A DNA stretch of 64,000 nucleotides. Source: Bdellovibrionales bacterium. GTDB lineage: Bacteria; Bdellovibrionota; Bdellovibrionia; Bdellovibrionales; JAGQZY01. Each line of letters starts with the position of its first letter. Within the stretch, counting starts at the first letter, position 1. Positions 1 through 64,000 of this stretch are shown piece by piece. Under the pieces are notes generated by a model. That model ran no database searches and was not told where the DNA came from. It saw only the letters and a program-made list of their open reading frames with translations. Position numbers and translations under genes: made by a program. The stretch covers positions 384,001-448,000 of the forward strand of contig CAXRHT010000002.1 of the NCBI GenBank assembly GCA_964230645.1. Reading direction: 5' to 3'.

Positions 1-1876
1 AGACACGCTCGATTTTACCATAAGGAGTGTCTTTTAATTTCTCAGAGGTTGGATCCACATTTTCAAAAGCCTGAATCGCATTCTGAGGGGCCTGATAAAC
101 CTCGCTTCCGAAATAAAGAAGTTGTGCGATTTTAGCTTTCTTAGCCATATACTCGGCTGTACGGAAATCCGGTCCGATCTTGTTGTGAAGTTTCACAATG
201 CTCAGAAGGTAAGCTTTAGTCAGAGCTTGACCGCTGCTACATTTTTTAATCACTTCCTGGGCCACATTCATATTGCTAAGATCTTTGACTTTTAAATTCT
301 CAGCGTTGTGTCCCATGATATCGGCCGTACAAGCCTGATCCACATTTGTGGAAAGCACACCGTTGGTGTAAGCACGGGCTAGTTGCACGAGTTCCTGAGC
401 TTGATTGAGCCATGCCAGTCTTTCATGACAATAGACATGATTTTGCCTGGCCGACTCATAATCACTGCGATTGTAGGCGACATGAGCATTGCGGCGACAA
501 AAGCGATTACGAACATCCGCTTTACGACGAGTGATCCACGCCAAATAAAGATCCGACATTTCGTTAAGGGTCGCTCCAGCTTCCGCACGAGCGGCTTTAA
601 ATTCAACAATCAAAAGTCTGTCATCAATATCAGAAACCTTAGATTCTAATTTTTTAAGATCTCCAACAACCTGTTTTACCTCGGTGGAAAGATTTTTTAC
701 CACTTCTTCAAGATTATCGACTTTTGCCATTAGGGCTTCCAAGTCTTTTTTCTGCTGAGCATCGGCTTCGGCCAGCTCACGAACTTGATCATCTCGGTTT
801 CGAAGAGTGACGATAAAAGCGTTACACTGTGATTTAGCCAGTTGAGCCGAATCGGTGTCGTCTGGGAACATCATATCACAGTCCAGATTATCGGCTGTCA
901 TACAACAACTTCCATCCAGCACTTCATCTTCAGTGGAAGCATCACTACAGGCCGTTTGCCCGGTTGCGACCTCGCCACTGGTGTCGAGTTTACACATGCG
1001 GCCCTGCACATCAGCAAGCTTGCTTTGATCTTTAATATAAGACTCAAAAGCTTTTTGCTGTTCGGCTAGCTTTGCTTTCATGTCATTCTGAGCTTCTTTC
1101 ACTTCAAGAATCTGGGCTTGCAAATCACCCTTCACACCTTCAAGCGCTTCCCAAAGGGCTTTGAGAGCTGCCTCACTGCTATCTTCGATATTCGTGATAT
1201 TGTTCTCAATAATAGTAATATTGTTGTTTATTTCTGTGATGCGGATTTCAAGATTTTCGGTGACCTTTTCAAGATTCACAAGTCTACCATCGACTTCCAC
1301 AAACTTGTTATTAACCTGAGTTTGAAAAGACTCAAACTTTTCCTTGAGGCTATTAATCTCAGCGCGTATCTCAGCTTCTGTAGCTTGCATCTCATCACGC
1401 AGCCTTGTTTCTAAATCTTCAAGGGAAGCATTGAACTTCACTTCTAATTCAGCAATCAAATTAGAAAGTCTTTCATCTTCAGCTTTAAGCTCTGCAATCG
1501 CTTGATTAAAATCAAACTCAAGAAGCATATCTCGACCCATCAGGTGAGAATTCAAAAGATAGTCCCTGGCATCAAGAACTTGTGCTGAGCCAATCGACAT
1601 TCCTTGCCCATCAACAGCAATCAATTGTTCAATCATATCAATGTAAAGTCTGATTTCATTGGCCTGGGCTATGGCCTCCGGTGAACCCTGTTCACGCAGC
1701 CTCGCCTCTGTTTCAGCGGCGTCATCGATTAATCCTAATAAGTGATCGGCGGCAAAGGAACTTGCACCTGATGTATCACTGTTCGCAAACTGGGCTTCTT
1801 TACTACAGTTGTTAAAGGCAAATGCCAATATAATACCAGTAAATAGAAACCTCAGAACCATCTTGTTCTTCAGCAT
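1..1876 (-). CDS. Large coiled-coil lipoprotein, truncated at the window edge (absent from the ORF track)
   Basis: Read manually: ATG at 1876 after GGGGGA. MLKNKMVLRFLFTGIILAFAFNNC lipoprotein-type signal, heptad-rich segments (LEDLETRLRDEMQATEAEIRAEINSLKEKFE...), a Cys-rich insert (MCKLD...ACSD...CCMTADNLDCD). No stop codon found before base 1. Confidence 0.85.
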   Translation of the reverse strand, partial: MLKNKMVLRFLFTGIILAFAFNNCSKEAQFANSDTSGASSFAADHLLGLIDDAAETEARLREQGSPEAIAQANEIRLYIDMIEQLIAVDGQGMSIGSAQVLDARDYLLNSHLMGRDMLLEFDFNQAIAELKAEDERLSNLIAELEVKFNASLEDLETRLRDEMQATEAEIRAEINSLKEKFESFQTQVNNKFVEVDGRLVNLEKVTENLEIRITEINNNITIIENNITNIEDSSEAALKALWEALEGVKGDLQAQILEVKEAQNDMKAKLAEQQKAFESYIKDQSKLADVQGRMCKLDTSGEVATGQTACSDASTEDEVLDGSCCMTADNLDCDMMFPDDTDSAQLAKSQCNAFIVTLRNRDDQVRELAEADAQQKKDLEALMAKVDNLEEVVKNLSTEVKQVVGDLKKLESKVSDIDDRLLIVEFKAARAEAGATLNEMSDLYLAWITRRKADVRNRFCRRNAHVAYNRSDYESARQNHVYCHERLAWLNQAQELVQLARAYTNGVLSTNVDQACTADIMGHNAENLKVKDLSNMNVAQEVIKKCSSGQALTKAYLLSIVKLHNKIGPDFRTAEYMAKKAKIAQLLYFGSEVYQAPQNAIQAFENVDPTSEKLKDTPYGKIERV

Positions 1877-2268
1877 AATATCCCCCTAGATCCCTTTCCT
1901 ACCCACCATTATTACAAAACATAAAAAAGAATGCTTGAGAATTTTATAAACTTTTTTAGTGGTGTCTGCTCACTAAACAACTGTACTCTTTTTTATCAAC
2001 TGAAGTTGAAAAGAAGAGGCTCTTAAAAAAAACGAGACATTTTTTTCTCAAGTTGAAACGTCTCATTTTGAGAATGGATCGCCTTGGGTTTTTGTTTCAA
2101 ATAAAGAGAAAATCTATAGCTGAAACAAGTGTGCTTTTTAGTCCACATGAGAGCGCCCGCTTCTAGGGTTTCATTTAAACATTGATCTCTTTTCAATCCG
2201 TGATCTTTCACTGGACCCGCACTGTGGATTTTGCTAACAATGTTGTGATTTGTTGGGAAGGGGCAAAA

Positions 2269-4044
2269 TTGAACTCTGAAAAACTTTATTATAAGGCACA
2301 GTTCTCATCGCTTCTGAAAAAAAATAGAGAGGACATCTACACCCTCGGCGCTCTTTGTTTCACCGGAGAGCATCGCAAGGCTCGGGACCTAGCGCAGAGT
2401 CTTGACAGCCATTCCCCTTTTGAAAAAGCTTTTATTCAATTTCACCTAGGAATTAGCTACACTCGAACCTCGCACTACCGTCAGGCTAAAAGACAGTTCA
2501 AAGAAAATTTATTATTGGCTAAAGCGCACCCAAAATCTTCTGAGATTCAGTTTTTAGCTTTTCAGGGACTTGGTTTTTTTAACTACTTCTTTTCCCGGCA
2601 TCGCCAGAGCTTAAAAGCCACCTATCATGCTCAAAAGTCTCTGCTGGCCGCCGAAAAAAAGACTCATCGGCCTCTTTTTCAAATTCTCTCCCTTGACCTG
2701 GAAGGGCACAACCTAATTCAGCTCTTTCGCATTCATCAAGGAATTAAAACACTCGAGCAAGCCCTCCAGGTGGCTCAAAGTCAAAACATCGAATCCTTTG
2801 CCAATTCCCTTAATTTTTCTATTCTTCTCTACGAGTCTCAGTTTATCCACTCTCCAAGTCATGCCACCAAAAAGCTTATGAAGGCCTTAAGCGAACTCCC
2901 CTCCCACGATGACTACTCCCGCTCGGAATTGGTTTTCCTAATCTCGAATTTGATGATGCTGCAGGGTCAATACAAAAAAGCTCAAGAATTTCTCTCCGAA
3001 CACTATAAAGTCATTTACGAAACCGAGAATAAGCGACAAATGGGGCAGCTCAACTTTCGAATGACTTACAATATGTTTAGGCAGGGAGCCTTCGAGCAGG
3101 CTCTCTTTCTCGCCAAGACCGCTCGTTCCAATTTGAACCCAAAAACGGACAAAGGTTTAATGTGCCGAATCCTTGGCCTTGAAATTAAAATCTTGAAGGC
3201 TATGGGAGAGCCCCATCAGGACACCATGGAAAGATTAGCAAGTCTTGATTCTGAAATCGATAGCCTTATTATCAAACGCTCGAATGCTCGCATGCTCTCT
3301 AGAGAATTTGTCATCAATAAAGGCGAGGACCCTATTGGTGATCATGTCGAACGTTTGTCCAATGAAAAAACTGCCACTCTTTATAGCGATTTTTTAAAAA
3401 AAGAAATGGCGGGTCTACTCGGAGACTTCTTTGAAATTCCCCCGGGTCAAGAAGCTATCGTGATCAACGCGCCCAAGAACACCTGCTTTGTTTGTTTAAA
3501 AGATTACGCCTTTGTGATTGAAAAGTCCCTTGGACCAACATTGACCAAATTGACTCGCGCTCTTGGAGAGAAAAAATGCAGCAAAGAAGAGCTCATCCAA
3601 AAAGTCTGGGGTTATAGCGAATACGATCCCCTTCGCCATGATTCCCTCATTTATTCCTCCATGGCTAGACTTCGTAACCTTTTTAAAATTAACGAATCCC
3701 AGCTATTTTTCGACGGAGAGTCCTATCAGCTTAATATCACCGTGATCGATGGAATTGCCAGTGAGAAAGGCACCGTCTTTACGCCCAAGCTTTCCCAAGA
3801 GACCAGGGTTCATAAAACCAAAGAAGAAATCACAAAGCTTCCCAGTGATCTCAATTATCGCCAAGTCAAAACCCTCAATGATGAACACTTTGACCAGATT
3901 TCTGTCAAAAACTACGCGGATCGCTTCGAAATTGTGACCATGACAGCCCTACGGGACCTTAAAAAACTATGTGAATACGGCTACTTGAAAAGAATGGGTA
4001 AGGGACGCGCCACGCGCTACCTGAAAACATTCCAACAAGAATGA
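2269..4044 (+). CDS. TPR-like protein with OmpR/PhoB-type winged helix and C-terminal DeoR-like HTH; putative transcriptional regulator
   Basis: Helical TPR-like N-terminus. SKEELIQKVWGY..YDPLRHDSLIYSSMARLR fits a wHTH; VKNYADRFEIVTMTALRDLKKLCEYGYLKRMGKGRATRY fits an HTH. Start moved to the TTG at 2269 after GGGAAGGGG. Confidence 0.75.
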   Translation: MNSEKLYYKAQFSSLLKKNREDIYTLGALCFTGEHRKARDLAQSLDSHSPFEKAFIQFHLGISYTRTSHYRQAKRQFKENLLLAKAHPKSSEIQFLAFQGLGFFNYFFSRHRQSLKATYHAQKSLLAAEKKTHRPLFQILSLDLEGHNLIQLFRIHQGIKTLEQALQVAQSQNIESFANSLNFSILLYESQFIHSPSHATKKLMKALSELPSHDDYSRSELVFLISNLMMLQGQYKKAQEFLSEHYKVIYETENKRQMGQLNFRMTYNMFRQGAFEQALFLAKTARSNLNPKTDKGLMCRILGLEIKILKAMGEPHQDTMERLASLDSEIDSLIIKRSNARMLSREFVINKGEDPIGDHVERLSNEKTATLYSDFLKKEMAGLLGDFFEIPPGQEAIVINAPKNTCFVCLKDYAFVIEKSLGPTLTKLTRALGEKKCSKEELIQKVWGYSEYDPLRHDSLIYSSMARLRNLFKINESQLFFDGESYQLNITVIDGIASEKGTVFTPKLSQETRVHKTKEEITKLPSDLNYRQVKTLNDEHFDQISVKNYADRFEIVTMTALRDLKKLCEYGYLKRMGKGRATRYLKTFQQE

Positions 4045-4094
4045 CAAATCTCTTCTTCTCTACTATAAAAGAGCCGACGTTTAGGGGGTCTTGT

Positions 4095-4667
4095 ATGAAA
4101 TCTTTAGGTATCCTGTTTATGACCATGCTTCTTGCTTTTAGCGCTCAGGCTGAAAAAAGCACTCACCAGGGTTTTTACGAAGTGCCCAGGCCTGATGGAA
4201 AAATCATCGACTTCCCTTCAAGCCTTCAATTTGAAGGAGACTCTTTGGCCGAGGCTGAAGAGATCGAAGTCCTTTTTCCCCCGCAACTTGTGGGCATGGA
4301 AAATCATTTCAAACTTAAAAAAGTAGATGACCAGTGGGTCGGCAACCCAGAGCTTTTTGAAAAAGTAGACTGTCATTTGGCGGGAGATGTGTACGATTTT
4401 TCTTGTCGTCTTGAATTTAAAAAAGAATCAGTTGTTGATGTCACAGGCGACGCCCAAGGCAATCCGGCCGTTTTGGATAACGACGATATTAAAGATCTTT
4501 TTTCTGGCACATCCGTTGATAAACTCTTTGTCGACCGTGTATTAGCTAAAGAACAACTTCTGGGCGCTGGTTTGCAAGCCACAGAAGTGAGCGCTCGCCT
4601 GGAGTCCACAGACATCTTTATCAATGAACCTATTGGTTTTTTAAAATATCGAGCCGTGAGTTACTAA
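4095..4667 (+). CDS. Secreted hypothetical protein
   Basis: MKSLGILFMTMLLAFSAQA signal peptide; AGGGGG SD before ATG 4095. Confidence 0.8.
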   Translation: MKSLGILFMTMLLAFSAQAEKSTHQGFYEVPRPDGKIIDFPSSLQFEGDSLAEAEEIEVLFPPQLVGMENHFKLKKVDDQWVGNPELFEKVDCHLAGDVYDFSCRLEFKKESVVDVTGDAQGNPAVLDNDDIKDLFSGTSVDKLFVDRVLAKEQLLGAGLQATEVSARLESTDIFINEPIGFLKYRAVSY

Positions 4668-4669
4668 CT

Positions 4670-4969
4670 ATGAAAACAATAATAATAACCTTACTTTTGC
4701 TCTTCTCCCTTCCCTCTTTGGCTGATAGCCTGGTGTGTGAAAATATTGACTCTTATTTTGAAGAAGACACTTTAGAGTTTGTTGGATACGGACAAGAGAC
4801 GACAGCCTATTATTTCGACAACGACTCCCATTATTCTATCCTCTGTGAGACCACAGGCTTGGATGGGTATTTGTGTGAAGACGGAAATTTTACTATTCAA
4901 ATGTCAGAGGGCGGCTATGCGACGGTCTCTAATGGTCTTGATCCTGAGGTAGAATTCCAATGCTACTGA
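4670..4969 (+). CDS. Small acidic secreted protein with 4 Cys
   Basis: MKTIIITLLLLFSLPSLA signal peptide; starts 2 nt after the upstream stop. Confidence 0.8.
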   Translation: MKTIIITLLLLFSLPSLADSLVCENIDSYFEEDTLEFVGYGQETTAYYFDNDSHYSILCETTGLDGYLCEDGNFTIQMSEGGYATVSNGLDPEVEFQCY

Positions 4970-5095
4970 GACTGTGACCTTTCGGTCACGATTTGGGCTC
5001 TAGCCTGTAATTATTACTTGAAGTTTTAGCCATTCTTCTCTAGTTTCCACTCTGTAAAAATAAAGATTTTTTGCTTTATAGCCTACGGAGTTTCT

Positions 5096-7981
5096 ATGAA
5101 AACCATTTTAAGCCTCATTTGTGCCGCTTTCTTAATCGCAAGCTGTACCAAAAATAACAAATCCTCTTCCGCGGATCCCCGTGAAATTAACGGGATGAAG
5201 TTTTCTTCCATGAAACTTAAAAATGATCTGGAAGTGATGGTCATTAGTGACCCTCGCTTTAAAAAATCAGCCGCGGCTTTGGCGGTGGGTGTGGGCTCTT
5301 TAGCTGATCCTAATGAAGCCCAGGGGTTGGCTCATTACCTTGAACATATGCTTTTTATGGGAACAAAAAAATACCCCGCACACGATGAGTACCGCGACTT
5401 TATCGAGAAAAATGGGGGATACTCCAATGCCTACACCGCTGATGAGATTACCAATTATCTTTTCGAAATCGACACGGGCGCTTACAAGGAGGCTCTCGAC
5501 CGTTTTGCTCAATTTTTTATCTCTCCGCTTCTTGATGAACGCTATCTTGAAAAAGAAAAAAATGCGGTCAACAGTGAGTTCGATCGCAATATCGAAAAAG
5601 ATCACTGGAGACTTTATAGAATGTCGACTGTGATTGCTAAAAAAGAGCATCCCTACAATACCTTTAATATCGGCAGTAACAAAACCCTTAAGGATGTAAA
5701 AAGAAAAGACGTGTTGGAGTTTTATAAAAAATATTACTCCGCTGACAATATGAAGCTTGTCCTTGTGAGTTCTAAACCGATCGATGAACTAAAAAAACTC
5801 GCTCGCACCAACTTTAACAGTGTTCCAAAATTTAAATATCAGAAAAACGAATATGACTTCCAGTACTTTAACAAAAACGAACAACCACAGATTACTTTTA
5901 TTCAGTCCATTCAAGACCGTTACATTCTACAGGTCTTTTTTAATACGCCTGATTATGTCGACTATTGGCAGTCAAAGCCCACTTTGATGCTCGCCTACCT
6001 TTTAGGGGACGAAAGTGAAGGCTCTCTTCTTTCCTATTTAAAAGAAAAAGGCTGGGCTCTAAAACTCTCGGCATCGCCTGAAGTCCATTGGCGCGATTTT
6101 GGTTTTAACCTGACTCTTACAAAAAAGGGCCGTGAAAATTATCAACAAGTGGTGCAAGCGATTTTTGCAGCTATTGAGCTGGTAAAAGAAAAGGGCTATC
6201 CAAAATATGTTTTTGAAGACAACCAAGAAATTGCCCGTCTTGAATTAGAAAACCTAGAGGCTTCAGGAGGAGCCGGTATGGCTTCTAGTTTTGCCGCCAA
6301 AATAATGGATTATCCTGTGGATGAGGTCATTGATCGCAGTTTTCTTATTGAAAAATACTCAAAAGAAGATTTCGAGACTTTCCTTAGTTATCTCAGAAAA
6401 GACAACGCCCATATTTTTGTGGCCTCCCAAAACGAAAAAACCGATCAAACCGAAAAACCGTTTGGTATTAAGTATCGCACTACCAATTTTAAAGCTCCAC
6501 TCGATGACAAAGCCCTTGCTCCCCTGAAAAAGCAGATGGCCCTTCCAAAGCAAAATCCCTTTATTGCTCGCTCCTTTGATTTAGTAAATTCTGATAAAAC
6601 TCAGAGCGAAGCCCAAACACTCACTGAAAATGGCTTCAAGCTTCACGTACAAACAGATACTGAACTTGGTATACCAAAAACTTATTTGGACACCTACTTT
6701 CAAAGTGCTATCGAGAATAACCCAAAAAACTATCTCCTCAGCTCTCTTTACGCCAAATGCAAAGAAGAAGAGCTCAGGGAATGGGCCTACCCGGCTCTGA
6801 CTGCAGGCTATAGTTATTCGATTAGCAGCGTATTCGGCGATAAAATGGCCGTTAGTGTTTCTGGTTTCAGTGAGAAAATTGACCTTCTTTTGACAACGAT
6901 CCTTGAGGACTCAGAGAAGAAAAGAGAAATCAGTCAGTGTCAAATTGATGAAAAAAGATTGGATCAAATTAAAGACAAGATGCTTTTAGATCTAAGTAAT
7001 TTCAAGAAAATGGAAGCCTTTAGAAGACTTATGCTTGAAAGCCAAATCGTATCTGTCGACAAAGAGATTCACTGGGAGCAGTACAAAAATATGGTAGCGA
7101 GTGTTAGCCTCAAAGATCTTAACCAGTTTGGAAAAGACTTTTTTAATAAGGTTTTCGTTGAAGTCGTGGCCTCAGGAAATATTACCTCAAAAGGTGTGAA
7201 GGCCTTGGCTCAAAACATCTCAACAAGTTTAGAGGCCGAATTACTCAGTCTCAAAAAAGCCGAAGCTCAAAATCGGCAATTTGTTTTGCCTCCAAAATCA
7301 AAAGAGGTCGCCTATAAACTTTCTGGCAACAACAATAACAATGCCATGATGACCTCCTACTATTTAAAAGACTGGAATATCAATGACCATGCCCACCTTA
7401 TGGTTTTAGGTAAGCTGATTTCACCAGCCTACTTCTCGGAACTAAGAAGCAACCAACAACTTGGCTATGTGGTCTTTTCTTTTCCAAACCTAGACTCCGG
7501 TTACATCGGTTTCAATGGCCTCATCCAGTCTCAAAATCATAAAGCCTCTTACCTTAAGGGGCAGTCGGATAAATTCGTTGAGAATTTCGTCTCTGATCTC
7601 AGTGGCAAACTCACCGATAAAGACCTTGAGCCCGTTATAGCCGCTCTTGTTAATGAGTTGGAGAAAAAGGCTACTGTGCTTGCACAGCGGCACTCAAAGT
7701 TTAAAAAATTGGCTCTGCAGTACAATGGACACTTCTCAATGGAAAAAGACCTTATTGCGGCAGTAAAAAATATGAAAGCCAGTGATTTAAAAGAATTTAT
7801 GAAATCCTCTTTTATGCAAGACAAGGTCGGACGCCTGACCTACTACTACCTTGGGCAAAACTCCCACAAGGAAAATAAAACCCTTGATGGTGAAGTGATC
7901 ACCAGCCCTAATGCTACAGCCGATTGGGTCAAGAAAGATCCCTACAAGTCGGTTGGAAACATGGACAATCCCTCCACATAA
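5096..7981 (+). CDS. M16A insulinase/pitrilysin-family Zn metallopeptidase, lipoprotein
   Basis: GLAHYLEHMLFMGT (HxxEH), NAYT, ELRSNQQLGY; LIASC lipobox. Confidence 0.95.
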   Translation: MKTILSLICAAFLIASCTKNNKSSSADPREINGMKFSSMKLKNDLEVMVISDPRFKKSAAALAVGVGSLADPNEAQGLAHYLEHMLFMGTKKYPAHDEYRDFIEKNGGYSNAYTADEITNYLFEIDTGAYKEALDRFAQFFISPLLDERYLEKEKNAVNSEFDRNIEKDHWRLYRMSTVIAKKEHPYNTFNIGSNKTLKDVKRKDVLEFYKKYYSADNMKLVLVSSKPIDELKKLARTNFNSVPKFKYQKNEYDFQYFNKNEQPQITFIQSIQDRYILQVFFNTPDYVDYWQSKPTLMLAYLLGDESEGSLLSYLKEKGWALKLSASPEVHWRDFGFNLTLTKKGRENYQQVVQAIFAAIELVKEKGYPKYVFEDNQEIARLELENLEASGGAGMASSFAAKIMDYPVDEVIDRSFLIEKYSKEDFETFLSYLRKDNAHIFVASQNEKTDQTEKPFGIKYRTTNFKAPLDDKALAPLKKQMALPKQNPFIARSFDLVNSDKTQSEAQTLTENGFKLHVQTDTELGIPKTYLDTYFQSAIENNPKNYLLSSLYAKCKEEELREWAYPALTAGYSYSISSVFGDKMAVSVSGFSEKIDLLLTTILEDSEKKREISQCQIDEKRLDQIKDKMLLDLSNFKKMEAFRRLMLESQIVSVDKEIHWEQYKNMVASVSLKDLNQFGKDFFNKVFVEVVASGNITSKGVKALAQNISTSLEAELLSLKKAEAQNRQFVLPPKSKEVAYKLSGNNNNNAMMTSYYLKDWNINDHAHLMVLGKLISPAYFSELRSNQQLGYVVFSFPNLDSGYIGFNGLIQSQNHKASYLKGQSDKFVENFVSDLSGKLTDKDLEPVIAALVNELEKKATVLAQRHSKFKKLALQYNGHFSMEKDLIAAVKNMKASDLKEFMKSSFMQDKVGRLTYYYLGQNSHKENKTLDGEVITSPNATADWVKKDPYKSVGNMDNPST

Positions 7982-7993
7982 AAAAATGGAAAG

Positions 7994-8030
7994 AGCCTCT
8001 CTAAAAAAAACGAGAGAGGCTTTATCTTTT
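7994..8030. terminator. Probable bidirectional intrinsic terminator
   Basis: AGCCTCTCT-loop-AGAGAGGCT stem between convergent genes, with A-rich left and T-rich right flanks. Confidence 0.7.
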
Positions 8031-8034
8031 GAAT

Positions 8035-9126
8035 TTAAGAAAAGACTAAAAACCGGTTCTCAACACCCGAATTAAAGATTGGGATATCTCTGACTTTTTC
8101 TAAGGGAATACTTTGAGTTTTCCAACGAGCCGGCATCAAAAATCCGATGCGGTCTGGTTTAAATTTCTGGTATATAGCTTCAATCACATCGGCCTTGTTG
8201 TTTTGATGGAGTCTCTTTCCCCAGGGAGGATTGACGACCACCACTCGCTTAAGCTTTTCTCTTGGAACTTCTTGTGAATTAAAAAGATCTTGTTTTTCAA
8301 GCTGAACATTAGAAAACCTTTCTAAATTCCCTTGAGCTAGTTTTAGGGCTTTTTCGTGAAAATCAAAACCCATCACTTTTTCTATAGAAAACTGTGAATC
8401 AGGTATAAGCAACTTTTCTTGTTCCTCAAAAGATTTGAAAATTGGAAAGCTTTCGACCCTAAATGATCTCGTCTGAGGAATTTCGAGATTAAGGGCTTCG
8501 GTGAGAAAAGTGCCAGCTCCACACATGGGATCAATAAGTTCAATGGGTTCATTCAAGCCTTGAAAAAGTATTTGAAGTAGCCCTGAAGCCAAGCTCGGCC
8601 TTAATGAGGCCACCGACCCCTTCTCTTGACGCTCAAAACCCGCCTCTCCTGTGGTGTCGATACTGATTGTACACTGATCGCGAATAATACGAATAAACAG
8701 CGCTGGACTTTGCTTTTCAATTTTAATTTTATGGGGTTTGAGCACTCTTTGCAGAACTCGTGTGGCTTGTTTTGAATGAGAAAGTTTAGAGGATTTGGAC
8801 TGAAATTTAAAATCCAAACTTGAGTTTTTGGAGAAATAGGAAGCCCAGTCGATTTCCTTGAGACCTTTTTCAAATTCTTTTTCGTTAGGAGCGGAAAACA
8901 GTTTTTCTCGCAATAAAATTCTTGTGGCCGTTTTCATATTTTTATTGAGGTAATTGGCCATCTCTAGAGGGGCTTTGAATTCAACCCCGCCCTTTAGAAG
9001 GTTCACATCGGGATAGTCAGCAAGATTAAAAAAATCTGCAGCCTGGGCCCACTTTTTACAAAGTTCCAAGTGGGCCGCAGACTCCAGGCCAGGGTTAGTT
9101 GTCAGAAAGAAGAGCCTTTCAATCAT
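8035..9126 (-). CDS. THUMP-domain RNA methyltransferase (RlmL/RlmKL-like)
   Basis: TNPGLE start, ISIDTTG, ASLRPSLA, DPMCGAGT SAM-binding motif, NPPWG. Confidence 0.9.
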   Translation of the reverse strand: MIERLFFLTTNPGLESAAHLELCKKWAQAADFFNLADYPDVNLLKGGVEFKAPLEMANYLNKNMKTATRILLREKLFSAPNEKEFEKGLKEIDWASYFSKNSSLDFKFQSKSSKLSHSKQATRVLQRVLKPHKIKIEKQSPALFIRIIRDQCTISIDTTGEAGFERQEKGSVASLRPSLASGLLQILFQGLNEPIELIDPMCGAGTFLTEALNLEIPQTRSFRVESFPIFKSFEEQEKLLIPDSQFSIEKVMGFDFHEKALKLAQGNLERFSNVQLEKQDLFNSQEVPREKLKRVVVVNPPWGKRLHQNNKADVIEAIYQKFKPDRIGFLMPARWKTQSIPLEKVRDIPIFNSGVENRFLVFS

Positions 9127-12100
9127 GGTTCACATTGATTAAAGGATCGCCCTGGGTTTGTACTTTCATAAGGCCACTCTCGCACATCTTGTCCCAACTC
9201 GTCGGCGAAAGTATAAAGTCCTGGGAAGGTCGGTAAAACCTCAAAGTAGGTTCGACTCAATTCATCCAGTGGCCAGTTGATGCCATTTTCTTGATTAATT
9301 ACCTCAAATTCAGGCACACGATTTTCTTCGTAAGAGCCTTGCAGGTCGAGGCTAGCAGCATCAGAGATCACACGTGATCCAACCGTTTGCCACCAATCAT
9401 TATTATCGATATAGCCCACTTGTCTGGCTCCAATCATAGAAGTAAAGACTTGGAAGTCTCTAAACCCACGAAGCTGTAAGAGCCATGGGTGATTGTGAAG
9501 GTCGGCTGTATCGAGCATATCACCTTCGGTAAAATGCTGTGTAAAGTAATAGTATTTTTCTTTGACTGGAAGACAACGGTCTTCAATCTGTCCGGTACAA
9601 ATCATTACACCGGTTTTAAGAATATCTTCGTTGTCATCAAAACCACGTCCGTCCGCGAGCATATCACGACGACTCTCATTTCTATGAAGTCTTTCTAAAT
9701 CATCGATTTCTTCGGCTAAGACGTTACGAATATCTTGATAAAAACTTGGATGAAAACGAGCCACCAAACAGCGCTCATAGCGTCCCAGCTCAATATCAAA
9801 AGTAGCCTGCTGACTCACGAGGAAAGTTCCCGCAGAAACACTGGTTCCTTGGGTACGTCCGGCACTCTCGTCCCGCCTTGCAGAGCGAGTCAGAGAAAAG
9901 GATCCAACTAATGTTTTAATGAGTCCTCCGACAAAAGGAATTTTAGCCACTTCATCAACGATAACATTAGCGAAATCAGAAGGTTTAAAAGCCGCAGAAG
10001 TACTTACCTGCACTCCATGGGAGCTTGATAAATTAAAGTTAGCAGAAAGGTTTATGTTTAAAGATTTACCACCTCTATAGACGTAACGTCCTGTCGTTTC
10101 ATATGCACGCACCTTTCTTTCAAAAACGATAGGAGAGTAACGAAATTCTACCGGTGTTCCGTCTTCGTTTGCTGGCTCTAAGCGCTTCACACTGTCAGAG
10201 AATCGACGTCTAGGATAACCATAAACATTGGCGACATACTCATGACACTTCGACTCGACAATAGCGTGGGCCTTGGCGTATTTGATCTTCTTTAACTCTG
10301 CCATGGTAAAATCACCAGGAATACTGGCACTCATACCAATGGTGGAGTTTCGAAGGTTCATATTTTCAAGAACACTCTCTGGTACATCTAAGAATTCTTC
10401 AGTGAACATATTGGCTGTTAAAGCAAAACACATTCTATGCATTAAGCGTCTTGAAACCTCAGGGTCCACATGAGCCGCATTTCTCCAACCGTGACGGGCG
10501 ATATTGACGATATCCTCTTCGGTCACCTCTCCTGAAACGGCATTGTAACTCTCAGGTAGGTCCATAAGTCTATAGACGTCGAGCTCCCTCATAAAACGTT
10601 CCTGTTGATAAGTGGCTTCACCAATATCAAGGGAGGGAAGAAAGGGAGGCAGAGTACGATTATTAAGTTGTGAGAACAGAGTGTTTTTCTGCAAAATATC
10701 AGGCCCAGAAGTAATATCTGTTAGACACTCATCGAGTCTTTCAAGAGGTCTCGTTTGACCACAATCTTGTTCGTTAACAACATCATCTTCATTGTCATAA
10801 TTGATGGCTTTGAGTCTTGATGCAGGATTATCGTTAAGAAGGGTATATTTGAGACCATAGGTTCTCACAAAGTTAACCACTTGCGAACCGAGCTCCATTT
10901 TTCTAGTCTTCTTCTCGTCAATGGTTTCCTTGTCTTCGATCAACTGATCCACAGTTAGATCGTGGTAAGCTCTTAAATAACCATAGTACTTGTTATTCTC
11001 GTAGTTAGCGTTAACAGACTCACCCGAATCGTAGATACCATCCTGAAGGAGGTTCAAATCACCATCTTCAGAAAGATTAAGGGTAGAATCCACATCTTCT
11101 GGTGGCACTCCTTGTTCAATCATACGAGGGGCCTCACAGAAGGCCGTACGGCAATACTGTTCGTTAAGAATATCTGTGGGTCTTAGCGAAGATCCATTGG
11201 TGTTATAGACAAAAGTTAGAGGGCCCACAAAAGTTCTGGCTGGTAGACCTGACTTACCGTCATCGGGATTAATACTTGGGTTGTGTTCCCCATCGTTTGT
11301 GATGAGGTCGAAGTCAAAACTTGGAGTCAGTGGACTTTCGGTGAAATCCGAAAACTTGAGTTCATCCAAATCTCTAGCAAAGCTGTCGTTTCCGGCATCA
11401 CGAGCCTGTCGCACGCGATGTTCAATAATGGATTGAGCCGCATTAACACCATCAGAAGTATCTGTGAAAAAGAGCTGTTGTAATGGATCGTCATCGAACG
11501 AATCCAGATATTCTGGATCAAGCTGATCACTGGCACTCTCAAGAGCATCCACATTAGCTTGGTTCAGATTTAACAGAATCCTATTAATAAGCGATCTTTT
11601 ATCGTTTCTAAAGCGAGTCATGTTACTCAGACCACTGCTTGGGTCATTAACTAGGGCACGATACTGATCAAGGCGGGCCAAACGCTCTTCAATCGCTTGA
11701 CGTCTTTCTTCCCACTCACTCGAACCTCTTTCAAACTGGTCGAGTCCAAGGGCTGAGTAGATTTCATTTTGTGCACTCTCAATGGAACCGGCTAATTCGG
11801 CAAGCTCCGCTCGTGCTTCACGGCGCTCACGTTCATTATTGTATTGATCCATAAGCTCGCTTACGCGCTGGTGTCTGGCTTCCAGAGTTTCAAGTTCCTC
11901 TTGCATGGTGAAAAGCTCTTCGTATCTGGCATCAATGTCCTGCCCTTCGAACAGCTCATTGAGTGTTTGATCCACAAGAGTGGCCAAACGAAGCTTATGT
12001 TCGTCCACCGTTTGTAGTTGGATAAAAAATTGATTTCTAATTCTCATTAGTCGAAGATCGTCCACCTCAAACTCAATCGGTGTAATAATCATTCCACCAA

Positions 12101-14429
12101 GCACCCTTACGAGTTTAGTTTGAACAGAGATATACTCTTTTCTTGATTCTTTGAGGTCTTCTTCATTAAGCAGACGGTGATCCACATCTTGCTCAGAGCT
12201 TCCCCCGTTAGGAGCATAAGCCATTCGCGGATTGGCGGATTGACCCGGCTCAAGAGGACCGTACTGACGATCATAGAGGTCGTAGGCGCGGTCAGCCTCT
12301 GGGTTGAGTTCGGCAGCTAAAGTTTCCTCATCGCCCTCCCCTTCAGCCAACTGATAGGGAATCTCTAGGTCTTCATCATAAATCCTAACACCTTTAGCGG
12401 CGGGATCCAGGTAGTCCTTCTGTAAGGCCACCTTCATAAGGTAAACTCCGTCACGTAGCTTGTAGGTTCCGAGACGTCCAAATACGATAGAGTTGTATTT
12501 CAAGACATAAGGGTAAGCTTTCAGAAGTACGGCTTTTTTCACTTTCAAATTGAGATACTTATCAATGGCGTAGCGAAAACCCATAGTTTCATATTTAAAA
12601 TCGGCAATAAACAGTTTTGAAACAGGAGCGGTCTCTCTTTGCTCTTCAATCTCACGAGCATAACCGTCAGGCATTTCATTTTCATCCCAACCAAAGGTAA
12701 ACTTTTCATCCCAAGGATTTAAATAGTAAGTAAATTCTTGTTCATATTGGTTAATCGTCTCATCCCACTGACTGATGTTATTAGCAGGATTAGAGGCGGC
12801 ATTGTTTTTAGTTCCCACAAAGCGTATGTTTGCGGTTTTTTCCTGCAGGACCTCTTTTCGATAGTATTTATGAGAAAGGAAACCAAACCAGGTTAAACAA
12901 CCGTCTTCATTGGTTTGTCGACGCATCTTGTGCACACGTCCTTTATCCTCAGTCTCGATATCAAACTGTAAACCAGGACCCACTCTTGAACCGTAAAGTC
13001 CGTGCTCCACACAGGTTTCAACGGAGTATTGTAGAGTTCTGTCCGTGGCCGTTTCTCCAGGCATAATTCTAATAAAACGCATGGTGAGTGGTCCAAAATA
13101 GAAACGATCAATCTCACGCACGGTTTGTAGGTCATCGATGATTCCATCAACAGAATTGACGTACTCATCGTAGCGCACCTCATCGAGAGGGTTAAAGTTT
13201 TCATCAAAAGAGAAAGTCGCAGTCTGTCGACGCACCCACTGGTCGTATTGTCCAAGGTCCAAAACGGCAGTGTAAGGTTTAACGTTCCTCATTCCACGGT
13301 CAACAGGAACCACTTTTAATAACAGCTCCACTCGACCAAATTCTGTTCTATTTCTTAAGACAAGTGGAACACTTGTTACTAAGCGTCCGTCGTCGTTCAT
13401 TCTCCAAATAAAAGACGCACTTCGCCCGACCATTTCTGTAACATTACTACTAAGAAGATGCCTTTCATTATTATCAGCCGCTCCTCTTGCAATCAAATTC
13501 ATATAGACTTTAAAGCGACCGCTGTTTAATTCAGTACGGTCTCGGTTTCCACCTGAATCGTAATTCCAGACCACTGGACGTGCGTTCATATTAACGTTTA
13601 TATGAAGTCCGGCGCGGTCACTAAGGAGAGTTTCTTCAATTTCATTGCGTCTTTGATTCTCTTCCTCGTCAAGAAGCTCTCGGCTCTGACGATTAAATTC
13701 GGCCACATTGGCTCTCGTTCTCTCAACAGGTTCAATTTGAATCGAGTCAAAGCGAAGCTCCGCTGTGGCATCAAAAAGATCACCTTTCAGGGCATCTACC
13801 ACTTGGTCACCGATGACCCATGTTCCTGACTGCCAATCACTACGATCGTAATCGGTGAGGTCAAAAAATCCACTGGATAAACTTTGAGTACGATGCATGT
13901 CCCAAGGGTTGAAACCAATTCGTTTGACTATTTTTCCAAGTTGTCCAGAAAGAGATTCAATTTCAAAATGTAAGGCCACGTTCACAGAGGGAGCAAAGAA
14001 ATCAAATTCTGGAACCGACTGGCTCCATCTTAAACAGTTTCCACTGTTAACTGTGATTGGATTTGAGATTTCCGTGCTATTTTCACTGCGTTTCCAGATA
14101 ATATTGTCACCAAGCTCGGATTTGATATGGAAGCGTTCATTACGAATGGTTCCCTGGGAAGCTCGATCTCTTATGTTACACAATCTAAAATAAAGTTGAA
14201 TGGCATTAGACGTACGCAGAACACCACGGTCTTGATCGGAGAACTTTATGTCCTCCAATTCAATATTCCCTACTTCGAAGAGCGCACGATTGTTAAAGGC
14301 TATGAGATTTCCATCTGTGGAATACTCGGAAAGCCCTTGCTCTTGCGATTTGCTCTCCCGGTCGGCATTAACACAGCCAACGAGGGTGCAAAGGGTTAAA
14401 ATTGTTACCAGCGACTTAAATAAAGTCAT
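9123..14429 (-). CDS. Very large (1768 aa) acidic lipoprotein of unknown function
   Basis: Long ORF; LVGC lipobox; central coiled coil; overlaps both neighbouring genes. Confidence 0.9.
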   Translation of the reverse strand: MTLFKSLVTILTLCTLVGCVNADRESKSQEQGLSEYSTDGNLIAFNNRALFEVGNIELEDIKFSDQDRGVLRTSNAIQLYFRLCNIRDRASQGTIRNERFHIKSELGDNIIWKRSENSTEISNPITVNSGNCLRWSQSVPEFDFFAPSVNVALHFEIESLSGQLGKIVKRIGFNPWDMHRTQSLSSGFFDLTDYDRSDWQSGTWVIGDQVVDALKGDLFDATAELRFDSIQIEPVERTRANVAEFNRQSRELLDEEENQRRNEIEETLLSDRAGLHINVNMNARPVVWNYDSGGNRDRTELNSGRFKVYMNLIARGAADNNERHLLSSNVTEMVGRSASFIWRMNDDGRLVTSVPLVLRNRTEFGRVELLLKVVPVDRGMRNVKPYTAVLDLGQYDQWVRRQTATFSFDENFNPLDEVRYDEYVNSVDGIIDDLQTVREIDRFYFGPLTMRFIRIMPGETATDRTLQYSVETCVEHGLYGSRVGPGLQFDIETEDKGRVHKMRRQTNEDGCLTWFGFLSHKYYRKEVLQEKTANIRFVGTKNNAASNPANNISQWDETINQYEQEFTYYLNPWDEKFTFGWDENEMPDGYAREIEEQRETAPVSKLFIADFKYETMGFRYAIDKYLNLKVKKAVLLKAYPYVLKYNSIVFGRLGTYKLRDGVYLMKVALQKDYLDPAAKGVRIYDEDLEIPYQLAEGEGDEETLAAELNPEADRAYDLYDRQYGPLEPGQSANPRMAYAPNGGSSEQDVDHRLLNEEDLKESRKEYISVQTKLVRVLGGMIITPIEFEVDDLRLMRIRNQFFIQLQTVDEHKLRLATLVDQTLNELFEGQDIDARYEELFTMQEELETLEARHQRVSELMDQYNNERERREARAELAELAGSIESAQNEIYSALGLDQFERGSSEWEERRQAIEERLARLDQYRALVNDPSSGLSNMTRFRNDKRSLINRILLNLNQANVDALESASDQLDPEYLDSFDDDPLQQLFFTDTSDGVNAAQSIIEHRVRQARDAGNDSFARDLDELKFSDFTESPLTPSFDFDLITNDGEHNPSINPDDGKSGLPARTFVGPLTFVYNTNGSSLRPTDILNEQYCRTAFCEAPRMIEQGVPPEDVDSTLNLSEDGDLNLLQDGIYDSGESVNANYENNKYYGYLRAYHDLTVDQLIEDKETIDEKKTRKMELGSQVVNFVRTYGLKYTLLNDNPASRLKAINYDNEDDVVNEQDCGQTRPLERLDECLTDITSGPDILQKNTLFSQLNNRTLPPFLPSLDIGEATYQQERFMRELDVYRLMDLPESYNAVSGEVTEEDIVNIARHGWRNAAHVDPEVSRRLMHRMCFALTANMFTEEFLDVPESVLENMNLRNSTIGMSASIPGDFTMAELKKIKYAKAHAIVESKCHEYVANVYGYPRRRFSDSVKRLEPANEDGTPVEFRYSPIVFERKVRAYETTGRYVYRGGKSLNINLSANFNLSSSHGVQVSTSAAFKPSDFANVIVDEVAKIPFVGGLIKTLVGSFSLTRSARRDESAGRTQGTSVSAGTFLVSQQATFDIELGRYERCLVARFHPSFYQDIRNVLAEEIDDLERLHRNESRRDMLADGRGFDDNEDILKTGVMICTGQIEDRCLPVKEKYYYFTQHFTEGDMLDTADLHNHPWLLQLRGFRDFQVFTSMIGARQVGYIDNNDWWQTVGSRVISDAASLDLQGSYEENRVPEFEVINQENGINWPLDELSRTYFEVLPTFPGLYTFADELGQDVREWPYESTNPGRSFNQCEP

Positions 14430-15738
14430 ATAAGGTCTCCACGCTTAGATAAATAGTTCGTTGATCATCTTGCTGTAGTCCATCGATCCTACGGGTGGCC
14501 GTTTGTAAAAGGTCGGCCTCCGTGTATGAGGCTCTAAAAATTACACCCCAATCTTTTGATTCTAGGTCAATTCGGTAGGTTTGCCCGATACGGTTGTTGT
14601 GTCCCAATCGATGGGAATTATAAAAAGAGGGCACAGCGTCCGTTTCGATAAAGTAGTCTTTATAATGTCCAGCCACAATCCAGCGACCAAAATCATTGGC
14701 CAGCCAAAAATTAAGAGCTTGGGCCTCACCCGCATCACTGGGGGCTTCGTTGTTTTTAATTGTATGCCACTGCACTTGTGCACTGAGACTATTCGTTAAT
14801 TTCTGTTCAAAGGTCAGTCGGTTTAAAAACCCATCAAACCCATAGATAAATTCGGCATTATTGATATCGGTATTGGTGACCGTGTTACCGTAGATAAAAC
14901 TGTTAAAGGCAACAACAGCTGGCAGATCATCATAAGAAAAGTGAGTCACACTGCCTTGAATAAAATTGTAGTCACTGATGTTCCACTTGGCTTTCACAGT
15001 TTGAGTTTGGAACTGAGGCATCTCTTCCCTCTCACCCACTCGGTTTGACTGAGTGTAAGAGGTTGGGATTAATTGTTGGGCACCCAAACCAAATTCAAAG
15101 CTACTAACTCTATAATTGAACTCTTCAGAAAGACCAATAAAGGGAAGGCTTGAAACAAAAAGTGGTTCGTTAAACTTTCCTTGACTGATCAAGCCAGCTT
15201 CAAAACGAAAAAGTCCATCAAGAGGCTTATATTGTAATTTTACATCGCGAGGATAAAGTCCGGTACCAGGCTCTTGATCTCCAAAAATATCCTGACTTCG
15301 GCCAGTTTCTGCTGAGATGTTTCCAAGAGTTAGAAAATCAAGATCTTCGATAAGACGATAGCGAAACTTTAAACCAAAGGTCGCTCCTGCAATTTGGGAC
15401 TGTATATTAGAGGCCGTCTCAAGTGACTGACCATCCATTCTTAACTTCCACAAAAACTGTGAACGTCTATCTTTAATTTGATCTTTGATGGCTTTTTCAT
15501 AATGAGGATCTTCACTTAAGAAGTTAGATCTTTGGATCGATGAATCGTAATCATTATTGGATTCGTTTTCGATTGGATTGGTTCTCTGTATAGAGGGATC
15601 ATAAAGAGATTCCTGATCTTGTCTTGCAGGCTGAGCAAAGCTCGTCCCTGAAAGAACAAGAGTGGTTACAAAAAGGAACCAAAATTGGAATGTAAATATA
15701 TTCCGTGAAGACGGATATATCTCTTCGTTATTCTTCAT
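14416..15738 (-). CDS. Putative outer-membrane beta-barrel (porin-like)
   Basis: Signal peptide ending SFA; alternating beta-strand pattern; aromatic C-terminus (TIYLSVETLYDFI). Confidence 0.75.
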   Translation of the reverse strand: MKNNEEIYPSSRNIFTFQFWFLFVTTLVLSGTSFAQPARQDQESLYDPSIQRTNPIENESNNDYDSSIQRSNFLSEDPHYEKAIKDQIKDRRSQFLWKLRMDGQSLETASNIQSQIAGATFGLKFRYRLIEDLDFLTLGNISAETGRSQDIFGDQEPGTGLYPRDVKLQYKPLDGLFRFEAGLISQGKFNEPLFVSSLPFIGLSEEFNYRVSSFEFGLGAQQLIPTSYTQSNRVGEREEMPQFQTQTVKAKWNISDYNFIQGSVTHFSYDDLPAVVAFNSFIYGNTVTNTDINNAEFIYGFDGFLNRLTFEQKLTNSLSAQVQWHTIKNNEAPSDAGEAQALNFWLANDFGRWIVAGHYKDYFIETDAVPSFYNSHRLGHNNRIGQTYRIDLESKDWGVIFRASYTEADLLQTATRRIDGLQQDDQRTIYLSVETLYDFI

Positions 15739-16269
15739 GTTTCCCCTGACAAAAACATAGTAAGTTAAACAAATTAATATTTCACTTGTATAAGTTACAA
15801 TAACTGTACCTTAACAATTCACTCCTAAACCCTTAAGAACACTTGTTCCTAGGTGTCTAAACTTTTGACACCCGCCTTTTTACGTCACTTTTGTTGCAAA
15901 ATTTCCGGAAGAAATTACAAAGCTTTTGAAAAAAATTCTTTATCAACTGTTTGACGGAATAGAGAAAAGTGCCGCGTTACTGGACATTTATAAAGGTATT
16001 GAAGCTTTTATAGGTTTTAAAAAAAGCAAATAGGGCCTCTGTTTTATAAGCTTAATGTTTAGATTGCTTCACAATTTTCAGACTTAACTGGCTTTGAAAA
16101 TCAGATCTAAAACTAAAGAAATTTTAGCTAACTTTATTCTTCTTCATTATTTTGTATCTATGAGAATCACTAGTAGAAGAGATGATTAAACAAAAAAATA
16201 TAAAAATTAAAGCAAACAAAGTAATTCAAATAAAGCTCTCTTCCTTTTGAGGCATCATTCAAACCACGA

Positions 16270-16403
16270 TCCCCATGTCTCCATTTATAATAATTCTCTA
16301 AAGGGCTCTGGTGAGCGTAACGCGTTTTCGCCCGAAGGGCGAAACACCAGCAAGGCAAGGATGCCGGCCCTGAAGAGATTTATTATAAATGGAGGCATGG
16401 GGA
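16270..16403 (+). repeat. Structured palindromic element, copy A
   Basis: Imperfect ~36 bp inverted arms (TCCCCATGTCTCCATTTATAATAA / TTATTATAAATGGAGGCATGGGGA) around a core shared with 20049 and 40883. Confidence 0.85.
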
Positions 16404-16419
16404 GCCGAGGACTTCGATC

Positions 16420-16513
16420 GAGCTTCGACAGGTCCTTCGGCTTCGCCTCAGGACGACAATGCAGGTTCGCCTCAGGACGACAATGCAGGTTCGCCTCAGG
16501 ACGACAGTGGAGG
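16420..16513 (-). repeat. CGTC/TGTC-type REP palindrome with three tandem 24-bp units
   Basis: Minus strand TGTCGTCCTGAGGCGAAGCCGAAGGACC. Unit TTCGCCTCAGGACGACAATGCAGG at 16442, 16466 and 16490 (variant). Near-identical REP at 48230. Confidence 0.85.
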
Positions 16514-16532
16514 CTCGTCTCAGAGCACGATA

Positions 16533-17294
16533 TTATGACATTAAGCTTTTTAAAAAACGAAGAGAGCGTATTCCGAACCAACTAAAAGACTCACCTTCTA
16601 CGAGAGCGGCAGGACGCTTGAGGCTTTTGATCCATTCCATTTCTTCTTTTTTGCCGAAATCATAAGGTTCCGAGGAGAAGAGTAAAAGAGTTTTAGGTGG
16701 AATTTGACTGAATTCAAACTTTGGATAATTTTCATCAAAATCAAAAAGATACTTTCGGTACCCCAGATGAGACAGAGTGTCTCCTATATAGGTCTTTGGG
16801 CCAACGGTCATCATTGGATTTTTCCAGATAATATAGAGAATATGATCAATCTCGGAATCAGGAGGGTGAATCCATTCGAGGACATCGGGGAAATCTTTAA
16901 TACTCTTATTAAAAGTATGGCTAAGAACTTTCTCCCAGGAAGAATTGAATTTCTCCATCTTAATTAAACTCTCTTGGCTTAGCTTATGACCATGCTCTTG
17001 CTTGAGCCATTCTAAAGAGGCGGGCACGGCTTTAAGATCCGAGATATGAGTAGCAAACAAGGGAAGCGAGGTTTTTTCCACCATTTCCTTTCGATTCTCT
17101 TCCTTATCGACCAGCAGAATATCGGCCCGAAGCTTTTTAAGCTTTGAAGCGTTTAGATCTTTTGTTCCCCCGACCACAGCAATGTTTTCCACTTGTTTTT
17201 TGGGATGAATACAGTAGCGGGTACGCCCCACCACATCGAGGCCTAAGTGAATCCATGTTTCTGTCCAAGATGGCACGAGGCTAACCCATTTCAT
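16533..17294 (-). CDS. Helical-backbone metal receptor (BtuF/cobalamin-Fe periplasmic binding family)
   Basis: VSLVPSWTET, VVGRTRYCIHP, VGGTKD, KEEN, SSEPY, GESFSWFG. Start set at the ATG at 17294. Confidence 0.85.
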   Translation of the reverse strand: MKWVSLVPSWTETWIHLGLDVVGRTRYCIHPKKQVENIAVVGGTKDLNASKLKKLRADILLVDKEENRKEMVEKTSLPLFATHISDLKAVPASLEWLKQEHGHKLSQESLIKMEKFNSSWEKVLSHTFNKSIKDFPDVLEWIHPPDSEIDHILYIIWKNPMMTVGPKTYIGDTLSHLGYRKYLFDFDENYPKFEFSQIPPKTLLLFSSEPYDFGKKEEMEWIKSLKRPAALVEGESFSWFGIRSLRFLKSLMS

Positions 17295-17520
17295 AAGAAG
17301 GAGTCTAGCATAGAGGTTAAAGCTAAAACAACGGAACTCTCCCCTGTGCTTTTCTCGCATGTTTGTGCTTAAAGAGGACTTTTAACAATGAATCGAACAG
17401 AAAGTAGACAGTCCTTTGTAGCCAATCCTATTTTCTTTTCAAAAAAATTCCTAGCTATTGTTAAAAAATAGGAAACGTGGAGAATAGGGCAAAATTAATA
17501 ACTCAAACAGGAGAAAACCT

Positions 17521-17859
17521 ATGAAAAAAACTGTGAAAGCAGGATTAGCTGCCAGTGCTTTAGCTGCAACACTCTCTGCGCCCTCAGCCAATGCATTGAT
17601 CATGCCCTCAAATGATAAATTTGAAACCATTAAATACTGTTTAAAAACCTATGGTTCAGAAGGGGCCAAGACAGTGATTTACTGTGATGAGTCTGAAAAC
17701 AACGCCATTAACAAGCGTCCTTTAATGGACAATGGCTGTGCTGAAGAGCAAGTGGCTGTTAACTCCACTCGCAATGTCACTCAAGGCCAAGAGTTCCCCA
17801 TTCAAATCGAAGAATGTGCGGTAAAAATTGATGGTGAAATCGAACCCGCTCAACTTTAA
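17521..17859 (+). CDS. Small secreted protein with 4 Cys
   Basis: AGGAG SD; Ala-rich signal peptide ending ANA; own terminator. Confidence 0.85.
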   Translation: MKKTVKAGLAASALAATLSAPSANALIMPSNDKFETIKYCLKTYGSEGAKTVIYCDESENNAINKRPLMDNGCAEEQVAVNSTRNVTQGQEFPIQIEECAVKIDGEIEPAQL

Positions 17860-17885
17860 TCTTTTTGTAAGAAAATTTTGATAGC

Positions 17886-17919
17886 AAGGCCAAACTCTAA
17901 GAAGGGTTTGGCTTTTTTT
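17886..17919 (+). terminator. Intrinsic terminator
   Basis: AAGGCCAAACTCT-AAGA-AGGGTTTGGC followed by a T-tract. Confidence 0.8.
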
Positions 17920-18715
17920 ATTTGCTTCCTAAAAAGCGAAGGAGCCTTTGGGTTTTATCGTTGACTTTTTTGTGCTCCATCAACTCTTTTGAATAAGGCC
18001 CCGAATTGGGAAGAAATTTTCTAGGATCCGAGGCGTAAAACCTCAGCTGAGGATAAGGATTCTCACCAGAAAGTTTGGTAATTTCCTTAGCCCACTTTTT
18101 AAGACCTATAGGCCCTTCAAACATGGGATCAAGAACAAGGATTTTCTTTCCGGTAAATACAAAGGTCGCCACATGAAATTCCCACACAACCGGAGGAGCT
18201 ACTAATGTTCCAATGGCCCAAACCTTACCGATTCGCTCCTGTGGCACACCCATTTTCAAAAGATAGTAATGGCTTAAAAGCGCTCGGTAGAAACAGTAAC
18301 CTATTTCTAGTTTTTTAGGGTCTCGCTTTTCACTATCACTCAGAAACTGATAGCCCGCGGCCTTTTTAAAAGCTTTTTTAAGTTTTTCAGTAGGAATGAC
18401 AGGCTTATTTTTTTGACTGTTGAGATTCTCAAGCTCACTGAACATTTCTTTATTCGCACTTCTTGCTTGCTCGACTAAAAAAAGATTCCTTTTTTTATAT
18501 TCTCGCCTTGTAAACTTCTTCTTTTCCAATTGTTCAAACCAAGAGGCTTTCTCTAAATTGTACTCAGCCAAAAGGTCTTTTTTTAAATTAAGGCTATGCT
18601 GATCATTTTCAGGTTCTTGGTTGAGCTCTTTTAAAACGGAAACACGAGAACTGTCCTGTTTATGGGCACAAGAGAGCATCAAAATTGCAATCAATAGAAG
18701 TCTAGGCCATTTCAA
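17918..18715 (-). CDS. Lipoprotein with protein-glutaminase/papain-like Cys-His-Asp domain
   Basis: GYCFYRA...WEFHVA...VLDP triad spacing. Probable TTG start at 18715 gives MKWPRLLLIAILMLSC. Confidence 0.7.
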   Translation of the reverse strand: MKWPRLLLIAILMLSCAHKQDSSRVSVLKELNQEPENDQHSLNLKKDLLAEYNLEKASWFEQLEKKKFTRREYKKRNLFLVEQARSANKEMFSELENLNSQKNKPVIPTEKLKKAFKKAAGYQFLSDSEKRDPKKLEIGYCFYRALLSHYYLLKMGVPQERIGKVWAIGTLVAPPVVWEFHVATFVFTGKKILVLDPMFEGPIGLKKWAKEITKLSGENPYPQLRFYASDPRKFLPNSGPYSKELMEHKKVNDKTQRLLRFLGSK

Positions 18716-19820
18716 GGAGATAATCCTCAAGCGTTTTACTGGCGATACCATTAGAAAAAACACTAGTAAGCTCTGCAATAGCCAAAGCCTCTCTTAAATA
18801 AGGTTCAGTCACAAGCCCTACATTTTTAAGAAGGTCTAAAGAGACGGCATCATGCTCTCCCATATCGTTAATCTGCATATGTCGATTCACTAATTTGGCT
18901 GAGTCTTTCAAGCCAATGTCACTTAAAAGCTCACCGAGTGGGTCTTTGCCTGAGAAGTTACTGCGTTCAAAAAAATCAATCAAAAGAGCAAAGGCTAAAA
19001 AGTTTCGAGAGGCACTAAATTTTAGCAAATCCATAATGACTCGAGCGTTGAGGCAGACCTCCACTTTTTCCGCATCAAAGCCGGCCGCTTCAACCGCTTT
19101 AGCCATAATAATGTCATGGCCTTTCTCTTCCTTAATGAATTTCTCAACCTCTTCTTTTGAAGACTGAGCGATTTCAAGAGCGGGCTCCACAGCCTCGATA
19201 CATCGCGAGGTCACATAGTGATTCTGCCTAATAAGGCGAGCGGCCATATCTTGTTGTTGATCATCAGGAAGCTCTCTAACTGTTGTGTAAACTTGCGAAA
19301 CACCCCCACGCTCTTTGACCTCGATCATATGAAACTTTCTTACGGCCGTAAGAACACTCTCAGGACAGTACATCTCGTCCACCGTAGCGAATTTCAAAAT
19401 AGAATCATGGTCCCAGGGAGAGGTGCGAGATTTTAAGGTCATCATGATCTCTTGCTCATCTTCTTTAGAAGCAAAACCTTGCTGCCCCTCTTCTTTTGAT
19501 TGGCAAAGATGATCCACTAAAGTTTTGATCTTTCCATCAACAAAGTTATTGTCTTTAAGCTTATGTTCATCACCATATTTGATGAGAGGAAGAATATAAA
19601 ATATAGGATAACGATCCACCTGCTTAATAAACTGACTAAATATCAGCGCTTCTTCCGGTTTGATAATCTGTTGCTGAATATTATTGTAAATACCCTGCAA
19701 CTGACTGGCCATCGCGGGATCAAGCTTAAGATTCAACTCAATCCAAGGGGTTTTCAAATGAACATCCCCACCACTTGTTTTCATTTCCAATTCTTCGTAA
19801 GGCCAATACTTATAATCCAT
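18702..19820 (-). CDS. Heme-oxygenase-like (diiron) fold redox protein with N-terminal extension
   Basis: QNHYVT, EEKGHD, FFER and HMQINDMGEHD give a His/Glu ligand pattern in a helical domain. Start at M6 after AAGGA. Confidence 0.6.
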   Translation of the reverse strand: MDYKYWPYEELEMKTSGGDVHLKTPWIELNLKLDPAMASQLQGIYNNIQQQIIKPEEALIFSQFIKQVDRYPIFYILPLIKYGDEHKLKDNNFVDGKIKTLVDHLCQSKEEGQQGFASKEDEQEIMMTLKSRTSPWDHDSILKFATVDEMYCPESVLTAVRKFHMIEVKERGGVSQVYTTVRELPDDQQQDMAARLIRQNHYVTSRCIEAVEPALEIAQSSKEEVEKFIKEEKGHDIIMAKAVEAAGFDAEKVEVCLNARVIMDLLKFSASRNFLAFALLIDFFERSNFSGKDPLGELLSDIGLKDSAKLVNRHMQINDMGEHDAVSLDLLKNVGLVTEPYLREALAIAELTSVFSNGIASKTLEDYLLEMA

Positions 19821-20048
19821 GAAAATTCCTTTCAAAAATGAAACCTAGTGTTTCAAAATATCCCCTCCTTGTCCATGCCTTCAAAATCAAGCCACACACC
19901 CTCTAATTTTAGAAGAAACTGCCTAGGAAAACAGCTCTCTGAAAACTCCTATTTTATATAGTACTTCCAGGCACTTACGAGAGTTAATGACACCTCGCCA
20001 ACATTGACTCAAAGACGGCTTAAACGTAGTATCTCCAGCTATATATCA

Positions 20049-20206
20049 CCCGTGGGTCTAGCGTCTGTTCATTTTTTAAGGACAGACCGAAAGTAGTGGC
20101 TCTGGCAAGCTGGAAGCGTTCACCCGTAGGGTGATGCCAGCAAGGCAGGAGCCGTGCCCTACTTGCGGTCTGTCCTTAAAAAATGAACAGACGCTAGACC
20201 CACGGG
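20049..20206 (+). repeat. Structured palindromic element, copy B
   Basis: Perfect 41-bp inverted arms (20049-20089 / 20166-20206) around the conserved core. Confidence 0.9.
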
Positions 20207-20233
20207 CCCGGCCCCATTTACGAGGAGAGTTTT

Positions 20234-21529
20234 ATGGATGCATTACGCCAGCCCCCAACAACCAGCGGTTACAAAGAAGGCGATGTCTTAGTACTATTTG
20301 GAGAACTGTTCTCCAAAGGCTACGCCAATGGCCTCGTCGATGAAGCTAAAAAGAAGGGCTTAAAAATTGTTTACTCCACCGTGGGCCGGAGGGACTCGGA
20401 GGGAAAACTAAGAGCCCTAACAAAAGAAGAGCTCAGTGAGCAACCCACACCATTGATCAATCGACCTCTTGAGGCGGGCTTTGATATGGAGCCCGATTCC
20501 AAAGGTGTTACCCCTTGCGATCAACTCAAGGGTATTAAAATGAAAGATTGGGACCAAGACCACCTCAACTGGGACTCGATTTTAGAGTCGCAAAAAAACG
20601 GGACCGAAAGATTTCGAAAACACGTCACAGCTTATATGGAAGATCTCAAAGAGCATATTCCCAAAGGGGCCAATGTTTTATTTGCTCATATTATGGCTGG
20701 AGGAGTTCCAAGAGCAAAAATAATTATGCCCGTTATGAACAAAGTTTTTAAAGGTCGAGGCGATCGCTTTATTCCTTCTAAAAGTTTGTTTGATTCTCAG
20801 CTTGGAAAAATGAGTCAGCTCAACTTCAGTGACGTCACAGCCCACACCTTCAAACATCTTGTCGAACTCAGTGCTGAAATTCGAGAGATGGTTGAGTCCG
20901 ATGGTGGTCAGGTCAGCTACACAGCCTACGGTTATCATGGGACAGAAATTCTTATTGATGGAAAGTATCAGTGGCAAACCTATACGCCTTATTTTCAAGG
21001 CTGGGCCAAGATGGAGCTTGAAGAGCATTGTAAAAACTTTTTTGAAAAAGGCATTCGCTGTAGTGTCTACAACTGTCCAGAAATTCTGACTAATTCCTCA
21101 AGCATTTTCCAAGGTGTGGAAGTGTCCCTTTATCCGCTTTTAGGGGCGCTTAAGAAAGAAGGAGCGGATTCAAAAAATTGTCAGAAAGTCCTCGATGATT
21201 GTCGCAAACTTTTAAAAGAAGACCATAGTTTTGATGAAATTATGGAATTCACTAGCCAGTACTGCAAACACGATCTTATCACCTCCCATAGTCATTTCGA
21301 TCAGTGGCCTCAGCACAACTCTCAAGACCAAATGGAGTATATGTTAGACTCTTCTGATCACTTGATTTCTATGCACAAAGACCCAAAAGAGTTAATGACC
21401 TTTCCATTATCCGAAGAGGTTTTTAAGGCCACAGGCGAGCTCATTTTTCACGACTCCTTCGCCCCGCAAAGTCCAGTGCAGTGGCTCAACCACGACGTGG
21501 TCGCAAAAACGATTGCAAAACAGGGATGA
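20234..21529 (+). CDS. fabMG: Enoyl-ACP reductase, FabMG family
   Basis: GDVLVLFGELFSKGYANGLVDEA, TVGRRD, PLEAGFD, AHIMAGGVP, YGYHGTE, WQTYTPY, NCPEILTNSS; recognised from memory of the family. Confidence 0.7.
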   Translation: MDALRQPPTTSGYKEGDVLVLFGELFSKGYANGLVDEAKKKGLKIVYSTVGRRDSEGKLRALTKEELSEQPTPLINRPLEAGFDMEPDSKGVTPCDQLKGIKMKDWDQDHLNWDSILESQKNGTERFRKHVTAYMEDLKEHIPKGANVLFAHIMAGGVPRAKIIMPVMNKVFKGRGDRFIPSKSLFDSQLGKMSQLNFSDVTAHTFKHLVELSAEIREMVESDGGQVSYTAYGYHGTEILIDGKYQWQTYTPYFQGWAKMELEEHCKNFFEKGIRCSVYNCPEILTNSSSIFQGVEVSLYPLLGALKKEGADSKNCQKVLDDCRKLLKEDHSFDEIMEFTSQYCKHDLITSHSHFDQWPQHNSQDQMEYMLDSSDHLISMHKDPKELMTFPLSEEVFKATGELIFHDSFAPQSPVQWLNHDVVAKTIAKQG

Positions 21530-22371
21530 GTCTAGCGCAAGGCTTACCCTGGCAGTGGAAGCAGCTCTCCTTTAACGGCTACAGTATAGCGGGGCAAACA
21601 ACCTCGCTTTTTTTCAATAACGCCAAAATTTGCTTCGACATTGGCCAAGGTCTTCCCTTTAATATCAACGCCAAACTTTATTGTCTCACCCACCTCCATG
21701 CCGATCACGGTGCAGGTATAAATTACTTACTCTCCCAGCGCTCCCTTTTTGGCTTCCCAACAGCCCCTATTCTTCTTCCCCAGTCGGCTGTTGATCCCAT
21801 TTTTAAAATACTCAAGCAGTGGGAAAAAATTGAGGGTTTTAAGTTTGATTTTGAACTTATTCCCATGAAAGCAGGAACTCGGTTTGCTTTTTCAAAGCAG
21901 TATCTTATTGAAGCCTTTCCCACCAATCACCGCGTGGAGTCCTTTGGATACCTAGTCTATGTGAAAAAAAAGAAATTAAAAAAAGAGTTCTTAGGGCTTG
22001 AGAGACAAGAGCTCTTAGACTTAAAAAGTCGGGGGCAACTTTTAGAAGAGGATGTTCTCGAACCAAAGATGGCTTTTACCGGGGACACCAAAATTGAATT
22101 TCTTCAGAACCATAAAGATTTATCCCGTGTGGAGCTACTCTTTATGGAGTGCACTAACCTCGACGAAAAAAAGTCGATCGAAGACACTCGAAAATGGGGA
22201 CATACTCACCTTGATGAAATTATTGAGAAGGCTTCTTTTTTTGAAAACGAAAAGATCAGTTTAATTCATCTTTCCGCCAGATACTCCAGCAAAGAGGCGG
22301 AAAAGATTTTAACGGAAAAACTTCCAGAAAGCCTCAGAGAAAAGGTGAGCCTTTTCCCACGTCCCTTTTAA
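21526..22371 (+). CDS. rnz: Ribonuclease Z (short tRNase Z, metallo-beta-lactamase fold)
   Basis: THLHADH, HRVESFGY, FTGDT, ECT, GHTH, HLSARY; ATGA overlap with the upstream gene. Confidence 0.8.
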   Translation: MSLAQGLPWQWKQLSFNGYSIAGQTTSLFFNNAKICFDIGQGLPFNINAKLYCLTHLHADHGAGINYLLSQRSLFGFPTAPILLPQSAVDPIFKILKQWEKIEGFKFDFELIPMKAGTRFAFSKQYLIEAFPTNHRVESFGYLVYVKKKKLKKEFLGLERQELLDLKSRGQLLEEDVLEPKMAFTGDTKIEFLQNHKDLSRVELLFMECTNLDEKKSIEDTRKWGHTHLDEIIEKASFFENEKISLIHLSARYSSKEAEKILTEKLPESLREKVSLFPRPF

Positions 22372-22794
22372 TTACTGATTTGGAAGAATAAGATATTGAG
22401 AAAAGCCCCACTCTTCTGCTTTTTCCAAATAGACCTCTTGAAAATTGACCCTTTCTTCAGGATCTTGACTGAGAGACTTTCGGTAGTAATTATCAAGCAC
22501 CCAGACAGCCGAAGCGTAGCTATTTAAAACATCCACTTCCAAACATTGAGTGGCTGTGGCTCGACCAAAATTGAAGAGGGCCAAGTTCGGACAATCTTGC
22601 ATATAAGTGGTGCGATCAAATTCGACTCCAACATTTTCGGCGTGTACAGAAAAAGCTCCGCCCATCGCCCAATTTTGCACCTCTTGGAGTACTTCCATGG
22701 TGTATGGAGGTACATAGGACTCTTGGCAATTCCCCTTAACTGCCAAGGCCCCTTGAGAAAAAAATAAAACCATTAAAGAAAAAATCGTTCGCAT
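22372..22794 (-). CDS. Secreted hypothetical protein
   Basis: Signal peptide ending ALA; AGGGA SD. Confidence 0.75.
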   Translation of the reverse strand: MRTIFSLMVLFFSQGALAVKGNCQESYVPPYTMEVLQEVQNWAMGGAFSVHAENVGVEFDRTTYMQDCPNLALFNFGRATATQCLEVDVLNSYASAVWVLDNYYRKSLSQDPEERVNFQEVYLEKAEEWGFSQYLILPNQ

Positions 22795-22985
22795 TGCTGT
22801 TCCCTGTGTGAAGCGTTTCTAGCAATAGCCGTGACCAAAGCCAAATTTAATATTTCTTCCACAAGCATAAGATTAAGTTATAGTAGCGGTTTCCATATAC
22901 ATAGGACTGCCTATAATTTTGATAAATTTAACGAAATTCTTACTGTAAATATCGAGATTTCTTTGGTTTTTTTCAAATAGAGACC

Positions 22986-23012
22986 TCAATATTTTTATCC
23001 CATCACCGATAA
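22986..23012 (+). promoter_or_regulatory. Putative sigma28 (FliA) promoter
   Basis: TCAA-N15-ACCGATAA versus consensus TAAA-N15-GCCGATAA; 6 nt before ATG 23019. Confidence 0.55.
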
Positions 23013-23018
23013 GACCCT

Positions 23019-23684
23019 ATGGGCTCTTCTCGAAACTCCTTTCTATTATTATGTTTATTGATAGGAATAATACCTTTTCAAGCCTGTATGCGCTCAAGCC
23101 CCAACGCTCAATTGGGACAGTCTTCATCAGTTACCTATGATACGGAAATCGATAAGCAGGCCCTAAAACTTTTTGCCGAAAGTTGTGACTCCTGTCATGG
23201 GTCTTCCTCTCCTGGTCTTGGAGGCTTAAACAATACCGACAATATAAAGGCCTTAATTGAAGGTGGTTATATTGTTCCCGGTGACGTCAGTGGCTCTCCC
23301 CTTTTTGAAGAGGTAGAAAGTGGCTCGATGCCACCAAGCTCCCCTCTGGGAGCTCCGGATCGGGAGTTTCTGGCTACTTGGATTGAATCCCTTACCGATC
23401 GTAGTGATGATGCCAGTCAAGCCCCCGTTGAATCAATTACTTTCACTAGACTTTTCAACGAGGTCATAGGTCCCCGCTGCACCACCTGTCACGACTCAAA
23501 TCACGTCCTTCCCCTTCATGATTATGAGAGTGTACGTGAAATTGTTTGGGCGGAAAGTCCTTCAGTGAGCCTTCTGTGGAGCTCCCCGGCTGCAGGCCGA
23601 ATGCCAAAAACGGGACCACCACTCACCGCCTCGGAACTTAAGAAGATCAGTGATTGGATAGAACTTGGAGCTCTTAATAATTAA
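23019..23684 (+). CDS. Di-heme c-type cytochrome lipoprotein (two planctomycete-cytochrome-like domains)
   Basis: CDSCH and CTTCH, each followed by G-x-MP and WIE; FQAC lipobox-like motif. Confidence 0.85.
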   Translation: MGSSRNSFLLLCLLIGIIPFQACMRSSPNAQLGQSSSVTYDTEIDKQALKLFAESCDSCHGSSSPGLGGLNNTDNIKALIEGGYIVPGDVSGSPLFEEVESGSMPPSSPLGAPDREFLATWIESLTDRSDDASQAPVESITFTRLFNEVIGPRCTTCHDSNHVLPLHDYESVREIVWAESPSVSLLWSSPAAGRMPKTGPPLTASELKKISDWIELGALNN

Positions 23685-23690
23685 GAGCTT

Positions 23691-25217
23691 TTAAGACTTC
23701 AACATATAATCTAGAATTTTAGCGTCTTTTGTGTCGGGAAAACTTCTCGCTAAGGACATATCCATGCGCAGAGCCTGCATTAAAGTCATCCATAGATCTC
23801 TCCCCGCCACTCTTTGGTTATTTCCACTCACACCATTTGCGACAGGACGTCCAGAGTCATCGGGACGATGGTAAAAATATTTTGTTCCTTGGTTGGTGAC
23901 ATTGCCATAATAACCGCCTTTGATTTGACCTCCGGCGAGAATCGCACCATTTTTACCTTTACTTCCGAAAGAGTTGGCTTCCATCCCCCGGCCACCATCG
24001 GTGGTGAAAATTGCAATCACTGTTTCATTCCAAATGCCCGCAGTCTTTAAGGCATCGATCATTTTAGAAAGTGGGTTAGAAACCTGTTTGGCTTGTGCCC
24101 TAAAAAGTTTTTCCGGACGATCGCCATGGACATCAACATAGTCGAATTCGAGGGCCACGGTACGTACTATATCATTGGTAATAAGTTTTGTTGCAAGTCC
24201 TGCTTGTTCCCACAGCCAGGCTTTGCTGCCACCTCTTCCCATTTCCGGAAAATCATTACGCCAGTGATTTCGTTCAGCACTAGAGAGAGCCAATTGAAAA
24301 TTATTGGGAAGCCCCCCTGCCCCGGTACTGGCCAGGCGCTTTTGCACACCTTGTAATTGTTTTTCGTGATCCGAATGAGCATTGCCATCGTAACGGAAAT
24401 TATTAAGGTAGTTTTTATCGACTTTTTTAATAAGCTGTGTGATCTGATTGGAAAAACGACTGTAGTTAGGCGCCGGTCCGGCGTTGCCAGAGGTAGAAAA
24501 GGCTTTCTCTAAGTCACTGGTCGACTGATAGCGATCAGGATCGGCTCCTGCTAGGTTTCCAGAATAGTGGTACACAGTATGAATACTGCGACTAATTCCT
24601 TTATAAATGACACCATTTTTTAGACTCGAATCGGCTTTTTTGCAGACGTAGTTATGAATATTAGCCGGTGTGGGACTGGAACTATAATGATCACCATTAC
24701 CGGAGAGTTTGGAATTGGGATCTTTTAAATACATCTTCTCACGCCCCGGCCCCGAATTGTAGCCTCTTCCTGGAGAGCGAGTGGCGTTTCCTCCTTCGTG
24801 TCCGTGAATGGGACCCACTGAGAGCTCACAGGTTTCTAAAACAGCGATATCATCCAGATGAGGTCTTAGAACTTGTCCCTCATCGGGAAGGTAAAAATTG
24901 TTACCCGCTTGCACCAAAGAGTCCTGACTTTGCGCCAGTCCCACCTGATCTCCAGAGAATCCTCGTGTGATATTACCGGTGGCAATTCCTGGAGGCACAA
25001 AAAGGTGTGTCCAATCAAATTGGTCTCGTAAATTGATTTCGATAAAATAGCGTGGCAATACGGCCGCTTGCGCATAAGCTTTCTTCCCTAGCAGTATTTC
25101 CTGACAAGCCTCTTTTAAGCCCGAAGGTGCAAAGGGAAAGAGTGTGAATAAACTTAAAGCTTTTAAGAACTCTCTTCTTTCATTGGGAGCCATATTTTCA
25201 AAATCTTCAAACTTCAT
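23691..25217 (-). CDS. Tat-exported DUF1501/DUF1552-like protein
   Basis: RREFLK twin-arginine signal ending AYA; YVDVHG, TDGGR, AGGQIKGGYYG. Confidence 0.7.
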   Translation of the reverse strand: MKFEDFENMAPNERREFLKALSLFTLFPFAPSGLKEACQEILLGKKAYAQAAVLPRYFIEINLRDQFDWTHLFVPPGIATGNITRGFSGDQVGLAQSQDSLVQAGNNFYLPDEGQVLRPHLDDIAVLETCELSVGPIHGHEGGNATRSPGRGYNSGPGREKMYLKDPNSKLSGNGDHYSSSPTPANIHNYVCKKADSSLKNGVIYKGISRSIHTVYHYSGNLAGADPDRYQSTSDLEKAFSTSGNAGPAPNYSRFSNQITQLIKKVDKNYLNNFRYDGNAHSDHEKQLQGVQKRLASTGAGGLPNNFQLALSSAERNHWRNDFPEMGRGGSKAWLWEQAGLATKLITNDIVRTVALEFDYVDVHGDRPEKLFRAQAKQVSNPLSKMIDALKTAGIWNETVIAIFTTDGGRGMEANSFGSKGKNGAILAGGQIKGGYYGNVTNQGTKYFYHRPDDSGRPVANGVSGNNQRVAGRDLWMTLMQALRMDMSLARSFPDTKDAKILDYMLKS

Positions 25218-26854
25218 TACTGTAATCTCCCTTCGATAGATAGCATAACAAGAGGATGGGATAGAGATTCAACGACCAAGTCACTGAGGCTTGGTTGTGG
25301 GTTTCTGGTCTTAGCCTTCCTTACAATATCTCTTAGAAGACCCACATTAATATGTTCGGCTTCACTGTGATCAAGGTTTAGAAAATATTGCAGGCTTTTT
25401 TGTACAGAACAGTTCCAAAACTCATCACTTTGAACGATGACTTCCGAGGCCTCTTTTAAGTTGGCGACTTGTCGACCGAAAACTTGCGAGGCTTCTGAAG
25501 CGGCTTCATTGGAGTCTTTAAGATGAGAGGTAAAAAGATCATTAAAAGACTTACCGGCTTCGAGATCAGGATTCTGAGCGCCCGTTGCACCATCGACATA
25601 GTTTCCGAAGGCATCAAACTTTACAAATAACTGAGCATGGGCTCCAAACTGTGAATGACAAGTATAACAGGCGAAACCATTCCCAAAAGCCCCGTCGGTG
25701 CCATCATCAAGCTGGTCTTGGGCGAACATATCAATAATCCTCTCTCTTTTTATAGGAGGTTGTAGCGACTGATCCATTGGGTAGTTTTTGCAGGCGAATT
25801 GCTCCATAAGCTTACCGGCTCTTCCTAAATTAAATCGTCCCGTGTGCCCGACCATAAAGGCCTTTGTGGTTAGAACTCCAGCATTATAGGGAGAGGCGGT
25901 ATCGCAACTGACCGGCTCTAAATTCTCGTCCACACAGTAATCCGCAGTCAGTACTTCGGAGAAACTGCGATCTTCCCGGCTAATAAATTGCATCAACTGT
26001 CCTGGAAGATTGAAATCCACTTCGTTTGTTTTACCACTGGTGGCCAGTTGCACTTCCATCATTGTCTTAGCGGAAATGTGAAAGCTAGGGTCAGCTGTCC
26101 AAGTCTCTAGAAGCTGCCTTAAGTCATAAATATTGCCATTCTCAAGTAGATCACTCTCAGTACTAGAGAGGTTTCTTGCCACCAACATATTCGCTAAACG
26201 ATTCCCATAGGCAACAAGAGGAGACTCCGCTAATGACGATTCACTCACAAACTCTAAGGAACTTAAACTCACAGAGCAGAGAATAAAAAGTTTCTCATTT
26301 TGAGTGCCACTCCCTGCTGCTATTTCCTGAAGGAGTTCTTGATCACCATAGGAGAGCTTGCGACCATAAACGACTTCTAAAAAGCCCTGATGATCACCGG
26401 CATAGCGATTGATAATTTCTGAGCTTTGGCAGATCGGTTCGATCGACTCTATCCATTTTTCCATTACCGATTGAGACCAAGTTTGACTGGGATTAATACT
26501 TTGAGAATGGTCGTGATCACCTAAAATAAAACGATTAGCTCTCAGCCTGTTAAAAGCTGATGAGGGTAAAAATGAGAAGAGGTTCTCTAATTTACTCACT
26601 CTTTGTCTAAAAGGAAGTACTTGCACTGAGCTATTTTTAGCTTCAAATACAGCGGGCGATTCACTTCCCCCACCAAGGCTTGAAAATGAGCCCTCTTCTC
26701 CCGTTCCTTTGTAACCACTGCAGTTGTTATAAAATAAAAGAGTCACGACCCCTAAAAATAGAAATTTCCCAAACTTAGAATAAATTTTGATCCTCCCAAA
26801 CCCTGATAAGCTATTAATCTGCAAATAGCTTGCCGAAAACGGAGTTGTTTTCAC
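25217..26854 (-). CDS. Lipoprotein with DUF1588/DUF1585-like region and one CxxCH
   Basis: YNNC lipobox-like motif; VLTADY, AGVLTT, CYTCH, FWNCSVQK; coupled to the DUF1501-like gene. Confidence 0.7.
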   Translation of the reverse strand: MKTTPFSASYLQINSLSGFGRIKIYSKFGKFLFLGVVTLLFYNNCSGYKGTGEEGSFSSLGGGSESPAVFEAKNSSVQVLPFRQRVSKLENLFSFLPSSAFNRLRANRFILGDHDHSQSINPSQTWSQSVMEKWIESIEPICQSSEIINRYAGDHQGFLEVVYGRKLSYGDQELLQEIAAGSGTQNEKLFILCSVSLSSLEFVSESSLAESPLVAYGNRLANMLVARNLSSTESDLLENGNIYDLRQLLETWTADPSFHISAKTMMEVQLATSGKTNEVDFNLPGQLMQFISREDRSFSEVLTADYCVDENLEPVSCDTASPYNAGVLTTKAFMVGHTGRFNLGRAGKLMEQFACKNYPMDQSLQPPIKRERIIDMFAQDQLDDGTDGAFGNGFACYTCHSQFGAHAQLFVKFDAFGNYVDGATGAQNPDLEAGKSFNDLFTSHLKDSNEAASEASQVFGRQVANLKEASEVIVQSDEFWNCSVQKSLQYFLNLDHSEAEHINVGLLRDIVRKAKTRNPQPSLSDLVVESLSHPLVMLSIEGRLQ

Positions 26855-27144
26855 TCCTGATATCAGGAGGTTAACTTCGCCTTTTCTGAAGTATTTTAAA
26901 AAAAACGTACACTAGTTTGATAAACTCTAAATTTTTTTATTAAATTAAGTAAAAACCTACACTTACAAGGGTGTCTATGAAAAACACAAAGCTGTTAATA
27001 GATTAAACAATGTTTGAATCTGAAACGTATTAAGGTGGAACGAAAACACGAGACTCTAAAGGTTATAGACTTCCCTAGAGTCTTCAAGATAACAGACAAC
27101 TCTTCTTTAAAACTCAAGGAAGACTTTTGATTTGAAATTGAAAC

Positions 27145-27172
27145 AAAAAAAGGGAGCTATTACTACACTCCC
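27145..27172 (-). terminator. Possible terminator of the POT operon
   Basis: AAAAAA-GGGAG...CTCCC on plus gives a hairpin plus U-tract on minus. Confidence 0.5.
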
Positions 27173-27249
27173 CTAAGATTTAAAAGCTTGCACTTTGAAA
27201 TCTTGCCAGAGAAAAGCAAACCAAAAAAGTCGATGGGTTACTTAAAACA

Positions 27250-28638
27250 CTACTCGTACTTTTCTTTCATCTTATAGTTTCTTGCTAGGAGAGCGAATAT
27301 CCCACTGACTCCTAACATCAATACCGCAAAGAAAAGAAAAAAGTTTCCACTCACACTTTCGGCTTCATGGGCTCCGATAAATTTAGACGCCACAGCCACG
27401 TACATATTTCCAAGAAAGGTGGTTAACATCCAAAAACTCATGATGGTTGATTTCATATTTTTGGGCGCTTGGGTATAAGCAAACTCAAGTCCCGTGATAG
27501 AAATTAAAACTTCCGCAATTGTGATTGTTACGTAGGGAAAGAACTGCCAGATAATATTGATTCTCTCGCCAAGAACAAGCCCCTCGGCGATTTGCCCTTC
27601 AATCACGTACTGAATGATGGCCACTTGCAGAAAAGAAAATGCAGCAATCACCATTCCAACACCCATCCTGCGTAGTGGGGTAAAATCCCAAAACTTCTGT
27701 ACGGTTGGATACACACCAAAAACGAAAAGCGGGATTAGAATCATCACAAGCCATGGATTGAGAGCTTGCATAGCTGCCGGTTTTAACTCAAAACCCATCA
27801 CCATGGGGTCCATTTGCAGAGCTTGTAAAACCCAGGTGGAACCATGTTGATCAAAAAGAGCCCAGAAGACCGGGACGGCTGTTAAAAAAATCGCCATGAT
27901 AGAAAAAACGGCTTTCACCCCTTGCACAACCTCTTGGGAGTGATCTTTAAGAGCGCCATCAAGAAACTTTTTACCGGGCTCGCGATTTCTGAAAGCTGAC
28001 ATAACAACACGTGGAACGGAGTCAGGGTTTTTACCAGTGGGCGCTTTGATGTCGTATTGTTTTCTTCCCATCCAAAAAACGATGGTCGCAATCAACATCA
28101 ACACACCCGGAATTCCAAAGGCCACAGAGGGACCAACAAGATCAAGCAGATAAGGGGTCAGCATAGTGGAAGTGGCTGAGCCTAAGTTAATGATCCAGTA
28201 AAACATATTGTAAAACCGAGTCAGCCCTAGTTTATTATCAGGATGGAATTGGTCACCACCAAAGGCCGACACACAAGGTTTGATTCCCCCCGACCCGATG
28301 GCAATCAAGCCAAGCCCCCAGTAAAGACCCGCCTCATTTTCCCATAGTGCAATCACTCCATGACCAATACAGTAAACAATCGAGAGCCATAAAATGACAT
28401 GAAATTTTCCGAAATAACGATCGGCGAGATAGGCCCCTGCCAGTGGAGTTAAGTAACAGCCTGCTACAAAGATATGGTACACTTCAGTAGCAAAACCGGC
28501 CTCTATGGCCAGATATTGCACCATAAAGACTGTAAGGATAGTGCGCATCCCGTAAAAACTAAAGCGTTCACAGCCCTCGTTTCCAATAAGATATTTTATC
28601 TGAGGAGGAAATTTACCCGTGTTATGAGATGCTGCCAT
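27250..28638 (-). CDS. POT/PTR2 proton-dependent oligopeptide transporter (PepT-like subfamily)
   Basis: NEGCERFSFYGMR, GSGGIKPCVSAFGGDQF, FYWIINLG, GLEFAYTQAP. Confidence 0.95.
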   Translation of the reverse strand: MAASHNTGKFPPQIKYLIGNEGCERFSFYGMRTILTVFMVQYLAIEAGFATEVYHIFVAGCYLTPLAGAYLADRYFGKFHVILWLSIVYCIGHGVIALWENEAGLYWGLGLIAIGSGGIKPCVSAFGGDQFHPDNKLGLTRFYNMFYWIINLGSATSTMLTPYLLDLVGPSVAFGIPGVLMLIATIVFWMGRKQYDIKAPTGKNPDSVPRVVMSAFRNREPGKKFLDGALKDHSQEVVQGVKAVFSIMAIFLTAVPVFWALFDQHGSTWVLQALQMDPMVMGFELKPAAMQALNPWLVMILIPLFVFGVYPTVQKFWDFTPLRRMGVGMVIAAFSFLQVAIIQYVIEGQIAEGLVLGERINIIWQFFPYVTITIAEVLISITGLEFAYTQAPKNMKSTIMSFWMLTTFLGNMYVAVASKFIGAHEAESVSGNFFLFFAVLMLGVSGIFALLARNYKMKEKYE

Positions 28639-28641
28639 AAA

Positions 28642-29988
28642 TTAAACTCCGTGCCCCACGGCTTTTTTCAAAGGTTTTTGTAAGATAAAAATTCCCACTC
28701 CCGCAGCGACACCGAGGATGAGACAAAGAGTAAAAAACTCAGACTTGGTCATGGCGGCGTAGAATGTGCCTAGGTAACCACCAAAGTAGTTACCCAGTCC
28801 CGTAGTAAAAAACCACCAACCCATCATCATACCGACAAGTCTTGGAGGAGCCACTTTCGTTACCAGAGATAAACCTATGGGTGAGAAGAAAAGCTCTCCA
28901 ATCGTTACAATAAAGAGCATGGGGACAAACCACAGGAAACTGATCATCGTTGCGCTGGTAAAGCCTTGAGTAATATAGATAAGGAAAATAAATCCTGAGC
29001 CCATAAGCATACAGCCCGCAGCCATTTTGGCGATACTGGACATTTGATTACTCCCCTGTCTCTCCCATCTCTTCATTAAAATCGGAGCAAATATAAATAT
29101 AAATAGAGGATTAAGGGACTGCAGCCATGTCGAAGGGATTGTTAAACTTCCAACCGACCAATCGGTATTATTAGTCGATAAAAGCTGAAGTGTATTACCT
29201 TGTTGCTCGAAAACACCCCAAAAAACGATATTCGCAAGTGAAAGGACAAAGAAACCTGCAATGGCTTTCCATTGTTTTGGTGTTAAAGGAATTTTCTCTT
29301 TTTTGGTTTTGGATTCTTTGTTTTTTTCAAAAGTTGTTTTAGGTAAGTACTTTTGACCAAAGAGGTAAACAAGAAGACCGAGAACCATTCCGACTCCGGC
29401 TGCGGTAAAGCCGTAGTGCCAGCCGTAGATCTCTCCGAGAGTTCCGCATACAATGGGAGAAAATATAGCTCCTAAATTGATTCCCATATAAAAAATCGTA
29501 AAGGCTCCATCGCGGCGTGGATCACCCTCTGGGTACAAGCCCCCCACCTGTGTTGAAATATTGGGTTTAAAAGCTCCGTTTCCAAAGATAAGAAATACGA
29601 GAGCCAATAAGAATAGAGATTCAAAAGCCATTAGAAAATGTCCAATGGTCATTAAGACTCCACCTAATATAATAGAGTATTTTTCACCAATATATTTATC
29701 GGCAAGCAGCCCCCCTAAGAGAGGCGTGCAATAGACTAAGAATGTATAAAGACCATAAATTTGGGAAGCCAAGGGTTGTACACCCAAGCCCCCGTAAAGG
29801 GCTTCGATATATTCAAAACCCATAATGTACTCGCCACTTCGAGCATTGATAATGAGCTCTTTGGTCATATAAAGTATTAACAGGGCTCGCATGCCGTAAT
29901 AGGAGAATCTCTCCCACATTTCAGTAAAAAATAGAACGTATAGGCCGATGGGGTGCCCAAACAGGGTCTTTTGCTGTGTCTCTGTCAT
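28642..29988 (-). CDS. POT/PTR2 oligopeptide transporter (DtpT-like subfamily)
   Basis: FGHPIGL..FFTEMWERFSYYGMRA, GNGAFKPNIS, RRDGAFTIFYMGINLG. Confidence 0.95.
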   Translation of the reverse strand: MTETQQKTLFGHPIGLYVLFFTEMWERFSYYGMRALLILYMTKELIINARSGEYIMGFEYIEALYGGLGVQPLASQIYGLYTFLVYCTPLLGGLLADKYIGEKYSIILGGVLMTIGHFLMAFESLFLLALVFLIFGNGAFKPNISTQVGGLYPEGDPRRDGAFTIFYMGINLGAIFSPIVCGTLGEIYGWHYGFTAAGVGMVLGLLVYLFGQKYLPKTTFEKNKESKTKKEKIPLTPKQWKAIAGFFVLSLANIVFWGVFEQQGNTLQLLSTNNTDWSVGSLTIPSTWLQSLNPLFIFIFAPILMKRWERQGSNQMSSIAKMAAGCMLMGSGFIFLIYITQGFTSATMISFLWFVPMLFIVTIGELFFSPIGLSLVTKVAPPRLVGMMMGWWFFTTGLGNYFGGYLGTFYAAMTKSEFFTLCLILGVAAGVGIFILQKPLKKAVGHGV

Positions 29989-30187
29989 GGAACTCTCTTG
30001 TTTTAGTTAAGTTGTGATTTTCTACCCTCGCCGACGCCTTTAATCCAGAATTTCCTATCGCGTCAAACAACGATAAATAGAGAAATGACAAGGTTTGTGG
30101 TCTTTTCACAACACTTAAAGACTCCCCATGAGCCTATGACCAGAAATCAGCCTACAAAACACACAAAATCAGGGATATTGGAGATAT

Positions 30188-30219
30188 AAAAAAAGCCCGC
30201 TTTCATTCAAGCAGGCTTT
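30188..30219 (-). terminator. Intrinsic terminator of the histone gene
   Basis: AAAAAAAGCCCGCTT-loop-AAGCAGGCTTT on plus; U-tract on minus. Confidence 0.65.
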
Positions 30220-30271
30220 GGTAAAAATTCGCTGAGTAAAGAAGGCCTTGGAGGCCTTCATTTAGCCAAGA

Positions 30272-30511
30272 CTACGACATAAAGTCGTGAGCACGAACGG
30301 TTTTACGTCCATTGCTTTTTGCTCTTTGAGCGGCCTGGTCAACGTACCAATGAAGGATAGAGTTTGCTCCCTCTAAGGCATCAGCAGCCACATTTACGCC
30401 ATGGGCTTTTAAAGCTTCTTTGAACTTGCTTTGAACAACAATTACTTCGCCTTTTTTCTTAGCGGATGTTTTTTTCTTAGCTGCTGCTTTTTTCTTCTTC
30501 TTTTTCGCCAT
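30272..30511 (-). CDS. Bacterial histone-fold protein with Lys/Ala-rich N-terminal tail
   Basis: EVIVVQSKFKEALK...AAQRAKSNGRKTVRAHDF resembles Bd0055/Leptospira histones (RKTV...D). Strong AAGGAG SD; monocistronic with terminator. Confidence 0.9.
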   Translation of the reverse strand: MAKKKKKKAAAKKKTSAKKKGEVIVVQSKFKEALKAHGVNVAADALEGANSILHWYVDQAAQRAKSNGRKTVRAHDFMS

Positions 30512-30620
30512 TATCTAACTCCTTTTTTGAACATGAAATGGTACGAACCTAAATATTGTTGGATATTTAGATTCTTATCAACTTTAAAAAAAAGTAACGC
30601 ATGGTCGAAAGTCGAGCTGC

Positions 30621-31094
30621 TTAGAAGTTAAACCTCAAACTGGCATTGGTTAATAGCTGATTGCCTCCAAAAAGAGCATCGCTAAACCAGTTTTGTAAAT
30701 ACATAAGTTCCATTCCCACCGACATCCTTGCATTCAGACGATAAAGGGTACCCACTTTGTACAACGCCCCTAAAGTTGTTTCCGACTGCGCTCCAATGAC
30801 ATCTTCAAATGACAATATCCCTAGACCGGGAGCGAGGTAAACTTTCCAGTTTTTAGGACCAAAGTAGACTTTGACATCCCCGCCCAAACTCCAGAATTGT
30901 CCCCGCACATTATCATTGGCGGTCCCTAAAACAAAAAAAGCCCCCCAACTATGGGAGCGTTTTTTCTGATAATCGAGGTCTGCAGTGAAATGAAACGAGC
31001 CTTGATCAAAACCCAGACCTCCTTGAAAAGAAGTTCTTGCTGCAAAAGTTTGGATTCCAAAAAGTAGGACAAAAAAACTAATCAGTAGACGCAT
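30621..31094 (-). CDS. Small (8-strand-size) outer-membrane beta-barrel
   Basis: Signal peptide, amphipathic strands, C-terminal LRFNF. Confidence 0.8.
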   Translation of the reverse strand: MRLLISFFVLLFGIQTFAARTSFQGGLGFDQGSFHFTADLDYQKKRSHSWGAFFVLGTANDNVRGQFWSLGGDVKVYFGPKNWKVYLAPGLGILSFEDVIGAQSETTLGALYKVGTLYRLNARMSVGMELMYLQNWFSDALFGGNQLLTNASLRFNF

Positions 31095-31463
31095 ATTCTC
31101 TCCCTCGCTCTCTTATTAAACCCATCTCACCATTTTCACACCACCGGTTCAATAAGTTTTATTTCTTTAAGTCGGACATTGTACTAAATATTTTCTATTT
31201 AAAATCAATATGAATTGTTGAAACTCGTACTTTTAAAAGTCACGATGGAACTGAATTTTGTTTAGTTTCAATAGGCATTTTCTGTAATTTTTTTTGATAC
31301 TTACGAAACAACTGTTTTCAATTTTAAAAATATTTTGATGAACAAAAGCTTTAAAATTGCTAATCTATCTGTATCATTAAAGAGTAACACTAACGGCTAA
31401 AAGCAAGACCACGCAGCCATTCGGGAAAGTTGAAATTACTGACCAGTCAGCCAAGGAGAATGC

Positions 31464-31778
31464 ATGAAAACCCAAAAGCATTTCGAAGCCATCGGAAACT
31501 TTCTTCTTAAAAAAAGAGAAAAACAAAAATTAACTCAGAAAGAATTAGCCAGTCGGCTTGGCATTACTTCGCAAATGGTATCCAATTGGGAGCAAGGAAA
31601 ATGTGGACCTCCCAATGACAAACTCAAAGCCATTGGAGAAAATCTAAAAATTCAAAAAGAAGATTTTCTTTTTAATTTGTTAAAATCAAGAGAACACTTT
31701 TATCGTTTAAGTTTAGGTATGAGTGAGAAGAGAACTCTTTTAAAAAAGAAAGACATTATCGATACTGTTAATCAGTGA
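31464..31778 (+). CDS. XRE-family HTH transcriptional regulator
   Basis: REKQKLTQKELASRLGITSQMVSNWEQGKCGP; AAGGAG SD. Confidence 0.9.
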   Translation: MKTQKHFEAIGNFLLKKREKQKLTQKELASRLGITSQMVSNWEQGKCGPPNDKLKAIGENLKIQKEDFLFNLLKSREHFYRLSLGMSEKRTLLKKKDIIDTVNQ

Positions 31779-31781
31779 GTC

Positions 31782-31910
31782 TTACCTCTGCGCTTGATAC
31801 AAGGAATGGGAACTTGTAGGCTGGGTGGAATGAGACAGCGTGCAGTTTTGAAACCACAATAGAGCTATTAATCCTAAAAACCCCAATAATGATATTTGAT
31901 AGCGTTTCAT
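31782..31910 (-). CDS. 42-aa micro-lipoprotein (below the ORF-track cutoff)
   Basis: Manual translation MKRYQISLLGFLGLIALLWFQNCTLSHSTQPTSSHSLYQAQR*; GGGGGA SD upstream; same FQNC motif as 43717. Confidence 0.7.
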   Translation of the reverse strand: MKRYQISLLGFLGLIALLWFQNCTLSHSTQPTSSHSLYQAQR

Positions 31911-32014
31911 TTCAAATCCCCCAACCCATAATGATACCTACTAGAGGGATTTTTGCAAGACTAATTAAGTTTTAATCCATACACATTTATAACTTAAACC
32001 AAGCTCATTTCACT

Positions 32015-33292
32015 TCAAGGATGTTTTGGATAAATTTTTTCTATTTCTGGTAGAACATTTTGTAATGACTGATTTCTAAATTTATCCATTTTTGCATTCC
32101 ATTCAATAAACTTTTTCTCAAACTTTTTTTGCTCACCCGTATTAAGCATCTCCCAACAACTCTCAAAAAGTTTAAATCTCTCTTTATTGACGGGGCCATA
32201 CTCGCCAGTGAAATAAAGATCTTCTCTTTCCTTAATATAATTTAAAATTTTTATTTTTGTTTCTTTTCTGACCGCGGCTGGAAGAGCCTCGACCCTCAGG
32301 GCTTCAGGATAATCCATGGAGATAAAGTAAGGAAAAACAGCCGCCTGATCCTTAAACTGCGAAAGGTAATCCATAAGCTCCGTGACCCTTAAGATCGACA
32401 AGGCTTGGAAGACGGTGTGAAATTCCATATAGACAGGAACTTGTGACTTTAAGGACAACACTTTTCGAATATTGGCATCCACATCCTGCCATTTCGATGG
32501 ATAACGAATATAGTTATTAAGCTCCCCCACAGCCTCGATACTACAATTGATCTGCACACTTTTAAAATGAGACCAGTGCTCCAGCAATTGGTCTGGGAGA
32601 TGGGTTAGATTACTGTGATAACGAAGAGAGACTTTTTGAGCCAGCCCTCTTTGAATTAACTGTTCAAGTATATAAAAATGCTGGCGACTTAAGAAAGGCT
32701 CACCACCAGTAAAGAGCATCTCTTCCACATGATTAAAAACCCGATCCATGAGTGAGCGAAATCGATCGTTGAGTTTCCACTGCGTTCGAGCCAAATGAGT
32801 TTGCTCTTTATCAAAGGAAATATTCAACTCTTCAAATTCAGAGACCATCTTTTGGCTAAACATCGGAGCACACATACGACACTGTAAATTACAAAGATTC
32901 CCCAAGGCGAAGTCGAGATACAACACTTCAGGCTTTACTGCCCCCCTCCAAGAGGTCTCTTCAATCTTTTCTTGTAGCTCTTTTTTCCAGAGTTTGAGAT
33001 AGACCTGTCTTAAAGAGTGCCCTCCTTTTTCCTCAATGCTGTAACACTTTGTGCAGGTGAAGGGCTTTTTGCCTGCAAGCATCTCTCTTCGCACTTTTCT
33101 CAAAAAAGAGTGATTGAGAGCTTTCTTGGGATGATCAATCTGACTAAGATAAACCCTCTTTCCCCTTCTGTTAGTAAATATTCCCTCTCCGGCAGTGTTA
33201 CAACAAACTCTGAGGCTGCCATCAGTGTTAGCACTTAGGTGAATCCAGGGAAGGGGGCAAAGTGTTTTCGAAGCTTCAGACTTTTTGGCCAT
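32015..33292 (-). CDS. Radical SAM protein with N-terminal twitch/SPASM-like Cys cluster
   Basis: CPLPW..CC..CTKC, then CNLQCRMC, TGGEP, YIRYPS. Start set at MAKK (33292). Confidence 0.9.
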   Translation of the reverse strand: MAKKSEASKTLCPLPWIHLSANTDGSLRVCCNTAGEGIFTNRRGKRVYLSQIDHPKKALNHSFLRKVRREMLAGKKPFTCTKCYSIEEKGGHSLRQVYLKLWKKELQEKIEETSWRGAVKPEVLYLDFALGNLCNLQCRMCAPMFSQKMVSEFEELNISFDKEQTHLARTQWKLNDRFRSLMDRVFNHVEEMLFTGGEPFLSRQHFYILEQLIQRGLAQKVSLRYHSNLTHLPDQLLEHWSHFKSVQINCSIEAVGELNNYIRYPSKWQDVDANIRKVLSLKSQVPVYMEFHTVFQALSILRVTELMDYLSQFKDQAAVFPYFISMDYPEALRVEALPAAVRKETKIKILNYIKEREDLYFTGEYGPVNKERFKLFESCWEMLNTGEQKKFEKKFIEWNAKMDKFRNQSLQNVLPEIEKIYPKHP

Positions 33293-33578
33293 TAAAATCT
33301 TTTGTGTTTCTATAAATTTTTTTATCCAGCAAAAAGGGGCCAAAGGGAAGGACTGAGGATAAAAGGGCTAGTATCAATCGTTTCAAGCCCCAATCTTTTT
33401 CAGAAGAGACATAAAAAGCAAAAAGGACAAAGAGAATAAAAAGTCCTCCATGAGCCATACCAACCCATCGAACGTAGATCGGCTCTCCTGCGAGGTACTT
33501 CATTGGCATAGCCGCAAACAAAAGAAGAAGAAACGAGAGCCCTTCAATATATCCCAGTGTTCTTAGTTTTGATTCCAT
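33276..33578 (-). CDS. DUF3817-type small membrane protein
   Basis: EGLSFLLLL..AMPMKY, GMAHG, LPFGPF. Confidence 0.85.
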   Translation of the reverse strand: MESKLRTLGYIEGLSFLLLLFAAMPMKYLAGEPIYVRWVGMAHGGLFILFVLFAFYVSSEKDWGLKRLILALLSSVLPFGPFLLDKKIYRNTKDFNGQKV

Positions 33579-33611
33579 AAACTCTAAAATGACACAATTT
33601 GGCCCCCTTGA

Positions 33612-34079
33612 CTAGCGCCGCCTTGGATTCGCCACAAGAAAAACGCGCCCCAAAGCCCCAGCGATCGATGTCGCAACATCAATAAGGAAAATACTGAGCG
33701 AGGGGCTATTTCCTGACCTAAATTGCTTTAACTTTTGGTTCTGAATCCAAAATTTTCGAACCAGATGACAAAAAAAAGGATCGAGAAAATCGCTGCGTTC
33801 CAAAAGGCCGATGCTGGGACCTAAAATGAATTGATATCCCAGAAAAACCGATTGTCGGTAGTTCGGAGCCACATGGTGAGTTTCAAAGAGGTATTCTTCA
33901 AGAGTCAATTTTTTCTTACAATACAAAGACCAACAGATTGAGGCTTTCTCACTCACATCCGGGTCTTTTAATGGTTGAGAAGACTCAGGAATGAGAAAAC
34001 CTGGAAGACAAAGGACTAAACAAAAGGGCAGCCAAAACAAATGAAAGACAAAGTATAGTGTCCAATAGAGGAGCTTCAT
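33612..34079 (-). CDS. Hypothetical membrane-anchored protein
   Basis: Overlaps the SDR stop codon (ATGA); hydrophobic N-terminus. Confidence 0.6.
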   Translation of the reverse strand: MKLLYWTLYFVFHLFWLPFCLVLCLPGFLIPESSQPLKDPDVSEKASICWSLYCKKKLTLEEYLFETHHVAPNYRQSVFLGYQFILGPSIGLLERSDFLDPFFCHLVRKFWIQNQKLKQFRSGNSPSLSIFLIDVATSIAGALGRVFLVANPRRR

Positions 34080-34867
34080 TGGCTGTCGCGGCTAAAATAG
34101 GACTGAATCGTTTTTTTAAAAAAACCGGGGAAATAGCGCGCCATCTGCACCCCCCAATAACTATTGCCGCTGGGAAGACAAAAACTCTCATCCTCTTTGA
34201 TAGCCTTAAAAACCTTTTTGGCCCATTTCTCCGCCGGGATCGATGAGAGAAACTTTAAGTCCAGATGACCAGAGTAGAGCTCACTGATATCGTCAAACAT
34301 TCTTGTCTTTACCCCAGGAGTGATCAAAGTAAGAGTGCTCACCGAAGTCGCCTTTAGTTCAGCACTCAGAGATTCGGTAAAAGCAATCACTCCGGCTTTA
34401 CTAGCAGCATAGGTCGAAGCACATGGGAAAGACATATAACCCGACACGGAGGCATTGTTGATGATTTTGGCCTCAGGCCTTCCTAACAAATGAGGAAGCA
34501 TGACTTGAGTGAGGTGAATCAAGCCCGTAAGATTCACCTGAAGCATTTTATAAATGTCGTCTGGGTCTTGCTCTTCCAGGAGTCCTCCAGTGAGCTGTCC
34601 TGCGTTGTTAAAAAGAAGGTCACAGTGCTCCCCTGAACTGTTAAACCTTTCAAAGAACTGCTTTATATTCTGACTCTCTGAAAGGTCGAGCTGCCAAGTT
34701 CTAACATCCTCAGCCCCTGCTTTTTTTAGATCGTCTTCAAGACTCTTATCCATAGAACGAATCACAGGATGGACTTTCATTTTGTTACGAGCCGCCTCGA
34801 GAGCCATGGCTCGTCCGATCCCTCGATTCGCACCGGTGATAAAAATGTTTTTACCTCTCAAGTTCAT
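34076..34867 (-). CDS. Short-chain dehydrogenase/reductase
   Basis: TGANRGIG, NNAG, YAASK. Confidence 0.95.
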   Translation of the reverse strand: MNLRGKNIFITGANRGIGRAMALEAARNKMKVHPVIRSMDKSLEDDLKKAGAEDVRTWQLDLSESQNIKQFFERFNSSGEHCDLLFNNAGQLTGGLLEEQDPDDIYKMLQVNLTGLIHLTQVMLPHLLGRPEAKIINNASVSGYMSFPCASTYAASKAGVIAFTESLSAELKATSVSTLTLITPGVKTRMFDDISELYSGHLDLKFLSSIPAEKWAKKVFKAIKEDESFCLPSGNSYWGVQMARYFPGFFKKTIQSYFSRDSQ

Positions 34868-35286
34868 AAATCGCCTCTCAATGCTATGTAAGTAAACAAA
34901 ACGGCCGCCTTAATCGTCCATAAAAAGGTTCGTGGCCAATTGGTTGAAATTAACTTTTGAATACACTTTCGATCAAACCCGTTCTTTACTAATTTTTCGT
35001 GGAAGGGAACGGAGACAAAAAAAGTGAAACCCCAAAGCAGTAGAACAACGAGTAATAGAAGAGCAAAAATAGAACCCGGGTTTTGCCATAAAAGCCAGGC
35101 TCCTGTTAACAGCTCTAAAATCATCGCTGGTCCCACCAAATAGAACATCTGCCTTTGGTGAAACCTGTGAAATTTGGAGAAATAGGCCGAGTCGATGGAA
35201 AGAAAACTGGGGTAATGCACCAACTGAATGGTCCAAATCATTCCCAATAAATACCAAGTGATGAAAGAGTGAAACAACAAGAGCAT
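34864..35286 (-). CDS. Four-helix membrane protein (DUF1772-like)
   Basis: WTIQLVHYP, VPFH, NWPRT; hydrophobic helices. Confidence 0.75.
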   Translation of the reverse strand: MLLLFHSFITWYLLGMIWTIQLVHYPSFLSIDSAYFSKFHRFHQRQMFYLVGPAMILELLTGAWLLWQNPGSIFALLLLVVLLLWGFTFFVSVPFHEKLVKNGFDRKCIQKLISTNWPRTFLWTIKAAVLFTYIALRGDL

Positions 35287-35346
35287 GCCTTATTTTAGAC
35301 ACACCCTCGTTTTTGTTCAAGATCTTTTGAACTTTTGTAGATTAAA

Positions 35347-36747
35347 TCACATTTGACGAGCGCGTTTTGAGACAGCTAGAGCCGCTTCCCTCATCACTTC
35401 CGCTAAAGTAGGATGGGCATGAAAGCTTAGTGCAATATCCTCAGAACTTGCACCCATTTCCATGGCCACCACAGCCTCAGCGATCATATCAGAAGCCCTT
35501 GGACCCACTATATGCACGCCTAAGACCTTGTCTGTCTTTTTGTCCGCTAAAATCTTAACTTTACCGTCAGTGGAATTCATCGCTTTGGCTCGTCCGTTGG
35601 CACTGAAGGGAAAACTCCCGCTGGAGTACTCAATACCAGCCTCTTTGAGTTCCTCTTCCGTTTTACCAACTCCAGCCACCTCGGGCCAAGTGTAGATCAC
35701 CCAAGGGTTGGTGTTGTAGTTAACGTGTCCATAATTACCGGCCAGGTGTTCCATTAAGGCCACACCCTCTTCTTCGGCTTTGTGAGCCAGCATCGCTCCA
35801 CCAACAACATCGCCAATGGCATAAATTCCGTCCACATTGGTCTTAAAGTGCTCATCCACTACCACTTGATCGCGATCGTTAAACTCCACACCGCACTCTT
35901 TTAAACCTAAGCCATCAATAAACGCTTTCCTTCCAACAGCCACAAGAACCTGATCGCCTTCGATCTGACCTTTTTCGCCATCTTTTAAGGATTCATACTC
36001 AAGCTTTACTTTGGTTTTTAAGGCTTCCCCACCGGTTACTTTGGTGGAAAGCATAAACTCCATGCCTTGTTTTTTAAGAATTTTAAGGAGGTCTTTTGAA
36101 ATCTGTTTGTCCATAGGCCCACAGATTTTATCAGCAAATTCAATCACTGTGACCTTAGCCCCAAGGCGCATCCAAACAGAGCCCATCTCAAGTCCGATGG
36201 CTCCACCGCCAACAACAATCATATGCTTTGGAACTTTATCAAGCTTAAGAGCTTCAGTGCTTGAGATGATATTCTCACCATTGAATTTTAAAAAAGGAAG
36301 CTCCACAGGAACAGAGCCTGTAGCAATCACAATATTTTTCGCTTCAATGACTTGTTTTTTCTCACCACTGACTTCCACTTTACCAGGCTCAAGAATCTTG
36401 CCGGTGCCTTTAAAAGTGGTGATTTTATTTTTATCAAAGAGGTATTTAACACCTCCAGTGAGCTCGGAAACAACTTTATCTTTTCTCTTCATCATATTGG
36501 AAAGATTAAGCTTTACTCCGGAAACATCGATTCCATGAGTTTCAAAATCATGCTGAGCCTGATGAAAATGCTCGCTGGAATCAAGAAGAGCTTTTGAAGG
36601 AATACACCCAATATTAAGGCATGTCCCTCCAAAGGTGTCATCTTTTTCAACCACGGCTGTTTTCAATCCAAGCTGAGCCGAACGAATCGCACCAACATAG
36701 CCCCCTGGGCCCGAACCAATAATTACAACATCAAACACTTCAGCCAT
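35347..36747 (-). CDS. lpdA: Dihydrolipoyl dehydrogenase (E3)
   Basis: GSGPGG, GGTCLNIGCIPSK, MLAHKAEEEG, HAHPTLAE. Confidence 0.98.
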   Translation of the reverse strand: MAEVFDVVIIGSGPGGYVGAIRSAQLGLKTAVVEKDDTFGGTCLNIGCIPSKALLDSSEHFHQAQHDFETHGIDVSGVKLNLSNMMKRKDKVVSELTGGVKYLFDKNKITTFKGTGKILEPGKVEVSGEKKQVIEAKNIVIATGSVPVELPFLKFNGENIISSTEALKLDKVPKHMIVVGGGAIGLEMGSVWMRLGAKVTVIEFADKICGPMDKQISKDLLKILKKQGMEFMLSTKVTGGEALKTKVKLEYESLKDGEKGQIEGDQVLVAVGRKAFIDGLGLKECGVEFNDRDQVVVDEHFKTNVDGIYAIGDVVGGAMLAHKAEEEGVALMEHLAGNYGHVNYNTNPWVIYTWPEVAGVGKTEEELKEAGIEYSSGSFPFSANGRAKAMNSTDGKVKILADKKTDKVLGVHIVGPRASDMIAEAVVAMEMGASSEDIALSFHAHPTLAEVMREAALAVSKRARQM

Positions 36748-36764
36748 TTCTTTCCTCTTCTTTT

Positions 36765-38039
36765 TTAAACCTGTAACAAAATTCTTGATGGATCTTCAAT
36801 ATTCTCTTTAATGCGAACAAGAAAGCTCACCGACTCTTTACCATCGATCATGCGGTGATCATAAGACAGAGCCAAATACATCATCGGTCGGATTTTGATT
36901 TCATCTCCCACAACGACCGGTCTTTTCTCGATCTTATGCATCCCTAGAATTCCACTCTGTGGAGGATTCAAGATCGGTGTCGACATAAGGGAACCGAAAA
37001 CTCCACCATTGGAAATGGTAAAGGTTCCCCCTGACATATCATCAATACTTATTTTTCCATCTCTAGCCTTAACAGCATAATTCTTAATATTCTGCTCGAT
37101 CTCAGCCAAAGTCATTTTCTCAGCATTTTTCAACACGGGAACTACGAGGCCTTTTGGAGAACTCACCGCCACACCGATATTAAAGAAATTGTTGTACAAA
37201 ATATCGGTTCCATCGATCTGGGCATTCACAGCCGGGAACTCCTTGAGAGCTTCGATCGTGGCTTTTACAAAAAATCCCATAAAGCCAAGACGCACATCGT
37301 GTTTTTTCTCGAAGTCTTCTTTGTACTTGTTGCGAAGATTCATAAGGGCTGTCATGTCCACTTCGTTGAACGTGGTAAGAATGGCCGCTGTTTGCTGAGC
37401 ATTAACCAGTCTCTCTGCAATTTTACGACGAATGGTGCTCATTTTCACGCGCTCGGTGGTTCCCTCTTGAGGTTTTGGAGCGGACTTCGAAGGGGCTTCT
37501 TTTTTAGAAGACTCCTCTTTTTTCGGCTTAAAGTTCATCACGTCTTCTTTAGTGATACGCCCACCAGGACCTGAGCCCTCAATTTGAGAAGGATCAATTC
37601 CTTTTTCATTCACCATTTTTCTAACAGCAGGGCTTAAGTGATCGGTGTCCGCAGCAGAAAGCCCGGCTCCACCACTTCCTTTAGCAGGAGCTTCTTTGGC
37701 TCCACCCGATGAAGCGCCATTAGAGCCACTAGAAGACTGAGACTTCTCTTCTTTTTCAGAATCATCTTCACTGCTGGCTTCTTTTTTATCACCACCAGCC
37801 GGGGCTTCAGCACTGGTATCAATACTTCCAATAACCGCCCCCACTTCGACAGTGTCGCCCTCTGCAGCCTTATGAGAGAGTTTACCGGCTCCTTCGGCCA
37901 CAACTTCCACACTGGCTTTATCTGTTTCTAGACTTAAAATCACTTCGTCACGCTCGACAAAGTCTCCGTCCGATTTGAGCCACTCTCCAATTTCTGCTTC
38001 TGTGATTGATTCACCCACTTCTGGTACTTTGATATCCAT
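36765..38039 (-). CDS. sucB: 2-oxoglutarate dehydrogenase E2
   Basis: Lipoyl ETDKA, E3-binding domain, [10 protein letters not shown]. Confidence 0.98.
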
Positions 38040-40774
38040 CAGCGACTTCCTTTCTTAGTATTAAAAACGTCTTCCACAATTTGTTGCTGTTCTTTTTTGT
38101 GCATCGAGGGTGAGCCCGTTGCCGGTGAGGCTCTAAAACCTCGCCCCACATAGCTAAGCTCGGCTTTTTTCATTCCCGCCGCACTCATGGAATCCCTCAA
38201 AGGAGCATTGATGTAAAACCAAGAGCCCATGTTTTGCGGCTCTTCTTGGGCCCAAACGACCGACTTCACATTTTTTGCCTTCTTAAAAATCTCAGCAATC
38301 TTATGCTTAGGGTAAGGATAGAGTTGCTCCACTCGGATCAAAGCGACCTTAGCTTTTTCTTTATCAGAGAGCTCTTCTTCCCTATGAGCCAAAAGATCAT
38401 AGTAAAGCTTGCCGCTCACTAGCGCTAACCTCTCGGCTTTTTCAATGTTCACATCGTTATCAGTGAGTACTTCTTCAAAGTTTCCACTGGTGAGCTCATC
38501 AAGTTCACAAACCACCTTCGGATGTCTCAATAAAGATTTGGGAGACATCATCACAAGAGGCACTCGGAAAGGTCTCTTCATTTGACGTCTCAATACATGA
38601 AAGAGTTGTGCGGGAGTGGTCACATTGCAAACCTGCATATTTTTCTGAGCACAGAGCTGCAAAAATCTCTCAAGTCTTGCGCTTGAGTGCTCAGGCCCCT
38701 GCCCTTCATAACCATGAGGCAAAAGAAGAGTCAGTCCGCTCATACGTAACCACTTCTGCTCGCCACTGGCTAAGAATTGATCGATGATAATTTGGGCTCC
38801 ATTAGCAAAATCACCAAACTGAGCTTCCCAGATTGTCATAAAGGTGGGGTCAGAACTAGAGTTACCGTACTCAAAACCCACAACTGCCATTTCTGAAAGA
38901 GGCGAGTTGTAAACACAGAATTCTTTGTCCTCTCTGAGCTCTGCCAGTGGATTGTAGCGCTCGGCTGTATTGATGTCATAAAAACAGGAATGACGGTGTG
39001 TGAATGTTCCACGCACACAATCTTGCCCTGAAAGGCGCACACTGTTGCCTTCGACGATCAAGGTTCCGTAAGCCAGAAGCTCTGCCATCCCCCAGTCGAG
39101 AGGCTTTTTACCTTCCACCATTTCTTTTCTTTGAGAAATAAGTTTCTGAAGCTTTTTGTGAACATTAAAGCCTTCAGGAACTGTGGTGAGCTTCTCGCCG
39201 ACTTCCTTAAGATTTTTCTTAGTGGTTTTGGTTTCAAAGGTCTGTTTAAAGTCTTCGTCTTTACTGCGACGAAGGCCCTTCCAAAGTCCTCCGAGAGTCG
39301 GGATCTCGGTTTCAGGAGGCTTTTCTCTGACTTTCTCTAAGACCTTTTGCAAATTATCCATTTTCTCTTGAAAGAAGTTATCCATGAACTTTTCGTCCAC
39401 AGCTTTTTCTTGAACAATTTTTTTATTGTAAAGGTCTTTGACTGTCTGATGATCTTTGATGGTTTTATACATCACCGGCTGAGTGAAGGAAGGCTCATCG
39501 CCTTCATTGTGCCCATAGCGCCGATAGCAAGTCAGATTGATAAAAATATCAGAACCAAACTCTTGCCTAAAACGTACAGCGATATCCATGGCTCTTACAC
39601 AAGCTTCAGGGTCGTCCCCATTCACATGCAGAACGGGAATCTGTAAAGACTTTCCAATGTCCGTCGCGTAGGGCGAAGAGCGAGTTTGTTCGGGGTCCGC
39701 AGTGAAACCCACTTGGTTATCGATAACAATGTGAATGGACCCACCCACGGTGTAGCCCTTAAGCCCTGAGAGCTGTAAAGTTTCAGCCACCACTCCTTGA
39801 CCGGCAACCGCGGCATCCCCATGAATTTGCACGGGAATGACTTTCTTCCTTTTTTCCGTGTCGTTTCTTTGGCGTTGTTTCGCTCGGGTCATACCACAAA
39901 CCACAGGATTCACCGCCTCTAGATGAGAGGGGTTAAAAGCCAAAGAGACATGACAAGTGCCATTTTTCGACTTTTTATCCGCACTGTGCCCTAAATGATA
40001 TTTCACATCCCCATCAAAATCGTCGTCAGCAAAAGAATTGCCATCAAAGGCCGCCAGAGTTTCTTCAATGGCCCGGTCCATAAAATTCACCAGAACATTC
40101 AGGCGCCCTCTATGAGCCATACCAATAACAATCTCTTCCACACCAAGCTCAGAGCCTTTTTCTACAAGGTGTTCCAGTTGAGGAATCATAGAATCCGCCC
40201 CCTCAATGGAGAACCTTTTAGCCCCCACAAAGCGCGAATGTAGAAATTTCTCTAAGGACTCTGTTCGACAGAGTTGCTCTAAAATGGCTTGTTTCTTTTC
40301 TTTGGAAAAATCCTTGGATGAGTTTTCAAATTCTTTATAAAACCACTCACGAATACCGTGCACAGCATCAGAAACCTGTACACTCAAGGTTCCGCAGTAG
40401 CTTCTTTTGAGATGATTAATAATCTCTCTAAGAGTGGCTCCTTCCATTCCGATGAGTGAGCCTACCGTAAATGATTTATCCAGATCACTTTCCTCGAGAT
40501 TGAACTGAGAGAGTTTGAGATCATCGCCTCCCTGATTAGCGTCACTCAAGGGATCGATATTGGCCTGAAAGTGCCCATAATCCCGATAGGCCTGAATAAG
40601 ATGGTAAACATCAAGCTCTTTGCCAGAAAGAGAGCCTCCCAAATCCTGATTAAATTCCACTCCGGCGAAAAAAGCCTGCCAACTCTCCTCTAGTTCCGAT
40701 GGATTATTTTGATAGATCTCGTATAGATTTTCTACGTACTCCATATTAGCACGCTGAATGCCGGTGAATTTCAC
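38039..40774 (-). CDS. sucA: 2-oxoglutarate dehydrogenase E1
   Basis: [36 protein letters not shown]. Confidence 0.98.
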
Positions 40775-40882
40775 AAAAGACCTCGCTGCGGTTGAATTTA
40801 TGCACTACCTAATACCTTAATTCTAGCAGCTAGAAAAGACCCGTTGCAGGCCTGCTGGACATAACCCGGCCCTCGGTGGGGC

Positions 40883-41035
40883 CCATTGGAAATTTGCGTC
40901 TTGTTTTCGGAGATTTGCTCTAAAAAAAGGCACGGCTCCTGCCTGGCTGTCATCGCCCTTCGGCCGAGCGCGTCCCGCTTGACAGAGCCTTTTTTAGAGC
41001 AAATCCCCGCAAAAAGAGCCCCCAACTTCCAATGG
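40883..41035 (-). repeat. Structured palindromic element, copy C
   Basis: Imperfect arms (CCATTGGAA...GATTTGCTCTAAAAAAGGC / GCCTTTTTTTAGAGCAAATC...TTCCAATGG) around the conserved core on the minus strand. Confidence 0.85.
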
Positions 41036-41140
41036 AGAAAACCCCTAATTTTGAAAAATAATAACTTTGATGGACTTGCCAAGGGTGGGTTTTTTCACGC
41101 AGACTGGAGGTTCTTTACGACTAAAGCACTGAGGAAGACT

Positions 41141-42187
41141 ATGGCGAATAATGTTTGGGTGCACGACCTTGATCCTTTTCTGATTGAATTCACCCAAGGT
41201 GTGGGAGTGAGATGGTATGGCTTGGCTTATGTGACCGGCTTCATCTGTGCCTTTTTCTTTATGAAGTGGTTTTCTGAGAAAAAAATTTCGCCCATCACCG
41301 TGGATGAGGCCTCTGACTTTCTGACCTCTCTGATTCTTGGTGTTCTTATTGGTGGGCGGCTTGGCTACGCTCTTTTTTATAGCCCTCAGCTCTTTACCGA
41401 TTTTCGCTCGGAGATACCTTTTTGGGGACTTCTGGCCGTGTGGGAAGGAGGGATGGCTTCTCATGGTGGGTTTATTGGTGTGCTTGTGGCCTGTCTTTAC
41501 TTTGCTTGGAGAAAAAAAATTCCCTTTCCTCATCTTGGCGATCTGACAGTGGTTGGAGCCATGGTTGGAATTGGGCTGGGACGCTTTGCTAACTTTATCA
41601 ATGGTGAACTTATGGGGCGAGTGGCCTCAGCGGATCTGCCTTGGGCTGTGAAGTTCCCTCAAGACATCACGCGCTGGATTGGCTACGCTCCCGAAAAACT
41701 AGAGAAACTGCAAAAACCGGCCGAACTTTTAGGGGTTTCTCCTAGAGAGTTTCATCGTTGGACGAATAATGTCGTCGCCTACAAGGGAAAGTTTTACTCG
41801 CTGGCTAACGAAATTATTTTGAAAATTCAAAATGGCGATGAGGTGATGACTGGGGCCGTGGGTGAAATTTTAGAACCCCGTCACCCCTCTCAAATTTATG
41901 CCTCATTTACCGAAGCTTGGATTCCGCTCGCCGCTCTTATGATTGCCTGGCGTAAACCGAGAAAACCGGGAATTATCGCCTCTTGTTTTTTAATCATCTA
42001 CTCGATTGGGCGAATTTTTAACGAGCAATTTCGACTGCCTGATGCCCATATTGCCGATCTCTCAGAGCAGCCTCTGGGTATTAGCCGTGGGCAGTTTATT
42101 AGCCTTTGGATGTTTCTCGTGGGCCTTGGACTTCTTATTTGGACCTCTCGCAGGAAAGCCGATAAATTAGGTGGGTGGGCTCAATAG
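41141..42187 (+). CDS. lgt: Prolipoprotein diacylglyceryl transferase
   Basis: VRWYGLAY, GGRLGY, GGMASHGG, GRFANFINGEL, RHPSQ, EQFRLPD. ATG 41141 after GAGGA. Confidence 0.95.
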   Translation: MANNVWVHDLDPFLIEFTQGVGVRWYGLAYVTGFICAFFFMKWFSEKKISPITVDEASDFLTSLILGVLIGGRLGYALFYSPQLFTDFRSEIPFWGLLAVWEGGMASHGGFIGVLVACLYFAWRKKIPFPHLGDLTVVGAMVGIGLGRFANFINGELMGRVASADLPWAVKFPQDITRWIGYAPEKLEKLQKPAELLGVSPREFHRWTNNVVAYKGKFYSLANEIILKIQNGDEVMTGAVGEILEPRHPSQIYASFTEAWIPLAALMIAWRKPRKPGIIASCFLIIYSIGRIFNEQFRLPDAHIADLSEQPLGISRGQFISLWMFLVGLGLLIWTSRRKADKLGGWAQ

Positions 42188-42370
42188 TTTAAGAGCTCTC
42201 TTCCATTATTTGTCGATATCTTTAACGCTTTTTCCTCCCCTTTCTTTTCAGGACAATTTTTCAAAGAATCTGACGATAAAGTTATCATATTTCGCTTGGA
42301 AAAAATGATAACAAATTTTCCTTTCACCTCTTCTCTTGCCACTGTCGATAAGTCTTTTGAAGAGGTTCGT

Positions 42371-43591
42371 ATGAGACTAAAATTTATTTTTATTTTGATG
42401 AGTGCGTTTATTCTTTCTGGATGTGAATCAGGGGATTCGTCTGGAAACAACTCTTTACTCGAAGAAGATGAAAATGGCGTGCCACTGTCCTGCTTGGAGG
42501 ATGCCAATGCTCCCTGTCCCGGAGCGAAGAAGGAAAGCATCCGTAAAACTTTTGGTGCAGTTCCCACCGACATTCTTTTTGTACTCGATGAGTCTTGCTC
42601 AATGAGTACAATTGCCAACAATATGAAATTGGGGTTTGAATCTTTGGAGTCAGGACAATATCCAGCAAACACTTTGATGGGTGTGACCTATATGTCCCCG
42701 GTTATGCAATCAGGAAATGGCGAACTGGATTTTTCCACCCCTTATCACAATAAAGTCGACACTCTTTTGCCGGGTCATATGAAGCTAGTAAATGAAACTC
42801 ACATTGCTGACTACGTGGCCGCTTATCCAGAGTATGCTGGGGACTTTTCAAAAGAGGCTTGCAGCAATTCATGGTTTGAACCGACTGAAACCAATGCTTC
42901 GGGTGACTCTTGTCTGAGTGCTGCTGTGCAACTAGCTCCCATTTGCACGGGAATCGAGGCGGGTGTCGTTTCTCTTTTACAAATGCTTGAAAAATACAAT
43001 CAAGAAGGCGAGAGACTTTTTCGCCCAGGGGCTAATGTCAGTATAATCCTTGTCTCCGATACTCACGAACCAGGGGCCGGTTACTGGGGAAGAAATGGCG
43101 CTCCTGAGAGAATGGCCAATTTTGAAGAAATCATTTATGCCGTCAGCCGTAATTCCCGAGGCATATCCTCATTAAAAGTCGGAGGTATTCTCCCTGTTCC
43201 GAAAAAAGGACATCCTGAACTTGAAGGTTTAAAAGTCATTGGTGACATCCCTCAAACCGATGCGGAGGCAAAAATCAATGGAGAGGGATTTTGGGACTAC
43301 TCTTATCTTCCTCTAATTAAAACCTTTCAAGGGGCTGTTTCACACGCAAAAAGTAGCGACTGGACAGCCATGGCTGAAAGCCTTGTGGAAGATGCTAAAA
43401 CTACGGGGACCATCCTTCTTGAGCCAAAGAGCAAAGCGAAAAAGGTATTAAAGATCACAGTAAACGGAGAGGTGGTTGATCCATCGACTTATTTTATCGC
43501 TTTTGGGGGCGAGGTGATTAGTCTGCGCTATTCAAGCCCCACGGATGTGGATCTTGATATTCAAATATTTTATGAAGAGAGTCTCGACTAA
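42371..43591 (+). CDS. von Willebrand factor A (MIDAS) domain lipoprotein
   Basis: LSGC lipobox; DILFVLDESCSM (DxSxS), EAG, IILVSD. Confidence 0.8.
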   Translation: MRLKFIFILMSAFILSGCESGDSSGNNSLLEEDENGVPLSCLEDANAPCPGAKKESIRKTFGAVPTDILFVLDESCSMSTIANNMKLGFESLESGQYPANTLMGVTYMSPVMQSGNGELDFSTPYHNKVDTLLPGHMKLVNETHIADYVAAYPEYAGDFSKEACSNSWFEPTETNASGDSCLSAAVQLAPICTGIEAGVVSLLQMLEKYNQEGERLFRPGANVSIILVSDTHEPGAGYWGRNGAPERMANFEEIIYAVSRNSRGISSLKVGGILPVPKKGHPELEGLKVIGDIPQTDAEAKINGEGFWDYSYLPLIKTFQGAVSHAKSSDWTAMAESLVEDAKTTGTILLEPKSKAKKVLKITVNGEVVDPSTYFIAFGGEVISLRYSSPTDVDLDIQIFYEESLD

Positions 43592-43716
43592 TTTGAACGA
43601 CGGGAAAATAGGGATATTTTAGACGGTGTCGGGATTCTTACACTTTTGTCTCAAAATTAATCGCTTAGGACCTATTAAATCACGCCAAAGTTAAAAAGGA
43701 TGGAGCGCTAATTGCA

Positions 43717-45459
43717 ATGTTAATGACTGTGGGTAAAAAGTTAGTTTGGGTCTTCTCTTTTTTAGTCGTTTTTATTGGCTTTCAGAACTGTGGACAGTTT
43801 CAGTCCACCGGCTCTTTAGGGCTTAATTCTTTTTCGCCCTCTGTTCAGGGACGAAAATTTCAATGTGAGACCCCTACAACACGAGGCCTCAGTGACGGAC
43901 GCCTTCGTCGCCTCACTCGAATTGAAATTCAAAATTCATTGCAACAAATTTTTGGATCCCAGCTTACTGAAAAGATCTCCTCACAAATCAATCTTTATCC
44001 TGAAGAAGTTTTTCTCACAGAGGTGAGTGAATTTGAAAAATCTCACCAAAAAACCCATATGCAAGGGCTTCTCGCTATTGCTCAGGCTGTGGGAGAAGAA
44101 GTTGTTAATAGTAAATCCGACTTTCTTCCCGCTTGCCTTCTCGACAATTCCCAAGAAAATATCGATCTAACCAATCAATCTTGTGTCGATGACTTTGTAT
44201 CGAAACTGGCTCTACAAATCTTCCGCCGTCCTGCCATTACAGAAGAAAAGGAGGCTCTGTATAAAATCATTGAGGATGACTCCACAGAACTTTCAACGCC
44301 GGAGAATAAAATAAAAGTGCTTATTTCTTCACTACTACTCAATCCTCAGTTCTCCTTTCACCTTTCAAAAACCACAAATTTTACCCAGGGCCAAAGAGTC
44401 CAAGTGGATTCTTACACGCTAGCCTCGCGATTGAGCTTTAGAGTGATCGGAGCCAGTCCGGATCAAGAACTTTTAGATTTGGCTGCAAGTGGTGCCATCT
44501 TAAATCCTGAGGTGATGAGAGAGCAGGCTCGTCGCCTTTTGAATACCCCAATGGGCCGAAGATATGTGCGCCATCTTTTCTCTCATTGGTTGAAAGTAGG
44601 ACAGGAGTCAGCGATCAATACCACCTATGCCGCCCATATCGATGTGGACCCTAGTGATTTAAAAAGAGCCATGCAAGAAGAAGCTCTTGATTTTGCTGAA
44701 CACATTGTCTTTGAAAAAGAGGGAAATTTCTTTGATCTTCTTAATAGTGATTTGGCCTTCCCCCAGACCACGGATTTGGCCAAAGTCATGGACACTGAAA
44801 TCTCTTCTGGCGTGAGTGACCCGAAGATCGCTCAAGATGGCAGAAGGGGCCTATTTATGCGTCCCCTTCTGATGATTTCGCCGGAAACTAGAACCTCTGT
44901 TATTCACCGGGGCTATGTTTTCAATAAACAGTTTCTTTGTCGTCAAATTCCAAGTCCTAGTAACGCCGCTTTAGAAGAAGGCCAACAGCGTCTTGAGGAA
45001 ATAGACCCTCTTCAGATGACTGCGCGTGAAGAAGCGGCGCATGTGACTTCAGCGAGCTCCTGTATGGGTTGTCATAGTATGATTAACCCACCTGGATTTG
45101 TGATGGAGCAGTTCGGCCCTGTGGGAGATCTCAGAGAGCAAGAGGATATTTTTGATGCGAACGGAAACTTCCTGCGCTCTTTACCTATCAATATAAGTGT
45201 GGATGGCTTTCCCATTGATAAGCAGACAAGAAGTGTGAGCTCTTTGAACGAGTTTAATGAAATGATGTCTTTTTCAATGGACTCTCAAGCCTGTTTTGGT
45301 CAGAAACTCTTTCGTTTCTCACGTCTACAAATGGAAAATGATGCGGATAACTGTCACCTCTCCGAGGTGGAAGGACGAATCAACCGAGGCGATAGCCTTC
45401 TTGAGGTTTTAATTCAGAATGCCGTTAGCGAGGATATTTTATGGCAAGAAAAAATTTAA
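43717..45459 (+). CDS. DUF1587/1595/1592/1588 (PSD/PSCyt-type) lipoprotein with CxxCH
   Basis: FQNC; LRRLTRIE, IFRRP, LASRLSF..SPDQEL, SVIHRG, CMGCHSMINPPGF. Confidence 0.85.
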   Translation: MLMTVGKKLVWVFSFLVVFIGFQNCGQFQSTGSLGLNSFSPSVQGRKFQCETPTTRGLSDGRLRRLTRIEIQNSLQQIFGSQLTEKISSQINLYPEEVFLTEVSEFEKSHQKTHMQGLLAIAQAVGEEVVNSKSDFLPACLLDNSQENIDLTNQSCVDDFVSKLALQIFRRPAITEEKEALYKIIEDDSTELSTPENKIKVLISSLLLNPQFSFHLSKTTNFTQGQRVQVDSYTLASRLSFRVIGASPDQELLDLAASGAILNPEVMREQARRLLNTPMGRRYVRHLFSHWLKVGQESAINTTYAAHIDVDPSDLKRAMQEEALDFAEHIVFEKEGNFFDLLNSDLAFPQTTDLAKVMDTEISSGVSDPKIAQDGRRGLFMRPLLMISPETRTSVIHRGYVFNKQFLCRQIPSPSNAALEEGQQRLEEIDPLQMTAREEAAHVTSASSCMGCHSMINPPGFVMEQFGPVGDLREQEDIFDANGNFLRSLPINISVDGFPIDKQTRSVSSLNEFNEMMSFSMDSQACFGQKLFRFSRLQMENDADNCHLSEVEGRINRGDSLLEVLIQNAVSEDILWQEKI

Positions 45460-46964
45460 AACAGCATAGAAGACTTCCTCTCACTTACAATTCTTTGACG
45501 CGAAGGATGTTTTTGGGACGACTAGGAGGTTTAGCTTTATCCATTCCCCTTCTTCCCTCACTGATTCCCCAGGTGGCTCGAGCGGCCGTTCCCGGTGATT
45601 TTAGGCGAGCCGTTTTTTTGGCCAACCGACACGGTGGTCTTTCGCTAGACTTTGATGCCAAGAATGTGAATTACCAAAATATCGCCGCCAATATTCGCGC
45701 GGGCTCTTTAGCTAACGCCGAACTCGGTGAGGTCTTTCCAAGTGAGTACAATGCTTTGAAGTCGAAAATGACCCTGTTGCGAGGACTTGATTTATCAGAT
45801 GCCTGGGGCCATGTATGGGCCACTGCTTTAGCCGGTACAGGCCAAGGGGACCGCAATAGTGAGACCTCAGAGCTGCGTTCAAGGATTCCCGATTCTATTG
45901 ACACTCTCTTAAGTAAATCCAATAAGGTCTATCCCAATTCCTCGCCGTTAAGAATTCTTCGCTTGGGACCTTATAGTGACAACACTCACAGCTTTGAAAA
46001 TCATCGTATTCAAAAAGGAATCACTGACACAAAAACTCTTTTTGATCTCGTTTCAAACAATATCGTAGTTCCCGATGAAGAACAGGGTCCCTCAGCTCAA
46101 GAGTTGTCCCAATTGAGAAAAAAGAAAATTGTCGACTATGCCCTTTCCTCGATCAATCAGGTTAGAAAAAGTCGCGACATTTCCGCTGAAGACAAACCCC
46201 TACTTGATAATTACGCCGATCTTCTCTCCCAACTTCAGGGCACCGGAGGGGCCGGCAATTCCCCTCAAACCAACGGCTACTCCTGTGAGGATTTTTCCTA
46301 TGAGCGTGAAGCGGCCGGAGACGCTGCCAAAGCCCGTAAGATGTGCGATATTTTAGTGGCTGCCATGGCCTGCGGAGTTTGTAAGATCGGAACAATGAGC
46401 TTACCCGCAGAACACTACTACGTTCACCGAGTCAGTGACACTACCAACCGAAAGCTTCATGCCGACTATTTAAAAGCCAATGTTTTCCCAACGGGAGCCT
46501 ATCTTATGTCCCTAATGGACGCTCTGCCTGAGAGCAATGGCAACTCAATGCTTGAAAATTCCTGTGTGATGTTCACTAGCGACTTAGCTTCCAGCAAATT
46601 TGATAACCATCACGGCTGTAACTTTCCTGTTTTTATAGGCGGAGGGCTCAATGGAAAGCTTCGTATGGGGCAATCCATCGATTATCAAAATTACAATCAT
46701 CAACTCGCGGAGTTTCGCCGTTACGAGGGAGGCCACTACGGCGGTCGCCCCTATAACGAACTCTTAGTAACCATCTTAAAGTCCTTTGGCCTGCAAGCTT
46801 CTGAATATTCTCAAGGAGGACAGGGAGGTTTTGGAGTTTACGACTATCGCAACCCGAGAGGAAACGATACCACTGCCAACCGCCTGGCTGATTATTTCAA
46901 AGAGGTTTATCTCCCCAATCAACCGAATCGGGACCAAACTCTACCCTATTTTTATAGAGGTTAG
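45441..46964 (+). CDS. DUF1552-family Tat-exported protein
   Basis: TRRMFL twin-arginine signal, SIDT, E-x-NG-x-SMLENS, HH..NFP..IGG, YNELL. Confidence 0.85.
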   Translation: MARKNLKQHRRLPLTYNSLTRRMFLGRLGGLALSIPLLPSLIPQVARAAVPGDFRRAVFLANRHGGLSLDFDAKNVNYQNIAANIRAGSLANAELGEVFPSEYNALKSKMTLLRGLDLSDAWGHVWATALAGTGQGDRNSETSELRSRIPDSIDTLLSKSNKVYPNSSPLRILRLGPYSDNTHSFENHRIQKGITDTKTLFDLVSNNIVVPDEEQGPSAQELSQLRKKKIVDYALSSINQVRKSRDISAEDKPLLDNYADLLSQLQGTGGAGNSPQTNGYSCEDFSYEREAAGDAAKARKMCDILVAAMACGVCKIGTMSLPAEHYYVHRVSDTTNRKLHADYLKANVFPTGAYLMSLMDALPESNGNSMLENSCVMFTSDLASSKFDNHHGCNFPVFIGGGLNGKLRMGQSIDYQNYNHQLAEFRRYEGGHYGGRPYNELLVTILKSFGLQASEYSQGGQGGFGVYDYRNPRGNDTTANRLADYFKEVYLPNQPNRDQTLPYFYRG

Positions 46965-47072
46965 ATTTTTGAATTATATCGATTGATATGTAATCTTTCC
47001 TATTTTTTTCATATCCGTTGCGATCGTGAAAGCCCCTTGTTAACTCTTTAAAAAAGGGACAAGGGGCATTTA

Positions 47073-48044
47073 ATGACTAAACTTTTTTTTAAAATTTTCT
47101 TTTTAATCTCATTCTCACTGCCAGCCATGGCCATGGACGAGTGCTACGGCAAAGATGAAAATGGTGAAGATCTTTGGGTTATGGGGTCCCGTGTGGGTTT
47201 TGGCCCCGGTGATGACAATTTGGTGAGACTCAATAACGGTGAGCTTGTTGTCCCCTGTGGCTTGAGAAGTGAAAATTCCCAAAACCTCGATCCAAAATGG
47301 CAGAAAACCTATCTTTCTCGCTTTGACTCTGAATTTGTAAGCCTTGTTGATCAGAAAATTAAAGTCGAAAGTGCTTCGGAGAATATTTACCAATGCCTCC
47401 AAGGGGAAAATACTAGGTTCTCCTTTGGGCAGAGAAGAGAGCAGCACTCCGACCAGATTCAGCAAAAGTGTGCCAGACGGAGCCTACAAAAGCTTTTACA
47501 AATCGTATTGCAAGTATCCTACGATGTGTACGGAGTGGAAATTAAGAATATGGTGATTGGTGAGACCCAATATGAAAACCTAAATTCTCAAAACCTTCCT
47601 GGAGCTTTGGTAAACGATCTGGAAGAAGAGGATAAGCGCCTTGCTTTTTTTAGTACGCTACGAGTGAGCTTTGAAAAGGTGGTCGATTTTGTGAATTACG
47701 AAGGAAACGTTCATATAGGAAGCCGCAATTACAAAGTGCGTGTGTCCCCCTTTATCGAAGCCCCCCAAGTAGAAGCCGATATTTGGTCCCTGGATTTAAA
47801 AGACGCTTCCGTGGAGTTTGGACTCGTCTCTGAGGTACTTTCAAAAAGCGGCCAAAAAGAAATGGAAATGGTTCTAAAGGTTCAACCCCACCTCAATGGG
47901 GATTACTCAATGGGGCTTGCCGCCACAAAAATTTGCCGCGTGTTTGATGCTGTTAGTTTTCGCTGTCAGCTGGATTTAGATTTTGAGCAAGTGGACGGAG
48001 ACTATGGCTTCGCTGTTTTCTTCCGCGGCTACCTCCCTTTTTAG
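47073..48044 (+). CDS. Secreted/outer-membrane hypothetical protein
   Basis: Signal peptide ending AMA; beta-rich C-terminus ending in F. Confidence 0.75.
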   Translation: MTKLFFKIFFLISFSLPAMAMDECYGKDENGEDLWVMGSRVGFGPGDDNLVRLNNGELVVPCGLRSENSQNLDPKWQKTYLSRFDSEFVSLVDQKIKVESASENIYQCLQGENTRFSFGQRREQHSDQIQQKCARRSLQKLLQIVLQVSYDVYGVEIKNMVIGETQYENLNSQNLPGALVNDLEEEDKRLAFFSTLRVSFEKVVDFVNYEGNVHIGSRNYKVRVSPFIEAPQVEADIWSLDLKDASVEFGLVSEVLSKSGQKEMEMVLKVQPHLNGDYSMGLAATKICRVFDAVSFRCQLDLDFEQVDGDYGFAVFFRGYLPF

Positions 48045-48091
48045 GGCCTCCTGGATTCAATCTCCGTTGTTGTCCAGAAGCCTCCATTGCA

Positions 48092-48268
48092 TCCACTGTC
48101 ATCCTGAGCGTCCACTGCCATCCTGAGCGTCCACTGCCATCCTGAGCGTCCACTGTCATCCTGAGCGTCCACTGTCATCCTGAGCGTCCACTGTCATCCT
48201 GAGCGTCCACTGTCATCCTGAGCGTCCACTGTCATCCTGAGGCGAAGCCGAAGGATCTACAGAAGCTC
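48092..48268 (+). repeat. Seven tandem 19-bp units plus an eighth running into a CGTC/TGTC-type REP palindrome
   Basis: TCCACTG(T/C)CATCCTGAGCG at 48092-48224, then TCCACTGTCATCCTGAGGCGAAGCCGAAGGATCT. Confidence 0.95.
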
Positions 48269-48386
48269 GCTCAAAACTTCTCCTCCCCAACTCTGAACAA
48301 TAGAACAATTGATTGTTAGCAATTTTCGTCACTTAATTAAATTTATTGTCTGTTTAGGCCCCTAAATCCTCTATTTTCGATTTCAG

Positions 48387-48402
48387 CGGTATAAATCTTG
48401 CT
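48387..48402 (+). promoter_or_regulatory. Putative sigma54 -24/-12 promoter
   Basis: CGGTATAAATCTTGCT gives GG-N10-GC with TTGCT, 27 nt before ATG 48430. Confidence 0.5.
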
Positions 48403-48429
48403 CTTTAATAGGCCATTAAGGAGACTAAA

Positions 48430-48969
48430 ATGAAAACACTAAGATTTTTTATCTTAATCGCTTTGTCTGGAATCATTGTTTCCGCTTGTGGAAGCGATGA
48501 CAACAATGCTGCCGCCCCGGCAGCGAACCCAACACCCAACAATTCCAGAGACTTCTATATATCAGATAACGATTGCTACCGCGCCAGTAACAATCAACGA
48601 GTGAGCAATAACAACTGCTCTGGCTATGAATACGCCATTCGTGGAGGTCAATGTTATAGAGGTAGCGAAAGGTCGAACCTCAATAACTGTACCCGTAACA
48701 CTTACTATATGAGTGATAACGGCTGTTATGACCGGTCAGGAAACACGGTCGCCGAAAACCGTTGCGGAAGTTATGACGACGATCATTACGATGACGAGTA
48801 TGACTATGACAATGGAAGTGGAAGCAACGCCTGCCGCGGACCCCACCTCTTCTTTGACGATGACGGTGAGATCTACGAGGTCAACTGTGACGGCCGTGAG
48901 CGTACCGGAAACTGTAGCGAGTACTACCTATTTGATATTGATGATCAAAGCTGGGTTCACTGCGGTTAA
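48430..48969 (+). CDS. Cys-rich repeat lipoprotein
   Basis: VSAC lipobox, AAGGAG SD; three ~21-aa two-Cys repeats; acidic C-terminal domain. Confidence 0.85.
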   Translation: MKTLRFFILIALSGIIVSACGSDDNNAAAPAANPTPNNSRDFYISDNDCYRASNNQRVSNNNCSGYEYAIRGGQCYRGSERSNLNNCTRNTYYMSDNGCYDRSGNTVAENRCGSYDDDHYDDEYDYDNGSGSNACRGPHLFFDDDGEIYEVNCDGRERTGNCSEYYLFDIDDQSWVHCG

Positions 48970-49799
48970 TTCTTTTTCTTATCTTCCGTACTAACAGAGC
49001 GAGCCCCAGCTGGTGGTTCGCTCGTACGAGGATTTCTTTCATTGCGAGCCACAGCTTCATTGATCAAAGCCGCTTGTTGCTGACAACTCGCTCCTCTTTG
49101 TAAAAAGCGAGGATGAATGATCACGCGATCCCCTCGTTGATTAAAGATGCGAGCAATCCCCCCTCTTCTTCTCTCAATAAAAACTTGCCCATTGGCACAA
49201 ACATAACGATCCTCATCAGGGTCGCGGCTATCCACAACTTCGTGATCCACATAGGGGCCACGGTCATTGTTTCTTCTTGCACGTCTTCTTTGCCACCAAC
49301 CGCGAAGGAGCCAGCCACCCACTCCCCCTAAAATAAGTGGAATCCAAGGAATGGCGTGAGCTTTGTCAAAAAATAAAGAATCGAGGCTTGCGGTGTCTCC
49401 TGAGCAATTGAGCTTCTTACAAACACCTTCAATAAATGTGGGAATGGAATTGTAGTCCTTAAAATTAAAGCGCACTTTATTGATAACGACATAGTCGTCT
49501 TCAACGACAAGAGAGCTTCTTTGGTAGGAGATCTTGTTGCCTTTGACCACGAAATCAGGAAAAACACTGCTTTCCGGTAAACCTTTTTTAGCAAACAGCT
49601 TTTTTAATTGGGCCATCTCTTCTTTGGAGGTGTATTTTGCGCCCCAACTAAGAAAACCATTCAAAGTCTCAGTTTGCTTGAGCAGATTGGCCGCCGCAAT
49701 GGCTCGGTATTCATTGATGGGCTTTAGCTTATCGATTGTTTTCGTCCACCCCACTTGGGAGATAAAAAGACTGACTGTAAAAATAAGCAAAGATTTCAT
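48966..49799 (-). CDS. Secreted hypothetical protein with internal hydrophobic segment and Arg-rich tail
   Basis: AGGAGG SD before ATG 49799; signal peptide; KAHA-IPWIPLILGGVGGWLL. Confidence 0.8.
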   Translation of the reverse strand: MKSLLIFTVSLFISQVGWTKTIDKLKPINEYRAIAAANLLKQTETLNGFLSWGAKYTSKEEMAQLKKLFAKKGLPESSVFPDFVVKGNKISYQRSSLVVEDDYVVINKVRFNFKDYNSIPTFIEGVCKKLNCSGDTASLDSLFFDKAHAIPWIPLILGGVGGWLLRGWWQRRRARRNNDRGPYVDHEVVDSRDPDEDRYVCANGQVFIERRRGGIARIFNQRGDRVIIHPRFLQRGASCQQQAALINEAVARNERNPRTSEPPAGARSVSTEDKKKN

Positions 49800-49985
49800 G
49801 GATATCCTCCTAATCGACTCTAAAAGCCTCTCTAGAGACAATGATAGGAAGAATTAAAAGCTTTCACAAGAAAGCATAGAGTCCATCGTCCAGGAACTGG
49901 ACGTAAAGAAGGATCGTACTATTTTAAATAAGACCTATTAAGGCCTTTATAGAGGTCAAAGGTCGGGCTCAGACTCTCAAAAAAT

Positions 49986-50573
49986 TTACGAATAAAAAGG
50001 ATTGTCACCCTGATCGTGGTTGGTCACATCCACCACTTCTTTGATACTGGGAACAATTTGCTTGATAGCCCCCTCAATCCCCTCTTTCATCGTCTGGTAG
50101 GACATAGCACAGCCTTGGCAACCTCCACCCATTTCGAGGAAGACTTTATCCTCCTCAACAGAGTGAAGGACGACAAAACCACCGTGAGCGGAAAGCGCCG
50201 GATTGATCTGCTCTTCGATCAGTAAGGCAATCTGCTTGGCTTCAGGGCTATCGAGTTTCCCAGTATTTTGTGAGCCACTGGCCTCTGGGTTTTCTTCCAC
50301 ATCACCTTGTTGGGACTGGAAGTGCTCTCCAATAAGACCTTTAAGAGGCTCTTCTAAAACTTCCCACTCCACCCAGTCTTGTTTTAACACCTCGACAAAG
50401 TTATTTCCCACCGTGACTTTTTCCGTCCAAGGAAAACCGAAAATTTTGGAAGCAATCGGGGACTGCAAAGCTTCAGTGGAGTCTGTGTAGGTCTTCTCCC
50501 TTTGGCTGATTGTTTTCTCAACGAGGAAACGGCGCGCTTCGGGATTGTCTGTGGTTTGAGCTGAAATTGTCAT
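49986..50573 (-). CDS. NifU/Nfu-family Fe-S cluster scaffold
   Basis: Nfu_N-like T-x-NPEA..F; INPALSAHGG, GGGCQGC. Confidence 0.92.
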   Translation of the reverse strand: MTISAQTTDNPEARRFLVEKTISQREKTYTDSTEALQSPIASKIFGFPWTEKVTVGNNFVEVLKQDWVEWEVLEEPLKGLIGEHFQSQQGDVEENPEASGSQNTGKLDSPEAKQIALLIEEQINPALSAHGGFVVLHSVEEDKVFLEMGGGCQGCAMSYQTMKEGIEGAIKQIVPSIKEVVDVTNHDQGDNPFYS

Positions 50574-50634
50574 AAATACCTCTTAAAAGCTCTTTTAACA
50601 CAAAGCCTGAGACAAAGTAAAATCCCTAACCTGT

Positions 50635-51516
50635 TTAGGTCCACTGAGGATAAAAAAGACAAAACATAGCCGCAAAAAAAGAAGCCAAAGCCATCCACAG
50701 GTAGCGCGAAGGCCATAGTTTTAGCCATAAACACTCACAAAAGGTGGACATGACAGGATCGGTGAGCACAATGGAGGTCACCGTGGCCAGTTTTCCATGT
50801 TTTAGAGCCTGCAAGTAAAGAACCAGAGAAAGAAAGGTTCCACTAAAGCTTGCAAGGACTGCAATCCCTCTTTCTTTAAGAGTTAGGCGAGCCAAACCTT
50901 TAAAAAAATTCACTGGGATAAAGGGATAATAAACAACAAAAGATAAAACGGCCGCAAGTGTTCGAATGTACTGGGCATCAAAACCGTTAAGTTCAGGATT
51001 TAAATTAAAACCATGGCGAGTGAGGATGATGCCAAAGCTATCAAGAACCACTCCTCCAAAAGCTAATAAAAGACCATCCACTTCCCAATTCCCTCTGGTT
51101 TTAAAACGCTCGTAACTGAAGAGAAAAAGGCAAATGACAAAAAAGAGGATCGCTAAAAACTGCAGGGGAAAAAGTTCCTCCTCCCAAACGAAATAGGAAA
51201 AACTACCGACAATAAAGGGTTGAAAGCCATAGACGATAAGAGTTCTCGCTGGCCCCATGGTTTTGTAGGCCCCCAGGATCATCCAATCCGCGACATTGAG
51301 CCCAATCACCCCGCTCACCAGGAAAGGCCAATGTTCAATGCTCACACTCAAATCACCACGCATATAAAAAATGATGGGAACACTGAAAATTAGAGAAATC
51401 ACAGCCTTAAAAAGGTTCATCCAAAGAGCTGAGACTTTTTGGGAGAAATAGGTAAACCCAATGGCCGCGGTGGAAAAGGTCAGAACAGAGGAGAGGGCAA
51501 GAATATAGGCGGTCAT
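50635..51516 (-). CDS. DMT/EamA family transporter
   Basis: About 10 hydrophobic segments in two repeats, ~290 aa. Confidence 0.85.
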   Translation of the reverse strand: MTAYILALSSVLTFSTAAIGFTYFSQKVSALWMNLFKAVISLIFSVPIIFYMRGDLSVSIEHWPFLVSGVIGLNVADWMILGAYKTMGPARTLIVYGFQPFIVGSFSYFVWEEELFPLQFLAILFFVICLFLFSYERFKTRGNWEVDGLLLAFGGVVLDSFGIILTRHGFNLNPELNGFDAQYIRTLAAVLSFVVYYPFIPVNFFKGLARLTLKERGIAVLASFSGTFLSLVLYLQALKHGKLATVTSIVLTDPVMSTFCECLWLKLWPSRYLWMALASFFAAMFCLFYPQWT

Positions 51517-51780
51517 GGCAATTACACTTAAGTTAGGAAAAGGGCTTACTAAGAGTAGGCCCTACCTCCAATCTCCCCAATTAGCAAATAGGATCAATAA
51601 GACTCATTTTTTAGCCCCCTCCGATCGTCACGTATAAGTTTTACAATGGTTGTGACGTAAAAACCTCACGGAATGGCTCTCTTAATTGCTGGCGCTTGTT
51701 AAGCTCTTGTCAGAGTTGTTTGAGAATTTTGACTTACATAGTCAACTGTAGGATAAGAGCCGGGCTGGAGGCTAATCCCT

Positions 51781-53247
51781 ATGAAACCCTATTTACTTGC
51801 GACTGCCCTATTTTTTCAACTCTGCCATCCCCTCTTTGCCGAAGAAAAAGCACCGGAACTCACCAACGTTCCTGTGAGTAACGTGCTCGATCAGTCTGCC
51901 GTCCAAACCGAAGAGGATAAACTGGTCACAGAACTTTTTAGCTACGAAGATTTTCTCTACACAGGCTCAAGAAAAACGGAGCTTGGTGATCAGGTGAGAC
52001 TGGTTTCTCGTTTCCGTTATCAATTAACCGAAGAGGCTTGGACCTCTCTAGGATTTAGCACAAATCCTGATAGCGACCGCTTTGATAACAAAACTTCTGA
52101 TTTTGAATTTCGTACCGGTTATGTTTACGGAAACTTGGTGGGTCAGGCTGACTTTAGTTTCAACACCAATGATCCCGACGGGGGCATCTCTTTTGGTTTT
52201 GACCTTGATTCTGAGAATACTTTTTTACGTTATAAATTAGGCCAGTCGAATTACCAACTCACCTTCTTCCCCTTTAACTTCGATGGGGCTGTGGGTGTGA
52301 TCTATGACACGAGTGACGTGACCCGAATTTACTACATTCAGGGTACTCCTACAGCCCTTCCAATTGACCCCACAGCGAGTGCTACCAACCCCTTGCAAGT
52401 GGCTCAAAAGACAATTCCCGGTTTTGTTTTACGTTATAACAACGTGAAGACTAGAGACAATGTGGACAGTTTTTATTTTGGAATTGGTGCGGCTAGTTAC
52501 GAGTACCCCAACCAACCGGGTTTTAATATTCTTCAAACAAGCACGAGCCAGGATTGGTCGAGAAAAGAAGCCTTGGGGTATAAGTTTGGTGGTTTATTAA
52601 GAAGACCTTACAGCTTTAACTCACTTCAATTTGTCAGCCAAACCAACAGTAATGAAACCGGAACACTGCTTGAATCAGCGGCTTCGTTTTATTCTCTCAC
52701 TCGTTTTTCTCCCATCATGATGGAGCTTGAAATCACAGCCTCTGAAGGGGGCGAGAATCCTTGGCGGATTGATCGCAATGGCAACTTCGGCGACCCTGAT
52801 TTGTTCACCTCGACTTTAGCAACCAATCGAGTTTACGCCGATCGCGCTGGCAACCTTCAGGATTGGACCGGTCAGTGGGGCTTTGCACAAAGTCTTAAGG
52901 TGGGCTTAGCTGGTCAGAGTTACCGACCTTATCTTTCCTACCGTTACCTCGATGAAAACTTTGTTTATCAATCGCGAATTTCTGCACATAACTTGAGAAC
53001 CAATGACTTAAGTCAGTCCCACGGGGGGCTTAATGCCATTGGCGTGGGGGCTTTTATGTACAGCGGAAATTTTATTATCAACCCACGTTTTGAATACCTT
53101 AAAGCCTCCAATGATGTGTTCACTAAGGCCTCTGAGATTTCGCAATTCCCTCAGAGCCAAACGAGAACAGACAATGACTTTAGTTTCTTTATCAACGTCT
53201 CCTACTTTTTTGACGTTCGGACGGGACCAAGAACTTTCAGGCTTTAA
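51781..53247 (+). CDS. Putative outer-membrane beta-barrel
   Basis: Signal peptide; many aromatic amphipathic strands (FFINVSYFF); GGAGG SD. Confidence 0.7.
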   Translation: MKPYLLATALFFQLCHPLFAEEKAPELTNVPVSNVLDQSAVQTEEDKLVTELFSYEDFLYTGSRKTELGDQVRLVSRFRYQLTEEAWTSLGFSTNPDSDRFDNKTSDFEFRTGYVYGNLVGQADFSFNTNDPDGGISFGFDLDSENTFLRYKLGQSNYQLTFFPFNFDGAVGVIYDTSDVTRIYYIQGTPTALPIDPTASATNPLQVAQKTIPGFVLRYNNVKTRDNVDSFYFGIGAASYEYPNQPGFNILQTSTSQDWSRKEALGYKFGGLLRRPYSFNSLQFVSQTNSNETGTLLESAASFYSLTRFSPIMMELEITASEGGENPWRIDRNGNFGDPDLFTSTLATNRVYADRAGNLQDWTGQWGFAQSLKVGLAGQSYRPYLSYRYLDENFVYQSRISAHNLRTNDLSQSHGGLNAIGVGAFMYSGNFIINPRFEYLKASNDVFTKASEISQFPQSQTRTDNDFSFFINVSYFFDVRTGPRTFRL

Positions 53248-53259
53248 GGAGCATTTATT

Positions 53260-55257
53260 GTGTTTAAATGGACTTTAATTTTACCCTTCGTTTTCACTTC
53301 CCTCTTAGTGGGATGTGACTCTTCTAACAATCAGGACCCCAGTGTTGGCGTCAACGTCGACAATCAATTACTTCTTGAAACAGAACAAAGACTTTTGGAT
53401 TTCGAGCAAGTCTTCTCTTTGGGGCAAGTTTTCCGAGATCACCCCCAGGCCGACAAAAGATTGATTCGCTCAGCACTGGATAAATCGCGAGCTGGTGTAC
53501 AGATACTCGTTCGCTATCAAGGCTCTTTGATGCCTTCATCTCAAGCGCAACTGGCTTACAACGAACTCAGCTCCGCTATTTACCTTCTAGAGAAAGTGCG
53601 TCTTCTTGAAGGGGACACCGAGGAAACCAGTGATCTCTTTAATAACATTCGTCTCCTCCGCCACGACCTAGGAAACTCTTTGGGTAAAAGTGCCAACTCT
53701 TGGGTTCTTTACAAACATAACTTTGGTGATGGCATCGAACCGGAATTCCGAGCCCCGGAAGGAGAGGATCGTCATGGTTCCGTACAGTGGGGTACGAACT
53801 TTCAAATCGACCTTCCAAAGGCCAAAGTTCAAGCCAGTGAGGGTTATGCCTGGCTTGTTTCCAGAAGTTTTGATCTAAGCCAAGTTCAAAACCCGGCCTT
53901 TCGCTTTCACGCCACTTACTTGGTTTCAAGTCGTGACTCCGAACTCACTCTATACGAGGTGGTGAAGAGAGTATTTAAGGTCTACGCTATTTTAGATTTA
54001 AAACCAGGAGAATCTCTTGAGAAAATTCCAGAGGAAAGAAAAATTCGCATCGAGTACAACCCCGACGAAGTTCCCAAGGCTCGCGATTTTCATGACCGCT
54101 GGCTTCCCTTTCGCTCTCTGAGTGCCTACAAAGATCATAAGATTTCCATTGGTTTCTTATTTGATACGCGCGATATCCCCCATCCCCAGTTTTACATTTG
54201 GGACATCTATGATTTTGAAATTGTGGGTGCTGGTAAAATTCAAAGTGCGCCTTATCTTTATGAAGCCAACTTCTCTTCAGGAATCTCTCCTTTTAATTCC
54301 ATGAGTTCTCTTTTTCTTGGCAAAAGTTTTGTGGCCGATAACGGGGCGGCTTTTGTTGAGACCACAGAGACTGAGAGGACCGACGCGGCTCTGTTAAGTC
54401 CCATGTATTACGCGCGAAAGATTCCTTACTTTGATCACAAGTTACTTCTTACATTCAAAAACGATTTGATTCTCAGTGGACCTGAGGCCAAAGCAGAAGT
54501 CCTAATTTCAACAGACTATATTCCTGGTCGCCAATTCAAAAGACAAGGTCAGGGTTGGACTCCTCTCAGTGTGAACTCGGCTGAGGACACCGATGGATCG
54601 CAAGTTGATTTGACTGATTATATAGGACAGGAATTTTATCTTGCCTTTTATTTTTCTTCCAAACAGGCTGGAGACTTTTGGCGCCTTACTGATCTTATGA
54701 TCCAAGGTCACGGCACTCCTCTTTACGACATTCCTTTTGTAGTGGAAGAAAATGTCGAAATAGACCTTAACCATCAATTTGATTTTACCAGTGAAGAGTT
54801 TCAACAAACTCTGATAACGGAACTTGAAGAAGACGATGGCCCCCTTTGGCGTCCTTCTCGCGATAGCGATGGCATGCGCTGTAATGCCCATAGAGGAAGT
54901 GACCCCGCTCGTCCGGGCTGGTCTCGCATGATCGTACCGTCCGTTAAACTGGCTGAAGGTAAAAATCTCCTCAGAATCCTCCACAGGGTGAAATTTTTTA
55001 AGAGTTCTCCTTTTGAGCACTTAAAAGTTGCCGTGCGCGCATCAGGAAGTGAAGACGAGTGGCAAACACTCAACTTCACCCCTAATAACCTCCTTGGGGA
55101 CACGGGCTCTGGCAATGAATTTGAGTACTCCTCTTGGGCCCTTCTTCCTTTTGAAAATCAAGAAGTGGATGTGGCTTTTATTTATGAAGCCTCAGAAACC
55201 GGATCGCCTGAATGGATTGTGCAAGCCCTTGAAATCGGACTGGGAGTGAAGGAATGA
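53260..55257 (+). CDS. Lipoprotein with three DUF5017/cleaved-adhesin-like beta-sandwich domains
   Basis: LVGC lipobox; repeated WLVSRSFDLS / LLSP..ISTDY..W..L..DLTDY.G..FYLAF..W pattern. Confidence 0.65.
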   Translation: MFKWTLILPFVFTSLLVGCDSSNNQDPSVGVNVDNQLLLETEQRLLDFEQVFSLGQVFRDHPQADKRLIRSALDKSRAGVQILVRYQGSLMPSSQAQLAYNELSSAIYLLEKVRLLEGDTEETSDLFNNIRLLRHDLGNSLGKSANSWVLYKHNFGDGIEPEFRAPEGEDRHGSVQWGTNFQIDLPKAKVQASEGYAWLVSRSFDLSQVQNPAFRFHATYLVSSRDSELTLYEVVKRVFKVYAILDLKPGESLEKIPEERKIRIEYNPDEVPKARDFHDRWLPFRSLSAYKDHKISIGFLFDTRDIPHPQFYIWDIYDFEIVGAGKIQSAPYLYEANFSSGISPFNSMSSLFLGKSFVADNGAAFVETTETERTDAALLSPMYYARKIPYFDHKLLLTFKNDLILSGPEAKAEVLISTDYIPGRQFKRQGQGWTPLSVNSAEDTDGSQVDLTDYIGQEFYLAFYFSSKQAGDFWRLTDLMIQGHGTPLYDIPFVVEENVEIDLNHQFDFTSEEFQQTLITELEEDDGPLWRPSRDSDGMRCNAHRGSDPARPGWSRMIVPSVKLAEGKNLLRILHRVKFFKSSPFEHLKVAVRASGSEDEWQTLNFTPNNLLGDTGSGNEFEYSSWALLPFENQEVDVAFIYEASETGSPEWIVQALEIGLGVKE

Positions 55258-57830
55258 CGAGAATTTTGTTAAAATTCTTTTTTATTTCAAACTTTAGTCT
55301 CTTAGTGGCTTGCTCTCAAAATGAGGGCACGCGCGCACCGGAAGCCTTTGGGCTTTTAAGCACGCAAACCGATGGCACACACTCCACTGAACTTGGAAAC
55401 TTCACAGCCACGGCTGTGAAAGAAGCCTACGATTTGGACTTTGCTCTCCTTCCGGCCAAATACTACTCGGGGCGCCAAGATCTTTTTGAAGTTCGGCCCG
55501 CGATGACGGAAACTGAGATCAACGAAGTTCTCAGCCATTACCCGATTGATCCCCAAGACCAACTCCTTATTGGTTCGATTTCAGGAAAAAATTTAAAAGA
55601 ATTTATTATCGCAAGATCGTCTGAGTACTACAAACTTGATCTTGAGGTGGCAGGCCTCTGGTATGACATAAGCTTTGTGGGAGGGGTGGTGGAATCTACC
55701 CTTATGAGTATTGAGGGGCGACTTCCTATTGACGATAAGCAAAAATACAGAATTGCCATCAGTGATGACTTCTATTTCGGCTCGGCCTTCCCAGGCTACA
55801 AGTATCGTAACAATTTTAATTTCGTCTTTAACCGCGAGCGCGTCCAAAGATCGATCCACGAAGCGGTTCGTGTTTATCTCTCCAATACAAAAACTTCTTT
55901 TCCCAACTGGTCTCAAACTAGAGGCCAAGTGCGAAATATTATCAAAGAGAATCTGGGTTTAAAAACAGTGGCTCAAATCCAGGGGCCCGGCCACTCAAGT
56001 CCCTTAAGAGCCCATATTGTGACGACAACAGGAATCGTCACAGCTGTGGGTTCTGATAACTGGTTTCCCTATGATCTCGACATCTACATCCAAAGCCAAA
56101 CCCCTGACGGCTCCCCTCTTACCTCCGAAGGTCTTCATATAAGTTCTGATTTTAACAATGTGGATATAAAGCTTGGTCAAAAAATTGAAGTCACAGGCAT
56201 GGTGATGGAGGAAATGCGAACCAACGGTATGGGCGAGACCACTCTCAGATTGACCCAGCCTCCAAAAATTTTAGAACGCGACCTGCCTCTTCCCGAAGCC
56301 AAGGAGCTTAGTAATATCCCCACCGAGCGTATCTCCACTTTCGATGGCTCTCTTATGGGTAAAAAAACTCTCGATTTGAACGATGGGATTGATTATTGGG
56401 AGAGCCTTGAGGGCATGAGAGTGAAAACCCGTGACCTCGTGGTCTCTGGTTTTCGCGGGGGTGGTGAGGAGCTTCTTGCTATTTCTGACCGATTTTATCT
56501 TAACCTATATGTTTACTCTAAAAGCAGTTACTCCCAAGATCTCTTGACTCACAACGGTGGCTTGATGCCTGATTTTTTAGAGCAAGACTTCAACCCTGAG
56601 CTTTTTGTGATTACCACAAATCATCTCTCAAAAGGCATTGCCGTGGATAAGGGGGGCGATGAGTACTACTCTTATAACGTTGGCGACGAGATTGCCCACT
56701 CCGAGCTTCCTGGAGAATTACAAAGTCTTGAGGGTGTGATGACTTACCCTAAAAATCTTTTTGGGGGCGGAGAGTACGCTCTTGTTCTTCCGGAGCCTCA
56801 AGAGGCGATGAAGTATGAAAACATAAAAACCCAGGGCTTTGTTAAACTCAAAGATCGACCAAAAACACAGTTTAACTCACATAATAATCGAGAGGAAATC
56901 ACCCTCACAACTTTCAATTTAGAAAATTTGGCGGGAAACCGTCAGGACCGTATCGACAAGTTAGCAGAAATGATTGATGAAAATCTCAATTGCCCTGATC
57001 TTATTAATCTTGTGGAAGTACAAGACAACAACGGCTTCTCGCTCCGTAAAGGAGCCAGTGCTGAGGTTACGTTAAAAAAGATCAAAGTGGCTGTACAACA
57101 GCGTTGCAGCCTGGCCCATTACGAGTACATCAATATTGATCCCTTTGAGCAATCCGAAGGAGGACAGCCAGGAGGAAACATCCGGGTGTCTTTAATGTAC
57201 AATCAGGAAAAATTGGGATTTCAATACCGCGGAGAGTTTGACCCCTTAACGGGGGGGCACACCGGCGTACTTCCTGGAGGGATTTTAAGCTTAAACCCAG
57301 GTCGCGTCTTTCCCCTTGATGAAGCTTTTAATGGATCAAGAAGAAGTCCTGTTATGGAATTTTACTTAAAAGCAAACAGAGAAAAGAAACTTTATTTTAT
57401 AGGCGCTCACTTAAACTCAAAACTTGGAGACACTGACTTCTGGGGGAATCTACAACCCATCGCTCAACTCTCTGATGATCGAAGAGCGCAAATGGCAGAG
57501 AAACTCAATCAATTCGCGCGCTGGATTGAATCAGAAAACCCGAAAGCCCATATTTTTGTTCTCGGTGACTTCAACGCTCTTTCTGAAGAGTCTTCCATGC
57601 AGGTTCTCGCCGGTACGGACCAATTTCTTCGCAATGGTATGGAGTGGATTCCACGAAATCAGCGTTACACAACCAACCACAATGGAAACTCTCAACCTCT
57701 CGACTATATCTTTATGAATCGAAATGTTTACTCAAAAGATTGCACAGAGGTTGAAGTCCTCCATTTAAATTCAGACTTTATGGGACGAATCTCTGATCAC
57801 GATCCTGTGATTGTGAAAACTTGTTTTTAA
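55254..57830 (+). CDS. Extracellular nuclease lipoprotein: 5'-nucleotidase C-terminal-like domain, OB domain and ExeM/NucH-like EEP domain
   Basis: LVAC lipobox; STELGNF..A..DFAL..IDDKQKYRIA; VAQIQG..SPL; TFNLENL, EVQD, GGNIR, HLNSK, GDFN, LDYI, SDHDP. Confidence 0.85.
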   Translation: MTRILLKFFFISNFSLLVACSQNEGTRAPEAFGLLSTQTDGTHSTELGNFTATAVKEAYDLDFALLPAKYYSGRQDLFEVRPAMTETEINEVLSHYPIDPQDQLLIGSISGKNLKEFIIARSSEYYKLDLEVAGLWYDISFVGGVVESTLMSIEGRLPIDDKQKYRIAISDDFYFGSAFPGYKYRNNFNFVFNRERVQRSIHEAVRVYLSNTKTSFPNWSQTRGQVRNIIKENLGLKTVAQIQGPGHSSPLRAHIVTTTGIVTAVGSDNWFPYDLDIYIQSQTPDGSPLTSEGLHISSDFNNVDIKLGQKIEVTGMVMEEMRTNGMGETTLRLTQPPKILERDLPLPEAKELSNIPTERISTFDGSLMGKKTLDLNDGIDYWESLEGMRVKTRDLVVSGFRGGGEELLAISDRFYLNLYVYSKSSYSQDLLTHNGGLMPDFLEQDFNPELFVITTNHLSKGIAVDKGGDEYYSYNVGDEIAHSELPGELQSLEGVMTYPKNLFGGGEYALVLPEPQEAMKYENIKTQGFVKLKDRPKTQFNSHNNREEITLTTFNLENLAGNRQDRIDKLAEMIDENLNCPDLINLVEVQDNNGFSLRKGASAEVTLKKIKVAVQQRCSLAHYEYINIDPFEQSEGGQPGGNIRVSLMYNQEKLGFQYRGEFDPLTGGHTGVLPGGILSLNPGRVFPLDEAFNGSRRSPVMEFYLKANREKKLYFIGAHLNSKLGDTDFWGNLQPIAQLSDDRRAQMAEKLNQFARWIESENPKAHIFVLGDFNALSEESSMQVLAGTDQFLRNGMEWIPRNQRYTTNHNGNSQPLDYIFMNRNVYSKDCTEVEVLHLNSDFMGRISDHDPVIVKTCF

Positions 57831-57848
57831 AAAATTATTCTCCTCTCA

Positions 57849-57884
57849 ATCTTGGTGGTAATTCTTTAAACTTACCACCAAGAT
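57849..57884. terminator. Stem-loop after the nuclease operon
   Basis: ATCTTGGTGGTAA-N10-TTACCACCAAGAT perfect 13-bp stem; no clear U-tract. Confidence 0.55.
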
Positions 57885-57947
57885 GACAAAAATGTAGAGA
57901 CAAGCTAATTTACTGCCAATCAAAATGAAACCCAAAGAGGCTACCCT

Positions 57948-59198
57948 ATGCATTCTCAATCGGCTTTAATCACAAATGATGCCATCGTTCTTGGTCTTTT
58001 ATTTGCTGTTCTTGGACTTATTTTTTATTCGGAAAAATTAGCAGCCTTCAAAAAGTTTTATTCGGTCGTCCCCTCTTTGCTTCTTTGTTATTTTATTCCA
58101 GGACTGCTCAATACCTTTGGAATTATAGATGGAGGAAGCTCACAGCTTTACTTTGTCGCCTCCCGGTATCTACTGCCTGCCATTTTAATTTTGCTCACCG
58201 TGAGTGTGGATCTATCAGAAATATTAAAACTTGGTCCTAAAGCTTTGATTATGTTTTTCACCGGCACATTCGGAATAATTTTCGGAGGTCCTATTGCTGT
58301 CCTGGCCGCGGGATGGTTTTTCCCAGATCTTGTTGAAGGTATCGGTGCCGACAGGTTTTGGAGAGGTCTCACCACAGTAGCGGGAACATGGATTGGTGGT
58401 GGAGCCAACCAGGCCAGTATGAAGGAAATTTTCCGGGTCGATGGCCCTCTATTTTCTCTCATGGTCGTAGTCGACATTCTTGTCGCTAATTTATGGATGG
58501 CCATTCTATTGATCATGGCTGGACGCGTGGATAAAATCGACCGCTGGGTCGGAGCTGACACCAGTGCTCTGGATAACCTTAAAAAGAAAATGCAAGATTA
58601 CCAACATAAGAACGAAAAGATCCCTAGCACTCATCATTTGATGATGATTGCGAGTTTCTCTTTCACCTTGATGGGACTCTCCCACTTGGTCGCTGATACG
58701 GTGGCCCCGTTTTTCCAGGAAAACTTTCCCTCTTTGGCAAAATTTAGCCTCACCTCTTCTTTCTTTTGGCTCGTTATCACCGCCACCACCATTGGGCTTG
58801 GTTTTTCTTTCACTCCGGTGCGCAAGATTGAACATGTGGGAGCCTCCAAAGTGGGGACCGTTCTTCTTTATGTATTGATTGCCACGATCGGCATGCATAT
58901 GAACGTTTTAGAAATTCTTAAACACCCCTCTTTGTTTTTCATTGGTCTTATTTGGATGTCCTTTCATGCCTTTTTAATTCTTCTCGTTGGAAGACTGATC
59001 AAAGCCCCTCTCTTTTATATGGCTGTGGGCTCGCAAGCCAATGTGGGGGGAGCCGCTTCAGCTCCCGTAGTCGCGAGTTGCTTTCACCCTTCTCTGGCTC
59101 CAGTGGGAGTTCTCCTGGCCGTCTTTGGCTATGTGGTGGGAACTTACGGCGCTTGGCTCTGTGGGCAACTTATGAGGCTGGCCTCTCTTTCCTTGTAA
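57948..59198 (+). CDS. DUF819-family membrane protein
   Basis: SRYLLPA, GTWIGGGANQ, GSQANVGGAASAPVVA. Confidence 0.9.
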   Translation: MHSQSALITNDAIVLGLLFAVLGLIFYSEKLAAFKKFYSVVPSLLLCYFIPGLLNTFGIIDGGSSQLYFVASRYLLPAILILLTVSVDLSEILKLGPKALIMFFTGTFGIIFGGPIAVLAAGWFFPDLVEGIGADRFWRGLTTVAGTWIGGGANQASMKEIFRVDGPLFSLMVVVDILVANLWMAILLIMAGRVDKIDRWVGADTSALDNLKKKMQDYQHKNEKIPSTHHLMMIASFSFTLMGLSHLVADTVAPFFQENFPSLAKFSLTSSFFWLVITATTIGLGFSFTPVRKIEHVGASKVGTVLLYVLIATIGMHMNVLEILKHPSLFFIGLIWMSFHAFLILLVGRLIKAPLFYMAVGSQANVGGAASAPVVASCFHPSLAPVGVLLAVFGYVVGTYGAWLCGQLMRLASLSL

Positions 59199-59314
59199 TT
59201 TCTACAACATCGGCAACTGAGTTCATTGTAGTTGAGTCAAAAGAAAAGATAATTCGAGCACATTAATAAACTTAATGGTACATCCATCCCATTCAAATCT
59301 TACGGGGGTGGGAG

Positions 59315-60115
59315 ATGTTTTTTTCAAAAATCCTAATTTTCACAGGCCTTATTGTTGCCCTAACCACAAAGCCCAGCTCAGCCGCGCTTACCTGCCAGAG
59401 TGTTTTTAAACAGAACACTCCCATGGACATGACTCTTTTTTTAGGAGCACAATTGGAGCAAGCTCAAGCACGTCTTGTGGAGGCCACCACATTGGTTGAG
59501 GCCAATCAACAGGTTCATGAAATGGTCGTCACTTCCAATGAGCTTCTAGACAATGCGATCAAGGCCATTACGACATTGAATGTTGAAGAGCTTGGTGGTG
59601 ATGAGAAAGCCAGTTTAATGGCCGTTGCCGAAATTGGCATTGAAAAGCTTCAGCAGACGTTTGCTATCGATGACCTCAGTATGAAAAATGCCATTACAGC
59701 GAGAATTCAAAAGCTTATCGCCGAAGAAAAGCTCCGCCAGCAATTACAATCTAAGAAAAGAGCCATTGGTTTTAATCGTGATGAGAGCTCTGAGGACTTT
59801 CATGCTAATCAACCAGCCCCAGAGCCTATTGGGTTTGATATTGGTAAAAGTGAAGAACTAGCCGAGTCAATCGAGGAGGCTGTGGTTTATGTCGATGAAT
59901 CCCCAGCGGCTCGGCCCACAAGACAACCCATTGGTTTTGTGAAGCTTGAGGATGCTCATTTAAGTGAGAGTGAAACGACCCAAGAGGGCATCGGTTTTTT
60001 ACCTCCAAAGGAGCCGGATCTCTCGGAACAAAACTCAAGAGACCTCAACCAGATTACCTTCGATTCCGAGCAGGGTGAATTTGTCCTGGTCTCAGAAACG
60101 CCTTTGGGTTTTTGA
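59315..60115 (+). CDS. Secreted protein with helical N-domain and acidic tail bearing repeated IGF motifs
   Basis: Signal peptide followed by CQSVF; IGF at residues 151, 172, 206 and 226, plus terminal LGF. Confidence 0.8.
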   Translation: MFFSKILIFTGLIVALTTKPSSAALTCQSVFKQNTPMDMTLFLGAQLEQAQARLVEATTLVEANQQVHEMVVTSNELLDNAIKAITTLNVEELGGDEKASLMAVAEIGIEKLQQTFAIDDLSMKNAITARIQKLIAEEKLRQQLQSKKRAIGFNRDESSEDFHANQPAPEPIGFDIGKSEELAESIEEAVVYVDESPAARPTRQPIGFVKLEDAHLSESETTQEGIGFLPPKEPDLSEQNSRDLNQITFDSEQGEFVLVSETPLGF

Positions 60116-60116
60116 A

Positions 60117-60512
60117 CTACACCATACTTTCGTGGCTAATGATTTTTTCTAGCCTCTGGTGATCCAGAGGCTTGGTTAAATGAAATTCAAAGCCAGAGCT
60201 GAAAGAGCGTTGTTCCCACTGTTGACCTTCATTTCCGGTCAGGGCCACAAAAACAGTTTCAAGTGACTCGTTACGAGCTTTGCATTTGGCCGCCACTTCA
60301 TAGCCCGTCATACCGGGCATATTGATGTCGATGAGTGCAAAGTCTGGTTTGACCTCTTCGATTTTTGAAATCGCTTCTTCGCCGTTTTCTACGAGAATAA
60401 GATCGTAGCCCTTAGAGGCAAGAAGAGCTTGGCAGATGGAGCGAGCGTGTTTACTGTCGTCGGCCACCAGAATGGTTTGCGAAGGATTTTCCTTATTTTG
60501 TTTGCTTTCCAT
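60117..60512 (-). CDS. Single-domain response regulator (receiver)
   Basis: ILVADD, DINMPGMTG, ALTG, KP. Confidence 0.92.
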   Translation of the reverse strand: MESKQNKENPSQTILVADDSKHARSICQALLASKGYDLILVENGEEAISKIEEVKPDFALIDINMPGMTGYEVAAKCKARNESLETVFVALTGNEGQQWEQRSFSSGFEFHLTKPLDHQRLEKIISHESMV

Positions 60513-60705
60513 ACTCTATCCCTTTTAGCGTTAAACACAGACTTATTATGCCATAGCTTTGAATGAATGAGGGCATGTGTAAAAAACTAATAAAAACACA
60601 GCCTCAGAGGCAATCTACACCCTTTATCTCTGACCCAGAGTTGAAAATTTGCAGGTTTTGTAATATTTCTTGTGCTTAAACCTCAGAAATTAAGGATGTT
60701 TATCC

Positions 60706-62301
60706 ATGATCAGCACCTCGGATTTGGGCTTGAAATTTGGAAGCCGTACGCTGTTTGAAGACGTTAATGTTAAATTCACTCCTGGAAACTGTTACGGCCT
60801 TATTGGCGCCAATGGAGCAGGAAAATCGACTTTTTTAAAGATTCTTTCAGGGGACGTCGACTCCACATCGGGTACAGTACAAAGGGACAAAAATCTTCGC
60901 CTCTCGTTTCTAAAGCAGGATCAAAATGCCTATGACGAATACACTGTTCTTGATACCGTACTTATGGGAAATGAAGATCTCTACGCCATTATGAAAGAGC
61001 GTGAAGCCATTTATGCTAAACCAGACTTCTCTGATGAAGATGGCATTAAGTCCGCAGAACTTGAGTCAGAATTTGCTGACATGAATGGTTATGAAGCTGA
61101 ATCCGATGCCGGCATACTGCTCGCCGGATTAGGAATTCCCGCGGAAGATAACGACAAACTCATGAAGGACCTTGATGGGAGCCAAAAGGTAAAAGTGCTT
61201 CTTGCCCAAGCTCTATTTGGAAACCCCGATATTCTACTTCTTGATGAGCCCACAAACCACTTGGATGTTTTTGCGATCCGTTGGCTTGAAGAGTTTTTAA
61301 TGTCTTTTGAAAGCACTGTCATCGTGGTGAGCCATGATCGACATTTTATGAACCGGGTCTGCACTCATATTGCTGATATTGACTATGCCAAAATCCAGAC
61401 CTATGCCGGTAATTATGAATTTTGGCAGCGCTCTTGTGAGCTCAGTCGAAGAATGCAGGCCGAACAGAATAAAAAAAATGAGGCCAAGGCAGAGGAGCTC
61501 AAAAAGTTTATCGCCCGCTTTAGTGCCAATGCGGCTAAGTCAAAACAAGCCACTTCCCGTCAAAAGCAATTGGAAAAGCTTGAGTTGGGAGAACTGCCTC
61601 AGTCTTCAAGACGCTATCCTTTTGTGGGTTTTGATTCGGAAAGAGAGGCCGGTAACGATATTCTTATGGTGGAAAACCTCTCTAAAACAAGTGAAGGTGA
61701 AACTCTATTAAAAAATGTTAACTTTCGTGTGAACAAAGGTGACAAGATTGCTTTCGTGAATAAAAACGACGTCGCAACCACGGCCCTCTTTGATATTTTA
61801 GCGGGTGAAGAAAAGCCTGACTCCGGGGGCTTGAGCTGGGGTATTACAATCACTGCCAGCTATTTCCCAAGTGACAACTCCAAGTACTTTGAAGACTGTG
61901 ATTTAAATCTCATTGATTGGCTTCGTCAGTTTTCAAAGGAAAAAGACGAGTCCTTTATTCGTGGTTTCCTTGGCAAAATGCTCTTTAGCAAAGATGAAGC
62001 CCTAAAAAAAGCGAAGGTACTCTCTGGAGGAGAGCGCGTGCGCTGTATGTTGGCTAAAACGATGCTCTCAGGAGCCAACGTTTTAATTCTTGATCACCCT
62101 ACAGCGCATTTGGATTTGGAGTCTGTAACAGCTCTAAATGATGGTCTCACAAGATTTGAGGGTACTATTTTATTCGCCTCCCAGGACCACGAGTTCGTGC
62201 AAACCATTGCCAATCGAATCATCCATATCGATGGATCCATCGTGTTTGATGACTCAACCACCTACGACGAATTCCTAGAGTCCCAAGCGCCACAAAACTA
62301 A
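60706..62301 (+). CDS. ABC-F family ATPase (YbiT/YkpA-like)
   Basis: GANGAGKST, LLDEPTNHLD, second NBD with degenerate Walker A, LSGGE; no transmembrane segments. Confidence 0.93.
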   Translation: MISTSDLGLKFGSRTLFEDVNVKFTPGNCYGLIGANGAGKSTFLKILSGDVDSTSGTVQRDKNLRLSFLKQDQNAYDEYTVLDTVLMGNEDLYAIMKEREAIYAKPDFSDEDGIKSAELESEFADMNGYEAESDAGILLAGLGIPAEDNDKLMKDLDGSQKVKVLLAQALFGNPDILLLDEPTNHLDVFAIRWLEEFLMSFESTVIVVSHDRHFMNRVCTHIADIDYAKIQTYAGNYEFWQRSCELSRRMQAEQNKKNEAKAEELKKFIARFSANAAKSKQATSRQKQLEKLELGELPQSSRRYPFVGFDSEREAGNDILMVENLSKTSEGETLLKNVNFRVNKGDKIAFVNKNDVATTALFDILAGEEKPDSGGLSWGITITASYFPSDNSKYFEDCDLNLIDWLRQFSKEKDESFIRGFLGKMLFSKDEALKKAKVLSGGERVRCMLAKTMLSGANVLILDHPTAHLDLESVTALNDGLTRFEGTILFASQDHEFVQTIANRIIHIDGSIVFDDSTTYDEFLESQAPQN

Positions 62302-62311
62302 AAGTTGCTCT

Positions 62312-62707
62312 ATGTTTTCCTCAAACTCTAAGGGCCTGCTCTTATCAGAACGGGCCTTATTTTTATTATTTACCTTTATAGGCTGCCTTTTTTGTTATTA
62401 TCTACAAAGCGCTCTTAACATCCCAGCTTATGTCGCCTCAGCCTTGGTTGGATTTCTGGGGAGTTTGCTTCCCTCTTCTTACTTCGTAAACACGAAGCAA
62501 TTGATTGCCTGTATTTATACGGGAAGCTTTTCAGCCATGTGCTCTCAGTCTTTTTTTACTTCTTCAATAGATATTTTAATTTTAGGTATTTTAACTGGGG
62601 TTTTTTATATTACTTTTGCCAATTACTTCAGAGGCTTTGGAGGAAAGTTAGGAACGATCGGCTTTCTCTCCTCTTTGAGTTTCGTTTTTTTAAAGGGCTT
62701 GCTATGA
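62312..62707 (+). CDS. Small membrane protein (half of a paralogous pair)
   Basis: Four hydrophobic segments; IYTGSFSAMCS, GFGGKLG. Confidence 0.75.
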   Translation: MFSSNSKGLLLSERALFLLFTFIGCLFCYYLQSALNIPAYVASALVGFLGSLLPSSYFVNTKQLIACIYTGSFSAMCSQSFFTSSIDILILGILTGVFYITFANYFRGFGGKLGTIGFLSSLSFVFLKGLL

Positions 62708-63102
62708 ATTTTTCCTACTATCTTGTTTCTTCTTTCATGGCCTCAGCCACCTATTTACTTATCAAGTCGACGGATCACACTCCCACCCGAGTGTCGTCTA
62801 CACTTTCTCTCATAGGCTTTGGAGGACTTTACCTGATCCATCAGTTTACACCCATCGACTTTCACTCTTTAGCCTCTCTCATTTTTGGAGCAAGCTTTGT
62901 GGGAATGTGTTCACACAAAAAGATCAATATAGGAGAGATCCTTTTCGGATCCCTCGTCTTTGCAGCCCTTTTTGATTTTCTGGACCCGGTCTCTTACCAG
63001 GTCGGAGGCGCATTGGGATTTAGCGCCTTTGTCTCGATTGTATTGGTGTGGAGTTCTTCTAAAGTTGTCTCTCACCTAAAAACTTTGATCTTATCTCGTT
63101 AG
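62704..63102 (+). CDS. Small membrane protein (second half of the pair)
   Basis: ATGA overlap; IFGASFVGMCS, VGGALG. Confidence 0.75.
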   Translation: MNFSYYLVSSFMASATYLLIKSTDHTPTRVSSTLSLIGFGGLYLIHQFTPIDFHSLASLIFGASFVGMCSHKKINIGEILFGSLVFAALFDFLDPVSYQVGGALGFSAFVSIVLVWSSSKVVSHLKTLILSR

Positions 63103-63105
63103 CTT

Positions 63106-63792
63106 TTAGAAGCGTCGCCCAATTCCAAATTGAAAAGCTCTGACTTCGTATTTCACTTTACTCTCGCCAAGAGTTTCAAAGGGCCGAGTCTCTGTGATTT
63201 GGTAGCGAACTCCCGCACGAATGCCCCAGACCTCTGAGAAATCCACTTCCACGCCCGCTTCGCCATAGTAACCAAAGCCAGTGAGTCCATCTTCTCTTTT
63301 GTGACCACCGTCGTTGTTAGTAAGCTCGTTGGGTCCGGGATTGTACTCGATGGTGTGATATCCAAAAAGTCCACCGGCCTCCCCGTAGGGTCTAAAAAAA
63401 GAAGTGGGAAAAAGCTTAAACTTAAAGCCAAGTCCTAGTTGTAAATGATTAGAGTCAAAATCGATTTCAGGAGCGGCATTTTGATAGTTGGTGCCACCAA
63501 GAGTGGTGTAGTCGTAAAAACTTTGTCCACTGGAATCCATATAGTTCATTGAGATAGTGATGAATAGGCCGGTCTTACCGATTTCCTTCTCTCCTCCGAG
63601 ATACACATAAGTGCCTTGATCCATGCGAAAATTTTGAGTGGGATCAAGTACGGTGAACTCAGCCACTCCAAACCCCAGATACCCGGCCATTCCGCGGAAA
63701 GCTAGGTTTGAGCCACCAAATCTTTGAGCCCAAACATTTTGGGAAAACAAAAGAAGAAACAAAGGAAGTGTTGCCATCTTTAGAAAATGCAT
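63106..63792 (-). CDS. Outer-membrane beta-barrel (OmpA/OmpW-size)
   Basis: Signal peptide; RPYGEAG, GVRYQ, C-terminal F. Confidence 0.85.
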   Translation of the reverse strand: MHFLKMATLPLFLLLFSQNVWAQRFGGSNLAFRGMAGYLGFGVAEFTVLDPTQNFRMDQGTYVYLGGEKEIGKTGLFITISMNYMDSSGQSFYDYTTLGGTNYQNAAPEIDFDSNHLQLGLGFKFKLFPTSFFRPYGEAGGLFGYHTIEYNPGPNELTNNDGGHKREDGLTGFGYYGEAGVEVDFSEVWGIRAGVRYQITETRPFETLGESKVKYEVRAFQFGIGRRF

Positions 63793-63800
63793 ATGAACTC

Positions 63801-64000
63801 CTATTTTTTAGTTTGCCATTGACCTTGGCTGTAATAATAAGTTCCCGGAAGATCGAGTTCTAGATATTTTTGAAACATCTGGTCTAAGAGAACCCTCATC
63901 TCGATCTTATTATAGTTTTCCATTTTTTGGATTTTTTTATAAACCAGCTTTCGGTCGTTGTTTTCAACCTGTACCAACTTCTTCATTCGATTCACCGTTT
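63801..64000 (-). CDS. Hypothetical protein, probably 5'-truncated by the window edge
   Basis: Reading frame open to the window end; stop lies 8 nt before the next ATG. Confidence 0.55.
   Translation of the reverse strand, partial: TVNRMKKLVQVENNDRKLVYKKIQKMENYNKIEMRVLLDQMFQKYLELDLPGTYYYSQGQWQTKK

Follow-up and report, generated by a model that had tools for sequence, protein, structure and literature searches.

The window, a stretch of 64,000 nucleotides of Bdellovibrionales DNA, contains three intergenic elements, A, B and C, in which a branched core is enclosed by a long outer stem (Table 1). Element C is flanked by lgt on one side and by the gene of the 2-oxoglutarate dehydrogenase E1 component on the other. 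A preliminary description, based on the sequence alone, had assigned a common core to the three elements, and both positions and helices are as claimed there. Upon DNA folding, all three are more stable than their dinucleotide shuffles, with z-scores of −12.0 (A), −17.6 (B) and −7.8 (C) and 0 of 200 shuffles reaching equal stability. Two stacked three-way junctions are supported as the core architecture, and the single G-G mismatch reported for the core of C is present. The arm of B, described as self-complementary at 41 of 41 positions, does contain 41 perfect pairs, but these follow a single mismatch nearer the core.

Table 1. Elements A, B and C and adjoining features in the window
Feature	Position	Strand	Characteristics
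Element A, type A	16270..16403	+	34–37 bp stem around branched core
Core of A	16304..16369	+	66 nt, two three-way junctions, tip triloop GAA
A plus outer extension	16263..16425	+	short conserved words just beyond both arms, common to types A and III
CGTC/TGTC-tagged short palindrome (16430–16458) and truncated tandem copies, adjoining A	16430..16532	−	
Element B, type I	20049..20206	+	47/49 arm columns paired; copy-specific arm; divergent intergenic gap
Core of B	20098..20158	+	61 nt, tip triloop GTA
C-rich 3' tail of B	20207..20215	+	
Element C, type I	40883..41035	−	inner stem intact, outer arm decayed (38/47 paired)
Core of C	40929..40989	−	61 nt, one G-G mismatch
C-rich 3' tail of C	40871..40882	−	

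A hairpin family of Bdellovibrionales

The elements belong to an intergenic hairpin family of Bdellovibrionales, which is characterized by a covarying branched core on a stem of 30–60 bp. In this genome (G000), 53 elements are found, including A, B and C, and are classified into four core types (A, I, II and III). A scan of the genome and its relatives with a covariance model, as suggested in the preliminary description, was carried out with model R1, which covers the core and leaves out the arms; it yields copies in 40 of 151 genomes of the order, distributed over 6 of 13 families. A stem of at least 20 bp, not being part of the model, lies under the core in 138 of 144 copies of other genomes versus 4 of 264 shifted controls. 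The family is, thus, a real multi-copy family with preserved pairing. In cores of the type shared by B and C, all five helices covary. Over 32 cores, 95.7% of the cells are paired and both-sided change affects 12 of 21 pairs, with the reservation that kin among them are not independent; this level is reached by 0 of 500 shuffles, and slid registers pair only to 30–44%, so that the compensatory helix changes noted earlier are real.

Copies sit singly between unrelated housekeeping genes. Integron attC sites occur, in contrast, once per gene cassette within an array. A Pfam scan of 96 of the 158 neighbouring frames returned housekeeping genes, including a few for repair enzymes; transposases, recombinases and HNH endonucleases were absent from these frames. 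Sites between convergent genes are frequent, with a T-rich flank on one side. Of 138 copies, 58 have facing stop codons at both ends; counted within 30 nt, such codons lie 3' of the element in 52 copies and 5' of it in 26. Orientation relative to the neighbouring genes is mixed, as already observed for the three elements. The strand that folds is antisense to the closest gene end more often than sense to it, and in 21 of 52 elements of this genome it is antisense to both neighbours. A lagging-strand-template bias was not found overall (21/52 on the G-rich strand, p 0.21); of the type II elements, 20 of 27 lie on the C-rich strand, a distribution confounded with gene direction.

Elements of types I and II have an A-rich 5' flank and, in most copies of this genome, a C-rich 3' tail, whereas types A and III share short outer words, with CnGA-like words at the foot. 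A CGTC/TGTC-type repeat adjoins all nine type-A copies of this genome. Tandem and partial copies also occur, with partial tandem copies lying 3' at seven loci (six events) and 5' at two. Horizontal transfer to genome G139 was considered and dropped, given that the cores of the congener G011 resemble B at least as closely as the G139 cores do. Searches of plasmids, phages and viral contigs gave no match to the element, and a strict type II pattern, the only query used beyond the phylum, matched one metagenome locus. The literature searched contained no description of the family.

Core and arms at orthologous sites

Orthologous copies were compared in 13–14 pairs from two congeners (G002 and G008), i.e., in one species pair only. 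Their cores are 96% identical, as against 52% at four-fold sites, 56–64% in the flanks and 83% between paralogous cores, and in 10 of 14 pairs no other core matches as well as the orthologue. Vertical inheritance of copies is evident; copies that have remained unmoved through about half-saturated neutral divergence keep this identity together with their own variants. Because orthologous identity exceeds both the four-fold and the paralogous values, the core is likely to be selected in place, and its site-by-site conservation suggests a function for the host, in addition to any selection for mobility. Of 59 mapped sites of relatives, 53 are empty in this genome; therefore, copies have been gained or lost. 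An empty site with exact ends was not found at sufficiently close distance, the one G008/G002 empty site being too diverged, and in four DNA runs of one study neither A nor B had a cleanly empty counterpart, with contigs dropping rare variants.

The arms are 79% identical between the same orthologues, and they change in concert. Among 86 changed arm pairs, 58 are altered on both sides, compared to 15 expected by chance, with 27 transitions and 25 transversions; at L121/L122, a matched one-base indel is present in both arms. At three loci (L010, L035 and L088), perfect pairing runs across stop codons conserved in this genome, and the arms mirror the native end of the neighbouring gene, with the captured DNA confined to the outer 6–19 bp. 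At L010, the filled site exceeds the empty one by 138 bp, yet its stem spans 157 bp. Overlaps between arms and open frames occur at either side of the element (13 and 8 cases), and in this genome no arm overlaps a called stop codon.

Concerted change of inverted-repeat arms can come about by template switching (PMC5941160), and polymerase template switching is the likely process by which the arms are kept matched here. As arm divergence lags behind that of neutral sites (79% against 52–64% identity), selection on pairing acts too, and two-step compensation may also have given rise to paired changes. The cases described in PMC5941160 resemble the present one in concerted arm change and extension into the flank, but concern short repeats with short spacers instead of 30–60 bp arms around a folded spacer of 55–80 nt at dozens of sites. 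Strictly one-way copying shows up as a trend only; partial copies and overlaps of arms with open frames occur on both sides, and copying may run in either direction.

Differences between the outer arms of individual copies had been emphasized in the preliminary description. This applies to the type of B and C, with type I arms (11 copies in this genome) being 34% alike versus 27% after shuffling, but not to A, which forms a subfamily with eight paralogues whose arms are 82% alike. Type II arms are 36% alike versus 25% after shuffling. Paralogous arms of this genome share words at fixed positions, arms are clearly related within G010 and within G011, and a 16-mer common to an arm and any other place exists in only 5 of 42 arms. 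Rather than being interchangeable modules, as formerly proposed, the arms are inherited and rewritten in place.

Single-stranded DNA, RNA or selfish sequence

The element had been described as structure-selected single-stranded DNA (or RNA), and of these two DNA is favoured because of its tip triloops, which are of the GNA type in 67 of 102 copies (24/26 in type II) and of the GNRA type in none of the 102. GNA mini-hairpins are DNA structures whose RNA counterparts are far less stable (PMC13037366). The fold, thus, likely acts as single-stranded DNA, and one strand is preferred for folding, given that the strand presented is more stable than its complement in 42 of 42 copies (DNA parameters) and that arm mismatches read on it are G-T/T-G in 146 but A-C/C-A in only 45 cases. 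A structured RNA cassette, whose core would, for instance, be freed as RNA from read-through or antisense transcripts through cleavage of the long stem or would act at mRNA 3' ends, is a rival that we consider unlikely. It would comprise one GGA loop binding CsrA and arms for which pairing alone matters, in line with the target preferences of RNase III and CsrA. Covariation, facing stop codons on both sides and selection in place all fit such a cassette. The prevailing arm mismatches are G-U-compatible and would fit RNA and DNA alike. The last loop is GGA in 101 of 108 copies, which suits RNA since csrA is present in the genome. Csr/Rsm-binding RNAs display several GGA hairpin loops. Against RNA count the other small loop of the element, which reads TGA in 71 of 102 copies and GGA in 29, and the replacement of GGA by CGA in five copies. 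The triloop tips and the more frequent antisense position of the folded strand also argue against RNA, as does the comparison with Rfam proposed earlier; it gave no match above the gathering threshold in the window and only sub-threshold, generic hairpin matches for elements at 12 loci and for the A–B region.

An enzyme acting in trans, as formerly postulated, was not found beside the elements, nor was any HUH, GIY-YIG or recombinase gene credibly flanked by copies at the loci covered below. Y1/RAYT transposases match in 117 of 151 genomes of the order but were rejected as cognate enzymes, since several carrier genomes (e.g., G007, G047, G071 and G040) have no match. The two Y1 genes of this genome are both flanked by a different repeat, and the best Y1 loci of 30 genomes (30 loci among over 600 Y1 matches) contain no credible element match. 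An HNH endonuclease is linked to the element in G074 only, where 22 of 28 HNH loci carry a copy and the HNH unit, having its own ends, appears inserted into hairpin arrays. It was likewise discarded, with 0 of 29 best loci of other genomes carrying the element, no counterpart of this HNH in G000 and no credible match beside the two HNH genes there. GIY-YIG is represented in this genome by one frame of 635 amino acids; for the small GIY-YIG/Ssn enzymes, tblastn found no homologue in it and R1 no match at 10 short-GIY-YIG loci of the order, two of which (G051 and G123) are flanked by CGTC/TGTC-like repeats. Except for the HNH of G074 and an IS30-like frame, no transposase is encoded between close element pairs. 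The published hairpin motif of class 3 HUH enzymes was detected at 74 viral-contig loci, from which no usable protein query was obtained.

These results also bear on a purely selfish, non-autonomous element recognised in trans by HUH/RAYT, Ssn-type GIY-YIG or HNH enzymes, a reading that we judge quite unlikely. It would account for dispersed, gained and lost copies, for tandem and partial ones, for the 3' tail conserved within this genome, for the HNH association in G074 and for the repeat that always adjoins type A and is like those flanking two small GIY-YIG genes. It is opposed by the lack of credible matches at candidate enzyme loci in this and other genomes and by the constancy of unmoved cores, for which selection on moving copies alone is insufficient. 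If only the core moved and the arms were built anew from the target upon every insertion by inverted flank duplication, mirrored gene ends and the rarity of shared 16-mers would be explained; however, paralogous arms are more alike than shuffles, share fixed-position words and are related within G010 and G011, no arm overlaps a called stop codon in this genome, and the captured native DNA is limited to the outer 6–19 bp, which makes newly built arms very unlikely. An ordinary MITE or terminator, suggested by long inverted repeats, convergent-gene sites and the T-rich flank, is highly improbable and largely refuted by the conserved interior and the mixed orientation. Bacterial MITEs are similar in size, long stem-loop and missing coding capacity, but are described with conserved terminal repeats and target duplications (PMC3184786); the present family has no common terminal repeat, and a direct repeat of at least 6 nt marks the ends of 1 of 42 copies, in agreement with the preliminary exclusion of a MITE.

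Repeats built inside-out and their putative role

On the basis of these comparisons, the family comprises REP/REPIN-like repeats of a new form, built inside-out, with a putative function. With REP, BIME and REPIN sequences, as portrayed in PMC3116915 and PMC8266576, it shares extragenic, multi-copy occurrence near gene ends, vertical inheritance, gain and loss between species, single-strand hairpins with compensatory stem changes, and tandem and nested clusters. In REPINs, the outer ends are conserved and the inner spacer varies (PMC3116915, PMC8266576); here, the layout is reversed, with a constant tip and a free outer stem, apart from the short outer words of types A and III. Unlike REP/RAYT systems, the family has no GTAG- or CGTC-type foot of its own and was not found to flank a RAYT gene at the Y1 loci scanned. 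The palindrome adjoining type-A copies is similar to CGTC-tagged REPs (PMC3733652) but is a separate repeat, whose exact seed was absent within 250 bp of all 144 copies in other genomes. The SRM pattern of Ssn (PMC11893778, in our own coding) matches none of the three elements and is missing from the repeat next to A as well. Class 3 HUH-associated hairpins (PMC6006769), compared at the hairpin level, are alike in their atypical secondary structure and CnGA-like words, but are simple, 26–30 nt long and of other sequence. C-G-closed GNA loops are also found in the mini-hairpins of the phage G4 origin, ssiA and the N4 promoters, where they are protein-read single-stranded DNA signals; these are, however, single-copy phage or plasmid signals for replication or transcription (PMC13037366), in contrast to a dispersed family.

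A host use of the fold in DNA, predicted from core constancy, is likely; neither a binding protein nor a mobilising enzyme was found. We give an even chance to a model combining a single-stranded core bound by a host protein, arms matched by template switching and a rare REP/REPIN-like single-strand step by a putative enzyme. Points against it are the missing lagging-strand-template bias, the partial copies and frame overlaps on both sides, the slow divergence of the arms and the GGA loop. According to this model, the strand would become single-stranded in replication or repair, whereupon the stable core would fold and bring the arms together. A stalled or folded-back polymerase would then copy one arm from the other, now and then running on into the flank, so that arm sequence would drift while pairing is kept. 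A protein reading the shape of the core, by our guess a nucleoid, replication-restart or repair factor, would give each copy a use and hold the core constant, and new copies would arise rarely by the REP/REPIN-like step.

Repeats in bacteria are commonly interpreted as selfish sequences whose ends are conserved. Drifting ends combined with a near-constant folded tip at each site suggest, instead, a DNA structure used by the host. That these are domesticated DNA-fold signals, dozens to a chromosome, with stems written and renewed by replication, read by a protein of the predatory host and spread without a transposase of their own, is an unlikely extension; if true, the host role would be restart, priming or nucleoid anchoring, and the class would be to DNA what a family of structured non-coding RNAs is to RNA. 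The orthologous pairs also provide, from nature and in countable form, a record of how arms of 30–60 bp evolve in concert, probably by template switching. Copies are also present in complete single-contig genomes of the order, which renders partner, expression and repair route testable in cultured Bdellovibrio, provided that it is a carrier.

The element family in the source genome

The three elements of the window, A, B and C, lie and pair as the preliminary description had it (DNA folding z-scores -12.0, -17.6 and -7.8, respectively), and they are not alone: a profile of the three cores matched 24 times in the 3.78 Mb source genome (G000). R1, a covariance model of the branched core built on 32 cores with arms unpaired, gave at least 25 matches (150 of 525 candidates scored), comprising, among the scored candidates, 11 of type I (the type of B and C), nine of type A, four of type III and one variant. 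Through an inverted-repeat scan, 27 copies and one divergent copy of a second, unbranched core of 78 nt (type II) were found, which outnumbers the first-reported type; altogether, 53 elements are present.

The covariation claimed for the cores is borne out, with at least one two-sided change in each of the five helices of the type I/A core. There, 12 of 21 pairs have changed on both sides with 95.7% paired, a level reached by none of 500 shuffles; on 109 model-aligned matches, in an alignment that leans towards the model, 19 of 21 pairs are two-sided. In type II, the corresponding values are 21 of 42 pairs and 94.6%. One strand is preferred as the folded strand: G-T/T-G arm mismatches occur 146 times versus 45 for A-C/C-A, and the strand originally chosen is stabler in 42/42 copies with DNA parameters and in 37/42 with RNA parameters.

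Arms extend 40–59 bp past the closing helix and are 93–95% self-complementary (type I 496/533, type II 1249/1312). That they differ between copies stands for types I and II, whose arms are 34% and 36% alike (shuffles 27% and 25%) and, being above shuffles, are related but far diverged; it does not stand for type A, with arms 82% alike. The stems of types I and II end abruptly, with A-rich DNA before and mostly a C-rich tail after. Orientation relative to genes, initially called inconsistent, is indeed mixed but non-random, the tail side facing a gene end in 32 of 52 copies (expected 36%, p 0.0002). Of 138 copies in relatives, 52 have a facing stop no more than 30 nt away on the 3' side and 26 on the 5' side, and both sides face a stop in 58; the folded strand thus runs antisense to the closest gene end more often than sense. 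The elements showed no overall replication-strand bias.

Features and their positions (G000, source genome; other G-numbers, relatives; L-numbers, loci)
Feature	Position	Remark
Type II family	G000 C1:119254-119437 and 27 further sites (loci L046-L065)	covarying 78-nt core, GNA tip, copy-specific arms of 40-59 bp
Core with nested 43-nt hairpin	G000 C1:142820-142993, C1:733423-733596, C3:591701-591874, C3:486890-487108	three type-A copies, one type-II copy
CGTC/TGTC-type palindromes	window 16430-16532 and 48098-48240	with truncated tandem copies
Inverted palindrome pair	L401:265-590, L402:250-460 (G000 C2)	encloses whole type-A element / decayed relative
RAYT-like Y1 genes	L001:1471-2121, L002:1135-1797 (G000 C2)	flanked by separate GGTACC-containing repeat (26 seeds genome-wide)
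Small GIY-YIG genes	L392:906-1199, L393:954-1280 (G051, G123)	flanked by CGTC-type repeats
HNH gene	L127:877-1722, L133, L165-L193 (G074)	about 30 copies, 266-282 aa
Gap upstream of rlmN	G000 C3:675707-675850; L045, L118, L262	element in four genomes, core type differing
c-di-GMP-I riboswitch	L074:1278-1358 (G069)	75.5 bits, between two element copies
Long arm	L082:1420-1670 (G142)	perfect, at least 85 bp
1768-aa frame	window 9123-14429 (-)	no NCBIfam match

Distribution, copying and known repeats

Among species-representative genomes, the strict core pattern occurs at 12 loci, all in Bdellovibrionales or its families, several being identical to loci of congeners of G000, which puts this genome in the order. 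R1 matches 40 of 151 order genomes, spread over 6 of 13 families; single genomes reach 29 matches, and the counts are floors, given 29 candidates scored in each. A draw across the phylum yielded matches in 12 of 151 genomes, five of them outside the order; one of these five matches, without a long stem, looks spurious. The type II model matched in 14/151 order genomes, and all 17 loci folded have a long stem. Type I-like copies from other genomes carry an arm of at least 20 bp in 138/144 cases (median 35), compared with 4/264 shifted windows; arm length appears lineage-specific (about 30 in the congeners G002 and G008, about 50 in G000).

Copies are gained or lost: among 59 sites of relatives with a mapped counterpart in G000, 53 are empty there, the genes abutting at some of them. 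The remaining six hold an element (expected 2.6%, p 0.004), frequently with a different core type and in both orientations, which suggests that sites are reused. Copying happens, as seen in partial tandem copies, mosaic arrays in G074 and the expansion of type A. The 43-nt hairpin nested in some cores is a further small mobile repeat.

The elements are real and undescribed in the literature searched, outside which most subscription papers fell. No Rfam family matched, nor did plasmid, phage and viral-contig searches return the element; assignment as SRM was rejected, and the earlier view that it is not a MITE holds. Similar to REPINs in distribution, it differs in having no foot, no conserved ends and, at the Y1 loci examined, no RAYT gene flanked by the repeat, and is best described as a REP/REPIN-like repeat with inverted architecture.

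Core constraint and paired arm change

G002 and G008 hold 23 and 24 matches, of which at least 14 are orthologous; the elements are vertically inherited. In 13 such pairs, identity is 96% in the core, 79% in the arms and 56% and 64% in the flanks, with 52% at four-fold sites of adjoining genes. Since cores of paralogues are only 83% alike and in 10/14 cases no other core matches as well as the orthologue, gene conversion among copies is an unlikely cause of this core conservation; we infer that the core is under selection at each site.

The arms change in pairs. Of 86 changed arm pairs, 58 are two-sided and 51 still Watson-Crick, with 15 expected under independence. Compensation via G-U intermediates should favour transitions; 27 of the double changes are transitions and 25 are transversions, and the inner 6 bp have none of them (10 pairs in register, four with indels or short arms left out). 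Loci from other genera agree with this pattern: L086/L092 show a single substitution in both arms, and L081/L091 share one core on nearly unrelated yet perfect arms. In three of 12 arm-frame overlaps examined (L010, L035, L088), perfect pairing extends for 6–9 bp across stop codons, and in G000 both the stop position and the last codon are conserved, the other nine overlaps being weak or uncheckable; among the gene calls made here for G000, no arm overlaps a stop codon. The filled gap at L010 exceeds its empty counterpart by 138 bp. With a stem spanning 157 bp, this leaves about 19 bp of one arm as native, mirrored sequence. Template switching between inverted repeats yields such paired change and mirroring (PMC5941160).

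Acting form and neighbouring repeats

The data show signs that the host selects for a fold formed in DNA. In the mechanism we favour, and to which, as a whole, we give an even chance, the core would fold as single-stranded DNA and be read by a putative host protein, template switching would match the arms, and rare spread might follow a REP-like single-strand route, perhaps with borrowed enzymes of neighbouring repeats. Such borrowing is hinted at by type A, all nine copies of which adjoin a CGTC/TGTC-type palindrome that has truncated copies in tandem. GGA within the last loop in 101/108 copies and the presence of csrA in G000 count against DNA as the acting form and speak for an RNA cassette, which we nevertheless consider unlikely: of 102 tips, 89 are triloops, 67 are GNA and none is GNRA, and of 26 type II tips, 24 are GNA. 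According to PMC13037366, GNA mini-hairpins occur in priming signals of phages and plasmids, and their high stability in DNA is largely lost in RNA. That the element is purely selfish and served by an enzyme of its own seems more doubtful still, given that no cognate enzyme was found among the RAYT/Y1, GIY-YIG and HNH loci and element neighbours examined.

An HNH gene, multi-copy in G074, was rejected as cognate enzyme: there, 22/28 loci carry an element, the only strong link seen, but it fails in 29 other genomes (one locus each). Type A may spread through enclosure by inverted CGTC/TGTC palindromes (245 seeds across G000). G000 yielded no small GIY-YIG gene; the units of G051 and G123 are Ssn-like, and the published SRM pattern has no match in the G000 look-alike of their repeat. 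HNH homologues occur in 84/151 order genomes. The G074 copies act as a mobile unit: a conserved word lies about 270 bp upstream, the right end is at the stop codon, and insertion into hairpin arrays is frequent.
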